Source of the DNA: Chiloscyllium plagiosum
Lineage: Eukaryota
Length of the DNA: 64,000 nucleotides
Reading direction: 5' to 3'
NCBI RefSeq assembly: GCF_004010195.1
Contig: NC_057724.1
Span: forward strand, 40,448,165 to 40,512,164
Shown here: in pieces, positions 1-64,000 of the stretch
Layout: the number at the start of each line of letters is the position of its first letter
Position numbering within the stretch: position 1 is the stretch's first letter
Translations under genes and position numbers: made by a program
The notes under the pieces: generated by a model
Told to the model about the DNA's origin: nothing
Seen by the model: only the letters and a program-made list of their open reading frames with translations
The model's database searches: none

Positions 1-1200
1 GCATTGGTCAAAATATTTGAGAACCCACTGGATTCTGAGCAGGATCCAATCGAATGAAACACTGCAAATATGACGCTCATTTTCTGGTAGGAAGGCAGTT
101 AGAAAGCAAGAGACCATTGGTCAGTTAGCTCACCATCTGGAAAAATGCTAAGATGCATTAGTAAAGATGAAATAGCATGTTATTTTTTTAAAAATGCAAT
201 TAAACAGAATCAACCGGTTTTGGGAAAGGGCAATCATATCTGACAAATTTGCGAGATGACTTCGAGGATGTAACAAGCAGAGTAGTAAAAGGGAAACTGT
301 AAGTGCTGTGTATTTAGATTTCCAGAAGGTATTCGGTGAGGTGCCATATAAAAAGTTCTTGCACAGCAAAAGAGCTCACAATTTTAAGAATAATGTATTG
401 GCTTGAACTAAGGGTTGGTTAACATACAGAAGACAGAGAATCAGAATTAATGGTCTTTTTCAGGTTGAAAGGACATAACTAATGAAAGTGCCACTAGGAT
501 CAGACCTCAGGACTCAATTATGTGCTGTCGTTATTAATAACGTGATTAATGGGTCATAGTATAATCTATCCAAAATTGCTTATGATATTAAAAATAAGTG
601 GGAATGTATGTTGCAGTAAGGACATAAGAGCCTGCAATGGGATAGATAGATTGAATGAGTCAGCAAAAGTTTGGCAGATGGAGTCTAATATCGAAAGTTA
701 TGAAGCCATGCACTTTGGCAGGAAAAGTCGAAAGGCAGGCTATTATCAATGGAGAAGGATTCCAAAAAAACATTCTTGTGCAGGAAATGCATTTAAGAAG
801 ACAAATGGAATTTTGGCTTTTATTGCTTTGGGTTAGAATTTAAAAATAACAGTCTCGATACAGCTGCACAGGATGTCGGCGAGGCTGCACTTGGAATACT
901 GTATTCAGTTTTGGTCCCTATATTTAAAAAAGATACACTGGTTTTGGAAGCAGTTTAAAACAGATTCACCAGGCTAATACTTGAGATGAAGGGATTAATT
1001 TAAAAGAATGGTTAAGCAAATTAGGCCTTCGGTTATCAACATTTAGAAGAGGCAAGGGTGAGCTTATTGAATAATCAAGATTCTGAGGGGGCTTGACAAA
1101 GTAGATGTTGACAAGATATTTTGACTATTGGGGAAATCTCAATAGGGCTTTAGGATAAGGGGACACAAATTTATAAGTGAGATGTAAAGAAATTTCCAAT
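1..1200 (+). mobile_element. Decayed CR1 LINE ORF2 (RT to C-terminus) fragment
   Basis: Broken-frame CR1 motifs: VYLDFQKVFGEVP (~307-345), IDRLNESAKVWQM...MHFGRK (ORF 549-836), LEYCIQFWSP (~890-920). Confidence 0.85.
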
Positions 1201-1830
1201 TCCAGAAGTCACCGCAGCACACACAGCTTAGCAGTCCACACAGAAGAAGAAGAAGTAGGGGGAATGTTGTTTATTTGCTCGTGGTTTTAAAAATTAAATC
1301 TCTTATTTCATAGTTTTGTCATTAACAATGAAAAAAAAAATCATTTTTATTTCATACTATTTTTTTTTTTCATAGCAGCAGAGGTAGGCTTCACATGATT
1401 GTGGCAAGCCAGACAGCACAGTATTAGTGCCTATTGTAGTTTAATTGCTCAGAGAAGCTGAATTGCCCATGGAGGCTAATTCACAGTTACACAGGACAAT
1501 ACTCAGCTGGTGCCTGGTTGTGACAGCATTGACTATTATAATCTGGCTGAAACATGGCATAATTATAATTGTCAGAGGAAGCAGAAATGTTAAACTGGTA
1601 AGAGAAGTAATCTTTGTAAACAAAACAGATTACAGATGTTTCTTTTCAACTGTAAGCACAAAACTAACATTTTAAAACTATTTGTTAGTTAAGATGAAAT
1701 TAATCTTTGAAGATTTATTCTTAAAATGGTAGGAACTAAATGCCATTGGACAGTCAATATTGTAAATACAGGAATATTTCTTCCGACTTCTATTTCTGGA
1801 AATCTTTATTCAATATTGTCACATTTTTAT

Positions 1831-2120
1831 GGGCAGCACGGCGGTCCAGTGGTTAGCACTGCTGCCTCACAGCGCCAGAGACCCGGGTTCAATTCCCGCC
1901 TCAGGCGACTGACTGTGTGGAGTTTGCATGTTCTCCCCGTGTCTGCATGGGTTTCCTCCGGGTGCTCCGGTTTCCTCCCACAGTCCAAAGATGTGCAGGT
2001 CAGGTGAATTGGCCATACTAAATTGCCCTTAGTGTTAGGTAAGGGGTAAATGTAGGGGTATGGGTGGGTTGCGCTTCGGTGGGTTGGTGTGGACTTGTTT
2101 CCACACTGTAATCTAATCTA
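1831..2120 (+). mobile_element. HE1-type tRNA-derived V-SINE
   Basis: tRNA-like head with A box (ggcggtccagtgg) and B box (gggttcaattccc), V-domain gtgtggagtttgcatgttctccccgtgtctgc, (taatc)n tail; six further copies in the window. Confidence 0.92.
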
Positions 2121-2128
2121 AAAAATCT

Positions 2129-2497
2129 ACTTTTCTTTATTCAGCCATGGTATGTGAACCAACAATAATCACACATATTTTGTTGTCATTGAACTGAATG
2201 GCTTGATAGACCACCTCACATTTATTAGTCAATGACATTCTTCAAGCTCTGAAGTTACATATCGGCCAAAACAGGCAAGGATGGCAAACTTACTTCTCTC
2301 AAGGACATTAGTAAATTGCAAGGGTTTTACAACAGCCAATGGCAGTTTTGATTATGCCAGCTGTTAATCCTAGATTTTTCTGGAATTCAAATTAAACCAT
2401 TTGCTTTGATGGGATTCAAACCCATGTCTCCAGGACATTAGTCATGGACTTTGAAGTACAAGTCTACTGATATTACCATTGTGCCACCATCTCCCCA
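2129..2497 (-). mobile_element. Second tRNA-derived SINE family, decayed
   Basis: Colinear similarity to 56396-56737 and to the reverse complement of 63061-63725; B-box-like gggtttgaatccc on the minus strand near 2411-2423. Confidence 0.7.
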
Positions 2498-2789
2498 TGA
2501 TGATACAATGAACAAAAGATTGGGGAACGGAGAAAATGGCTGAAAATAGCCCTGTCTACCTTTTCTGTTTTTAATAGTGGGAAATGTAGGCATGGGTGCC
2601 AAACCATAGATCACTCTTCAGTGTTATGGCCAGAGTGCCTTTTAGTACAGGTTCTTTCAGAACATTGGTTAGGCCACTTGTGGAATATTGGGTGCAATTC
2701 TGGTCTCCTTCCAAACAGAAAGATGTTGTGAAACATAAAAGGGTTCAGAAAAGATTTACAAGGATGTTGCCAGGGTTACAGGATATGAG

Positions 2790-3001
2790 ATGGAAATGTG
2801 TTGCTGGAAAAGCGCAGCAGGTCAGGCAGCATCTAGGGAACAGGAGAATCGACGTTTCGGGCATTAACCCTTCTTCAGGAATCAGGGCTAATGCCCGAAA
2901 CGTCGATTCTCCTGTTCCCTAGATGCTGCCTGACCTGCTGCGCTTTACCAGCAACACATTTCCATCTCTGATCTCCAGCATCTGCAGACCTCACTTTCTC
3001 C
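2790..3001 (+). mobile_element. Palindromic Penelope-derived mini-insert (copy A)
   Basis: 85-bp arms at 2787-2871 and 2884-2968 (2 mismatches, 12-nt spacer), 33-nt unpaired tail, 14-bp TSD ttacaggatatgag at 2776-2789 and 3002-3015. Confidence 0.9.
2848..2881 (-). ncRNA. Minimal type I hammerhead ribozyme motif
   Basis: Minus strand reads ttc-CTGAAGA-A-GGGT-taat-GCCC-GAAAC-GTC-gat: intact core, stem II, palindromic ACGT stem III, GUC site. Confidence 0.75.
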
Positions 3002-3754
3002 TTACAGGATATGAGCCTATGGGGATAGACTAAATGGGATGGGGCTGTTTTCCCTGGAGCATCTGAGGCTGGGGGCGGGGTGGGTGGGGGGGCTTATAGA
3101 GGTTTATAAAATCATGAGGGGCAAGAATTGGGTAAATAACAAGGTATTTTCCCCTGGGTGGGGGAGTCCAGAACTAGAGGGCATAGGTTTTGGGTGAGAG
3201 GGGAAAAATTTAAAAGGGACCTGAAGGGCAACTTTTTCACGCAGAGGGTGGTGTGTGTATAGAATGAGCTGTCAGAGGAAGTTGTGGAGCCTGGTACAAT
3301 TGCAACATTTAAGAGGCATCTAGATGGGTATATGAATAGGAAGGGTTTTGGAAGGATATGGGCCAAGTGCTGGCAAATGGGACTAGATTAGGTTAGGATA
3401 TCTGGTTGGCACGAATGAGTTGGACCAAAGGATCTGTTTCTGTGCTGTACATCTCTGTGACTCTAAGACTCTATACATGTCCACAGTTTTTGTGGATTCA
3501 TGCCAGGTTATTAAAAGGTTGTGGTTTACAGCAGATTAAGAGTGTCATGTGCTCTAGTCTGTATAAGGAAACCTTTGGAGAGATAATTTCAAATGATCTT
3601 CCTCATGCACCCCAAGCTAAAGTAAGCTCCCTGAAATAATTCAAATGACCCCTCATAGACCCCACCATGACAATATATTTCCATACACATACATCTACTA
3701 TACATAGGAGGGAAGCAGTGAACCTTGCCATGTCAGTTGGGAGAATGAAAAATA

Positions 3755-4775
3755 AAACTTACAAATACTGTGGATATTTGGACTCTGAAATAAAACTAAA
3801 AAGTGCTAGAGAAACTCCGTGATCTAGCAGCATCTCTGAAGAGGGAACCAATTAATGTTGAGTCTTAGATCACTCTTCATTGGAACTGAAAGAAGTTGGG
3901 AATTTTTTTTTTTATATTGTTGACAGAAGAGGGGCAAGTGGAATAAATTATAAGAATGCTTAGAGCCAATAACACTTTCCCAAATTGTATTCTGTCTGCT
4001 ACTTCTTTGCTCACTCTCCAAGCTTGCCCAAGTCAGCTTCCCAGCCTTCTCAACACTACATGTCCCTCCACCATATTTGTGCTATCTGCAAATTGAGCAA
4101 CAATGCACTCAGTTCCTTTTTCCAGACCAATGAAGGGAGGAAAGGGATGTAAAAAAGGGTGTAAATTAAAATGTAAAAAGGAGAAAAACGAGTCTGTTGT
4201 GTTAAGAGCAAAGTTAGCAAAACACAAATGAGTCATGACTGCGTGTGAGGGGTGGGTGTGGAGCAACATTCTCCCTAAGCAGTGTGCATGTGACTATTCC
4301 AAAGTTTTGCACAAAGTGATCAGTATCAACATGTCAATCAGGCATTGACTTCTGGTGTCAGAGGTCACCAGATATGTGTAAAATTTGGAGACCTGCACAA
4401 CTGGTAAGAATTTTGAGAACATTCTGGTGGGGAGGGATTGGAGGATTTTAAAAAAGTAGAGAATACAATAGTCATGTTCTGAAGTTTTAGAATTCAATAT
4501 TGAGTCCTAGAGATTGTAAGGTGCCCAAGTGAAAATGAGGTGTTGTTCCTCTAGCTTATCCTAGACTTGTTGGAACTGAGTACCAGGTCCAGGATGGAAA
4601 TACTTGCAAGAAGCAAAGTGGTTTATTGAAAAGTGAAGCAAATGGAAGGTCAAGGTCCTCCCTTCAGCCAAATTGGAAGTACTATTTTCCCTTCACCACC
4701 TTTAATGACCTCTTCCTTTTTTGGCTCTGAGCACCCTTACAATTTGTTCCACTTACTTCTCCTCCTTCTCTGTCT
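3755..4775 (-). mobile_element. Old Penelope-like (Neptune-type) 3' fragment with start of an inverted arm
   Basis: Minus strand 4490-4560 encodes DKLEEQHLIF/LGTLQSLGLNIEF (one frameshift), a PLE GIY-YIG C-terminal motif; 3927-3971 is inversely repeated at ~4720-4775; the arm appears to resume at ~10915-10995. Confidence 0.7.
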
Positions 4776-4776
4776 A

Positions 4777-5560
4777 CTGGTCTGGATGAAGGAACTGAGG
4801 GCATTATTGCTCAGCCTGCAGGAGGCACAAATAGAGGTGGAGGGACACATAGTGTTGAGGAGGTTGGGAGGCTAATTTGGTCAAGCTAAGAACGTGGGCA
4901 AAGAAGTAGCAGATGGAATACAATGTGGGAAAATGCGAGATTATGCACTTCGATAAGAAAAATAGAAGCATAGACCAATTTTTAAATGTGGAAAGACTTG
5001 GGAAATCTAAAGAACAAAAGGACTTAGGTGTCCCAGTTCAGGATTCTCTTAAGATTAACATGTAGGTTCAGCTGGCAGTTAGGAAGGCAAATGAAATGTT
5101 GACATCCATTTCAAGATGGCTAGAATACAAAAGCATGGATGTACTCTGTGGCTGTTTAAGGCCCTACTCAGTCTGCATTTGGAATGTTGAGAGCAGTTTT
5201 GCCCGCATATCTAAGGAAGGATGTGCTAGCCTTTGAGGGAGTCTAGAGAAGTTTTACAAGAATTTACCCTGGGATGAAGGACTTGCCAGATGAGGTGTTG
5301 ATAAGGACTCTGGGTTTGTATTCGACTGAGTTTAGAAGGATAAGAGGGATCTGATAGAAATTTACAGAATACAAAGAGGCCTGTATAAAGTGGACATGGA
5401 GAAGGTGTTTCTACTAGTAAGGGAGACCAGAACCCAATGACACAGCCTCAGAGTGAAGGGACAACACTTCCGAACTGAGAAGTAGAGGAATTTCTTCAGT
5501 CAGCGGGTGAATCTGTGGAACTCATTGTCACAGAAGACTGCGGAGGCCAAGTATTCAGTT
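4777..5560 (+). mobile_element. CR1 LINE 3' part (resumes ~10770-10910 after the L1 insertion)
   Basis: QMEYNVGKCEIMHF, FRTEK*RNFFSQR; CR1 3' UTR continues at 10770-10910 (taaggggatcaagagttacggg...aatgggctgaatggcct). Confidence 0.85.
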
Positions 5561-8500
5561 ATTTTTAAAAATTTATATTTTTATTGAAAGACATTTTTAC
5601 TCTTTTTACAAAAAAAATATTAAAATGCAAAGATACAGAAGAATAGAGATAATACAGCATTATTATATTACCATAGTATTAACAATAAACTATCCACTAG
5701 TCTACAGGGTACCATTGTTTCATACTTAACTCAAGTTAAATTAAGAACAAATAAAATAAAATAAAATGAAATTAGATTCATTACTCCACTCGCTGCACCT
5801 CCACTGAAGCTCCTGTCCATGGGAGCAACAGTTGTTATACACAAATTTACTAAGCCTCCCCTCCCTAGGGTCCCTGAACCTCCAAACCTGGTCCTCACTG
5901 CTGTATAAAGGCCCTAATCAGTATCGCTGATAGATCCGTATCTGTGTAATTTAGAAAGGGCTGCCATATCTTGTAAAATTGCTCCGTGCTATGGTGCATC
6001 ATATTTGTAAGATAGTCTTGGGTGACATGCTCCATCATAAGTATACACCCCATAAGACCTGTTTTTTTTCCTGATATTAGAATGTTCTTCCTAGCACAGT
6101 GCGTAAGAATGTTAAATAACCATGTTCACCAGAGAGAGCAGATTCATCAATCCCAAAAGAACGGCTACTGGGTCCGGGTTAACTTCAATTCCCAGGATCC
6201 TCCCCAGCTCATTCACCATGGCACCCCAGTGTCCATGAATCTTGTGGCAGGACCAAAAGCAATGTATAAGGGCGCCTGTGCTAATTTTATATTTGGGACA
6301 TTCTGCAGAGGATCCTTTCTTAAACTTTGCTAACCTCTCTGGTGCCATATGGGCCCTGTGAAGAATCTTCAATTGCATAGCTTGTGCTTTATTGCATATT
6401 GACATTTTCTTCACATTCTCCCATATATTCTTCCATGTTTCCAATTAGATTTTTTCTCCTAGTTCCTGATTCCAAATTCCAGGGATTCTCTCCATATCTC
6501 CCAAGGCGCTCCCTCTCTGTAAATGGCGTATGGTACTGACTGAGAGAGCGCCCCCCCCCCTCCCCTCCCCCAACCAGAGCACTCTTCTCTCTATGTCTGA
6601 CTTGTAGGGTTGAGCCAAGAGCATGGATTTCTTCTGTATATAATCCCTAACCTAAAAATATCAGAAGAGGTCCCTAATAGGTATCCTGTATTTCTGACTT
6701 AACTGGTTAAAAGACATCAAGACTTCTTCCTCAAATAAATCTCCCAAACAGAAGATTCCCTTACCCTCCTGTGCTTTGAAACCGGAGTCTATTGACCCCA
6801 GCCTAAATCCTGGGATTCCCAGTAATGGGGTGAAGGCAAGGTCTTAAGCAAGTTGCCCTTACTCTGCCACATTATTCTCCATGCTTTCACCATAATTAAG
6901 ATAATTGGGCCCTCACAATGCTCAACCATGGACCTCATCTTGATTATAAACAATAAATTAATGAGGGGACACCTTGCCTGTGAGGCCTCGACATCAAGCC
7001 ATATCGACCTTGAGTCCCTATGCACCCAGTCACCCACATATGACAACAGGGCAGTACCCTTTCCAGCCTCAGGACCAGGACCTTTGATAAAATTTTGAAG
7101 TCTACATTCAATAACAAGATGGGTCTGTACAAGGCACAATCCTCAGGGTCTTTCCCTTTCTTTAAGATGAGGGAGATATTGGCTTCCCTAAGGGAGGGTG
7201 GAAGGCAGTCCTTGCTATACGAGTGACTATACATCCCCAGGTGTGGCTCAGCCAACATGTGTATAAACGCCTTGTAAGACTCACCCGGGAACCCATATGG
7301 CCCAGGTGCTTTGCCACTTTGGAGCTGCCGTACTGCCTCCTGCATTTCTTATATCGTCCGGGGTGCACTTAAAAGGGAGGCCTGCTCTTCATTTGTACCA
7401 GGGAGTAACAGGTTTTCAAAACACGATTCCATTCTTGCTACTCCATCCTCGCAGCCCTCCGACCAGTATAACTTTGCCTAGAATTTTCAAAATCTAGCAT
7501 TAATCTTTTTCAACTCACGGGTGATGGCACCAGCTCTCTCCCTAATAGATATAATAGACTGCGGAGCACTTTTCTTCCTAACCAGATATCTTCCTAAGCC
7601 AGGTATCTAACCGGCTTATCCCCATATTTGAACAACCTTTGCTTTGCAAAGGAGACCCCTCTCTTCACCGCCTGCATGAACACTGAATCCAGTGCAGCCC
7701 AGAGAGCCATGACTCGCTGTAATCTCACCACAGATGGCCTGTTATAATATGCCAACTCAGCTGCCTTCAGCCAGGACTTAAGCAACCGCTGCTGCTCCCC
7801 TCTCTGTCTCTTTCTAGTTGTTGAATATGAGATAATCAGACCCCTTAAATACACCTTGGTGGTCTCCCAAAGCACCGATGGATTATTGGCCGTGCTCCAA
7901 CTGATGCCCCAGAAAGCCCTGAACACTCTTGTGTGGTACTCTACAAAGTTGCTATCCCTCAGCAGAAATGGATCCATGCACCAGTGCTGTGTGTCTGTCC
8001 CACTATCCTTAATCTTGACATCCAAGTACATTGCCGCATGGTCTGAAATAGTTATGTTCCCAATCCTGCAGGCCAACATTGAGTCCAAAAAAACCGATGG
8101 AGTAAAGAACATATCAATTCTCATGTAGGATTTGTGTAGGTTGGAGTAGAAGGAAAAGTCCCTCCCATTATAGTGGAGACAACTCCATAAATCCATTAAC
8201 CCCAACTCCTTTCACAAGTCCACTAGCAGTCTAGATTGTAGGGGTGCACCTGACAGATCCTTTGGCATCCTATCCACCCCAGGGTCCATGAGACAATTAA
8301 AGTCTCCCCCTATAATTGTACAGTGTATCTCAAGACCCATTAATTTAGAGATTGTGTCAACTAAAACTTTGAGAGGGTGCACCGGGGGACAATAAACGGT
8401 GAGGATGCCATACTCTTCTCTGTGTATCAGAGCATTAAGAATGATGAATTGTCCAAGCTCATCCTTGATTTGAGCTATCATCTGAAATGGAAGGTTCCTT

Positions 8501-10690
8501 CGTACCAGTATGACCAATCCTCTACATTTAGAGCTGAAGGAGGAGAACAATATCCTATACATTCCCCCGCTGTAACTTCAAATGTTCCCTATTAGTTAAG
8601 TGTGTCTCTTGCAGCAAAGCGATGTCAACCATTTCCTTCTTAAGGTTTGACATCGCCTTTTTTCTTTTAATGGGGGAAGGGCTCCCTTTTATACTCCAGG
8701 TGCAGTATCTGAACAGATCACTAGCCATGATCGCCCACTGCAGCCCGTGCTCCCCCACGAGGAAGAAGCCCAATCAATGTACAGCGAGTAGAAAAAAAAT
8801 ACAAGACTTTATAAAATCTAAAAACTATCCATACAAACACTAACAAAACTATAAAAAACTAACCACTACACTCAAAGCATAAACCACAAGAGATCTTCCT
8901 CCTCGCCCATAGGGGGCATTCACTCCAAACCTTACAGCTATCCTAGTTCCTTCCAGCTAAGGCTGCATACCAAACCCAGGCAATGCACAGAGAGAAAAAA
9001 AAAACATTGTATACACTCATGGAAGTTAACAATGGACGTCCTTCCCTCCTCCTCCATATCTCAATTCCATACATAGAGTCATAGAGACGTACAGCGCAGA
9101 AATAGACCCTTCAGTCCAACCCATCCATGCCGACCGATATCCCAACCCAATCTAGTCCCACCTGCCAGCACCTGGCCCATATCCTCCAAACCCTTCCTAT
9201 TCATGAAACCATCCAAATGCCTTCTAAATGTTGCAATTATACGAGCTTCCACCATTTCCTCTGGCAGCTCATTCCATACACGCACCACCCTCTGTGTGCC
9301 TTAGATCTCTTTTATATCTTTCCCCTTTCACCCTAAACCTATACCCTCTAGATCTGGACTCCCCCACCCCAGGGAAAAGACTTTGTCTATTTATCCTATC
9401 CATGCCATTCATGATTTTATAAACTTCTATAAGGTCACCCCTCAGCCTCCGACGCTCCAGGGAAAACAGCCCCAGTATGTTCAGCCTCACCCTATAGTTC
9501 AAATCCTGCAACCCTGGCAACATCCTTGGAAATCTTTTCTGAACCCTTTCAAGTTTCACAACATCTTTCCGATAGGAAGGAGACCAGAATTGCACACAAT
9601 ATTCCAAAAGTGGCCTAACCAATGTTCTGTACAGCCACAATATGACCTCCAAACTCCTGTACTCAATAATCTGACCAATATAGGAAAGTATACCAAACAC
9701 CTTCTTCACTATCCTATCTACCTGCAACTCCACTTTCAAGGAGCTATAAACCTGCACTCCAAGATCTCTTTGTTCAGCAACACACCCTAGGACCTTACCA
9801 TTAAGTGCATAAGTTCTGCTAAGATTTGCTTTCCCAAAATACAGCACCTCACATTTATCTGAATTAAACTCCATCTGCCACTTACTTCTCAGCCCATTGG
9901 CCCATCTGATCAAGATCCCATTGTAATCTGAGGTAACCTTCTTCACTGTCCACTACACCTCCAATTTAGGTGTCATCTGCAAACTTACTAACTATAGCTC
10001 TTATGCTCACATCCAAATCATTTATATAAATTATGAAAAGTAGTGGACCGAGCACCGATTCTTGTGGCACTCCACTGGTCACAGGCCTCCAGTCTGAAAA
10101 ACAACCCTCCACCACCACCCTCTGTTTTCTACCTTTGAGCCAGTTACACAAAAGAAGTAACCACTCCTCACCCAGAAAAAAAAGAACAGTGAAATAAGAG
10201 ATAATTTGGCCCAATTAAGTTATTTGAGCAAGTTCAGAAAATCTTTAGTCTTTTCCGCCAAGTTAAAATTACAAATGGATCCACCATGATTAAAACACAA
10301 TACTGCCAGGTACCTCAGATAATATTGAATATTCAAGCCTGTTAGTTTTTTCTTAACATCATCAAAATATTTCCTTTTATTAATTATTGCCCCAGAAAAG
10401 TCTTGAAAAACATTATTCTCGGACCTTTATATACCAGAGCCTGTGGATCTCTTCCCAGTCATCTGGAGGCTTCTATTATTAACTGCTTTTTTAAAAAATA
10501 GTGCTGGAGTTGAACTAGGACTTGGAGGGGGGCACTGATCTGACCCAGACCTGCGCACGTGATCCGGTGGGCCCGCTCCACCCTCACTCAGCACGACTGA
10601 ATCTCTAGCCCCAACAACTTCAGGAGCCACTTCTTCAGGAACTTGACCGGATTGTCGCCCTCCTCACACTCCGGACGATCCACTACATTT
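5561..10690 (-). mobile_element. L1/Tx1-clade LINE, decayed, internally deleted, interrupted by CR1
   Basis: APE endonuclease motifs (TWSIKG, IALLQETHL, IIGGDFN, RIDMF, ISDHA), RT start (GKAPGPYGFP, YRPILLLNVDFKILSKVL), C-terminal CPK...IHCFWSC, ORF1-like C-terminus ~10230-10430, T-rich tail at ~5561-5610. Confidence 0.9.
9071..10145 (-). mobile_element. Younger CR1 LINE 3' kb nested in the L1
   Basis: ORFs 9966-10214 ([31 protein letters not shown]) and 9269-9946 (LEYCVQFWSP, LERRRLRGDLIEVYKIM); tail at ~9071-9087. Confidence 0.95.
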
Positions 10691-11213
10691 AAGTTTTTCC
10701 TCCCACCTCAATTCTCGAGGTCATCAACTTGGTCCAGCAGGGCCTGAACCTGGCCTTCCAGAGTTCGCATTGAGTGTATTTAACATAGCAATAGATAGGT
10801 CTTTGATTAGTAAGGGGATCAAGAGTTACGGGTAAAAGAAAGGAGGGGTTGAGCAACATATCAGCAATGAGCAGAGTCAATGGGCTGAATGGCCTAAGTC
10901 TGTTCCTATATCTTCAGGTTTTGTATTACATTAACACTGTTTCTCTCTCCACAGAAGCTGCAGATCTACTGAGTTTCTTGAGAATTTTTTTTGCGAGAAG
11001 GGATTCATTCATAATGTTTCAATTTGTTAAAAGAATTTTTTTTATTACAGTGCAATAGAAGTGTCAGAAATCCAAACCCTTTGAAGTTTTATTAGCTAAA
11101 ACCATAAAGAAATATGAAACCACTGTAAGCATCAATTATGAAATGGATGGAGATGAAGGCATTGAGTATAAGGATAGACAAGTTAAGCTGCAGCTTTGTA
11201 GAACTTTAATTAG

Positions 11214-11425
11214 CTGAAACTTTATTGCTGGAACAGCACAGCAGGTCAGACAGCATCTAGGGAAAAGGAGATTCGACGTTTCGGGCACATGCCCTTCCTG
11301 AGGAAGGGCATGTGCCCGAAACGTCGAATCTCCTTTTCCCTAGATGCTGTCTGACCTGCTGTGCTGTTCCAGCAATAAAGTTTCAGCTTTGATCTCCAGC
11401 GTCTGCAGACCTCACTTTCTCCTCG
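11214..11425 (+). mobile_element. Palindromic Penelope-derived mini-insert (copy B)
   Basis: Perfect 88-bp arms at 11212-11299 and 11301-11388 around one G, 37-nt tail, 14-bp TSD agaactttaattag at 11200-11213 and 11426-11439. Confidence 0.93.
11295..11328 (+). ncRNA. Minimal type I hammerhead ribozyme motif
   Basis: ttc-CTGAGGA-A-GGGC-atgt-GCCC-GAAAC-GTC-gaa: stem I ttc/gaa, intact core, stem II, ACGT stem III; predicted cleavage after C11325. Confidence 0.8.
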
Positions 11426-11830
11426 AGAACTTTAATTAGGTCATGCATGGAATATTGCATACAGTTCTGGTCACCACACCACCAGAAGGATGTGTTGCCT
11501 GGTAGGGGGGATTTTAGCTATGAAGACTGGTTTGTTTTCACTGGAATGCAGGAGGTTGAGGGGTGCTTTAATAGATGTTTATAAGATCATGATTAGCATG
11601 GATACAGTGGGAAGTACTAGGGTGGAGGGGTCAATTATTAGCGGACACAAGTTCGAATTGTGAGGCGGGAAGTTTTAAAGCAATGTGCAAGACAGGTTTT
11701 TCACATATAGGGTGATGAGTGTCTGGAATGCGTTGCCAGAGGAGGTGGTAATGGCAGCAGTCACAATAGCAGCATTCAAAGAAGGACCCGGACAAATACT
11801 TGAATAGGAAGGGAATAGAGGGATATTGAT

Positions 11831-12941
11831 AAGATTCCCCACAGTAGCCTATTGCCCAAAATGCGGAGGCATAGGTTTGAGGGTGATTTAATGGTTTGGA
11901 TCAGAAATTGGCTTGCTGAAAGAAGTCAGAGGATGGTGGTTGATGGGAAATGTTCATCCTGGAGTTCAGTTACCAGTGGTGTACTACAAGGATCTGTTTT
12001 GGAGCCACTGCTGTTCGTCATTTTTATAAAGGAACTGGATGAGGGCATAGAAGGATCCGTTAGTAAATTTGTGGATAACACTAAGGTCGGTAGACGAAGG
12101 ATGGTGACGAAGAATGTTGTAGGTTACAGAGGGACATAAATAAGCTGCAGAGCTGGGCTGAAAGGTGGCAAATGGAGTTTAATGTGGAAAGGTGTGAGGT
12201 GATTTACTTTGGAAGGAGCAACAGGAATGCAGACTATTGGGCAAATGTTAAGATTCTTGGTAGTATAAATGAGCAGACAGACCTCAGTGTCCAGGTACAC
12301 AGATCCTTGAAAGTTGCCTTCCAGGTTGATAGGGTTGTTAAGAAGGCATACAGTGTGTTACCTTTATTGACAGAAGGATTGAGTTTCTGAACCATGAGAT
12401 CATGCTGCAATTGTATAAAACTCTGGTGCAGCCGCACTTGGAGTATTGCAAACAGTTCTGGTCAGTGCATTATAGGAAGAATGTGGAAGTTTTGGAGAGG
12501 GTTCAGAGGGTATTTACTAGGTATGGAAAGAAGGTCTTACGAAGAAGGTCTGAGGGACTTGATGCTGTTTTCTTTAGAGAGAAGAAGGTTGAGAGGTGAC
12601 TTAATTGAGACATACAAGATAATCAGAGGGTTAGACAGTGAGAGCCTTTTTCCTTGGATGGCGACGGTTAGCATGAGGGGACATAGCTTTAAATTGGGGG
12701 GTGACAGATATAGGACAGCTGTCAGAGGTAGTTTCTTTACTCAGAGAGTAGTAGGGGCGTGGAATGCACTGGCGGCAATAGTAGTAGATCTGCCAACTTT
12801 AAGGGCATTTAAATGGTCACTGGATGGGCACATGGGCGAGAATGGAATAGTGTAGGTTAGTTGGGCTTCAGATTGGTTTCACAGGTTAGCACAACATCGA
12901 GGGCCGGAGGACCTGTACTGCGCTGTAATGTTCTATGTTCT
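11831..12941 (+). mobile_element. CR1 LINE 3' kb
   Basis: [55 protein letters not shown]; tail (tgttcta)n. Confidence 0.95.
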
Positions 12942-15243
12942 AGATCCTGTAAGTGAAGACAGTTTTGGCATGTAAGCACAAAATGTGATGACTCAGGCTT
13001 GGAGGGCTGAAGGACGTTTTTTGGATACTGCATTGTTCTTTGCTGGTATTCAGCTAGTCTGACCAATTAAATTGAGCAACTCCCAATTCAACAATCTGAT
13101 GGACAATCTAATACAAAATGCACTTTAGCTTTTTTAACGAAAAACCGTAAGGTTAAAAAAAAACATTCAATTGCCACAGGTTTGTTTCTCCCATATAGCT
13201 GTAGTGATTGAATGGCATGGAAGTACCTGTACTATACATTGCCGTTGGAGTATTCGAGGCCGTGGGGTTTGTGTGGGGACATGATGTGCCATGGGAGGAT
13301 GGTAGGAGGGGCACACCTGTCATATGTAACATGAAGTGGCATGGATGGGGCATGGAAAGTGTGTGTGGGGGGGGGGGGGGGAGTGTAAGCGGTGAAGGCT
13401 ACAGGCTCGTTCTGTTTATTTTGCACAGCTGTCTCACTGCGATGAGGCAGGCCTTTTAAACAGCTCCCCTCGGCAGCTCTTCTGGCTAGAAGTGTGAAGA
13501 GGTAATGAAGATTGTACCTATAAAGCTGGTCTTAAGGCAGACGTGTGAAGCCAGAAATTTTCTCAACTCCGGTACCTGTCCTGAAAAGGAAATTCCAGCC
13601 CTAAATGAAAAATAGACCGTGACAGGTAGGTTCCAAATCCAATTAAAGTTTTATGCAGACGTTAATTCAATATATTTACTGCCTACATGACTGATAGAAA
13701 CTGCTACCTTTTGGTAATCTAACACGCTGCTATTCATCAATATTTACATGCATTTACTCTGAACTGATGGAACATTAAAATGCCGTCATAAACTCTCAAA
13801 TAGAGGTATTCTGAAGTCTTGGTCTCATTACACCAGATTTAATTCGAAGCCTATATCTTGCCATTTCCACTAGACTTCTTTCAAGTGGAAACAAGAGCAT
13901 AGAAAAGGTTGGGCAGAAAGACGCAAAAGAACGGTGCTCTAGATAATGAGCAGTTCTCGTTACCAAACACTTTTTTTTTCATTTTTGTTATCGAGAAAAT
14001 AAAAAATGTTGCTAGAAATAATTGCAAAACTGTCACGATAGTTATTTAAAAAGCACTTTCGTGTTCCCAGAGTAACGATTCCGCAATTTTCACATGCTGC
14101 ATTTCCATCTTCCTTCTTCTGAAATGGAATCGGTTCATTACGCATGGAATGAAATGAACGCAAACGATAATATTGCCTGTTAAAAATACTTGCAACGACA
14201 AAGAAAATTCTGTTGGTTTAACTGGACAAAGATTCCTTGTTGCATTTTGTAGCCCATGCTGAATATTTAATTTTCACTTAGCATCAATTTGACTCTTACA
14301 CTTAAACAGGAAGAGGTGGAAAGTTTAAGTCACAACTTTCCCAATCCTAGGAAATCATTAAAATTATTTTGGCATTTATCCCAAATCCGAATCCTTTCTC
14401 TGGGTTGATGACATTGGTATAATTGTTGCTGTTTTGACGCACGCCTTGAACCGCCCTTTGGCTGATCTGACAATGATCAGTGAAGGAATACACCAGTCCA
14501 CCGCTGCACAACAAGAATTTTATTGGTGTTTATTACATTGGACTCTATTACTGATTGATCATAGACATTTCTTTGGACTGTTTAGTGCAAAATACAAAGT
14601 GAACTTTTGTGTTCCCAAACTCCATGGTTTCTGTAGGACCCAAATAGTATGCAAAATGACCAAGATATAAGTGAAGGGAATAAATTATACCTGGTTCTCA
14701 CTTACTTTAAGCAAATTAGAAGAACTTGATAATGTAGCCAGGCTCAACAAACCTCAAGTTCACCATGTGTGGACTGCCATTTGCTTCTTTCCCCTTCCTA
14801 TGACCAGGTTTTTGGAAAGAGGTGGTATGGAATGGAACTGAGCCACGAATGAAGCGATGTGAAAGAACACAAGCCATTCAGGCACCAACTCACCTTGGAT
14901 CTGAAGGCAACAACTCCACTGCAGTTAGAGGCACAAGCAGTAAATGTCTAATTCAATTAATTTATTTCTAAGTTTCCTTTGTTTGGTTCCCTAAGTTCTT
15001 TTGTCTTCACAAATCCTGCTTCATTGAATTAAATAATAGCACCCAAGAGAACATATCACAAAACGCAAAGAGTTTTAGTACATAGGCTTTAGCTGAGGCC
15101 TTGTATTTAAAATCACTTCATGTAGAACCATTAGAAAGATGCTGTGTAGAGAGGAGGCCTTAATTTTCTTTAAACATGTGTGTTATTTTTTGTGTGCATA
15201 TTACTTCCAGCTCCTTGAGTGTTTTTTTTGGAATTCAACTTAG

Positions 15244-15622
15244 GAGTCATAAGGTCATAGAGATGTACAGCATGGAAACAGACTCTTCGGTCCAACTTGT
15301 CCATGCCGACTAGATATCCCTATCCAATCTAGTTCCACCTGCCAGCACCTGGCCTATATCCCTCCAAATCCTTCCTATTCACATAACCATCCAAATGCCT
15401 CTTAAATGTTGCAATTGTACCAGCCTCCACCACAAGCCTCCACCACATCCTCTGGCAGCTCATTCCATACACGTACCACCCTTTGCGTGAAAAAGTTGCT
15501 CCTAAGGTCTCTTTTATATCTTTCCCCTCTCACCCTAAACCTATGCCCTCTAGTTCTGTAGTTCTGGATTCCCCAACCCCAGGGAAAAGACTTTGTCTAT
15601 TTATCCTATCCATGCCCCTCAT
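15244..15622 (-). mobile_element. CR1 3' end fragment
   Basis: Near-colinear with 9071-9410; GMDRINRQSLFPGVGES. Confidence 0.9.
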
Positions 15623-17854
15623 GTGGGAGTATTCCATCACACTCCTGACTAGTATGCCGTGGATGGTGGCCATGCCTTGGGAAGTCTGGTGAATTACTTG
15701 TGGTAGAATGTCCATCCTCTGATCTCAATAACGACTGATCTTATCCATTTGCCTAAGTTAGATAGGAGACCTTCATCCCTGAATGATTTAATCACAGGTT
15801 CCAAATGTAAATAGTCCAGGATAGATACCTGAAGTGTGTCATAGATGGTTATTGGGCTCATGAATTAAAGCTTTTAACATTGTTGAGTGCTATTTTGCTG
15901 CTGTTTATTTTGAAGCTACTCAATTCCATTTCTGCTAAAAGGAAGAATTTATCACCATTGGTGTCAATTCAGATATTATTATCTGAATGCTTGGCTGCAA
16001 ATCTGTGAGCTAACTAGCCCACATTTCGCATGGTCAGCTAATTTGAATGGTTATTTGTTATATAGCTTTGGCCTTGTGCAGGGAGCAAACTTAATAGGTG
16101 ATGTGGAAACATGGCTACTGTCCAAATCAAATAGAGATGTGTATTTAATGTAAGTTTCAACATATTGTGATCAATATTTGCCAACCTTTGCTAATAATCG
16201 GGGGCTTGAAATAATGGGTATAAATAAAATGAAATCAAATGCAAAATGGAAACAAAAAAAATTCTGAAACGAAATTATACAGATATAGTATCTGATCTTC
16301 AGTTTCTATAGTATCTAACTGAGGAAATCAGCATGAATTCATTCAAACAGGGCTTCAGCACTTCAGTGCACTCTCTATAATTAGGAGCATTACATTGTTC
16401 TTGGTATCAGGTGGTGAACAGATTCAATGCCTTGTACACATTTATTACTCCCCCATGCAAACTCTCATTAATCTCTTTGTGCATGCCACACAAATGTAAT
16501 TTAATAGGGTGCTCCTTCAGCGATGTAATATATAATGCCAAGCTCCAACACATCGTCTTAAGACATAATGCCTTACATTATTGTAAAACAACATAGTTAC
16601 ATAAGGTATAGTAACCAATTGACTCTCAACAAGGTTATGAATGGTTTGTCAATGTCTATGTACTCTTCACTTCCAACTCTTCAAGTCTACGTTCATCAAG
16701 TTATGTGTAGCCTAGTGACAAACTGCTTGTATTAGTGCAGTGTAACCAAGACCTGAGAATCTTGGGGGAATGGCGCTGGGAAGGTTATTCCAACGCCAAA
16801 AATATTAAACATCAGTTTCCTTCATGCTACGCAGAATGAACTGTCACATCAACACCGCTAGTGCTAACTGTGGAGCCTTCTAGATAAAAATCCTGGTCTT
16901 AACCACTATAAGACTTTTATGGATGTAACCATATCCTGGCCTGAATGAGGTGAGGTCTGGTGAGAAATGTGACAGAACTTCATAGCAAGTCTCGTGAGGC
17001 CTCTCCAGTCTTGCAGTTAACTTGCTCTATTCTTTTTTAATCCAGGTTTCTGATGACATGGTGATATTTCTGCTAGGGAGACGAGTTGCCTGTTGAGGGG
17101 ACTTATTGCTTGTTAACAACCTGATAAACTGTACATCTGACCTCATTAATATTCCGCTTCGTATGCTACCACCTATCACAAGTGAACAAGACCATGAAAT
17201 TCTTGACATGAATGTCGACCGATAGGGGTTCATCTAATCCTCTTATTAAGAGTGTGCTCTGTATTATGCAAAACAAAAGGAGGCAATGGATATATATGTG
17301 TACATTTTGTTCATTTTTCCTTATTTCCTCATGTTTTTAGGTACATTGTGTTCTACTTTCATAAAATACCTTGCTCTTTAAAACCGTTTCAAGATGTTCC
17401 TTTGCTAACATTCTGCATTCCTGTAAGTTGACACACTGGTGGTGTCAGAATACAGCTTGCAGACCCAGTCAAGTGTTTCACAGTTCTACATCTATCACAC
17501 TGGCAAGTAGATGCAGGTACAGACACAACTGTATTACACAGAAACGTTAGTGATTGGCAGCAGGTAGAATTTCACATCACCTGTGATCATCTGAGGAGCT
17601 ACCTCAAGCTGCTGCATTCAGACTTTTAGGTTTGGTGTGGCTTGCAAATACATTTTGATGGTGCACTTTCCTAGGGCATAGAGTCATTGAGAATGTGCCA
17701 AAGAGCCAGTATACTGTGAGAAATCTATAATGTGTACCTGCAGTTTTAAAGGGCAATTTAAGATGCAGACCAGTAATGAGAATTTGGCTGAGATCCTAAG
17801 CTTAGTTTCTTAGTGAATGCTGAATGTAGCTTCTCAGGTTTGAACCTAAAGCAG

Positions 17855-18053
17855 GTGAAAGTGATGACTGCAGATGCTGGAGATTAGAGTGGTGCTGGAA
17901 AAGCACAGCAGGTCAGGCAGCAGCCGAGGAGCAGGAAAATCAACGTTTTGGGCAGGAGCTCTTCATCAGGAAAGGGCTCCTGCCCGAAATGTTGATTTTC
18001 CTGCTCCTTGAATGCTGCCTGACTTGCTGTGCTTTTCCAGCACCACTCTAATC
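17855..18053 (-). mobile_element. Palindromic Penelope-derived mini-insert (copy C)
   Basis: ~83-bp imperfect arms at 17881-17963 and 17972-18054, tail on the left, TSD ttgaacctaaagcag / ttgagtctaaagcag (17840-17854, 18054-18068); decayed hammerhead CTGATGA...AAAACGTT on the minus strand. Confidence 0.88.
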
Positions 18054-18532
18054 TTGAGTCTAAAGCAGCCTGTCATGTCCAGAATTATGTCAAAAATCAT
18101 CTTGAGACAGTGAAATGTTTGAAATCAATTTATTACTGCCTAATTTATTCTTGTCCGTTAATTTATGGGTGTTTCCAGTAGCAGATAAAAAGAAAACGAG
18201 CTGGTACAGATAATCATGACTTCTCCCTGGGAAATGACAGATATATTGAACAGGACCTGAATGGCAAGAACTGCACAAGAAGTCTAGTGAGGCCTAACAT
18301 GTTGATGCAAGTAACTTATCACATCTTTTAACCAAACTCTGGGTGCTGCGGCCAGATTTATGCTAGGGAATGGAGAGTTGCCTGTTAGGTGGATTGTTGC
18401 TTATTAACAACACATCTCACCTAATTAATAGGCAGCTTCCTATCCTACCACTTCCTGCAGGCAAATGAAATGCTAGGAATTTGAAGTGAAGTTGGAGCAG
18501 CTACCTGGTGACTTAAGTTCGCAGCTTACTAT

Positions 18533-19156
18533 TGTTATGGACCAGGCCTGACACGTCCCAGAGCATAACTTTGCTATTTGTTTTAGGTAAGTGTATAATG
18601 GATATTCCCAGCTGGTCCGACTGCCAAGTTTTAAACAAACAGAATTTATTTGCAAAATTATGGAATGAAACACAAAGAACAGAAAATAGAATACCGGATA
18701 ACTTTTCCTATATAAAAATCTGACAAGCTATCCCAACTTAATGATGCTGTTCCAAAATTACTTGCAACAGTACCAATAAACAGTCCCAATAAACACAATC
18801 CTTAGCACAAAGAGTAAAAATGATACAAACCAGGGCTTACAGGCTTGAAGTTACAGAGAGAGAGAGTGTACCCGGCTGGAGCAGCCTTTCTTCACACACA
18901 CTGCTGCTGAACTGAATCAAAAATTCTAATTTAAACTAAGGCTAGCTACACAGCTAGCTGTCCACTCTCCTTTGATTATACCTTTTTTTTAAAGACATGA
19001 AAGCCTTAGGCCGGAGGCATTATCTGTTAGGGACTCCAAACAAAAAGGGCCCTAATAAAACTTTCAAATCCAGCCTAGTTGGAGCCTGGCAAATTACCCA
19101 CTCTGTGAAAAAAACTCAGGGATATAGTAATCTTGAAGAAAGGGCGGCATTGTGAC
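18533..19156 (-). repeat. 3' LTR of Gmr1-type Gypsy element
   Basis: TG...CA termini (tgttatgg...tgtgaca), adjacent polypurine tract (cctccccctttaaaa on +), homologous to 23800-24515 and 26253-26530. Confidence 0.9.
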
Positions 19157-22100
19157 ACCTCCCCCTTTAAAAATGAACCATCAATATCCAAAGATGGCTT
19201 CACTTTTCAAAACCCCAAAAAATAGCGGCTCGTACCCAAAAACACACATATACATTCACTGACTATAAACATGCAAACATGCACAACTACATTCAGATTC
19301 AGTCTGTGGTCCTCCCCTACCGAACCCCTCTGTTTCTCATTCGAGTTTTGACAATTCAGCAAGCACGTTTTCTGGTCCTGCAACATGCACAATTTTCAAA
19401 TTGAATGGGTATAACAACAGGCTCCATCTAAACAGTCGAGCATTTTTGTCCTTAAATTTCTCCACAAACTTCAATGGGTTACGATCAGTGTATAGATTGT
19501 CTTAGATGTGTTGCCGGTAATATAAAATTGAAATGTTGTAATGCCAACACCAAATTCTTTTTCAACTGTGAAATATTTCTGCTGATGAATATTCAACTTC
19601 CTGGAGAAATATCCGATGGGTCTTTCTATCTTCTCATTGTCTTCCTGTAAGAGCACAGCACTGACACCCACATCACTCACATTGATTGCCACCTTGAAAG
19701 GCTTTGCTTAATTGGGTATGGCTAATGCCGGGGCAAGGGTTAACACAGTTTTCAGATTGTCAAATGCCTTCTGATAGTCCACTGTCCATTGAAACGTCTT
19801 TCCACTCTTTAGCAATTCGGTGAGTGAAGCAGCCACACTGCTAAAATGCAGCACAAACTTTCAAGAAAATCCACTCAATCCCAGGAACAGTAGTACTACT
19901 CTTTTTGTTGATGATATGGGAAATTCCCCAATTAATTTTGTTTTCGCATCCCATAGGCCATTTGTCCGTGTCCAATAAAATGGTCCAAGAAGGTGACTTG
20001 GGGTTTGGCAAATTCACTTTTAGCTAGGTTTACCACCAAGTCTGCCACCAATTCCCCCACTCTATTTGATTGTTTTCTAAAATTTGACACATAGTCCAAA
20101 TGCATGGTCTCTAAACTTTGACTTACTAACTTCTCCTTAATCAATTTTAATTGTTTTAACAGACTTGGTGATCGAACAAGTCTGATAAATATTGTAAATG
20201 TTCCTTCCATGAGTGACTAAAAATCACCAGATCATCGATATACGCCACAGAGTTGGGTAACCTGGCAGTGGCCTTACTGGTTAGTTTCTGAAATGTGGCC
20301 GGGGCCATGACTTTAAACCAATACAGTCCATTTGGCATTACAAAAGCCGAAATTGCCTTTGCTCTTTCTGACAAAGGTACCTGCCAGTAGCCTCTGAGCA
20401 AGTACAACTTATAAATGTAAATTGCTTGTCAGACCTTTTTCAACACAGTCTTCCAACCGCGGAATTGGATATGCATCAGTCTTTGTAACTGCATTGACTT
20501 TGCGACAGTCTACACATAACCATTGGGTACCATCTGGCTTTGGCACCATTACTATGGGTGATCTCCAGTCAATGTAGCTCACTTTGATTATGTCATCTTG
20601 GAGTATGCGTTCAACCTGTGCTAACTTCAGAGGGTTATGCCTATAAGGATGTTGCTTAATTTGAACAGTATATCCTATATCTACATCATGCACAATTAGG
20701 TTAGTACTTCCCAGTTTATTTCCACAGATCTCCCCATGTGATAGCAATAACTCTTTCAGGTCATTTGATTTTTCTCAAGAAGGTAACTCAATAATTTATT
20801 CCAATTTTTGACAAGTTCTTCATTGTCCAATTTAATTTGAGGAATGTCCAATTGAGAATCCTCTGAACTTGGTTCTTCCCTTTGTGCTGTAATCATTAAC
20901 ACCTTCTCCTTTTGCTTTCCTTCCCTGTCAAAATATCTTTTGAGCATATTCACGTGACACATTCTGTGAGATTTCTTTCTATCTGGAGTCCCTATCAAGC
21001 AGTTCACCTCACTCAATCTCCTTTCAATTCGATAAGGTCCACTAAACCTTGCTTTTAAAGGTTCACTTATCAGTGGAAGTAACACTAATACCTTATCCCT
21101 GACAGCAAAATTGCAAATTGTTAATTTATTGTCTATTTCCTGTTTCATTGCATGCTGCAATATTTTTAAGTGCTGTCGAGCCAACTCCCCCACTCTATTT
21201 GATTGTTTTCTAAAATTTGACACATAGTCCAAATGCATGGTCTCTAAATTTTGACTTACTAACTTCTCCTTGATCAATTTTAATGGTCCTCTCACTTCAT
21301 GCCCAAAAACTGATTCAAATGGACTGAATTTGGTTGATTCATTTGGTGCATCTCTGATCGCAATAAAGTACAAACTGAATTCCCTTATCCAAATCATCTG
21401 GATACTCCTGACCGTAAGGCCTCAACATGATCTTTAGTGTTTGATCTCACCTTTCTAGTGCTCACTGTGATTCTGGATGGTACGCAGTAGATTTTAATTG
21501 TTTTATTCCTAAGTTGTCCATAACTTCCTTGAATAGTTTGGATGTGAAGTTTGACACTTGATTTAACTGTATCTCTATTGGTAGTCTGTATCTAGTAAAT
21601 AATTTGAGTAATTCCTCTACAGTCCTTTTAGCTGTGATATTGTACAATGGGACAGCTTCTGGAAATCTAGTCGATACATCCATTATTGTTTGAGGTAGGG
21701 GAACCTACACAATCAATTAAGACTCTTGTAAGAGGTTCCTTAAATGCTGGAATAGGTATTTCCAAAGTTGCAGGTTTTATTACTGCCTGTGGTTTTCCAA
21801 TTACGACATGTATGACACGTCTGGCAAAATTCAACTAAATCTTTCTGCAGTCCAGGCCAGTAAAAATGTCTTTGTATTTTAGCCAGTGTTTTCCTCACTC
21901 CTAAATGACCTCCAAGTGGTAGCTCATGTGTCACTTGTAACACTTCCCTTCTATAACCCACTGGTAAGACAATTCAATGAATTTATGCCCATTTCTCATC
22001 TGCTTGAATCTGTGATGGTCTCCATTTCCTCATTTAAGACATCATTTTTCAGGTAATAACATTTAGGGTTACATTCAGATTCCTTCTCTGTAAGTACCTT

Positions 22101-23790
22101 TTGATACAACATTTAAATTTTCATCTTCCTGCTATAACTCGATGAGTTTTGCAGAGCTAAAGATATTTGCATGATTACCTATTTGCTCCTATTTTGTCTC
22201 AACTATCTGATCGAACACAGTCTCTGCTAATACCACTTCAGCTTCCTTATCCATACCCTTTGATCTCTCCTGTTTCAACTGGTGACTCTGTGACCTTGCT
22301 ACTACACAATTAGGGAAGATTCCAGGGTTCGAATCCTGCATTGCTTCAGTTGCCTGAGTCTCTACTGGCTTTTTAACCACAGTAGGCAGCACGCCTACTG
22401 GTGAATCACTATATAATTCGCAAGGACAAATTATATTCCTGGAGCTGAGAGTTTGTCCAGTCCTACAACCACAAATTCTCCACTCTTTTCTGGACACTCT
22501 AGCCTCACTTTTCATAATGGACCACTTTTTGTCTCACCATGACTTCCTGTTACCAGTACCTTTTCTGGCAATAGTCCTTCAGGAGTACATATCTCCTCAT
22601 CCTTCAGCATCACAGAATGAGAGGATCATGTGTCCCTTAATATTGTAACCTCTTTACCCGCTACCCCTGGCCTATGTGAATAAACTTTACTTTTGCAGGT
22701 ATATTTTCAAAGCAGACCCAGCACTTCCTCCTTAACCAACCTCCATTCAGCTTGTAAACTGATGTAGCTTTCCAGCATCCACTGTGCTTTCTGTTACCAT
22801 AACAACAAAACTCCCAGGCTTATCCTGTTTTCCTATATCTGGCTTTTTCCTAGCCCACCAACACTGATTTCATGTGGCGCACTTTAAAATAGTGAAAACA
22901 CCAGAGCTTTTTATGTTCTTCATCCCCTTCGAGAGTTTCCGTTTTACCCTGTGGTAAGTTATCCTTATGATTTTCACTGAGCTCTACCTTTCCACCTGAC
23001 GATTTCTCTTTTCTCCAATTTCTATCCCTCATGGATTGAAATTGATTCTAGAAGTCTAACCGTGTTTTATGGGCCAACTCATAATCATCAGCCACTTCAG
23101 CTGCTAACCTTGCTGTGTTAACTCTCTGCTCTTCCACATGAGTTCGCACTACATCAGGCAGTGAATTTTTGAACTCCTTCAAAATAATTGCCTCTCTAAG
23201 AGCATCATAAGTTTGCTGTATTTTTAAAGCTCTTATCCACTTATCAAAATTACTTTGTTTGATCCTTTCAAACTCAATATAGGATTGACCAGGATCCAAA
23301 CTTAGATTCCTGAAACGTTGTCTATAGGTTTCTGGTACAAGCTCATATGCACTTAAGATTGCTTTTTCACCTCCTTATACTCACCAGATATCTCCTGTAA
23401 TAGTGATTTGAATACCTCACTAGCTCTACCTTTTGTCTGGATCAACAAAACCCACATGGCCTCTGGTCACTGAATTTGTTTAGCCACTTTTTCAAATGAG
23501 ATGAAAAAAGGCTTCCACATCCTTCTCATCAAAACTAGGCAATGCTTGAACATACTTAAAAAGTTTTTCACCAGGTTTTTGACTATCAGGGGCTTGCTCA
23601 TCCTGACTCTCTTCCTTACTAAGTCTACCTCAGCCTTCATCTCCATTGTTTTAAGCTGACTTTCCTTTCTAAGTGTCATTTTCTGAAGTTCAAACTCTTT
23701 TTTTTCTTTCTCTTCTGCTAAAACCCTTCATTCTCTTCTGATTTTAATCCTAACTCAAACTGTTTCATTTCTGCTTCTAACTCCAGCTGC
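19157..23790 (-). mobile_element. Gmr1-like Gypsy internal region (gag-PR-INT-RT-RNaseH), decayed
   Basis: SCAN-like gag (23048-23299), integrase (GGHLGVRKT..HFYWPGL..CQTC; MDVSTRFPEAVPL; STAYHPESQ), then RT (CVDCRKVN, GYWQVPL, YIDDLV), then RNase H (SDVGVSAVL, PIGYFSRKL). Confidence 0.93.
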
Positions 23791-25125
23791 TAGGGCAAGT
23801 CCAACCGAGTACACTCTCTCTCTAACTTCAAGCCTGTAAGCCCTGGTTTGTTTCATTTTTAATCTTTGTGCTAAGGGATGTGTTTATTGGAGCTGTTGCA
23901 AATATATTTGGAACAGCATCATTAAGTTGGAATAGACTGTCAGGCTTTTGGACAGGATAAGTTATCCAGTATTCTATTTTCTGTTGTTTGTAGTTCATTC
24001 CGTAATTTTGTAAATAAATTCTATTTGTTTAAAATGTGGCAGTTGGACGGCACGGTGGCACAGTGGCTAGCACTGCTGCCTCACAGCGCCAGAGACCCGG
24101 GTTCAATTCCCGCCTCAGGCGACTGTCTGTGTGGAGTTTGCACGTTCTCCCTGTGTCTGCGTGGGTTTCCTCCGGGTGCTCCGGTTTCCTCCCACAGTCC
24201 AAAGATGTGCAGGTCAGGTGAATTGGCCGCGCTAAATTGCCTGTAGTGTTAGGTGCAGGGGTAAATGTAAGGGAATGGGTAAATGTAGGGGAATGGGTCT
24301 GGGTGGGTGCGCTTCGGCGGGTCGGTGTGGACTTGTTGGGCCGAAGGGCCTGTTTCCACACTGTAAGTAATCTAATCTAATCTAATCTAATCTAATCTGG
24401 ACCAACTATTTCACTCCGGGAATATCCACTGTACACTTAACTAAAACAAATAGCAAAGTTACATTCTGGGCTACCTGCTTGAATATGTTTTGAGGGGTTG
24501 GGCCTGGTCCATAACACATTGGGGTTGGGGAGGGGGGGAGCTCTTTGCAGCATTTAAACAGCGAATGGTAGGTATTAGTGTCTTTTATTTTGGGTGTTGA
24601 TTTGGTTGGTTTAAACAGCGCTCAGATAGCAATGGCTCTTTCAGTCACCAAGGAGGTTCTTGAGGTGGGGGTTTTACAAATGGCAAATAAGACCAAGCTG
24701 TGGGAATTAGTAGACAGAGTTGAAGTTAGTAGACTTAGGAGTTGAAGTTACCTCCTAACGTGAGGAAAGATGAGATGACTGCAGCTGTAGCTCAGCATTT
24801 AAAGTTGCTGGAAACACCATCATTTCAGTCACCAAGGAGGTGCTTGAGGTGGAATAAGTGACCTTGGGGGTTTTACAAATGGCAAATAAGACCAAGCTGT
24901 GGGAATTAGTAGACAGAGTTGAAGTTAGTAGACTTAGGAGTTGAAGTTACCTCCTAACGTGAGGAAAGATGAGATGACTGCACCTGTAGCTCAGCATTTA
25001 AAGTTGCTGGAAACACCATCAGGATCTGGAGAGATAGCTAAACTTCAATTACAAATGAAGAAGCAGAAATGAAACAGTTTGAGTTGCAATTAAAATCAGA
25101 AGAGAAAGAAAAAAGAACAAAGCAG
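23791..25125 (+). mobile_element. Inverted block: 3' part of the 5' LTR, leader and gag N-terminus of the same Gypsy
   Basis: Reverse-complement match to 18533-18875, ends ccataaca at 24515; ATG at 24632 (MALSVTKEVLEV); 25059-25103 repeats the gag sequence read on minus at ~23732-23777. Confidence 0.85.
24049..24397 (+). mobile_element. HE1-type V-SINE inserted in the LTR
   Basis: Full head, V-domain and (taatc)n tail; flanking tggac at 24044-24048 and 24398-24402. Confidence 0.93.
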
Positions 25126-26252
25126 CGTTTTGATCTGCTGGATACATGTCCACATCTATAGTACATCCTCTCAACCACTGACCTCATGAACAAAGGTATG
25201 ATGTTGGAGTGGAGGGAAGGGGGCAAACCCCATGCATCCCATCCTCGTAATTACACAGGCATGGTCGGAAAGAAAGAACAATACACAATCCTCTTGGAAG
25301 CCTCCTGTCAGGATATTCCAGAGGTGGTCAGGATTTCCACCTCCAACCTGCCATCCTCCAACTACTGAAATCCAATCCAAGTGTGGGACTACTTGCTTCT
25401 GGCATACGACATTCATTGTGGCTTAATGGCCCAGACAATGATCCACAGAATTTTCTGACAAAACCTCCAGGTCAACAGGCTCAGTTGCCAAGTAGGCTTC
25501 CCCCACTCCAAATGCTGAACCAGAAATAATATGGAGATGTAGTGGGAGGGAAAGTGGCTGCATGTCCCCTTGGATGGCTGTTATGGAGCCACAGTATTAA
25601 CCATGACCACATTCCCAGACTGCAGATCAATGGACCCCCAACCAGGAACACTGTGACCAATGTCTGATTGTAGCCAATTCCCTGGAATTAGATACTGTCT
25701 CTGATTTTACTGTGCTGGGTCCTCCTGGCCAGTGGCTGCTTTCATGGATTTCAGAGACCCCTAAAACAGAGACATGGCTGCCTGCTTGCTGCACTTGTGC
25801 TTTTTCATGAAGTGTGCGTGAGATTGACACATCATGTTGCCATATTGCACGAAGCGCACACCCTTGACTAAGGACTGCTAACCAGCAAAGCATGCTGCCT
25901 GATTGTGTCACTGCGCTAATTGACACAACAGAGCAAGGCATGTTTGCTTTGAACATGCAGGTAGGTGCTAAGTGAACAAGGGAAGAGAGAACAAGCTTCC
26001 ATGTCTGAGAGCTGGGAACCTGTGGCTGGGCGCAAACCTTCCTTGAAGCGCCTTTCAATGCTTGTTGCTGGTACACACCCTACAATGTGCTTCTTAAGTG
26101 TCTTGAAAGTGGATTGGACAGGTTCATGTAAATCTGAAGGGTTGGAAAATATCGGATGCAAATGTCCATGCATGACGGGTGTATCCTGTTGAGTTTTTTG
26201 ATCGTGCCCTATGATGCTGTTGTGTGCTGAGCAAAATCGAAGCTCTTCATAG

Positions 26253-26530
26253 TGTCACAATGCTGGTCCTTTTACAAGGTTACTACGCCCTTTAGTTTTT
26301 TCCCAGAGAGGGGGTAATTGGCCTGGCTCCAACTAGGCTGGATTTGAAAGGTTTATTGGGGCCCTTTTTGTCTATCGCTAACAGCTAATGCCTCTGGCTT
26401 AAGGCTTTCATGTCTTTAAAAAAGGTAGAATCAAAGGGGAGTGGCCAGCTAGCTGTGTAGCTAGCCTTTGTTTAGTTTAGAGTTTTTGATTCAGTTCAGC
26501 AGCAGTGCGAGTGGTGAGCTATCCTGGAAA
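26253..26530 (+). repeat. 5' part of the 5' LTR, inverted
   Basis: Starts tgtcacaatg, reverse-complement match to ~18880-19156; preceded by atag. Confidence 0.88.
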
Positions 26531-27069
26531 TGGCATATAGAAGGATGAAGCTAGAATTAGGCAAGAGTGGTGCTATGGGTGGATGGTAGTTAATGAGAAG
26601 AGTTTGGTTGATACAATGAGACAACTTGCAGAGAAGAATCCTCTGTAAAACTAAATGCAATGGACTGAAGGCAAACACACACACACAAGATTCAGTCCTT
26701 TATGTCCATTGAGAAAAAGACTGTGTTTGAGAGCCAGCCAATCCCTGTTACCTCATCATGATTCAGTGCCACTCCCATCAAAATCCAAAAAGATTTAAAA
26801 ACTCCCTCAAAACATATAGCATAGCATTTCCATTATACGTGTACTAATAAAAGAAAATCAAAAGCAACTGAGTCCAAGTTAGATGTTTAACTATTTAATT
26901 AACACCATTCGATCCCTCATAGCTAAATACACATCTAACTGGAGAGGGGTAAGAGAGGATATTAACTGGACCTGGTGAAAAGGACAAAGTGCAACAAGGT
27001 ATACTTTGGGAAGGTGAACCCGATAGACTATGAGGTAAAGCAGTGGTGATCTCACAAATTTTTCAGCCA

Positions 27070-28452
27070 AGAACATAAAACATAGAACAGTACAGGCTGG
27101 AAGAGCAAGAGCAAGGGTCTGATTCTCACACACACTTTGGCCCTCAATGTTGCGCCGACCCCTCTCCAGTTAGATGTGTATTTAGCTATGAGGGATCCAA
27201 TGGTGTTAATTAAATAGTTAACCATCCAACTTGGAGCTCAGTTGCTTTTGATTTTCTTTTATTAGTATACATATAATGGAAATACCAATCTGAAGCCCAT
27301 CTAACCTACACTATTCCATGTATGTTCATATGCTTGTCTAGTGAGGACTTAAATGTACTTAAAGTTGGCGAATCTACTACCGTTCCAGGCAAAGCATTCC
27401 ATACCCTTACTCTGAGTAAAGAAACTACCTCTGACATCTGTCCTATATCTATCACCCCTCAATTTAAAGCGATTTCCCCCTTGTGTTTGCCATCATCATA
27501 CTTGGAAAAAGGCTCTCCCTGTCCACCCTATCTAAACCTCTGATTATTTTATATGTCTCTATTAAGTCACCTCTCAACCTTCTTCTTTCCAATGGAAACA
27601 GTCTCAAGTCCCTCAGCCTTTCCTTGTAAGACCTTCCCTCCATACCAGACAACATCCTACTAAATCTACTCTGCACCCTTTCCAAAGCTTCCACGTCCTT
27701 CTTATAATGCGGTGACCAGAACTGTACACAATACTCCAACTACCTCTGACATCTGTCCTATATCTATCACCCCTCAATTTAAAGCGATTCCCCCTTGTGT
27801 TTGCCATCATCATAGCTGGAAAAAGGCTCTCCCTGTCCACCCTATCTAAACCTCTGATTATTTTATATGTCTCTATTAAGTCACCTCTCAACCTTCTTCT
27901 CTCCAATGGAAACAGTCTCAAGTCCCTCAGCCTTTCCTTGTAAGACCTTCCCTCCATACCAGACAACATCCTACTAAATCTACTCTGCACCCTTTCCAAA
28001 GCTTCCACGTCCTTCTTATAATGCGGTGACCAGAACTGTACACAATACTCCAAATGCGCCCGTACCAGAGTTTTGTACAGCTGTAGTATAATCTTGTGTT
28101 TCCAGAATTCGATCTCTCTATTAATAAAAGCTAAAACACTGTCAACCTGTGTGGCAACTTTCAAGGATCTGTGTAACTGGACACTGAGATCTCTCTGCTC
28201 ATCTACACTACCAAGAATCTTACCATTAGCCCAGTACTTTGCATTCCGGTTACTCCGACCAAAGTAAATCACCTCACACTTGGCCGCATTAAACTCCATT
28301 TGCCACCTCTCAGCCCAGCTCTGCAGCGTATCTATGTCTCTCTGTAACTTACAACATCCTTTGTCACTATCCACAACTCCACCAACCTTAGTGTTGTCTG
28401 TAAATTTACTGACCCACCCTTCTACGCCCTCACCCAGGTCGTTTATAAAAAT
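27070..28452 (-). mobile_element. CR1 3' part with internal ~315-bp tandem duplication and two templated inserts
   Basis: ORF 27613-28374 (WQMEFNAAKCEV, LEYCVQFWSP, RRLRGDLIETYKII); same subfamily as 11831-12941. Confidence 0.93.
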
Positions 28453-31400
28453 TTGTCTCCCTCAGATATTTGGGTCCCCACTCTATGATGGACAAGGCCA
28501 ACGTGTCAGTTTATGGAAATTTGCTAGAAAAAGGAAAAACTGGTGGTACAATGTTAATCAGTTAAAGGCCAATGGAATCTGAAGCATTGGCCACCAACTC
28601 TGTGCTTCTAACAAACTGGAGGAAGCAGACACTAATCCAAGTCCTCATCCAGACTGCAGACTAGTCATTGATCCAGACCCAATCGGAACACTCAATCCCG
28701 ATCCAGGCCATGATCCTGGACCAGCCTGGGACACTGTCCCTCCTGAGGCCTCAACCACAGGATCAGAAGCAGAGCTGATCCTACTAATCCCTGCCAGGAG
28801 AGGTGGGCCTCAGTGCAGAGCAATCATGAAGTGAAAGGGATGGTTAAAGACAGTACTCTCTGAATGTGTCCTATGCAGTACTCTAGCCCAGAGACAAAGA
28901 GAACCCTTTTATGAAGGGTAGTCATTTTGATGCTCCCATCCCATTGAGACTGGAAGAGCAAAAGCAAGGGTCTGATTCTCACATGCACTTCATTACACAC
29001 CAACCCTGGTGTTCTGCTAATCCCTCTGGTCATAAAAGAGCATAAACCTCTACCACCATCGTAGCCCAAATACGCTAGTCTGCCCTGGTTGTACAGGATT
29101 ACAATACCATACCTGATGATTGATGGTGATGGCTATCTTTGTGACGTTTGGGCCACTTTCATCCTTTGGCTATTTCTTGCCATCTCATCTGTGTTTTATT
29201 CAAATCAAAGGACATTTTTGTCTTTCGCCCATTTTTCATCTTGTCATCTAAATTTTAATCATCCAGAAATTTAATGGTGCCGATGCACCAACTTGCTTCT
29301 GATCTTCCATTTTTGGGTCAAGGTCAGGTCTGACACATACTGAATTGACTGACAAAAGAGTAATTGTGAGAATTTGATGAAAGCAAATTTTGGGAGGAGT
29401 TTAGTGAGCATGGTCCAAGATCAGACAGGGTAAGAGAAAAGTCTCTACAGGTCGAGAAGGGTGGGGAGATATCTAAACTTGGTCAGATATTACATAGGTA
29501 TAAGAACAGATGCCACCTTGATCCCCGCTGCTGGATGGCAACATACAGCCTGTTGATCTATATTGGTTGGAATGTCAGAATACGATTGTGAGAAGCGCTA
29601 ACTGGACAAGTGTACATTTATCCTGGCTCTATGTAGTTTGTCCCACCAGCGGCAGGCAAACATGAGGATGATGTTTGGTGAGTCAACCCCAACAAATCCA
29701 TGATGTTTGGCTCCAAAAACCAGCAGGTTGAGTGTAGGAAGCCACATGGTAGCTCAGATTATTGCTATCTGAACACAGAATGGGGTTTTTCCACAAATGT
29801 ATGTACAGAAATGAAAAGCTTTGCTACTAGTTCAGAGGAAGGGCTAGAAATGGGGCAATGATGGCCCAAAAGGTCATAAGGGAAAACTATGTCCTGTATG
29901 AAATTAGAAATTACACGTTTTTCTGCGAACTACCTCAGAATCGCAAAATAGAATGGTTTTAAAACACAGGAAAAACCTGCATGACACCATCCACTATAAA
30001 TTGGTCAGAATATGTCCAGATCCCAGTTGCCAGAGTGGTGCCCTTCTGAACTTCAGAAATTATACTTGTATTTGACCCACCATCTATTAGGATGGAAGAC
30101 AGGGTTTGACATGAGGGAGGTCAGACCATAGCCAGCCAGCCTTTAAAACAAGAGAAATGCTAAATGATGTGGCAACAGCTACTGAGTAGGAGTGTCCACA
30201 GTCAATAACCTTAACTTGACTAAGTTGGATAGTATACACAGACGTTTAAACCAGCAAGTTAGCAAAACTTCAATAAAATTAGTCTGGACAGTCAGCAAGA
30301 GGCAGGGGGAGTAAAATAAACACATGGTCATAGTGCTAGAATGGCACACCAGAACTGTAAATGAGATCAGCTGTGGAATGATAAGCAACACAATAGGACT
30401 CGATGCAACATCTATTGTCTGTAGATGATCAAATAATCATGGTCTGTCTGCGTACTATAAACTAATAAATCTTTTCTTACATCAACCCACGAAAGTTTAA
30501 TCACTTGCGGCAATTGTCTTGGGCAAGTAGTCATTTCTCATACGGTATCTCTTCTCTTGGAGAAGTTCTTCAAGGGACATATTAAATTGGAAAGACTTTT
30601 CATTCCATTCACATGCACACAGGCCAATTAATCCTTACACACTGTGCTTACATATCAGGGTCAATTAATTACTCAGCAGTAAATCCACAAGCTGATGGAA
30701 TAGTCATTCCTTATTCATTATGTTTTTCCATTAGTCTATTGATTACTGTTTATGCTCTGGATCCATACTTTGGGAACATTCTGTCTTTCACAGAAAGACA
30801 TTCACATTCACGCAATCACACATTCACACATCATATGTACACATTGGGACTAATTAACTTTCATGCATCTATTTATGAGCTGTCTGCCTCAATTAGGTGA
30901 GTAATCCAGAACCTGATCAAAGCAGTTATACCAAGTTCACAAACCTCTAAAATTCTTTACCCTCTAAACCTTCTTGAAATTTTGGTTTTATTTGCAGAAT
31001 TCAACAATACAATAATGGCAGATTATAAAGGAATGATTGAAGTCAAAGACCCCAACATATCTCAGTCTTGAGCCTGCCAAAAAGTCACTCAGAAATGCAG
31101 TTAGTCAGTGAAAAATGAAACCTGACAGACTTCGAAACAAAAAATAGACTTTGAGGTTGATCTGAAGTTGTGGAGATGTAAAGGAAATGTCTGTCTATAG
31201 TTTTACATTTCAGTTCTTCCAACATAGTTACTGACTGTTCACAGCATAAAGGCAAAATTTTCTACAAATTGAAAATTCAACCATTAAAGCCATGAAGAAG
31301 GGTAGCATATCACAGGAAGAAGTTGTCTTTCAATCACAGAATAACTCAGGTATTGGTCTGTTTACTCAAAAAGGTAAACAATGGCACAAATATTTAGAGT

Positions 31401-31599
31401 ATAATGAATATAATAAAATAATAAAGTATTAAAGGTAGTCTGAAATATGTTAAAATGGCATGGACAAATTGCCCTCTTGTTTGCCTTCCACCACCAGACA
31501 ATGCAAAATAGTATTTTTCTTGGAGATAAACTTATTAATATTAGCCAATTCAACTTGTTGGACTTACTCACCCTCTGGTATGCTTAGTGGTTTCCATCT

Positions 31600-32005
31600 C
31601 TTTAAATGTAGATGTTATGGATGTAAAATATGAAGAAACAAAAACATAAAATGGATTGCACCACATGCTAAAGGTACGTAAAAAGGAAAGGATTAGCAAA
31701 GAAAAATATGAGTCATGAGTGTGGTGCTGGGAAAGCACAGCAGGTCAGGTAGCATCCAAGGAGCAGGAAAATTGATTTTTCAGACATAAACCCTTCATCA
31801 GCTCATTCCTATGAAGGGCTTATGCCTGAAACATCAATTCTCCTACTCCTCAGATGCTGCTGTGCTTTTCCAGCACCACACTCTCGACTCTGATGTCCAG
31901 CATCTGCAGTCGTCACTTTCTTCAAAGAAAAATATGAGTCTGTTACAGGTAGAGACAAGATAATTTATAACATAAGTGAAGAAATGGCAGAAAACTACTC
32001 AAGTA
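31600..32005 (+). mobile_element. Decayed CR1 ORF2 mid fragment containing palindromic insert D
   Basis: YVKRKGLAKKNMSLLQVET...EEMAE reads across the TSD and resembles the CR1 pre-RT region. Confidence 0.6.
31715..31922 (+). mobile_element. Palindromic Penelope-derived mini-insert (copy D), older
   Basis: Imperfect arms homologous to copies A-C, same tail, 18-bp TSD caaagaaaaatatgagtc at 31697-31714 and 31923-31940; decayed hammerhead motifs on both arms. Confidence 0.88.
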
Positions 32006-33559
32006 CTGTTATGACCCACCTGGGAAAGTGTGAAGACTCTCAAGCCTTTGCTACTCTTGGGGCTGCCACAAATCTAATAATCTGTTGAAAATGTACAAAG
32101 TTCCCAATTTCCCTGTCTGATAGAATCCAGTTTACAGACAATACTGTATCTACCTGTATCGACCAAGGACCTTTGGTTATTACAAACAACTACCTAAGTG
32201 TCAACATATAGCTGTACTATGGCTGTACTAATACTAACACTCTTTCAAATTTTTACTTACAGGCAGAAAGAACAAAATAAAAGTAACAGTGTTATGGATG
32301 GTTGGAAAAACATATTGGGAAACTCAATTCAATGGGATCATTCCACAGTGTTAGATGAAGTATTCCTTTTGTTTCTGAATACCTACCATTATTCAATCCT
32401 CTTTTTCATAAAGATCTTTTAGTTCTTCACTGGAAGCTCAGGACAATTGGTACATTAATTACTACTTCCCCTCCAAATAGTTCACCCGACCAGGAGTCAG
32501 AGATGCATCATCATGCTGATGACTTTTGGTCTCATTTGCAGAAAACAAAAGCTAATCACTCTCTGTGTATGCATCCTAATGATGTGCCATCTTACCTCAC
32601 CTCCCCACCTACTTGCAAAGAAGCAGTGTAAGCATAACTCACGGAGTTTGAGTAACTTGTTTTCAAAAGTTCAGCAATTCCTTCCGCAGTCTTTGGTTTT
32701 AAAACATTTGTTTTCCCCATTTCAGCCTACAACCAAAAATAAAGGGTAAAAAGATATGGTTTTTGTATGTCTCCAGTGTTATGAAGGTGTCGTGGAAATT
32801 AAATCAACTGTTAGCAAGAGCAAAGAAAAGAGCTTTATTCAGATTCTGCAGAATCGACCCAATATATTCGGCCAAATGCCTCATGTAAGGGGCACCTGAG
32901 CATAATTCAGATACTCTTCTTACAGCATTCTTATTACGCTCTCAAGAGCAAAGACTGGGAAGACTCAAGTTGTTATTTTCTCATCCCCTGGTCGTGGACA
33001 TAACTGTTCTTATGCTTTCCTCAGCCTTCACTGAATTCAACTGTCACAAGGTCAAGTTGAACATTTACAAAGTTCAAACAAAGACAGCTGTCTCCTGGCT
33101 GCAGAACTCAGCAAAGTATTGTTTGCAAAGCTCAGCATAGCGCTAAATTTAGAAAGGCATTCTCTTTTAGATTTCACTGTAAATGTTAAATTTGTTAATT
33201 TTCCATTACAAAAGGATAAAACACTATTTCCAACACAGAGTTTAATCACAAGGAATGTGATACACAAACAAAAAAAAATGAAACTTACATCCTTTCTTTC
33301 ACTTCATACACTTTATACAGCCATACATAATTTCTTAAATCTTGAATTTATTCCATCATTTTATGATTGGAGCAATGCATCCATGTTCACATTATCTTTT
33401 CCAGCAAAGTGAGGAGTCTTTACATTAAATGCTTGAAACCAGCTTCACATTTCAAGTATCAAACTTTTTCAATAAATGCCTAAATGAATCAATCAGTTAT
33501 TAGTGTAGATTTGTGACCATACTGGATGTGTATTTCAAAGTTTGAGACAATAATAATCT

Positions 33560-36500
33560 CAAAGTCTTTCTATAATGGAGTACTTCTTCTGAGGTTGATT
33601 TGATTTCTTAGAATTGTATCTCACTGACCTCTATTCTCAACTCATCCTGTAACAAGACTGCATCTACCTCCAAGTTGCTTGCATCATTCATCATTTTGAA
33701 AGGTGTAGAAAAATCAGGGGTGGCTAGTACAGTTTCATTTCTTAGGATTGCCTTCAGCTTCTTAAAGGCTGCCTGGCATACCACTTTTGCTGGTTTCCTT
33801 AACCAATTTATTCAAGATTACAGCAATTGTGCTGAAGTTGCACACAAAAACTGATAAAACCTAAAAATCTCATGAAATCCCATTTAATTTTAGCAACAAG
33901 GAATTTTAATAGAGCCTTCAGTTTCACTGCCCTTAGCCACAGTTGCCCTTGTCCTATTGTATATCCTAGGTAAGTTATTTTTGCTGTCACAACTTAGCTT
34001 TTGGTTAATTTGAATACAAAGCCAGTCAGCTGAAGTTGCTAAAACGGGTCTTCTACTTGTCTCACTTGTCTTCCCATGTCTCCCTATATATTTCAGTGTC
34101 CAAAGTTGCGTACCACAGGTGTGACTTGATTCATAAGCCTTTGAAATGTAGCTAATGAATTCTTTAATCTGAATGGCATAACTCTACATTGGTATAATCA
34201 ACTTGGTATGATGAAAGCAAATATTTCCGTCAGTCCTTGATGTTAATGGTACTTTCCAATCTTAGAAAGGAATGAAATATTGTCAACTCTATCGATGTAG
34301 ATCTAATTGTGGAATTGGGTACAAATCTAGTTTTCATTATTTCTGTGTTGGCAAATTGAGATTCACTTTGAAACTCTCCCTCACGTATTGACTCTATCAT
34401 CCTCTACTACACTTACCATCTCTCACTCTCTCTTATTCTCTTCCCCAAAATTATATCCTTTCAACATGTTTATGATGCAACTGATTCTTCTTCTTATGAT
34501 CAGGAGTTCATAATGGATGAGTTAAGTTAGTAACCCTCCTAACTATCTTATTGGGACCACTGAATTTTACTTTGAGTGGTTCACATTGCAAAAGCAAAAA
34601 TACTGATACTTCATCTCTTACTTGAAATGTTCTAATTGTAGTATGTGTGTGTGTGTTTGTCTATTCTTTCATTTTCACATGTGAAGCTTTAAACCACTGT
34701 CGTGTTACTTTAGGTTCTCCTATGAGAATATTGATGATTCATCTTCTTGTTCAAGAACATCTCCCTAATTAATCTTAATGGACTTTGTTTCTTATGACAA
34801 AAGATTGATTCAAATGGATTACATCTAGTAGCTTTTTTTTGTGATATTTCTGGTAGTAAATAATCAGAGGTGTAATTCTTTGTCTCAGTCCTGTGGATAT
34901 TTGTGACAGTTTTGAGAGTCTGATAGCATTGCCAAAGGTCCCTTTGTAGTTGATACACAGTTGTCTTATGCCCAAACAGCTGATAATGTTCTGGTAAACT
35001 TTTATCCTGATCGGATTGTATCTCAATTGACAATCCATAACAAATAAAATCTGATTTAACTTTTCCACTACCATAATGGTCCAAAAAAAAGCTTATGGAA
35101 ATCATATTGTCATATCCATTATTGTAAGGATATATTGATATTCTGCTTTCATTTTCATTAATGGTCCTACACAATCTATTTTCATGCAAATGAACAATTC
35201 TTCAAAAAATAAGAGATATCAAAGGTGCTGGTTTGACTACATATTGAGGTTTTCCTACTCTGTCATGTATGATACATTTTACAGAACTGCATTATGTCCT
35301 TTTGAAGTTTTGGCCATCAAAATGCCTGTTACTTGATATTTGTATTTTCGGTATTGCTTCATGTCTGCCATAAAAATGTTAAGAGCTACTTGCAATATCT
35401 CCATTTGATATCTGGGTGATACACTATTTGATGAATGGCTATTCATTCTTCCTTGGCAGGTCTGTGATGATGTCTCCACTTACTCATCAGAACTCAGTTT
35501 ATAAGACAGTAGCAATTGGAACTCCTTCAGCCACAACTTCAGTATGAGCTATGTGTGCTACCTTATTTAACTCTGCAACTGTTTTTTGAGCCTCAATTAG
35601 TGAAAACATGCCAAGCACCTCTTTTGAATTATTCTTATTCTTAAATAATGTTTTGGCGACTTGGATAACCTATTTGTGGTATTACTTGACCTTTGGTGAT
35701 CAGTTTTGTTTAGCTATCACTCTGATCACTTCACACAATTGAAAAATATACTGAACATACATGAAAAGCATGATGGCTCAGTGATTAGCACTGCTGCCTC
35801 ACAGTGCCAGGGACTTGGTTTGATTTCACCATCGGGTGACTGTCTGTATAGAATTTGCACATTCTCCTCATGTTTGTGTGGGTTTCCTCCAGATGCTCCG
35901 GTTTCCTCCCACAATCCAAAGATGTGCAGGTTGTGTGGATTGGCCATGCTAAATTGCGCATAGTGTCTAAGTGGATTAGCCATGGGAAATGAAGGGTTAC
36001 AAGGATGGGTCTGGGTGGTATGCTCTTCAGATGGTCAGTGTGGACTTGTTGGACTGAATGGCCCATTTCTGCACTGCAGGGATCCTATTCTATGAACATA
36101 GCTCTGTTTGGACTAAATCAACTCTGCCCACCACTTAACAGCCCTCACTTTCACTGATCCAGATAACAAGACACACTTCAGTTGGACTTTATACAATGGC
36201 ACAGATTATATTTTCCACCTATCCCATGTGCCAACACTTTGGCTTTCATTGAATTTTCTGGATCATAAACAAACTGCTTCTTCAGCAAAAGAGTTACAGT
36301 AGCCCCTGTATCCCTGTGTATAGTTATAGGTTTGGTTGCCTCATATGAAAAAAAGTTAACTTCCCTTTTCTCACAAACTCTTTATAACTCATCTTCTCTA
36401 CATACCTCTACAATCACATCATCATTTATCTTTGGTTTCTTAGCTGTCACGAAAGCTGCAACTTGATCCATGGCATTTTCCCTTAGAGTTCATTTTACAG

Positions 36501-37700
36501 ACTTATTTCTATGACCTCCAATAAGTCCCATGGATTTTTATCACAACTTCTAATATTCTGAATAAATGTGCTACAATAGAAACAATTTGGCCTTTGATTT
36601 TCACTTGAATCTTGAGTACTTTCTTTTCTCATTTCAGGAGGAGATATTGGGGCATTCCCACCTATTTTTCTTTACCTTGGCTACTTGCCGTCCTTTTACT
36701 GTCCCACTTTGAATCCCTTTTGAATTGATAAGGGTGATGGACGAAAGGTTAGTTTAATGGATCAATTCCTAATTGTCAGCAGTGGCTGCTGCCTGTCTAG
36801 CAGCTGTAATCCCTTGTTCTTTTTTAATCTCAACATGGATTTTTATTACAGAAGGTAGTGTGTTTTAAATTCCTCTAGCAGAATAATCTCCAAAGGACTT
36901 CCACACGTGGTTTCAGTTCCTAAGTTTCATAATTGTTAAATTACTTTCCTTAACCCTTTCAAATTCAATATACGTTTGCCAAGGTATTTGCCTTAAATTC
37001 TGAAACCTTTACCTACATGCCTCAGGAACTAAATCATATACAGCCAATATAACTCTTCTTACAGTGTAATAATCTCAAAAAACCTTCTGACAGTGAAGCA
37101 TCGATTTCTGATGCATTCCATGTCAAGTAATTCTAAGTGCATGTTCAATTTTATTTTGATAAAGTCATTTGTTTCAATTTGTCTCAAAGCATGTAGAATG
37201 CCTTCACATCTTTGCTCAAATTTTGGTAGGGCCTGTACAAACTTAAAAAAATTCCTTACCAGGCTTCAGATTATGATTTGACTATTTCCCATGAGAGCAT
37301 CTGATGTCGTCTTCTATTTCAACTGCATCATTTTAAGCCTAAATTCCCTATTTGTCTTTTCCTTTTTGCTCTGCAATTCTAATTCTAGTCTTCTCATTTG
37401 CCTTTCTTTAACTACTTCTGTTTGGAATTCCAACTCCAAATTTTATTTCAAGTTGCTTTAATTTTACTTAATATTCAAACTGTGACTTAATATCACCTGA
37501 TTCCAAAATTTCATTATCTGGAGAACCTGGCTTTTATTTCTATTAAACTCAAATGCTATGCTAGTACTTCAATTATGGCAACCTTCTTAGTTTTAGCAAA
37601 CAATTTCACTCCCCACTTGAATTCATCAGTTATTTTTGGTATAATTGAATACTGTCAAGGACAACTCTGCCACCTCCAGGAATTTTGTTGCAATTTCCAG
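33560..37700 (-). mobile_element. Second, older Gmr1-like Gypsy internal region
   Basis: SCAN-like gag (YDLVPEA..RFQNL..QTYIEFERVK, ~36950-37040), integrase remnants ~34800-35400, RT (YQCRVMPFRLKN..ATFQRLMNQV ~34125-34195; AKITYLGYTIGQG). Confidence 0.8.
35767..36093 (+). mobile_element. HE1-type V-SINE, diverged
   Basis: Colinear with the other HE1 copies. Confidence 0.88.
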
Positions 37701-37713
37701 TATCATTTCTAAT

Positions 37714-37900
37714 TCAAGACCATAAGAAATAGGAACAGGAATAGACTGTTCAATCCCTTAAGTCTTTTCTACCATCAATGGAATCATGGTTGAACGGCAT
37801 TCTTCACATCCACTTTCCTGCCCTTTCCCCATAATCCTTGATTCCCCGTGGATGAATAATCTATTTTAGCTTTCAAATATGAAAAAAGATCTCTGCCTCT
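37714..37900 (-). mobile_element. CR1 3' UTR fragment
   Basis: accataagaaataggaacagga...tttccccataatccttgattcccc; reverse complement resembles 51290-51445. Confidence 0.75.
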
Positions 37901-38194
37901 GTAGAATCTGGTGTTTTCTTTAACTTTATCACTCACTAATACGATCACTAAAATAATCTCTGATGAGCCCAAATCTCTTGTTATGAACCACCTAAGAAAA
38001 TCCATTGATTCTCCAGCCCCACAACACCTAATGTCACCTCATATGATATTGATTTAATCAAAGTCCCATGAGTGAGTAAAATAAAGTAAGCAAAGTGACT
38101 AATTTACCTGTCTGATTGAATCGGAGTAAAAGAAAATACTGACGACGTCAGATGCTCTTATGGGAAATATCCAAATCATAATCTGAAATAATTC

Positions 38195-38352
38195 GAACAT
38201 AGAACATTACAGCGCAGTACAGGCCCTTCGGCCCTCGATGGTTCCACAGGTTGGCGCAACAATCTGAAGCCCATCTATCCTACACTATTCCATTTTCTTC
38301 CATATGTTTATCCAATGACCATTTAAATGCCGTTAAAGTTGGTGAGACTACT
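38195..38352 (-). mobile_element. CR1 3' end fragment
   Basis: Reverse complement of the 12790-12941-type tail. Confidence 0.88.
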
Positions 38353-38366
38353 ACTGTTAAATTAAA

Positions 38367-38545
38367 AATTACACAACACCAGGTTATAGTCCAACAGGTT
38401 TAATTGGAAGCACACTAGCTTTCGGAGCGACGCTCCTTCATCGAAAGCTAGTGTGCTTCCAATTAAACCTGTTGGACTATAACCTGGTGTTGTGTGATTT
38501 TTAACTTTGTATACCCCAGTCCAACACCGGCATCTCCGAATCATG
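38367..38545 (+). mobile_element. Palindromic PLE-derived mini-insert of a different family (copy F)
   Basis: 63-bp arms at 38362-38424 and 38442-38504 (1 mismatch), 41-nt tail, 14-bp TSD actgttaaattaaa (38353-38366, 38546-38559); minus strand at the apex reads (tc)GATGA-A-GGAGC-gtc-GCTCC-GAAA-GCTA. Confidence 0.88.
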
Positions 38546-38639
38546 ACTGTTAAATTAAACTACTACAATTAAATTCTAATCACAAGTAAACAGTGTTCTA
38601 ATTTGTAAACATGAGCATTTAATATTAGAGCCCACCACT

Positions 38640-39650
38640 GAATGCAGCCCAAAACTAAGGGTGGCTTTATCCTCTTTAAGCAGGCCATATAGGGGTTTGT
38701 GGTCAGTTATTATCATAAATTTTCACCTATAAAGATATTGCTAGAACTTTCTGACTCCAAATATGACTACCAATGCTTCTTTTTCTATTTGGGCATATTT
38801 ATGTTCTGCATTAACTGAAGTCCTGGATGCTTAAGCTTTTGGGCGTCCCTCTTCATTGGGCCACTTATGAGTTAATACCAGTCCAATGCCATAGTGGGAG
38901 GCATCGCATGTCAATGCCTGAACTTTCCAGGGATCATAGTGTGCCAACACCTTAGAGAATGATAGTTGTCTCTTTATTGAAAGCTAGGGCTTGTCTATGA
39001 CACTATTCCCAAGCTGACCCCTTTTTTTGGAGTTCTGAAGAAGGATAACTAGATCTGAAATATAAACTCTGCATTCCCTCCATAGGTGCTACCAGACCTG
39101 CTGAGTTTTTACAGCACTTTCTTTCTTGATTCTTTTTTATGGGCTCATGCAATGATACCAGGATGGATGGTGGGATGTGTATGGGCTTTCTGTAATAATG
39201 TACCAGACCCAGAAATGACCTAGGCTCCTGACAGATGTTGGAATTGGGACAACTTTGATTGCTTACTTTATCTTCCAATGGGTCCAACCTGGTCTTGTTG
39301 ACTGTGTAGCCCAAGTAGGTCACTTGGGTGGCCTGGAATACACATTCTTCCCTTTTTAGGTACATCCCTGCTTTAAACAAAATACCTATAGGACTATGTC
39401 TAAATTCTCTAAGTAATTCTTATTAAATTTCCATGTTATCAGGATGTCCTCTAGGTAAATGGCAATCTAAGGTAGACCTTGCAAAATGCTCTCCATAATC
39501 CATTGAAAAATTGAGCAGGCTGACGATGTGCTGAATGGTAGTCTCATATTCTATAAACTCTTATGGGGATCTAGTCTAAATTTATTGCAAGTAAGTGTGG
39601 CCCAGATCTGCTTTGTGAAGGACAAACCTCCTGCCATATATTGGGTATTT
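38640..39650 (-). mobile_element. Gypsy RT/RNase H fragment (different family)
   Basis: LKREECVFQATQVTYLGY, RSFLGLVHYYRK, CDASHYGIG, YAQIEKEALVVIFGVRKF, YLEDIL. Confidence 0.85.
39035..39130 (+). mobile_element. Short PLE terminal fragment with decayed hammerhead-like motif
   Basis: ctgaagaagg-ataacta-gatct-gaaa followed by cagacctgctgagtttt, similar to 10930-10990. Confidence 0.55.
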
Positions 39651-39717
39651 ATCCAACTCTGAAAAATGTTTTTTTTTATTAAAATCCTACTCTTGTCACC
39701 ACTGAAATAACTCTTCA

Positions 39718-39912
39718 GATGCCGGTATCCCATCACCAATCAGCCTTTATTTACAAATTCTTAGCCTTTGTTAATAGCACTGCCTCTCACTGAGTCAGGC
39801 ATATCCCAGACATTCACCCTTATATGTCAGCTAGGGTTCCATGATTGACAGCCCCAATCAGGGAATTCATATCCTACAAGGTCCAGCTGATGACGTCGTT
39901 ACAATCACTACA
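39718..39912 (-). repeat. Possible short LTR fragment
   Basis: Minus strand begins tgtagtgattgtaac and contains aataaa; adjacent to the Gypsy fragment. Confidence 0.4.
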
Positions 39913-40627
39913 GTGATTATAAATTGAAATGCTTTTATTAACATATCTCATTTTTATGTTTTTGTTTGTCAAGATTTTATTTCTTATTATTCATGGCTCA
40001 AGTAAACTGTTGATTTTGGTACTATTATGGCATGCTTGTTTACTAATAGCACTAAGACTTGAATCACTAAAAGTTGCTTACTGTGGCAACAATTCTCCTT
40101 CAAGCTGCAGTGACCAGTTTCAGCCATTAAACTGCAAAGTTTATCCAAGAGAACAACTTGCAGTTGGCAGCAAACACTCAGCATTTCCTTTCCACAGTTG
40201 AAAACTTTCCTCTTGTACTAAAGCTTTCTGTCGATTATTCTATGATAACTGTCCATTGCAAAGTTCACAGGTTGCAATGCATAATGGGATAAATGTCTGC
40301 AAATGGAAGGAGTTGCACAGGAGTGGTTTGAATGTGTGCTAGAGATTAGTCCACAAACTGATGTGGAGGTAGATTCTTTGAAAAAAGACTCTACACCATC
40401 TTTCATCAGCAAAAGTAGAAATCACTTCTAATTCCTGAGACATCCAGAAACTCTACCATCAGATACAGGTTTAACCTTTCTGCTCTCATTAATGATCTTA
40501 AGGAGAACCTTCCTGTAAAAAGAATAGAAAATCAGTGATCATTAAATAAAGAAAAAGCAAGTCTTAATAGCTGTGCAGGAAATTTCAATTTTACTACTAC
40601 ATCATTGATATCCTCATCAATGGGCAG

Positions 40628-40921
40628 TGGGCGACATGGTGGGTCAGTGGTTAGCACTGCTGCCTCACTGCGCCAGGGTCCCAGGTTCGATTCCAGCCTT
40701 GCGTAACTGTCTGTGTGGAGTTTGTAGGTTCTCCCCGTGTCTGCGTGGGTTTCCTCTGGGTGCTCTGGTTTCCTCCCACCGTCCAAAGATGTGCAGGTCA
40801 GATGAATTGTCCATTCTAAATTGCCCACAGTGTTAGGTGCATTAGTCAGAGGGAAGTGGGTCTGGGTGGGTTACTCTTTGGAAGGCCAGTGTGGACTTGT
40901 TGGGCTGAAGGGCCTGTTTCT
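40628..40921 (+). mobile_element. HE1-type V-SINE
   Basis: Head boxes and V-domain present; tail truncated. Confidence 0.9.
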
Positions 40922-43900
40922 GGAGAAAATAAGAACAGTGTCCTGCCTATTATCACACTCACACAGAATTTAAACTCATACATACTGATTATACCGAATT
41001 CATTAAACTGGAATCTATGCAGCTTTTAATTATTTTATAGACTGTACCCATGTTTTGAACCTTGCTGAATAGCTAAATTTCTTTATGCTAAGACATATCA
41101 ATCTCCTCTGGCTATTTCCAAGAATGCTATATCACACTCCACGTGGACAGATGGTAATGGGAATTTGGGAATAACAAAACCAGGCACAATATTCTAGTCT
41201 GACCAACAAAATTAATTGAATTGAATTGAACTGAATTAGCTTTATTGTCACATCTACTCAAATGAATACAGTGAAAAGTTTATAATTCACCACTTATTAT
41301 GCCATCTTATGTACAAAGGTACCTAGGTACAATGCTTAGTTACAGAATAGAGAAATGAAGAAAAACAAAATTACATTACAACTAAACACAGTATGACCTT
41401 AGGTCAGAAAAAACAAGAAGCAAAGTTGAAAAGACAAACATTACAAACATCGCCAAAGGCTCTTTGTAACAGACCATGCATGTGGTTTGACCGCTGATTG
41501 CTGCCATGTTCCCCGTTGGGCCACTGCTGCCATGCTCCTGCACCAGGCCACTACCCTTTCTCTGCAGCATGCCTCTGCCACCACTCTCCTGCACTAGGCT
41601 GAATTCTGCCCTATAATTTATACCAAATTGTTCTAATAATACAGTCTATGTCCTATTTTTGCTTTTGCTACAATCTGAATGGATCTTATTCAGTATTGCA
41701 ATTGATTTGTGTATTGTGTATTGGCCTGACCAACATGCATTGTGCTACATTCTGTAATAAGAGAGCAGCCCTATGGTCTAATAAAACTATGATGACTTTA
41801 GCTTATAAACTTAATGCCATTTGCCATCATGTTGGCCATCTCCAAGCACATTTAATTTTTTTTTTGTTGGGTTACTTGTTTTTATCATTGTGACCCTTGG
41901 ATAGATTTCGATGCCATCATTAAACTTAATTCCAACAGAATGCTCACTGTTAACAAGGTCATTAATACAGATATTAAAGAATAATGGGCCTAGGACCTGT
42001 CTCTGAGAGGGGTAAGAATAGAGGGGAATGGTGGGGGCGAGGGGCGAGATGTGGCATCTTTCATATGCACCTGCAAGCTGGATCACATTCATTTTCCAAG
42101 CTTCATTATTATGCATTGAAATCAATTCTTAATCCAACATATCTACATATACCACAAGATTCAATTTTATGAAGTAATCTAGTGTGAGATATTTTAGCAA
42201 AAGATTTCTGAAATTCAAAATGTTGTATGGATAATCTTGGAGGTTTTTGAAGTTTCAAAGTAATTACTTATTGATGTTTTATTAACTGCGTATTTCGACT
42301 TGTAAAAACTGTATCAATTTATTTTTCTGCATTTTTGATTTGGGGAAAAGACTATTTTAATGCCAAGGATTGTGAAAGTAATTGCTACACTTATTAAAAG
42401 CATGTTGCAGAAGTGCATTGTAAATCATGTTTATACTGCTGCTTTATTCAAGCAGTGGGGGAAGCTCTTTATAGGAGGCCAGGCTCCAGGATGTCTGCAA
42501 AGAGATTCAGCCACTAATAAGTAACTAATGTTTTTGTGGATTTGTGCCCAATTGTGGGTGATGAGAGCCATCAGCCTGACAATAACATTTGATTGGCTCC
42601 CAGGAAGCTTAACAACTTATGGGTGTGAGCGATACTGGCAGAAGCCTTCAGGCAGCTGCAAAACCAACTGGTGCATCTTTGTCTCCAGTGAAATACCTGA
42701 AGACTGAAGAATGCCAGTTTTCTTTCCCCCTCACCAGTTGCTGTAGCTAAGACACTTTGCAATTAAGTGGGCCAATTTTCTGTCCACTACTTTCCCAGAA
42801 ACAATATTATATCACCTCATTCACTTAAGAAAGAACAACATCATTGTACTTGGTATAGGTTCTGATTTTTCTGTGAAAATTTGGATTTTAAAATATGGTT
42901 CCACTTGCAGTGGAGCAGGTTAGTAGTGAATTGAAAACCTATATATTGAAGAATATATTTTTATTGGACCTTCAGCATAGCTATGATGTTTGCATCTTGC
43001 TTTCAGAATTCCTGAACTATTCGTGTGGACTAGATCATGATAAGCACCTGACTGATGTTACAGTATTTAAAAGTGTATTGGTGAAGGGCAGAATGGGTTT
43101 GTTCTACAAATGGCAACTGAGAAACAACAACTCGAGTGTTGGAGACTCAAACTCAATGAGGGTAGGGTGTCTCATAATTCTCAGAGACAATCCTGGAAAT
43201 CATGTTGCGGGCTAAATGAGGCCTACTGAAACATTTTGATTCTAACAGATGGAGAGAAAGTCCTGCTTTCAAAGTTAAGTAACATAGATGAAAATGCTGA
43301 AGGGTGTGGAGACTGGTCATGGTTACATTGCAAACAGATATTCATTTGATTTATCAGGACAGAAATGGTGAGTGACATGCCACATTCATGTGTGAAACCC
43401 TCAGACTGACCTCCCCTCCTTTGTCTGCACAGCATATCTTTGTACCTCCATCCAGTCCTCTCACTTATGGTACCACTGTGCATCTACATATGGACAGTCA
43501 GCACTGACATTCGCCTTAAATTTAATTACTCACCACAAATGCTCCTTCCATTGTCCCATAACATTCTATTCATCACATTCAGAAGTCCCCTGTTTCTTTC
43601 TTTATGGGAGAAGACAGAACAGAATGTTGAGGGCAGGCAGAATACAAGAGAGTAGCCCCACAGTTATTGCAACCCTGTTTAGTGCAGAGGGAGATATACT
43701 GGATAGAAGCAGACTTTAGGCATGCATGACAAAGTTCTGTTAGAATTTCCAGAGCACAGTATATAATTGGTTAACAATGTTAACAATTGGTTAACAATCC
43801 ATCTCCAGCTTGAGTACTACTATATATAAACACAGTATCTTTTAATTTCTCCATATTTTTGATTGTAGCTGAAATAGGAAAATAATTGAATTAAAAACCA

Positions 43901-45034
43901 AGAATTTTGATTTTGTGCTTGGTGAAAGCAAGTAACCTGGCACTCATTGTAAGTACTGCTTACATAGCTGCTTATTAAGAGTGGAAACTTGGTTTTCAAA
44001 TGAACTGGAACCAAAGGGTGGGTACCAATGGAACTTTTGCCAGCAGCAGGTAGTTGATTGGTCTGTCGACCATTGACAAGTTATTGATGACAAAGACCTT
44101 CTGCCTATGTGATTGGCTTTCAGGTAGTGAACACCTTAAGAGTGTGAATATTTGACAGAAACCATCAGACCTGTGGGAGGAAAGGAACTATTTTATCCTG
44201 TATTCAAAGCATTTCAACCTTGAAGATAGTCAATTTATTTTCCCTTTCCAATGTCTCTAAGCTGTGTACTTAAAATGATAAGTCAAAAACTTTTATAAGT
44301 GTGAATCGGTTATTCTGTGCCTCTTGCAAACAAGTGAAAGTATCTGGAAAAGGAAGACCAAGTAGCAGTGTCCTGATCATCAAAAGAATCAAATCTCATC
44401 AAACTATGTGGACATGGGCATCTGAACTGCCTTCCCAGTCTTCCTTCCACCTATAACACTCATTTTTTTTTGTGTGCCTGTGTAGCATGTGTTTGTAGAG
44501 TGGTGTTTTTAAAGGAGCTAGAGTTTCAACTAGTAGAGTTACATGCTGACGATTCATAGTTATTTATCTGTAGCTCGAGTCTATTTATTCATCATGAATA
44601 TTAATTCTTGTTAAGTACAGAAACCGAATCTGTCAACCTGAATCTGAAAGATCACTTTTTACCTCTTAATAACTTTGGCCAACAAAATTCCATCAGATTC
44701 AGTTTCAAACTTAAAAGTTGATCGATATTCTTTATCCATTTTCAGAAGAGGGTAAAAATGTCTACCAGATATTTTGTTAAGAAATGTTCTTTTAGTTTCA
44801 CTCTTGATCGAGTCATATAGTCATAACTTTTTGACTGTAGTCCTGGATTCCCTGACCAGAAATGATTTTTATCTGTCTGATCGTTCCTTTTATGTCTAGG
44901 ATTTGTATGAATATTGCCATCAACTTGCCTATAATCTTCTAAATTTTAGGCAACATAGCTAGTTAATTTAAACTCTGTTCATAGCTTGACCCGTGATATC
45001 TAGGAACCAAATATTCAAAACAGAAAGCAAGGAT

Positions 45035-45472
45035 ATGGGGTAAAGAGGCTAAACATTGTTGTGGATTGAGTAAGGGGTGTGAACAATTTTGGAGGCAATG
45101 GTAAGAAAAAAAGGTGAACTCTGTTGGAGGTGAGGAAAAGGAATGAATTTTGTTGGGGTGAAGGGATTAACATAGTCAGAGTTGAAGGAGGAACGGTGAA
45201 CACTGTCAGGGATAGGGGTTGAGTACTGTCAGGATGAGGGAGAAATGGTAAACACCTTTTGGGGGTGAGACAGGAGGGGTGAATATTGTTAGAGGTTAGA
45301 GGAGGAGGTGAACATTTTTGGAGAAAAAGAAGGGGTGGATACTGTTGGGGTAAGGATGGAACAATGAATATTGTTGAGGAAGAGAAAGGGTTAACATTGG
45401 GTGTGAGCAGAATTACAAAGAGGGAAAAGGGTATTAGTATTGAGAGTACGTTAGTACTGTCAGTGAAGGGAA
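45035..45472 (+). repeat. Degenerate purine-rich minisatellite (~28-30 bp unit)
   Basis: Recurrent ggggtgaacac/tattgttggggg-type motif with strong G/A strand bias. Confidence 0.6.
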
Positions 45473-46399
45473 ACTGTTTTGTCGTTTTGTTATCAAATCT
45501 GCAATTATATTTTAGCCATCAATGGATTAGAATACAAATCTCTTCTTCCTCCCATTTTTCTATTGGTAATTCAGTATCTTCATTCATGGTATCTGCAAAT
45601 AAAAATAAATTTTACAATCTGCACCTCCCCCACAATTACTAAGTTCCTTTTGTGAAATGATGAGTTAAGTTAACATTGCTTTGGCTTGACTCTTCTAAGA
45701 TCATCCTGACCTTTGTGTCACTGGTAGAATGTGCTGATATCTCTAAACCCCAGCACTTGATTGGATGATGACTTGTCTGACTCATACGGAATTGTACTTG
45801 TACGCAATGAAATTTCAGAAGAATCAAAATTGATATAATCCACTTTTTGGTATCTTAGTTCCTTTCCTCAATTTCAACTGAATAAAATGTAACATCTTAC
45901 ATCAAAATAATAAACTGACTTTGTCCATCTTTCATTTTACCATTTAGAAATTTTAAGAATGATTCCTGATGAGTGTAGTATAAGTCTGGACTGTGCACTT
46001 TAAGCTTCCTCCAATGTGTGAGTTAGTTGAGCAGCTGTGTGATATGAGGCTGTGTTCCTTCCCAATCAGTGCAGTCTTTGTTTTCCAGTATGTGAAATAT
46101 GGGCGTTAACTATGAGAAGTTCCAAGACTGGTAGTAAAACAATTTCACAAATCGGGAGACCCTGCAGTTCGGTGAGTTCAGTTTTCAAATACTGTATGTT
46201 ATTCCTTCTATGCAAATTAGAACTGACTTAACTTAAAATATTTTAGATTAGTTACCATCCCTTGGATAAAACAAGCAATGAACCTTTGTACATTTTAACA
46301 GCCAGTAAATTATGTTTAAACCTAGTAATTATAATTTACGAAAATATAACAGTTAATTTACATACAAGATCTGACAAAAAGCAATGAGATACTGGACCA

Positions 46400-46625
46400 A
46401 AATATTTGGTTTCAGTGTTGTGGCATAAGGTATAGATGTGGACTCAGATACTGGGAGAATTCCACTGTTCTTTTCCAATAAATGCCACAGGGTCTTTGAT
46501 ATACCTGTATACCTAAAAAAGGTGATTGAACCCAGTAGAATGTCTTATCTGAAAGATGGTTCCTCTGATGAAGAAGCACTCCCTCATCAATGTTTCAGCC
46601 TGTTAATCATATTAGATTTTAAAAT
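46400..46625 (-). mobile_element. Ancient DeuSINE-like (SacSINE1-type) fragment
   Basis: gggagaattccactgttcttttc..aatgccacagggtcttt..gtcttatctgaaagatggttcctctga..gcactccctca resembles the reverse complement of the Deu domain as I recall it. Confidence 0.55.
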
Positions 46626-48436
46626 TAGATTTTAAAATTTCACTGAGTATATTTAATACCTAGTTTTGGCTTGAACTTGGAATGGAAAGGAAGTGACAAA
46701 TGAATAGGTGTCTGTGGGAGTACATAGATAATCTTGGTTTCAGAAAACACCATTCATTTACACTCAAAGAGTTAACTGATAAGCAAATCCGATTGATCTT
46801 TACCTCATATTATACATATCTTGGGTAATTAATTATAAGCAATTTTCATTTTAAAGTTGACATGGTACACCTCTTGGACAGGTGGAACTTAGATACAGAC
46901 ATACTAGTCCAGAGATATAATACCACCATTACGTTAAGAGTTCTCAGGGTCAAAACTGTAAGAAACCTAGCTGGAAGTCAATTTACATGTACTATGAATT
47001 GCTAAATTTCACATTTTTGTTCAGATTGTTAAAAATATTGATTCTGCATAGATGTAGGTAAATAACAAAAGTTCAATTACCATATGAATATATTGTGGAA
47101 TAATAGGAATTCCAATCAAGAAGACAGTCATTTGGCCCAACATGTCAATGTTGCTCCCAGATATGTACAATGTTTTAATTGCACCTATTTTTTCACTGTG
47201 ATCTGTATTATTTTCTCTCAGGTGATTATCCAATAGCTTTCTTAAATGTTGAGAAGTACTTGGTATAAAAAGCTTTTTGTGGCAATGTATTGCATGTTCT
47301 AATATCTTTTGTGTGCAAAAATATTCTCACATTTTTGTCAACATTTGAACACATGAATTAGGAGCAGAAGTAGACCACTCAAACCTGCCCTATTATTCAG
47401 TAAGATCATTGTTGTTCTAATTTATAATTATTGCCTATTCCCAATAATATGTTACCCCTTCTTGCATTAATTCTAAGCTTATGAAATCTTGTTTTCAAAT
47501 CACTGATTTTTGAAAATGATCTTTCATAGCCATTTGATTTTCGTAAATTTGAACATTTGTACCAGGTCTTCTCTTATCTTCTCTACTTAAGAATATAATA
47601 TTTGTTTTTAACTCTGATACCATACTGCAGAATGTTCAAATATTTTATCCATTCTATAATAATGGCCATTAGCTTATTGTTGGCTCATGAAAGGCCTAGT
47701 TTTGAATTTTCTTTGTAAGTTATAAATTGCAGGACCAGTTGGCTCAGTTAGTGGTACTGAATAACCAGCCAGCATCAAAAGGAAATAGGATGAAAGAGTT
47801 TCAGCTGACCTGCAAAACCAAGCACCTCAAAAGCACTGCATACCACATACATCTGACATACTGGTAACAGCTGCAATCTTCCATAGTTAATTCTTCATGG
47901 AACTCAGAATCTGATCAATATACCGTTTTAAAATATTATCTTTTCTTCACACTTACCTCATTTTTTTCTTAATGTCCTGAACCTGGATATATTAGGATCT
48001 TTTCTCCCTGTTGATTTTGGACTCCTATTTTTATCTCCACAGCATTTCTGTTCTGGCCGGATCAAGGATCAGATTTTGAAAAATTTCAGTGCAATGAATT
48101 AGATCACTGCTATCTTGTACTCCCTTTTATTCTCCTGTTTGTTGAACATGGTGAAGATGGATGTTATTCGATGGGACTTGCAGCTTTTCATTCGTATAGG
48201 ATGATGCAGACTTTCCTGTAAACTACTATCCATCAGTGCTAGACAGTAAGTCAGCTTTGTTGATAATCAACAATGCATCGGACACATCTCTCCTATGGTC
48301 TGCAGACCTCTATTGTGTTGCCTCACCATTCTATTGTTTGGGCTCTGACAAGGAGGCCTGTTTATCTTTTAACTTGGCTTACAAAATCTAAACAGATCAT
48401 TGAACATTTTATGCATTGCACTAGGTGAAAGCATTT

Positions 48437-48745
48437 CTAGATTAGATTAGATTCCCAACAGTATGGAAACAGGCCCTTCGGTCCAACAAGTCCACACCAA
48501 CCTTCCGGAGAGTAACCCACCCAGACCCATTCCCCATATTTACCCTTGACTAATGCACCTAACACGATGGGCAATTCACCTAACCTGCCCATCTTTGGAT
48601 TGTGGGAGGAAACAGGAGCACCTGGAGGAAACCCACGCAGACACGGGGAGAACGTGCAAACTCCACACAGACAGTTGCCGGAGGCTGGATTTGAACCTGG
48701 GTCCCTGGTGCTGCGAAACAGCAGTGCTAACCACTGAGCCCCCAC
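48437..48745 (-). mobile_element. HE1-type V-SINE
   Basis: Reverse complement of HE1 with (gatta)n tail at 48437-48452. Confidence 0.92.
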
Positions 48746-49344
48746 CCCCCCTTGCAAAGGTAGCAGGTGAAAATGACATTTGAGGAAAAGGACAACAGCT
48801 GACATGACATCATACTTTAATTAAGCAGAGTCAGCATGGCTTCATGAAAGAGAAATCATGTCTGACTAATTTATTAGAATTTTTCAAGAAAGTCTCAACC
48901 AGAGTTGATAGACGAAAACCAGTAGATATGTTGTGTTTGAACTTCTAGAAAGAGTTTGACAAGGTACTTCACAAAAGATGAAATCATAAGATAAGGACCT
49001 ATTACATTGAAGGTAGTATATTCCTGTGGGTAGACAATTGGCTAATATGCAGTAAACAGCAAGTGGGGCTAAGGGATTTTTTTTTCATGTTGGCAACCGG
49101 GGTTTACCCGGGGATCAGTGTGAGGATCACAACTGTTTACAATATGTATTAATGATGTGGAGAAAGGGAGGCAAATTTTCAGATGACACAAAAATAGATG
49201 GAAAGGTAAGTTTCACAAACTATGCAAACAGTTTATTGAGAGATATTGATCGGTTAAGCATGTGGACAAAAAGTTAGCAAATGGAGTATGATGGAGAGCG
49301 TGATGTAATTCATTTAAAAGAGAGAACAAAAGAACAAACTGTTA

Positions 49345-50712
49345 GTGAGTCTTGATAAGATTTGTAGCTCAGGTTGAGGTTCTGGATGTAGGTTTGCTCA
49401 TTGAGCTGGAAGGTTCATTTTCAGATGTTTAGTCACAATACTAGGTAACATCTTCAGTGAGCATCCGGATGAAGCACTGCTGATGATTCCTGCTTTCCAT
49501 TTGTATGTTTCGGTTTCTTTGGGTTGGTAATGCCATTTCCTGTGGTGATGTCATTTCCGGTTCTTTTTCTCAGGGGCATGGTAAATGGGGTCGAAGTCAA
49601 TGTGTTTGTCGATAGAGTTCCAGTTGGAATGCCATGCTTCAAGGAATTCTCGTGTGTGTCTCTGTTTGGCTTGTACTAGGATGGATGGGTTGTCCCAATC
49701 CAAGTGGTGTCCTTCCTTATCTGTATGTAAGGATACTAGTCAGAGAGGTCATTTTGTTTTGTGGCTAGTTGATGTTCATGTCTCCTGGGGGCTAGTTTTC
49801 TGCCTGTTTGTCCAATGTAGTGTTTGTTACAGTTCTTGCACGGTATTTTATAAATGAGATTAGTTTTTCTTGTCTGTATAGGATCTTTCAAGTTCATTAG
49901 CTGCTGTTTTAGTGTATTGGTGGGTTTGTGGGCTACCATGATGCCAAGGGGTCTGAGTAGTCTGGCGGTCATTTCAGAGATGCCTTTGATTAGGGGAGAG
50001 TGGCTAGAGTTTCTGGACGTGTTTTGTCTGCTTGTTTGGGTTTGTTGCTTAGAAATCAGTGGGCTGTGTTCCTTGGGTACCCATTCTTTTTGAATACACT
50101 TCATAGGTGATTTTCCTTTGTTCTGCACAGTTCCTCTGTGCCGCACTGTGTTGTGGCACATTTAAATAATGTTCTGATGCAGCTTTGTTTGTGGATGTTG
50201 TGATGTTTGCTTCACCCACACTGCATACAAAGTACCGTTCAAGAACTGTAACAAACACTACATTAGACAAACAGGCAGAAAACTAGCCACCAGGATACAT
50301 GAACACCAACTGGCCACAAAACAACATGACCCTCTTACTAGTATCCTTACATACAGATAAGGAAGGACATCACTCCGATTGGGACATCACATCCATTCTA
50401 GGACAAGCCAAACTGAGACACGCGCGAGAATTCCTCGAAGCATGGCATTCCAACCGGAACTCTATCAACAAACACATTGACTTGGATCCCATTTATCATC
50501 CGCTGAAAAAAAAACAAGAAATGACATTACCATTGGAAATGACATCACCACAGGAAATGACATCACCAACCTAAAGAAACCCAAACATATAAATAGAAAG
50601 CAGGAATCATCAGCAGTGCTTCATCTGGAGACTCACTGAAGATGTTACTGAGTATGGTGACGAAACATCTGAAAATGAACCTTCCAGCTCAGCAAGCAAA
50701 CCTAAATCCAGG
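49345..50712 (-). mobile_element. Penelope (Poseidon-type) 5'-truncated copy with ~480-bp inverted arms
   Basis: GIY-YIG motif LIYKIPCKNCNKHYIGQTGRKL...HEH (ORF 49736-50161), FLEAWHS in the inverted copy (50223-50712), ~35-nt tail on the left, approximate TSD acaaactgtta / acaaagtgtta (49334-49344, 50713-50723). Confidence 0.93.
50633..50672 (+). ncRNA. Hammerhead ribozyme motif in Penelope pLTR, probably decayed
   Basis: tca-CTGAAGA-T-GTTAC-tgagtatg-GTGAC-GAAAC-ATC-tga; ACGT stem III changed to ACAT; the mirror copy at ~49418-49460 has GAAA>TAAA. Confidence 0.7.
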
Positions 50713-51456
50713 ACAAAGTGTTACTTAAATAAAGAAAAGCTACAAAGGGACTTTGTGGTATTTTGCATAAAACACAGAAAGCTAGCACACAAGTGTTGCA
50801 TGTAATCATGAAGGCTAATGGAATGTTGATCCTTATTTCAAGGGAGTATAACAGTAGGGAAGTCTTACTGCGACTGTATAAGGTGCTGGTGAGACAACAC
50901 CTAGAGTACTGAGAATGGTCTTGATCCCTTTATTTAAGGAAAGCTATTGCTTCATTGGAGGCAGTTCAAAGAAAGTTCACTAGGATAATCCTTGCTGTGA
51001 ATGGATTGTCTTATGAGCAAAGGTTGAATAGGTCAGGACTCTGCTCAGTGGAGTTTAGTAGAATTAGACATGTTTTCAGTACAAAAATAGGATTGTTAAG
51101 AATCTTGACAGGGATGTTTCCCCTTGTAAGAAAGACTGGGACAAAAGGGTATAGTCTCCGAATAAAGGGACATCAATTTAAAACTGAGATGAGGAAGAAT
51201 TTCTTCTCTCAGACGGTTATGAATCTTTGGAATTTCTTGTCACAGAGAGTTTTGGGTGCTGGATACTTGTGAATATTTAAGGCTGAGATGGATAGATTCG
51301 TGATCAGTAGGGAAATCGAGGATTACAGGGAAAAGACAGGAAAATGGATGTCAGGAACGTCAGATCTGTCATGATCCTATTGAATGGTGGGACAGGTTTG
51401 AGGGACCAAATTACTTACTCCTATTCCTATATTTTACAGTCTCATAGGAGACTCTT

Positions 51457-51800
51457 ACAGTTTGTCTAAATATGCAGTTTTAATTCCTTTAATGTTTGAT
51501 CCTAACACCTTTCCCATGTCAGGTAGTCAAGCTGACTAGTGTACAGTTTCCTGCTTTAATCTCCCTTCCATTTTGAATAGATATTTGATACACTCTAGTC
51601 TGATGGAATCCTTCCTGAATTGAGGGACTTATGGAAAATTAACTCAAATGGATCAATAGCTCACTAACCACCTCTTTTTAAGATCCTAGGATGGAGTCCA
51701 TCAGGAATCAAAGATTTGTTACGCTGCAGCTCCATCAGTTCGCTTAGTACCATTTCCGTCACGATTGTAAGTTCACTAAATTCCTTGCTCCTTTGTGGTA
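51457..51800 (-). mobile_element. Decayed CR1 RT N-terminal fragment
   Basis: Minus strand PDGLHPRILKEVVSE and VQLVSLTT-like motifs. Confidence 0.7.
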
Positions 51801-53109
51801 AATAAATGTTTCAGCATCCCAAAACTTCTTTGAAAAGCTATGGAGAGGAGAAAAGTGAGTCAAGGCATGGAGCGTGTCAGGTAAATTGGTAAGAGAGTAG
51901 CGTAACATGCAGGTGAATTTAGTAGTGTTTCAGGAGAGTAAAGTGGCAGGCTAATGCAGGATAGGATAATTGTGTTTTATGTGGGTAGGAAGCCACATGA
52001 GTGGGTGATAGGATAGCTAGTGGATAAATTGGGTAGGTGAGTCAGAGGATAGACAAGTCAGGTGGATTGGAGAATTTGGGGGTTGGGAGGCCAGGCTGGG
52101 TTAGCGGAGTCAGGTGTCTGGGTGTCAGGGGTAAGACAGTGAGCTGGGGGAGAATTGGAGGAGTCGGATGGGTTAAGATTCATTTGGACGAGAAGTTGAA
52201 GGAGAATTGGGTTTTGAGGTGAGGTTAGTTCATGATGACTGGGAGTGAGTTCTGGGGATAGTTGGTGAACCGGGGAGGAGGTCAGTATGAGGTAGATGCT
52301 GAGGTCAGGTCAGTTCAGGAAGTCGGGGATGGTTAAGGGTTAGGAGTCAAGAGTTGGGTTGTTGAAAGTTTCCACCCTTTCAGTTTAAGTAACTGACAGA
52401 GCTGCACCAATCTTAGGGACTGATCTTACTCTTTTATCTTTTATATGTATCCTTTATTATTACCTACTTGTAATCTTGTTATTTTTGTAATAACTTTGTT
52501 GTTCTTTCACAAAAAATAACTTTCAGCAATGGTTGTTTTATACTAATCTTTTTATTCTGTTTAAAGCACAAATTATGCTACTTTTTTAATAATTGTAGCT
52601 GTCAAGAACTGAATGGGAGCCATGACAAAGCTGAACAAATTGTTGCTCATAGCTCCCTCTAAGGATAGGCTTGGAGTGTGCATGACTCATCACTTCCATA
52701 TACTATCTTCTATGGCAATGTGAAGTACTTTATGTAACAGAAGACATGGATCTTGCCCCATACTGAATCACACTTCAGTTATTATAATTGAAGGGTTTCT
52801 ACTTTCCTCTCACCTTGCCGAGATCTGGTGATCCTCAGAATAAACCACCACCAGTTGTCTCTCTCTAATGAGAGAACAGTTCTAAGGTCGAGTAAAACTA
52901 TGGTGACTTTACCTTTTTACTTTAACTCTATTACTTTAAAATTATTTTCCAGTTATAATCACTGCATGGAACACCCTCACTACTGTTACAAGAATTTTAA
53001 TTGATAGTTTTGCGCAGTCTAAGCCTTAAACTGATTGAGTCAGTTTTAGAGCCCTTGTCTTTAGTTTGATTTGGAGCGGGGGAGGAGCTGTGGGTGTATG
53101 TCAAGCAGG

Positions 53110-53540
53110 AAAATGTAGGCAAGCTAGTCTAGATAAAGTCTTTGGGAAAATATTAGAATCTATTATTGAAGTGGTAATTGCCGGATGTTGGAAATTATAA
53201 TACTACCAGGCTAGGTCAACAAGTTTATAAGAAAGGCGAGGTGATGCATTAACAAATTATTTTATAGTTCTTTGAGAATGCAACAAGTCAGATGGAAAAA
53301 GTAGGCATGGTCTAGTTTTGTTAAGATCTCGCAAAAAGAATTAGTATGAAAAAGTTTATGTACTTCTCCAGCGAGACATAGTGGCTTATGTTCAAGGCTG
53401 ATTTGTATAGTGGTTGATTGACATGAGAGTTAAGAGTTATGGGGGCGGTAGACAGGTTAAGATAAAAATTAGACCATATATGATCATATTGAATTCTGGA
53501 GCAAGATCAGGGGGCTAATTGCTCTACTCCTGGTCCTATT
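53110..53540 (+). mobile_element. Highly decayed, deleted CR1
   Basis: GKILESIIE-like segment, then CR1 3' UTR (gatcatattgaa..ggagcaaga..ctactcctggtccta). Confidence 0.6.
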
Positions 53541-56395
53541 CAGGGATGGGTATAGAAGACAATAGTGGTGGTATGGAAGTAGAATGAGAGAGAGATAGTC
53601 TTATCTGTATTAAAATGATGGGACCAGCAAGATGACATGAGATAGTAAGGACAAGGAGGTTGTTCTGAACATGGATTAGGGATTTTACATGCGAGTAGAG
53701 ATTTAGGAATGGTATGAGGACAGAGAAATCAGAGGAGAGAGACATGTTGAGTTGAGGTGGAGTTAGTGAGGGTGAGAAGTTACTTCTCATTCCACATTCT
53801 CAGGTCACACAACCAGACTCCCAAAGACCCTCACCATACCGGATCGAAAATTCTAATCTCTGGGCTATTTTCTCTTGGAGAGGGGTTTTGGAGAGGGGAA
53901 ATGTCCCGACCCTGTAAACTCAACCCAGGAGCAAATGTTCAACCTTGCGTTAACCATGCCCTTGGGTTGAATGGCCTGTTTCTGTACTGATGTATCTGTT
54001 CTTGCCTTGTCAGGCCTGTTTTGGTGCTGTAAATACTGCCTAAAGTTTGTAAAGCACACTTGAGCTCAATTTGTGAAAATAACAAAAATGAAATTTAATT
54101 TTGGATTGCTATATGCCCGGGTTGTTCTAATGTTTTTCTTTATCTTTCAATTTCAGTAACAAGTGGGTCTGAATTATCCTGTGTTTTTGAGCCAGTGCTG
54201 CCCACTGTATAAAAGCATCGAAACTCTGGACATTGTTACTCTGGGATTCTGAGGTGGAATTGGACCTGGCCAATGCATTCAGTACCAGCCTCAGGAGGAA
54301 GTTTAAATACTGATTACTGTCAACATACTCTGACATACTGAAACTGAAATTCATCCGATTTTGGTATATTTTGAAAATTCTTTAGATTTCTACTGAGGCA
54401 CAGGAGCTGCCATCCTAAATACCTGTGCCATTAAAGGTAACAATTATACAGAGAACAGTAGATTAAGAAGCCAGAGACATGTGTTTTGACAAGTAATTAA
54501 CAGATACTCAGGGCTAGGAATAAAGTAGTTGCGCTTAATGTCTACTTAGTTTTGAATGCTTTTGAAAAGATGGATTTGAAGGTGTAGGGCATAGGGTGGC
54601 TGGGTATTTTTAGGAATTGAACAACAAGTGGTTGTAAGCATGATATTCATAGATACACAGGATTTAGGTTAGTCAAATTGAACTGTACATCCATGAATTA
54701 CTTCAGTGGAAGGTCTGGCAATCAATAATTAACGGCATGTCACTGACCATGTTCTTCCTCCCCCAAAGCTTGACTCTACACTTCCTGGCTCTGTAACTCC
54801 AACTGTTCAAACTTAACACTGTAATCCTCAGTGAGAAATAAACCCTTTAGAGATGACATATTCATACCTGGATCATTGTTAGGCAGGTATTGTTTATACA
54901 TTCTTAGCCTTGTGCAGAAAGTACTGGTGAGGTCAGTAATGTACATTTATGGTATTTAGTTAACAGGTGCAGTTTATGTACTTTGGATTAACATTAACAG
55001 AGGGCAATGTTTTTCCATGCTTTATGATTATTTACACTCATAATTATGGCAATGAAAAATACTACAAACAGCATTTGAGCTGAATATCCTATCATGTGAG
55101 ATATATCTTAGGCCAAGCCCTAATTTTTCTTCTCAGTTTAAAGGTGAGCTATAACAATGCCACTGACTCAAACTTTAACACAATTCCTGTCATTGTGCTT
55201 ATGGTGAAGGTTGACATTATATCTCGATTTTGTTTTTTGGGCTGGGTGCACAGAGGATGCAGAATTTTTGGCTCCACAAACTTGAGCTTTAAAAGTGGCC
55301 ACTCACAATCTCCATTTTCTTTTGGGGTCATGGGTTGGATTGGAATTCATGCTGGGCAATCTAGAAGGAGCTGATGAAGTTGCCAGTTGCTGAGGTGGGC
55401 TGGGAAGAAAGTAAAATAAACCATGAGGCATTCTTTCAACTCTCAAAACCTCTTAGCTTCGTTCACCCCTCCTCAACTTTGCCCAAGTTGTCTGGCCAGT
55501 GCTAATCCAGTGTGTTCCTCCTAGATTGAAAATGTGGCAAGTGTGGGTGGCCATTTGTAAAGGTCAACTTCATGGAAACTGGGAAGTCCCCTACCTCTGC
55601 ACTCCTCGTCTGGGATCAGAATCAAGCTGACCTCCATATTAATTATGACTAACCCTGATCCTCACTTGAATGCCAGTCTACCTTTCACGTTCCTATTGAA
55701 CAGTTAAGAAATAGGATCCAAAGTGAGGCATCTTGTGGCATGCCTTGGTTGACTTTTCCTGCATGTTTAAAGTTTCAATTCATTTTTCACATAACATTGC
55801 TGAAAGTGTGGATTGACAGTGGCGTAGCAAAGCCAAGAAAGTATTTGGGACCTTGCCGAACCGTCGGACAATGTGTATGCCTTATGCAGTGAAATAGATT
55901 TTTAATAAACATTGAAGGAAGGACTGAGATTGAGAGTTAATTGGATGGGTGCATTCAAATTAAGTACTGCAAATAAAACAATGAAGAAAAGAAAGTTTGG
56001 ATTAAAAGGGAGTGAAAAAGAAATGGAAATTGAACTAGATGAAAACAATATAAATTTAAATTTTGTCAGTATTAAAATCATCAGTAATAATTCTCAACAC
56101 TTTTAATTTTTCACTTTCTGTAAAATGTTTTGTTTGATATACATTGCCAATGACCATATGTTTAAAATAAATATCTTTTACTAGATTTAACTTTTTATGT
56201 AAAGCTTAATAGGAAATTAATATACAAAAATGCAGCCTCATGAAAATTATGGGGAGTTTAAGAGCAAGTTGCTAGTTTTGTATAGCTAGTCGTAGAGCAA
56301 TACAAATTGTTCACTAACTTGGGGTAACGTATTATTCAAGTGGTATCTCCTCCTTGCCGCAAATTTCTAGTGCATTACATTAACATATTTCCAAT

Positions 56396-56737
56396 TTTTT
56401 ATTATTCATTCTGTGATAAGGACATCGCCAACTAGGCCAGCATTTATTGCTCACCCCTAATTGCCCAGAAGGCAGATAAGAGGAAAGCATATTGCTGTGG
56501 GTCTCGACTCACATGCATACAAGACCTGGTAAGGGTGACCGCTTCCTTCCCTAAAGGGTATTAGTGAACCGTATGGGTTTTTCCTGACATTCATGGTCAT
56601 CATTAGATTCTTAATCCAGATTTTTATTGAATTCAAATTCCACCGTCTGCTGTGATAGGTTTCGAATCGGGGTCCCCAGGGTATTACCTAGGTCTCAGGA
56701 TTGAGAGTCCAGTAATTATACCACTAGGTTATCAACT
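56396..56737 (-). mobile_element. Second tRNA-derived SINE family
   Basis: Reverse complement of 63061-63725; B-box-like gattcgaaacc on the minus strand. Confidence 0.85.
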
Positions 56738-56781
56738 ACCTTTATTACTTAATTTTTCAAGAATCTCTGGAACATTGTTTC

Positions 56782-57090
56782 ATAAGAACATAAGAACATA
56801 CGTACTAGGAGCATGAGAAGGCAATTTAGGACCTTGAGTGTACTCTGCTACTTATACTATCGTGGCCGATCTCATCAGGGCCTCCACTTTCCTGCTCCTT
56901 GCCCATAATCTACGAACCTATTAAACAATTCTAATTAAACATCTGTTTATCTTCTCCTTAAATTTATTCAGTGTCCTGGGATCCACCATATTCTGGGGTA
57001 GTAAATACCACAGATTCACAACACTTTGAGAAAAGTGATTCCTCCTCATCTCTGTTTTTAATTAACAACTCCTTAGCCTAAAACTAAAGC
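56782..57090 (-). mobile_element. CR1 3' end fragment
   Basis: (cataagaa)n tail; cacagattcac..gagaaaagtgattcctcctcatctctgt. Confidence 0.8.
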
Positions 57091-57624
57091 CAAATGTTGT
57101 AACATTAACTAGAAAGTGAACCATGGAAATAAAAGATAATTCACAATTTAAAAATGAGTTTGATATTTTATGTTGCTTGTAATTGACATAAAAACCAGAA
57201 ATGTTGGTGTTGGATCTCAGGTGAGCAGAGCATCAACTCCAAGTATTGGGTTGACATTTGACGAGGAATACATGCCCATGGTGGGGCATGAACAATTAAA
57301 AGCTGGATGAGATCCTTCAGGCTTCATTGCAGCCAACATGGGAAGAGATAACTTGAAGTCAAAGACCATAGGAAATGCAATTTTCTATTGCAAGTGGCTA
57401 AAGAATGTCATGCATAAAGCCTCAATTGGAACTTTGTATGAGAATACGGTAAAGCAGACTGATGGAGAAACATGCTTGAGAAGTGTTTGAGACTAAATTG
57501 AATCTGGTAGTCGTTCATTACAGCATAATGCACAAGATATGTTTGTTTTTCATTTAACCGCAGGCAAACCATAAAACAGCTGCTGATTAATCTGAATATA
57601 ATTAATTTGAAATGATTAATAAAA

Positions 57625-58520
57625 CTAGAGTCATGGAATTTTCACAGCACAGAAAGAGGCCCTTCAGCCTATTGTGTCTCATCAAACCTCCATCTATTCT
57701 ATTCCCAGCACTTGGCCCATAGCCTTGTATGTAAGGTATTTCAAGTGTTCATCTAAAAATCTATTTAATATTTTGAAAATTCCCACTATACCACCCTTTT
57801 AAGGCAGTGAATTCCAGATACCTAAGTCACTCTGGGTAAAAATATTTTTCCTAAATCCCCTCTAAACATCTGCTCCTCATCTTAAAACTGGCTATTCACC
57901 CCTCTGCTAAAAAAAGAAAGATTTCTCCCTAACTACCATGTTTCTGCCTCTCAGAACTTTGTACACCTCAGTCAGGCCCCCTCATCCTTCTCCTCCCTTA
58001 GGACAATAACCTCAGCCTATCTTCTCTCTCTCCATAGCTGAATCACTGCAGCCAAGGCATCTTCCAGTGAATTCTTCTGCATCCTCTTTCATGCAATCAC
58101 ATCCTTCCTATAGTGTTGTGACCAGAACTGCAGATAATACTCAAGTTGCTGCCTAATTACACAGTTTCATTATAACCTCCTTGGTCTTGATTTCATTGTA
58201 TTGACTAATAAAGGCAAGTATCCCATATGTCTTCTTAACTACCTTACTTACTGAACAGCCCTATCGTCCTCCTTTTGCTCTCTGTACTTCCTAGGGTAAT
58301 ACCATTCAATATGTACTCTCTTGACTTGTTAGTCCTCCCAAAAAGGTACGATCACACACTTTTCAGGATTAAATGTCATTTGCCAGTGTGCAGCCCATCT
58401 CACCATCTCGTCCATATCATCCACTAGTCTTAAGGCTTTCCACTATGCTATTTACCACACCATCAATTTTTGTGTCATCTGCAAACATACTGATCATAAC
58501 TCTACATTCATCCTACTAAA
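57625..58520 (-). mobile_element. Decayed CR1 3' part
   Basis: Minus strand ISMFADDTKI and LEYYLQFWSQ; CR1-type tail. Confidence 0.85.
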
Positions 58521-58764
58521 ATAGTACATGGTCTGGAATGGCCACTTTATCTGTGATAGTTTACAGAATCCATCCTGCCAAAAGACAAAAGCTACAAAAG
58601 GCATTCATACAACATATCTCCCAATGATGCTTCATGGTCTTATCTTTATTTATGTCACCTTGTTCTGCAAGAGAGAATTTTGTAGCACTATTGGATGTGC
58701 CTGGAATAGTTGAATAGCTGGATGTGTTTGGAGATAGTGAGTGAACATGAGGCCGTTAGCATTA

Positions 58765-59089
58765 CGGCGGCACGGTGGCGCAGTGGTTAGCACTGCTGCC
58801 TCACAGCGCCAGAGACCCGGGTTCAATTCCCGACTCAGGCAACTGACTGTGTGGAGTTTGCACATTCTCCCCGTGTCTGCGTGGGTTTCCTCTGGGTGCT
58901 CCGGTATCCTCCCACAGTCACAAAGATGTGCGGGTCAGGTGAATTGGCCATGCTAAATTGCCCGTAGTGTTAGGTTAAAGGGGTAAATGTAGGGGTATGG
59001 ATAGGTTGCGCTTCGGCGGGTCGGTGTGGACTTGTTGGGCCGAAGGGCCTGTTTCCACACTGTAAGTAATCTAATCTAATCTAATCTAA
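58765..59089 (+). mobile_element. HE1-type V-SINE, young
   Basis: Full length, CpG-rich, (taatc)n tail. Confidence 0.93.
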
Positions 59090-59322
59090 TTAGTAGATGT
59101 CAGGGTGAGATATCTGATTGCAAGATTCAAAGCCTGTCACATTCTGAAATGTGTCTGATGTGATAGGACCAATGATCAAACACTTTGGGAATTTTCTGGC
59201 CTAACAACATTTTTTAAACAATTTCTTTTAGGCATTTCTAACAGAATTTGAGGATTTTGGGTTGACTTCCAATTTCAGGATCATAAGTAATCAAAATGAA
59301 AGATACCGTCAAAATGCATATA

Positions 59323-59496
59323 CTGAGGAACCTCGATTATCTGAAGGACATGAGCGGGGAGTATTTTGTTCAGTTAATTGAATTCCGGACAATTGAATGC
59401 CAGATTACATAGTTTAGCCAAGCATCGGGACCTTACGATCTTGCCAGATGATCCAATATTCAAATGATTGAATGCCAGATAATCGAGATTCCTCTG
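59323..59496. mobile_element. Tigger/pogo-like MITE
   Basis: 21-bp TIRs ctgaggaacctcgattatctg / cagataatcgagattcctctg (2 mismatches), flanked by TA at 59321-59322 and 59497-59498. Confidence 0.8.
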
Positions 59497-59625
59497 TATT
59501 AGAAAAATGGAGGACAAACTTTCCTTCCAACTAGAGTGTAGGTTCAGAGTGCTGTAGTAACCTAAATTTCCATAAAGCTGCTAGGAGGGGGATGGATACT
59601 AACATACTTCGTGAGACATCCCTGA

Positions 59626-59649
59626 ACTTTTTTGTTGTTCTTTTCCCAG
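59626..59649 (+). promoter_or_regulatory. Splice acceptor preceding the receptor coding exon
   Basis: Polypyrimidine tract ctttttttgttgttcttttcccAG|G with branch-like ctgaac just upstream. Confidence 0.75.
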
Positions 59650-59675
59650 GTGTGGCTCTGACCTTGGAGTATCAC

Positions 59676-60812
59676 ATGGCAGCAAGAATAATATTGAGCT
59701 GTTGTCTGGCCCCTACTCTACCAAAGCCTTCAATCTCAGGATATAGTGAGTCTGCTCATCTGGAAATGAGTTTTGATAATGGCAGCGATTTGGGTAGCAA
59801 TGATAGCAGTTGCCACTTCAATGAGGAATTCAAATACATCTTATTGCCAGTGTCCTATGGAATAGTATTTGTGGTTGGCCTTGTTCTCAATGCCATTGCG
59901 CTGTGGATTTTCTCATGTAAACTGAGACCATGGAATGCCAGTATAACCTATATGTTTAACTTGGCTCTTTCAGACCTTCTATATGTACTATCTCTGCCAC
60001 TTCTTACATATTACTATGCAAATCGGAATGATTGGCCATTTGGTGTGATTCTGTGTAAATTAACCCGCTTCCTTTTCTATGCCAACCTGTACTCCAGCAT
60101 TCTTTTTCTTACGTGCATCAGTGTGCACAGATTCATAGGCATATATTACCCTTTCCAATCACTCAAATGGATTAAAGTGAAGCGGGCCTGGGTCGTATGC
60201 CTGCTGGTCTGGGCAGCTGTCATCATCTGCCTCATTCCCAATTTGCTTTTTGTCACAACAAGCAAACGGGCTGGTGACATACTCTGTCATGACACAACGC
60301 GTAGGGAAGATTTTCCTCAGTATGTTTCATACAGTTCTGCTATCATGGTGATTCTTTTTATCATACCATTTTTCATCATTGTCATCTGTTACAGTTTAAT
60401 GACCAGAGAGTTGATCAAAGCCCCCATGTCTAAATCCAATAAAACTTCATACAACGTCAAAAAGAAATCCATTAAAATGATCATCATTGTTTTGTTTGTC
60501 TTTTCCTTGTGTTTTGTACCTTTCCATATCACAAGGACAATATATTATACTTTCAGGGTACTTGAGAAGAGCTGTTATGCACTTAACATTGTGAACTTCA
60601 CATATAAGATCACAAGACCACTGGCCAGTGCCAACAGCTGCATTGACCCTATTTTGTACTATCTGGCTGGAGACATTTATCGAAAAAAGGTTGTGCATGC
60701 TGTGATTAGGAGAAAAGGTTGTGTTCGCCAAACTGTATCAAAAATGGATCGCAAAACAAATGAAAAATCAATGATAAACACTGGTACCGTCTATTCCATT
60801 ATGCAGAGGTGA
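59676..60812 (+). CDS. P2RY4: P2Y purinoceptor 4-like class A GPCR (378 aa from the first exonic ATG)
   Basis: Intact 7TM ORF with P2Y2/4 motifs: CHFNEEFKYILLPVSY, LRPWNA, NLALSDLLYVLSLP, ISVHRF, PNLLFVTT, LCHDTTR, PFHITRT, YKITRPLASANSCIDPILY. PNLLFVTTS and CHDTTR..F..YV.YSS favour P2Y4 over P2Y2. Confidence 0.92.
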   Translation: MAARIILSCCLAPTLPKPSISGYSESAHLEMSFDNGSDLGSNDSSCHFNEEFKYILLPVSYGIVFVVGLVLNAIALWIFSCKLRPWNASITYMFNLALSDLLYVLSLPLLTYYYANRNDWPFGVILCKLTRFLFYANLYSSILFLTCISVHRFIGIYYPFQSLKWIKVKRAWVVCLLVWAAVIICLIPNLLFVTTSKRAGDILCHDTTRREDFPQYVSYSSAIMVILFIIPFFIIVICYSLMTRELIKAPMSKSNKTSYNVKKKSIKMIIIVLFVFSLCFVPFHITRTIYYTFRVLEKSCYALNIVNFTYKITRPLASANSCIDPILYYLAGDIYRKKVVHAVIRRKGCVRQTVSKMDRKTNEKSMINTGTVYSIMQR

Positions 60813-61084
60813 GACTGATGCAATCAAGAAAATCTCTTAACTTTTAGGTCAACAACCGTCAGAAAGGCCCAAAATGGTTGGTTGCTCATTAAATAGAAGC
60901 TTTCACACTAATGCTGACTAATGGACCTGGATACCAGTGACATTCAGATTAAACTTGTTGTGACCCAAACCAAACATTGTCTTTGATGACTTCAATTGAC
61001 AATCATAAGAAGACAATAACTTGTTTGGCTGAGAAATGTAAATGAACGTAAAATGATCTCTATTTCAAATGCCCACTATAGCAC

Positions 61085-61375
61085 CCTCCAAACCCACAAC
61101 CTCTTGAAGGTCAAGAGCAACAGATGTATTGGAGCACTACCAACTGCAAATTCCCCTCCAAGTCAAGCACCATCCTGACTTGTAAAACTATATTACCATT
61201 CCTTCACTGAGCCTGGATTACAATCCTGAAACTTCCTAATAGCAGAATAGACTTACCTACTCCACATGGATTACAGCATTCAAAAGTGTGGCTCAGTGCT
61301 ACCATCTTGAGAGGAATTACATCAGACAATAAAAATTCTGGCCTTGCCACTCATACCCCATCAAGGAATAATCTA
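61085..61375 (+). mobile_element. Decayed LINE 3' end in the presumptive 3' UTR
   Basis: ctgcaaattcccctccaagtca..ccatcctgactt.., ending caataaaaattctggccttgcca, a tail shared with the second SINE family. Confidence 0.6.
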
Positions 61376-63060
61376 AAAGAAAAACAATTTCTTACACGTC
61401 TCAAAGCGTTTCTCAATTGTTGTTAAGACCAAAATGAGTGATGTTTGGACTAGGAGTATCATTTATGGAAAACTGAAAAAAAAAATGCAGACTATATTTT
61501 CCAGGAATTGTGTCATCTCAAGATTTAAATTTTATAGTGGATACATTTATTTCAAAACATTTGGCAAATGTTTCCATTTTGGTTCATGAACCTGACACTG
61601 GGATCAAATGTATGTCTTTACCATGTGCCATGTTGAGAATAGCAATCCAATAAATCAGGTTTTCAGGATTGAGCAATTATTAGCCAGAGGGTGTGCTTAC
61701 CATCCAATTGAGGATGGTGGATGAGCTTTGAAAACTGGAGGACCAATAGGATACTTACAGGAAAAGACAGGTGAGGTAATCTTTTGTGTTTTCTCTGCAC
61801 TTTGAAAGGCTTTGAAATAAACAATGCTCAGATTTGTTGGACTTCCATCTTGGCAGCTGTGGGCACTGTGATGGGCAGGTAGATGGATTGGGCTGGGGTA
61901 CTCAGGTGATCCTACAGCATTACCCTCTTCCCCAGTTTACTATCAAGAAGCACCTCCAAGCTTATGCAATATTCTTCTAGTTGGCATTCTCCTCAATGGC
62001 ATTAGTTGGTATTTTAACTGTTCTGCACTCAATATGGCCTTAAAAAAAATGTTTGAGTGGATGGTGCTAGTACACTGGCATGTTGGCCAGTGGTGTAGAA
62101 TTATGCATCCACCTGCCTCAGTTCCTGCTGCACAGGGCGAGAATAGTCCTGCCTATTAAGTCTTTTACTGCTTCTCTGATAAGAATTACATGTGTTTTAG
62201 AATTTTTTTTCTGATACTCTCTATTTTCTTACTCAATATGCTGCTATTATATTTCATACTAAGTTTGTTTCAATGCAGGTTTTTGGACTGATTTCAAAAC
62301 AGACTTACATTCATCCCCTGAGTTCAAAATACAGTGATATTATTTAGATTATTTTTCAGTTTCTTTTTATACTCGTGTATAGCTTGGTCTGTTTTCTTTG
62401 TTTTCCTTTGGTGGCAATGAATTTCATTTTGGAATAGATTGAATTTGCTTTTTTTTTTCAAATATATTTGTTAATGTTGCAATAAAGAGCAAAAATATAC
62501 TGAAACAGTTCAACTTTTACTGTCCATGTTGCCTCTGAAAATATTAAACCAGCCTCCTGAAGAAAACTGATGACCAGCAATGCAATAGTATCATTTAGTT
62601 GAAGCCGTTTCTCTCTTCTGAGTTTCTGATGTAGGGATGGGACTATAAACCATCTAAACCTAAATAGGTCAGGTGGCGACCTAAGTGAAAAATCATCATG
62701 AAATTGGTGGTGAAAACTGGGAGTTTCAGTATGCATTACTTCCCACAGCTGTGTGCCTGCACGATGTGAGCTTTTGAAGTAGATTTATATTTTAAACTGG
62801 TATAAAATCGAAGGATCACAAATTATCTATGAAATGCATATTTCTTTTGCTAGATGTTAATCCTGTCTATTTTTCAACTTTGAACACTTTTGAACTAAAA
62901 CCAGAAATTAATAACCAATACTTACTGTAGCAAGCCTGTTTATATAGAGTCAAGAGTGACTGTAAATATTTTAAAGACTATTCTTGAAAGAATGGATCAT
63001 ATTTCAAGCCATTCAACTCATTCTAAATGAATGCATTGATCTTATGAAATTCAGCTATCA

Positions 63061-63725
63061 GGAGGTGATGACCTAATAGTATTATTACTAGACTAAGATT
63101 CTAGAAAATCCAGAAAATATCATGGCAACCTGGGTTTGAATCTCACCATGGGAGATGGTGGAATTTGAATTCAAGACAAAAAGAAAATCTGGAATTAATA
63201 CATAATGGGCGGCACGGTGGCACAGTGGTTAGCACTGCTGCCTCACAGCGCCACCCGGGTTCAATTCCCGCCTCAGGCGACTGTGGAGTTTGCATGTTCT
63301 CCCTGTGTCTGCGTGGGTTTCCTCCAGGTGCTCTGGTTTCCTCCCACAGTCCAAAGATATGCAGGTCAGGTGAATTGGCCATGCTAAATTGCCCGTAGTG
63401 TTAGGTAAGGGGTAAATGTAGGGGTATTGGGTGGGTTGCACTTCGGTGGGTCGGTGTGGACTTGTTGGGCCGAAGGGCCTGTTTCCACACTGTAATGTAA
63501 TCTAATCTAATCTAATTACTGGACTATGAAACCATTGTTGCAAAAGTACAACTGGTTTACTAATGCCCTTTATGGAATGAAACTGCCATCCTTACCTGGT
63601 CTGCCTACATGTGACTCCAGATCTACAGTGATATAATTGATACTGAACTGCCCTCTGAAGTGGCCAATGATGTGCAACTAATACTGTCCTAGCCAGTGAA
63701 GCCCAATTTCTATTGGTTTAAAGTG
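63061..63725 (+). mobile_element. Second tRNA-SINE family copy interrupted by HE1
   Basis: Head ggaggtgatgacctaatagt..gggtttgaatctc; body resumes at ~63517. Confidence 0.85.
63207..63516 (+). mobile_element. HE1-type V-SINE nested in another SINE
   Basis: Full head, V-domain and (taatc)n tail; host breaks at taat. Confidence 0.93.
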
Positions 63726-64000
63726 AATTTCAAAGTTTCTTCGCAAGACAATAATGGAAGTGTTTCATATTATGGAAAAGAATAAAAAAAAGTAATTGAC
63801 TGAACATAATCAGGTTTAAGGTCTGTTAAAAAATATTGAACTTAAATTTTCAATTGTTTGTGAAACGATAAATACAAAACTCATAAAATATCAGAATTTT
63901 GTCATCCTCAGTAACGTTTTAAAATGTATTGTATACTTGGGATTACTAAAAAATACAATAAAGTGAAAATATTTTGAAAGCCTTTGAACACCCTCAAGAA

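Follow-up and report, generated by a model that had tools for sequence, protein, structure and literature searches.

What fixes the point at which a short inserted hairpin folds back? The window considered here (the whole stretch of DNA analyzed, 64,000 nucleotides of Chiloscyllium plagiosum, GCF_004010195.1 NC_057724.1:40448165-40512164) raises this question, with five short inserts of which the fold-back points lie close to a hammerhead ribozyme motif. A sequence-only reading of the window had proposed that the ribozyme region sets where cDNA synthesis stops or turns back, or the size to which the hairpin collapses, and that the inserts are a ribozyme-delimited mobile unit, mobilized in trans.

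Hairpin inserts and hammerhead motifs in the window

The five inserts were verified at their places in the window, each with a target-site duplication (TSD), an inverted arm, an apex, an arm, and a tail of 26–41 nt on one side only (Table 1). Positions within the elements are counted in element sense, with C3 of the CUGANGA box as +1. The two arms of a pair are 75%–99% complementary, the longer arm ends at −3 (copy A), −2 (B and C), −6 (D), or +3 (F), and the five junctions are all different. Copies A to D represent subfamilies of one family (family A). Copy F gives no BLAST match to A–D, in agreement with the earlier statement that it is unrelated to them, and the five inserts, all of them stubs, come from two unrelated families of Penelope-like elements (PLEs). 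The single extra base of copy A is likely a copy of the cap (see below).

Table 1. Hairpin inserts of the window and their parts (positions from the first nucleotide of the window; signed numbers without a nucleotide position follow the C3 = +1 scale)
Feature	Position	Strand	Remarks
Copy A, TSD	2776-2789 (left), 3002-3015 (right)		14 bp
Copy A, tail-less arm	2790-2882	-	contains the complete minimal hammerhead (C3 at 2878) and stops at the putative start A (-3, 2882)
Copy A, extra base	2883	-	absent from the parent sequences of both arms; reads G in element sense
Copy A, second arm	2884-3001	+	from +8; includes the 36-nt tail, 2966-3001
Copy B	11214-11425		arm stops about +3 and -2; + arm from -2, C3 at 11298; arms overlap by 5 nt (11295-11299); AATAAA-bearing subfamily
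Copy B, TSD	11200-11213, 11426-11439		14 bp
Copy C	17855-18053		- arm stops at -2 (C3 at 17969), + arm begins at +7; tail on the left side (17855-17880)
Copy C, TSD	17846-17854, 18060-18068		9 bp exact; by eye about 15 bp, including 2 mismatches
Copy D	31715-31922		- arm to +1, + arm from -6; putative start A at 31805; older copy
Copy D, TSD	31697-31714, 31923-31940		18 bp
Copy F	38367-38545		- arm stops at +3, + arm begins at +21; tail 38508-38545
Copy F, TSD	38353-38366, 38546-38559		14 bp
Copy F, poly(A) signal ATTAAA	38462-38467	+	mirror copy 38399-38404 on -
Family G hairpin (third PLE family)	49345-50712		hammerheads at 49457 (-) and 50636 (+)
Family G hairpin, TSD	49334-49344, 50713-50723		11 bp

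Such an architecture is already standard for PLEs, as far as the accessible parts of three papers go (PMC3846280, PMC8557442, PMC4209133). The insertion unit of endonuclease-bearing (EN+) PLEs contains, in the sections available of two of them, a pseudo-LTR (pLTR), an inverted 5′-truncated copy, a tail of 30–40 bp, and a TSD (PMC3846280, PMC8557442); the head-to-head arms, the optional tail at one end, the TSD, the partial tandems, and the TATA/Inr-like motifs of the pLTR are shared with the elements described here. Unlike those units, most inserts here contain no ORF, and they end, with an extra G, at a single base that is specific to the family. In the same excerpts, truncation is read as variable, and one of the papers invokes antisense self-priming (PMC3846280, PMC8557442). 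Of the marks of an EN+ PLE, a pLTR with inverted or tandem copies, a tail of 30–40 nt, and a TSD were found, and the earlier description of the inserts as noncoding PLE products needing RT and EN in trans is right. An MRC1-like non-autonomous PLE would retain its promoter region and tail and form head-to-tail arrays; the five hairpins lack the upstream box.

A minimal type-I hammerhead was read by hand in the parents of families A, F, and G, with CUGANGA, stem II, GAAA, NUH, and a short stem I. Stem II stays paired across the loop variants of subfamilies and across families, but the Rfam models run on the window returned no hammerhead (only a sub-threshold miRNA-type hairpin and other chance matches), and there is no covariation within a family, since only the loop varies. 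The repeats do not fold better than their shuffles (z of −1.4, +0.9, and −1.3). The minimal hammerheads of metazoan PLEs, in the accessible text of PMC4209133, have likewise a minimal type-I core with a bulged base before stem II and are mostly solo, with some pairs 100–700 bp apart on opposite strands.

In the hairpin of family G, missed by the sequence-only reading, the arms are long, with endonuclease-like coding remnants, and the junction lies >400 nt upstream of the hammerhead, so that the coupling between apex and hammerhead is not universal. From their motifs, family A may be Neptune-like and family G Poseidon-like. At 39035-39130 there is a hammerhead stub with one arm only, old and diverged, that belongs to another PLE subfamily; it is within a retroelement-like ORF remnant (39006-39419) that has no Pfam match.

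Arm ends in the genome

The ends of the arms were counted in twelve blocks of the large chromosomes, picked regardless of content (1.12 Mb without N, in a genome of 3.56 Gb), leaving out arms that score <80 in family A or <70 in family F; one such filtering retained 177 of 216. The junction-bearing query of the first genome search is biased and was not used for apex statistics. In family A (n = 206), 54 ends lie at −4 to 0, 7 at −30 to −11, and 49 beyond −30; in family F (n = 65), 10 lie at −8/−7 and 15 beyond −30. A uniform spread of the apices along the parents had been named beforehand as speaking against the ribozyme. The spread is not uniform, the ends clustering at the 5′ edge of the motif, although ~24% of the arms run far upstream of it. 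The other contrary outcome named, a single apex shared by each family, is not the case. Both arms stop at or inside −12 in 44/57 head-to-head pairs of family A and 15/20 of family F, so that fold-back near the hammerhead goes beyond chance as in the five inserts, and within these short hairpins the combinations of ends are nearly always distinct (42/44 and 14/15), each apex being made anew. The unpaired arms (92 in family A, 25 in family F) have the same end peak as the hairpin arms.

Exact counts over the whole genome for one young family-A core give 20,828 matches to −2, 16,036 to −3, 11,646 to −4, and 7927 to −7, a fall that is partly due to mutation and subfamily variation. Among the first 100 matches listed that reach −3, 45 end at −3 to −6, and another 42 continue for 30 nt or more. 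The link between apex and hammerhead is real but probably indirect, the coupling being to the 5′ edge of the motif. Extrapolation from the 1.12 Mb of large chromosomes gives roughly 190,000 short hairpins (on the order of 10^5 copies); the stubs are real and very abundant, and of moderate mechanistic value. The 21 family-G arms listed are mostly long, and no pile-up of short arms at the ribozyme is seen among them.

A putative start-site signature and the probable joining of two arms

A TATA-like box occurs 31 nt before the family-A edge in 36/50 matches, with 40 different spacer sequences, and TATAAA occurs 30–32 nt before the family-F edge in 14/16 matches. The context of the family-A edge is initiator-like (Inr consensus). 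Between the two families, the stop moves along with the TATA spacing (−3 in A vs. −7 in F) and not with the edge of stem I (−3 and −2, respectively). The start and the stem I edge fall together in family A; only in family F, of which the edge is 5 nt past stem I, is the transcript start separable from the ribozyme structure.

The edge is also marked by an extra G. Just before it, where the parental base is C, a non-parental base is G in 2609 of 4390 cases genome-wide in family A (59%), as against 628 of 4792 (13%) at the control position one base further in. In family F, the corresponding figure is 513/590 (87%), also genome-wide. The composition of the genome or of the partner arm would give 25%–52% in family A and 26%–40% in family F (estimates with at least 5 cases); the excess is strong in family F and moderate in family A (59% vs. 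52% in the worst-case null). The single-arm copies of family A, taken alone, have G in 8/14 (p = 0.026). Most of these Gs are present in the partner sequence as well, many being templated by the partner arm or the TSD, and a minority are untemplated; an extra C at the end of the cDNA would aid joining and hence favor a G that matches partner sequence. In the parts of PMC11702581 available, full-length L1 5′ junctions contain an extra G coming from mRNA capping, and the PLE edge may work in the same way. Alternatively, the extra C could come from a terminal transferase activity of the RT, which needs no cap.

We consider it probable, at about three chances in four, that the hairpins are abortive PLE insertions in which short cDNAs run off the capped 5′ start of the RNA and are joined end to end. 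A capped Pol II start would lie at the edge A (−3 in family A, −7 in family F), just before the hammerhead. Both cut strands of the target would prime short cDNAs on the element RNA, and priming at its 5′-proximal tail would give strong-stop-like cDNAs of 90–125 nt that run off the cap. A hairpin with a variable apex would then result from two cDNAs that are trimmed and joined by microhomology, and a single-arm stub from one cDNA alone, with the ribozyme as a passenger at the transcript start. The reported in vitro behavior of Poseidon from Anolis carolinensis is similar, according to the accessible text: the PLE protein acts on the two strands of the target, which it cuts and extends, so that both are primed, two RT start sites bound the tail, and the hammerhead, near the ORF start, is dispensable as regards cleavage (PMC11167929). 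That study assumes a multi-copy mRNA and, in the same text, does not map where a capped start or a poly(A) site lies and does not discuss hairpin stubs. Counting against the abortive-insertion reading is family G, which has the layout of A and F (hammerhead and TATA box) and yet no pile-up of short arms.

The arms themselves favor independent priming. Of the 92 unpaired family-A arms of the 1.12-Mb sample, 43 carry the tail and the others are tail-less; hairpin pairs occur with two tails (5) and with no tail (11); and at one TSD-bounded hairpin (L099), the sole clear case among 85 pairs listed, the arms differ at five subfamily-diagnostic sites. With one such case, fold-back may still apply to most of the hairpins. 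The discordance between arms of L110 was set aside, its TSD pairing being ambiguous. Self-priming, where a single cDNA that has reached the RNA start turns back at a microhomology and serves as its own template for the second arm, is an unlikely alternative that has the capped-start step in common with joined abortive cDNAs. Microhomology at the apex is frequent, most hairpins have both arms of one subfamily, as fold-back synthesis also predicts, and such a mechanism, with antisense template, has been proposed for palindromic PLE junctions in the accessible part of PMC3846280. However, the tail-less single arms mean that the inner site primes by itself, hairpins with two tails exist, L099 contains two haplotypes, and some junctions have fillers or loops of 1 nt.

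That the ribozyme sets the end, self-cleavage generating the template's 5′ end or the RT stalling on the hammerhead fold, is quite improbable. It is true that two unrelated families have their ends clustered at the motif, the stop of family A is the 5′ edge of stem I, and the pairing of stem II is maintained as described above. Nevertheless, the cleavage site (+28 to +31) has no peak in the 1.12 Mb (5/206 arms in family A, 2/65 in family F), the stop is on the far side of the fold and in family F 5 nt past stem I, it follows the TATA spacing, unpaired arms share it, and an extra G is not expected of a stall; in addition, hammerhead mutants left insertion in vitro unchanged, in the available text of PMC11167929. 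The collapse of long palindromic insertions to about 200 bp by deletion of the center has very little in its favor: long family-A hairpins exist and the centers of palindromes are unstable, but the end is shared by single-arm copies, the edge on the 5′ side is sharp, shortness is already seen in young, near-identical copies, and the added G would be unexplained. It is still less credible that a MITE- or SINE-like hairpin master is copied as a unit. One junction recurs in many of the 30 loci found with the junction-bearing query; that query was biased, the recurrent junction is a hotspot of 3-nt microhomology, and the diversity of apices in the unbiased sample rules out a master for most copies. 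The hairpins lack the TATA-like region, and without this upstream box they are likely dead ends, dead on arrival. With neither this box nor a shared master apex in the short hairpins, the ribozyme-delimited mobile unit that was proposed is not supported.

The stub ends place the putative RNA start to the base and argue that cleavage by the 5′ ribozyme is not what ends the template. In the accessible sections of PMC4209133, cleavage and circles are proposed; the stubs here are read as coming from RNA uncleaved at the 5′ ribozyme.

Parent elements, polyadenylation, and long arms

The search for an autonomous partner, suggested with the sequence-only reading, led to an RT-coding parent with the family-A terminal repeat: at L109, a Pfam RVT_1 domain (E 2.5e-7) is upstream of a family-A arm and tail, across an assembly gap. 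The terminal repeat of the family-A parent has the order TATA-like box, ~30 nt, start A, hammerhead, arm, tail, and likely ORF start. Longer copies continue upstream for hundreds of bases, into a 3′ UTR and an endonuclease-like region that is broken and of which the C-terminal pieces may be GIY-YIG-like; the tail of some copies goes on into a stretch that has a likely ORF start after ~35 nt. Judged from its sequence, the family-A layout is that of a PLE pseudo-LTR. A 44-aa piece in the window has no Pfam match, and neither an intact ORF nor an intact full-length parent was recovered, the long copies falling in assembly gaps. A candidate long parent copy (L221) turned out to be a short tandem.

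For family F, a raw poly(A) single-cell run, possibly from a related species, was aligned to one repeat (L257:1381-1630). Matches were found in 2343 reads, mostly sense and with several sequence variants, so that more than one locus contributes. Poly(A) runs are present in 749 of the 2343, 336 at L257:1566 and 413 at 1569, and the read depth falls from 896 to 130 at this site; family-F repeats act as polyadenylation sites in these RNA reads (L257:1566-1569). The site is 66–69 nt from the putative start, 12–15 nt behind an ATTAAA/AATAAA hexamer (ATTAAA or AATAAA occurs in 110/118 family-F arms), and ahead of the two priming sites (at about +88 and +123). Among the family-F reads, no place where many molecules begin (a 5′ pile) was listed, and a sister raw run gave no reads matching the repeat. 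An AATAAA-like signal is absent from most family-A subfamilies. The working poly(A) signal of family-F repeats could end host transcripts.

Together with this poly(A) site, the stub ends put the hammerhead inside a short terminal redundancy. LTR retroelements have a U3-R-U5 organization, with the promoter upstream of the cap site, and make a minus-strand strong-stop DNA. By analogy, the family-F layout may work like an LTR-type U3-R-U5, with the poly(A) site inside the repeat and priming just downstream from the 5′ repeat; unlike in LTR retroelements, the target DNA is the primer, and neither an integrase nor a tRNA site is seen here. The Penelope of D. virilis has a TATA-less internal promoter, in the available part of PMC2377424. 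A literature search, with supplements, Repbase reports, and most subscription journals outside it, found no paper describing PLE stubs with ends defined by a cap G or a poly(A) site, none linking stub ends with a capped start and, with the same partial coverage, none placing a PLE poly(A) site before the priming sites.

About a quarter of the arms pass the putative start. Three sources are conceivable for these long arms: read-through RNA that has a 3′ tail, a jump to the 3′ repeat, and a circle made by the ribozyme, the last as proposed for PLE hammerheads in the accessible text of PMC4209133; with the stub ends, the three models become directly testable. Among the 123 long arms listed, there is no cap-G scar and there are no or very few U3/R recombinants, the U3-R haplotypes being tightly linked, which argues against a jump within the same molecule.

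A separate non-autonomous PLE unit, related to copy B, keeps the upstream region and the tail in a young head-to-tail tandem (L271-L300, e.g., L287 and L272; G000:C3:50036165). The order of this B-type unit is 69 nt of upstream region, hammerhead, arm, tail, and ~125 nt of the 5′ part of the element; 40/40 scored matches, of 1701 candidates, are 100% identical. One copy (L287) starts exactly at −3 and continues through two units. In 19 of the 21 copies with both tails in these arrays, the terminal tail differs from the inner one, which favors read-through and is again contrary to a same-molecule jump.

A wider reading can be offered tentatively, the odds being against it. The shark PLEs would be target-primed elements with a true U3-R-U5 terminus, strong-stop cDNA would be their obligatory first product, and full copies and partial tandems would arise via a jump to the 3′ repeat or a hammerhead-closed circle. 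The capped and polyadenylated mRNA would then have RT priming sites only near its 5′ end, and two hammerheads in R would close the circle. If true, the genome would contain hundreds of thousands of trapped strong-stop intermediates, and the regeneration of the pseudo-LTR would be explained.

Other features of the window include a remnant of an LTR retroelement (20759-21421, minus strand), with an integrase C-terminal/Tf2-like SH3 region, and two inverted pairs: a 126-bp repeat (26826-26950 and 27158-27283; 95% identical, ~210 nt apart) with no match to the PLE arms tested, and LINE-like fragments (3973-4129 and 4778-4935; 82% identical). An open frame of 425 codons (59535-60809, plus strand) has a Pfam 7tm_1 rhodopsin-family 7TM domain (E 2e-56) and, from this match, is probably a host single-exon GPCR gene.

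Follow-up and report, generated by a model that had tools for sequence, protein, structure and literature searches.

A perfect palindrome carrying a minimal hammerhead motif in a shark genome is very probably a stump insertion of a Penelope-like retroelement

Insertions of Penelope-like retroelements (PLEs) are described as containing an inverted, 5′-truncated copy and a 30–40 bp tail (PMC8557442), and their inverted junctions as showing palindromes, 8–10 bp target-site duplications (TSDs) and a 31-bp tail (PMC3846280). The minimal hammerhead ribozymes of PLEs show no cleavage as monomers and low cleavage as dimers, and motif pairs on opposite strands, 100–700 bp apart, have been linked to truncated PLEs (PMC4209133). 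In the lizard element PAc, two reverse transcriptase (RT) start sites define the tail, extension takes place on both strands, and uncleaved RNA serves as the template; cleavage by the PAc ribozyme depended on protein, and insertion in vitro did not require the ribozyme (PMC11167929). The layout, the tail, the junction palindromes and the opposite-strand pairs of minimal hammerheads are known already in print. Here we analyse a palindrome in a 64,000-nt stretch of the Chiloscyllium plagiosum genome (contig NC_057724.1; hereafter the window), which is very probably a stump insertion of an endonuclease-containing (EN+) PLE and is ordinary for its class.

The arms of the palindrome (11212–11299 and 11301–11388) are complementary at 88 of 88 positions around a single G (G11300), as a preliminary description of this DNA had stated. 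That description confined the feature to 11212–11388, which is correct for the palindrome and too short for the element: the palindrome is part of a 212-bp insertion (11214–11425) flanked by identical 14-bp direct repeats, and its outer 2 bp (11212–11213) are the end of the left repeat. Neither the repeats nor the tail, host LINE or sister copies had been noticed. The parts of the locus are as follows.

11155–11494, plus strand: host LINE fossil, presumably CR1-type, split by the insertion
11200–11213, plus strand: left TSD copy, 14 bp, of which the final 2 nt are microhomology shared with the inverted arm
11214–11299, minus strand: inverted 5′-truncated copy of a PLE terminal repeat, without tail; the hammerhead is kept from about A6/G8 on
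11295–11305, no strand assigned: head-to-head junction, read by hand, with a 3–5 nt arm overlap and the micro-palindrome TTCCT-G-AGGAA
11295–11328, plus strand: minimal type I hammerhead motif, predicted cut after C11325
11301–11388, plus strand: direct arm of the palindrome, a sense copy of the terminal repeat
11389–11425, plus strand: 37-nt tail, on the direct arm only
11426–11439, plus strand: right TSD copy, identical to the left at 14 of 14 positions

The host site supports insertion. Without the insertion and one repeat, the sequence can be aligned through the junction with three further LINE copies of the window, and the LINE reading frame is in phase on both sides and resumes across the duplication. 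The host is presumably of the CR1 clade; a sister LINE gives only a weak RT match in Pfam. About 1e-5 matches of 14 bp would be expected by chance near the element ends, and there is no direct-repeat copy of the arm within 9000–14000. The focal copy thus has the insertion features of EN+ PLEs, namely a head-to-head inverted 5′-truncated copy, a one-end tail of 37 nt and a 14/14 TSD. In the focal copy (11343–11423) and its 2.8-kb sister, one frame runs open from an ATG and on through the tail; its equivalents in the other two family copies are stop-free. The beginning of the parent ORF may lie in this frame. When one copy served as the query of a peptide search, a weak one, a single candidate for the parent ORF came up and none at E ≤ 10. 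At 10930–10980 lies an old single-orientation fragment that, by eye only, resembles a PLE terminal repeat of the same kind.

The hammerhead is of the minimal PLE type with a palindromic ACGT, and its core is intact on the plus strand only, both as previously noted. Specifically, the 5′ strand of stem I (TTC, 11295–11297) is followed by the core CTGAGGA (11298–11304) and an extra A (A11305), the one unpaired nucleotide between A9 and G10.1. Stem II (GGGC/GCCC, 11306–11309/11314–11317) has 4 bp and a 4-nt loop, with G11306–C11317 as the G10.1–C11.1 pair, and is followed by GAAA (11318–11321), ACGT (11321–11324), C17 (11325) and GAA (11326–11328). All conserved positions are present: C3, U4, G5, A6, N7, G8 and A9 at 11298–11304, G12, A13 and A14 at 11318–11320, and U16.1 and H17 at 11324–11325. 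The minus strand reads CTCAGGA, with C at the G5 position, so that only the plus strand of the focal copy has the core. ACGT (11321–11324) is the 15.2–16.2 palindrome, which forms no stable helix III in a monomer, and a second family in the window has AGCT there, a compensatory change. Helix I has 3 bp in the fused focal copy; in unfused copies, to judge by loose ends of RNA reads, an A precedes TTC and would make 4 bp. The extra A had been likened to the hammerhead of the CChMVd viroid, but it is standard in PLE minimal hammerheads (PMC4209133). Stem II of the focal subfamily (11306–11317) is nearly self-complementary, and two RNAs can form a 12-bp intermolecular duplex there in place of two hairpins.

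A strict descriptor of the minimal hammerhead matches two places in the window, the focal copy and a sister copy at 2878 (minus strand), and has no match in 200 dinucleotide shuffles of the window. A looser descriptor matches seven places, five of them in the PLE elements noted here or in an old fragment near 39 kb. Searches of Rfam return no hammerhead, either at the gathering score (0 matches in the window) or at E ≤ 10; around the locus, 19 weak matches at E ≤ 10 all fall below gathering and are mostly miRNA-type hairpins. Pattern scans for further copies returned 11 matches (0 in viral contigs, 5 in metagenomes and 6 in prokaryote genomes), all of which extend over only 21–25 nt and were rejected as chance. 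A scan for a σ70 promoter and terminator, which is not applicable to a vertebrate, found nothing.

A blastn search of the 64-kb window reveals five loci of the focal family, comprising four TSD-bounded tailed palindromes and one old fragment near 39030–39116. The three sister palindromes and two further PLE elements are listed below.

2776–3015, plus strand: sister copy of the focal family, 14-bp TSD, arms 98% identical, core on the tail-less arm
17846–18068, minus strand: older sister copy, 9-bp TSD, arms 90% identical
31697–31940, plus strand: oldest sister copy, 18-bp TSD, arms 86% identical, CpGs lost
38353–38559, plus strand: second hammerhead family in the same layout, with 14-bp TSD, tail, junction in the hammerhead and stem III palindrome AGCT
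49334–50723, no strand assigned: longer PLE insertion with an 11-bp TSD (10/11) and a tail at one side, made up of two head-to-head, 5′-truncated copies that bear GIY-YIG

The arms of the four family palindromes are 100% (focal copy), 98%, 90% and 86% identical; the nearest neighbour of each arm is its partner (8 of 8), and the centres of the copies all differ. The copies, 205–212 bp long in 4 of 4, share the family positions of their inner and outer ends. Net of microhomology, the tails measure 37, 33, 32, 41 and 34 nt, and 21 nt in one copy with three probe mismatches. Microhomology between target and arm, computed by script, is 2, 3, 0, 5, 5 and 1 nt, the 0 coming from the copy with a poor probe match. 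TSDs range from 9 to 18 bp across the elements and are mildly AT-rich (58/80 A/T against a 60% background, P = 0.016). In the longer element (49334–50723), each copy ends in a minimal hammerhead, the tail is 34–35 nt, the copies are 87% identical, and the GIY-YIG remnants have 85% protein identity to the best shark match; its junction, near 50211–50226, is far from the hammerheads. A PLE protein fragment in the window has its nearest named relatives in three carpet-shark genera, in keeping with a cartilaginous fish as host. Judged from the sister sequences, the palindrome is a recurring by-product of the family and not a unique switch.

Other features of the window were noted in passing. The old fragment at 39030–39116 is a single-orientation, PLE terminal-repeat-like sequence in which a hammerhead-like core is still present. 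An inverted repeat at 26826–27286 has 125-bp arms (120/125 identical) about 207 bp apart, with no hammerhead and no TSD found, and part of its spacer recurs at 28947–28990. Remnants of an LTR retrotransposon (integrase C-terminal and SH3 Pfam matches) lie at 20409–21421 (minus strand). About 48 kb from the palindrome, an intact 425-codon frame (59535–60812, plus strand) encodes a rhodopsin-family 7TM receptor (Pfam 7tm_1, 2e-56), which we take to be P2Y-like.

Across the six elements of this one window, the junctions cluster at the hammerhead. By hand reading of the focal copy, the tailed arm has its start 3 nt ahead of C3, that of the inverted arm lies at about A6–G8, and the two overlap by 3–5 nt. 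In five of the six elements the join falls within the hammerhead or no more than 8 nt ahead of it; these joins are all 5′ of the cut site, and none coincides with it. The long element at 49–51 kb reveals that joining can also occur away from the hammerhead. The hand-read overlap at the centre is only about 1–2 nt at 2.8, 17.9, 31.8 and 38.4 kb. By the same reading, the core lies on the tail-less arm at 2.8 kb and on the tailed arm at 17.9 kb, is reached by both arms at 31.8 kb, and is whole in neither arm at 38.4 kb (38353–38559). The tail-less arm reaches further 5′ in two of the five short elements (the 2.8-kb and 38.4-kb copies). Because these five junctions lie 5′ of the cut site and none at it, the templates were uncut there, and which strand keeps the core is incidental: the core on one strand only reflects where the join fell.

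Folding predictions bear on whether the focal copy could cleave. The insertion is predicted to fold as one hairpin of −178 kcal/mol, and keeping the core free with stems I and II formed carries a penalty of 47 kcal/mol in a read-through RNA, or about 11 if the RNA starts at 11289, in agreement with the earlier proposal that a read-through RNA buries the ribozyme in the hairpin. The modelled probability of a hammerhead-like fold is about 1e-33 in the read-through RNA, 1e-8 for a start at 11289 and 5e-6 to 8e-3 for a start at 11295. A hammerhead dimer (−13.5 kcal/mol) compares with −29.6 kcal/mol for a stem II-swapped duplex, in models that ignore tertiary contacts and protein. Given the hairpin cost of about 47 kcal/mol and a helix III that is not closable in the monomer, cleavage by the focal copy is unlikely, and the ribozyme is probably inert in this context. 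The companion proposal, that an RNA lacking the left arm self-cleaves, is likewise unlikely, as helix III has no loop, stem I has 3 bp and PMC4209133 reports no monomer cleavage.

We examined four of 24 listed public runs, three DNA and one RNA. In two runs, from what we call organism A, the flanks are near-exact (0 differences in 299 nt; 0 and one gap in 327; 1 in 317), while organism B differs by about 2.6% (7/255, 4/164). A contig from organism A matches 11306–11371 exactly (66 nt) at a depth of 1069, against about 20 in the flanks, which suggests tens of identical arms in that organism, depth being a poor measure of copy number. Organism B has zero depth at 11332–11335, suggesting that the focal subfamily is younger than the A/B split. 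Within the family, the focal letters at 11335 are carried by less than 1% of depth, and most depth has A at 11302, where the G makes the centre perfectly symmetric. In reads and contigs of all four runs, the element exits at 11421–11424 into mixed unrelated flanks. None of the four runs contains a read or contig that spans the palindrome. No exact empty allele is found among the joints listed; joints that skip the insertion differ from the local empty site at several letters and are probably paralogous LINE copies.

About 2% of the RNA run, which is poly(A) single-cell data, was read. It yields 556 reads, nearly all repeat-derived, with none on the unique flank bins (10996–11127) and no pile-up of ends, although such data show cleavage poorly, and the focal letter at 11335 occurs in 0 of 118 reads. 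Loose ends before 11295 reveal transcribed, unfused copies that continue upstream. A>G differences in this run are also present in DNA contigs. For the earlier suggestion of transcription and editing at the focal locus there is, in this single run and by this weak test, no sign.

The focal copy had been called a recent insertion. That it is an insertion is borne out by the TSD, the tail and the LINE frame; that it is recent holds in a relative sense. By arm identity it is the youngest of the four family copies, and its TSD and all six arm CpGs (3 + 3) are intact. Zero differences in 102 bp bound the divergence only at below 2.9%. At the mutation rate of the epaulette shark, given as 7e-10 per generation in PMC10587355, this bound allows an age of up to about 2e7 generations.

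The identity of the palindrome as an EN+ PLE stump, which we regard as highly probable, rests on the TSD, the inverted arm without tail, the direct arm with one, the hammerhead at the junction and the recurrence of this layout in five other elements of the window. The explanation as a whole, in which the palindrome is in addition a by-product of integration, is likely. Since the centres differ between copies, each palindrome was probably built at insertion. As to the route, we lean slightly towards two primers. The GIY-YIG nuclease of the element would nick both strands 14 nt apart, and each free 3′ end would prime reverse transcription on uncleaved element RNA, one from an outer site at the end of the tail (about 11425) and the other from an inner site (about 11388). 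Both cDNAs would end in the hammerhead region, be joined through short TTC/GAA complementarity and then be filled in, leaving the palindrome as a by-product formed at insertion. This route extends to the shark what was seen in vitro with a single lizard element. Arms copied from independent templates could differ, whereas those observed always match each other; two primers would therefore require both templates to come from one source. Against the explanation as a whole, similarity links an RT-EN ORF to another family of the window with the same layout and not to the focal family.

A lesser but real possibility is that a single cDNA, primed at the tail end, reached the 5′ edge of the hammerhead, snapped back on GGAA/TTCC, copied itself and joined the other target end by the 2-nt microhomology. 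Self-priming is proposed and preferred for such junctions by Arkhipova et al. 2013 (PMC3846280), and it would yield identical arms without further assumption, including the 11335 letters that under 1% of family depth carries; the focal centre, a ready 4–5 bp fold-back, fits it well. What it leaves unexplained is the shared inner stop of the inverted arm, a site that matches the second RT start in PMC11167929. Moreover, the overlaps at 2.8, 38.4, 17.9 and 31.8 kb are only about 1–2 nt, and at 2.8 and 38.4 kb the tail-less arm extends further at the centre, an asymmetry for which priming of one cDNA at the tail end offers no simple explanation. Identical arms would also result if they were homogenised later by gene conversion or hairpin repair, or by assembly polishing, in which case the copy may be older than it appears. 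The A that prevails at 11302 in the family, where the focal G gives perfect symmetry, and the equal mapping of short reads to both arms are compatible with this reading, which we nevertheless consider improbable: the TSD is also 14/14, the 3 + 3 arm CpGs are intact, sister copies retain arm differences of 2–14%, and an independent run contains the exact 66-nt contig at about 50 times the flank depth.

That the palindrome is a self-contained non-autonomous element of the MITE or retrozyme kind, replicated in one piece, is very unlikely. Similar sizes (205–212 bp, 4/4) and high density would suit such an element, and non-autonomous PLE derivatives exist (bioRxiv 10.64898/2026.07.22.740005), but all five centres differ, the copies are inverted and not head-to-tail tandem, and a TSD of variable length (9–18 bp) with a tail at one end only speaks against a MITE or cut-and-paste transposition. 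Still less probable is a functional switch or dsRNA source used by the host, off as a hairpin and on when self-cleaving. One strand does keep the core, the hairpin is very stable and family RNA exists under the same species label; against this, a hammerhead-like fold is improbable for every RNA start modelled (about 1e-33 to 8e-3), the hammerhead dimer loses to the alternative dimer (−13.5 vs −29.6 kcal/mol), RNA depth on the unique flank bins is zero without a pile-up of starts or ends, the A>G differences recur in DNA contigs, and the core is placed haphazardly among the sister copies. An assembly artefact, from a fold-back read or a chimera, is scarcely credible. In three DNA runs the palindrome is not bridged by any contig, and inverted PLE structures are known to trouble assemblies (PMC8557442), but an artefact would account neither for the tail, the 14-bp duplication and the LINE frame that continues in phase behind the insertion, nor for five further cases with diverged arms.

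Candidate causes of the clustering of junctions at the hammerhead are an RNA end, an RT stall and template pairing through a ribozyme dimer. In an unlikely version of the last, the minimal PLE hammerhead would be a module for RNA pairing more than a cutter: the helix III palindrome and a swapped helix I would hold two uncut templates antiparallel, and two RTs starting from both target ends would meet at the ribozyme, where the cDNAs would be joined. If true, this would explain why five of six junctions fall in the hammerhead 5′ of the cut site, why the palindrome (ACGT, AGCT) is conserved despite feeble cleavage, and why the arms always come from one subfamily. The clustering may equally have a simpler cause, such as stalling of the RT at the ribozyme structure or an RNA 5′ end slightly upstream of it. 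In the open-licence literature searched, we found no paper on hammerhead-centred stumps in sharks or on template pairing by ribozymes.

Taken alone the locus is of small importance, since the 64-kb window has four copies of the family. Stumps as a class preserve a record of PLE integration: some 230 bp suffice to read both ends, the target duplication and the junction. They bear on the way in which PLEs produce inverted, tailed insertions and on the purpose of the weak PLE hammerheads, questions raised by PMC8557442 and PMC11167929.

In comparison with described systems, the focal copy closely resembles the complex EN+ PLE insertions with an inverted pLTR and tail (PMC3846280; Craig et al. 2021, PMC8557442), with which it shares the head-to-head truncated copy, the palindrome or overlap at the junction, the 30–40 bp tail and the short TSD. 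Unlike in those insertions, both copies here are without the ORF body, TSDs are 9–18 rather than 8–10 bp, and the junction lies in the hammerhead in 5 of 6 elements. The motif matches the minimal type I hammerheads of metazoan PLEs (Cervera and de la Peña 2014, PMC4209133) in its core, the one extra nucleotide between 9 and 10.1, the G10.1–C11.1 pair, the palindromic 15.2–16.2 and the lack of loop 3. It departs from them in a stem II of 4 bp (7–8 in Schistosoma), in a stem I cut by fusion to 3 bp, where helix I of PLE minimal hammerheads has 4–5 bp, and in copies that overlap within the core. With Poseidon PAc of Anolis carolinensis (Frangieh et al. 2024, PMC11167929) it shares a tail between two fixed sites downstream of the hammerhead, AT-rich targets and a template spanning the uncut ribozyme site; in contrast to PAc, the ATT motif is absent at the nicks inferred here, and that study does not reconstruct inverted products. 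Non-LTR retrozymes (PMC7229834; bioRxiv 10.64898/2026.07.22.740005) are likewise short, non-coding, hammerhead-bearing, PLE-derived repeats of vertebrates, but they form tandem repeats, head to tail, whose RNAs are processed into linear and circular species, whereas the focal copy is a single head-to-head inverted insertion.
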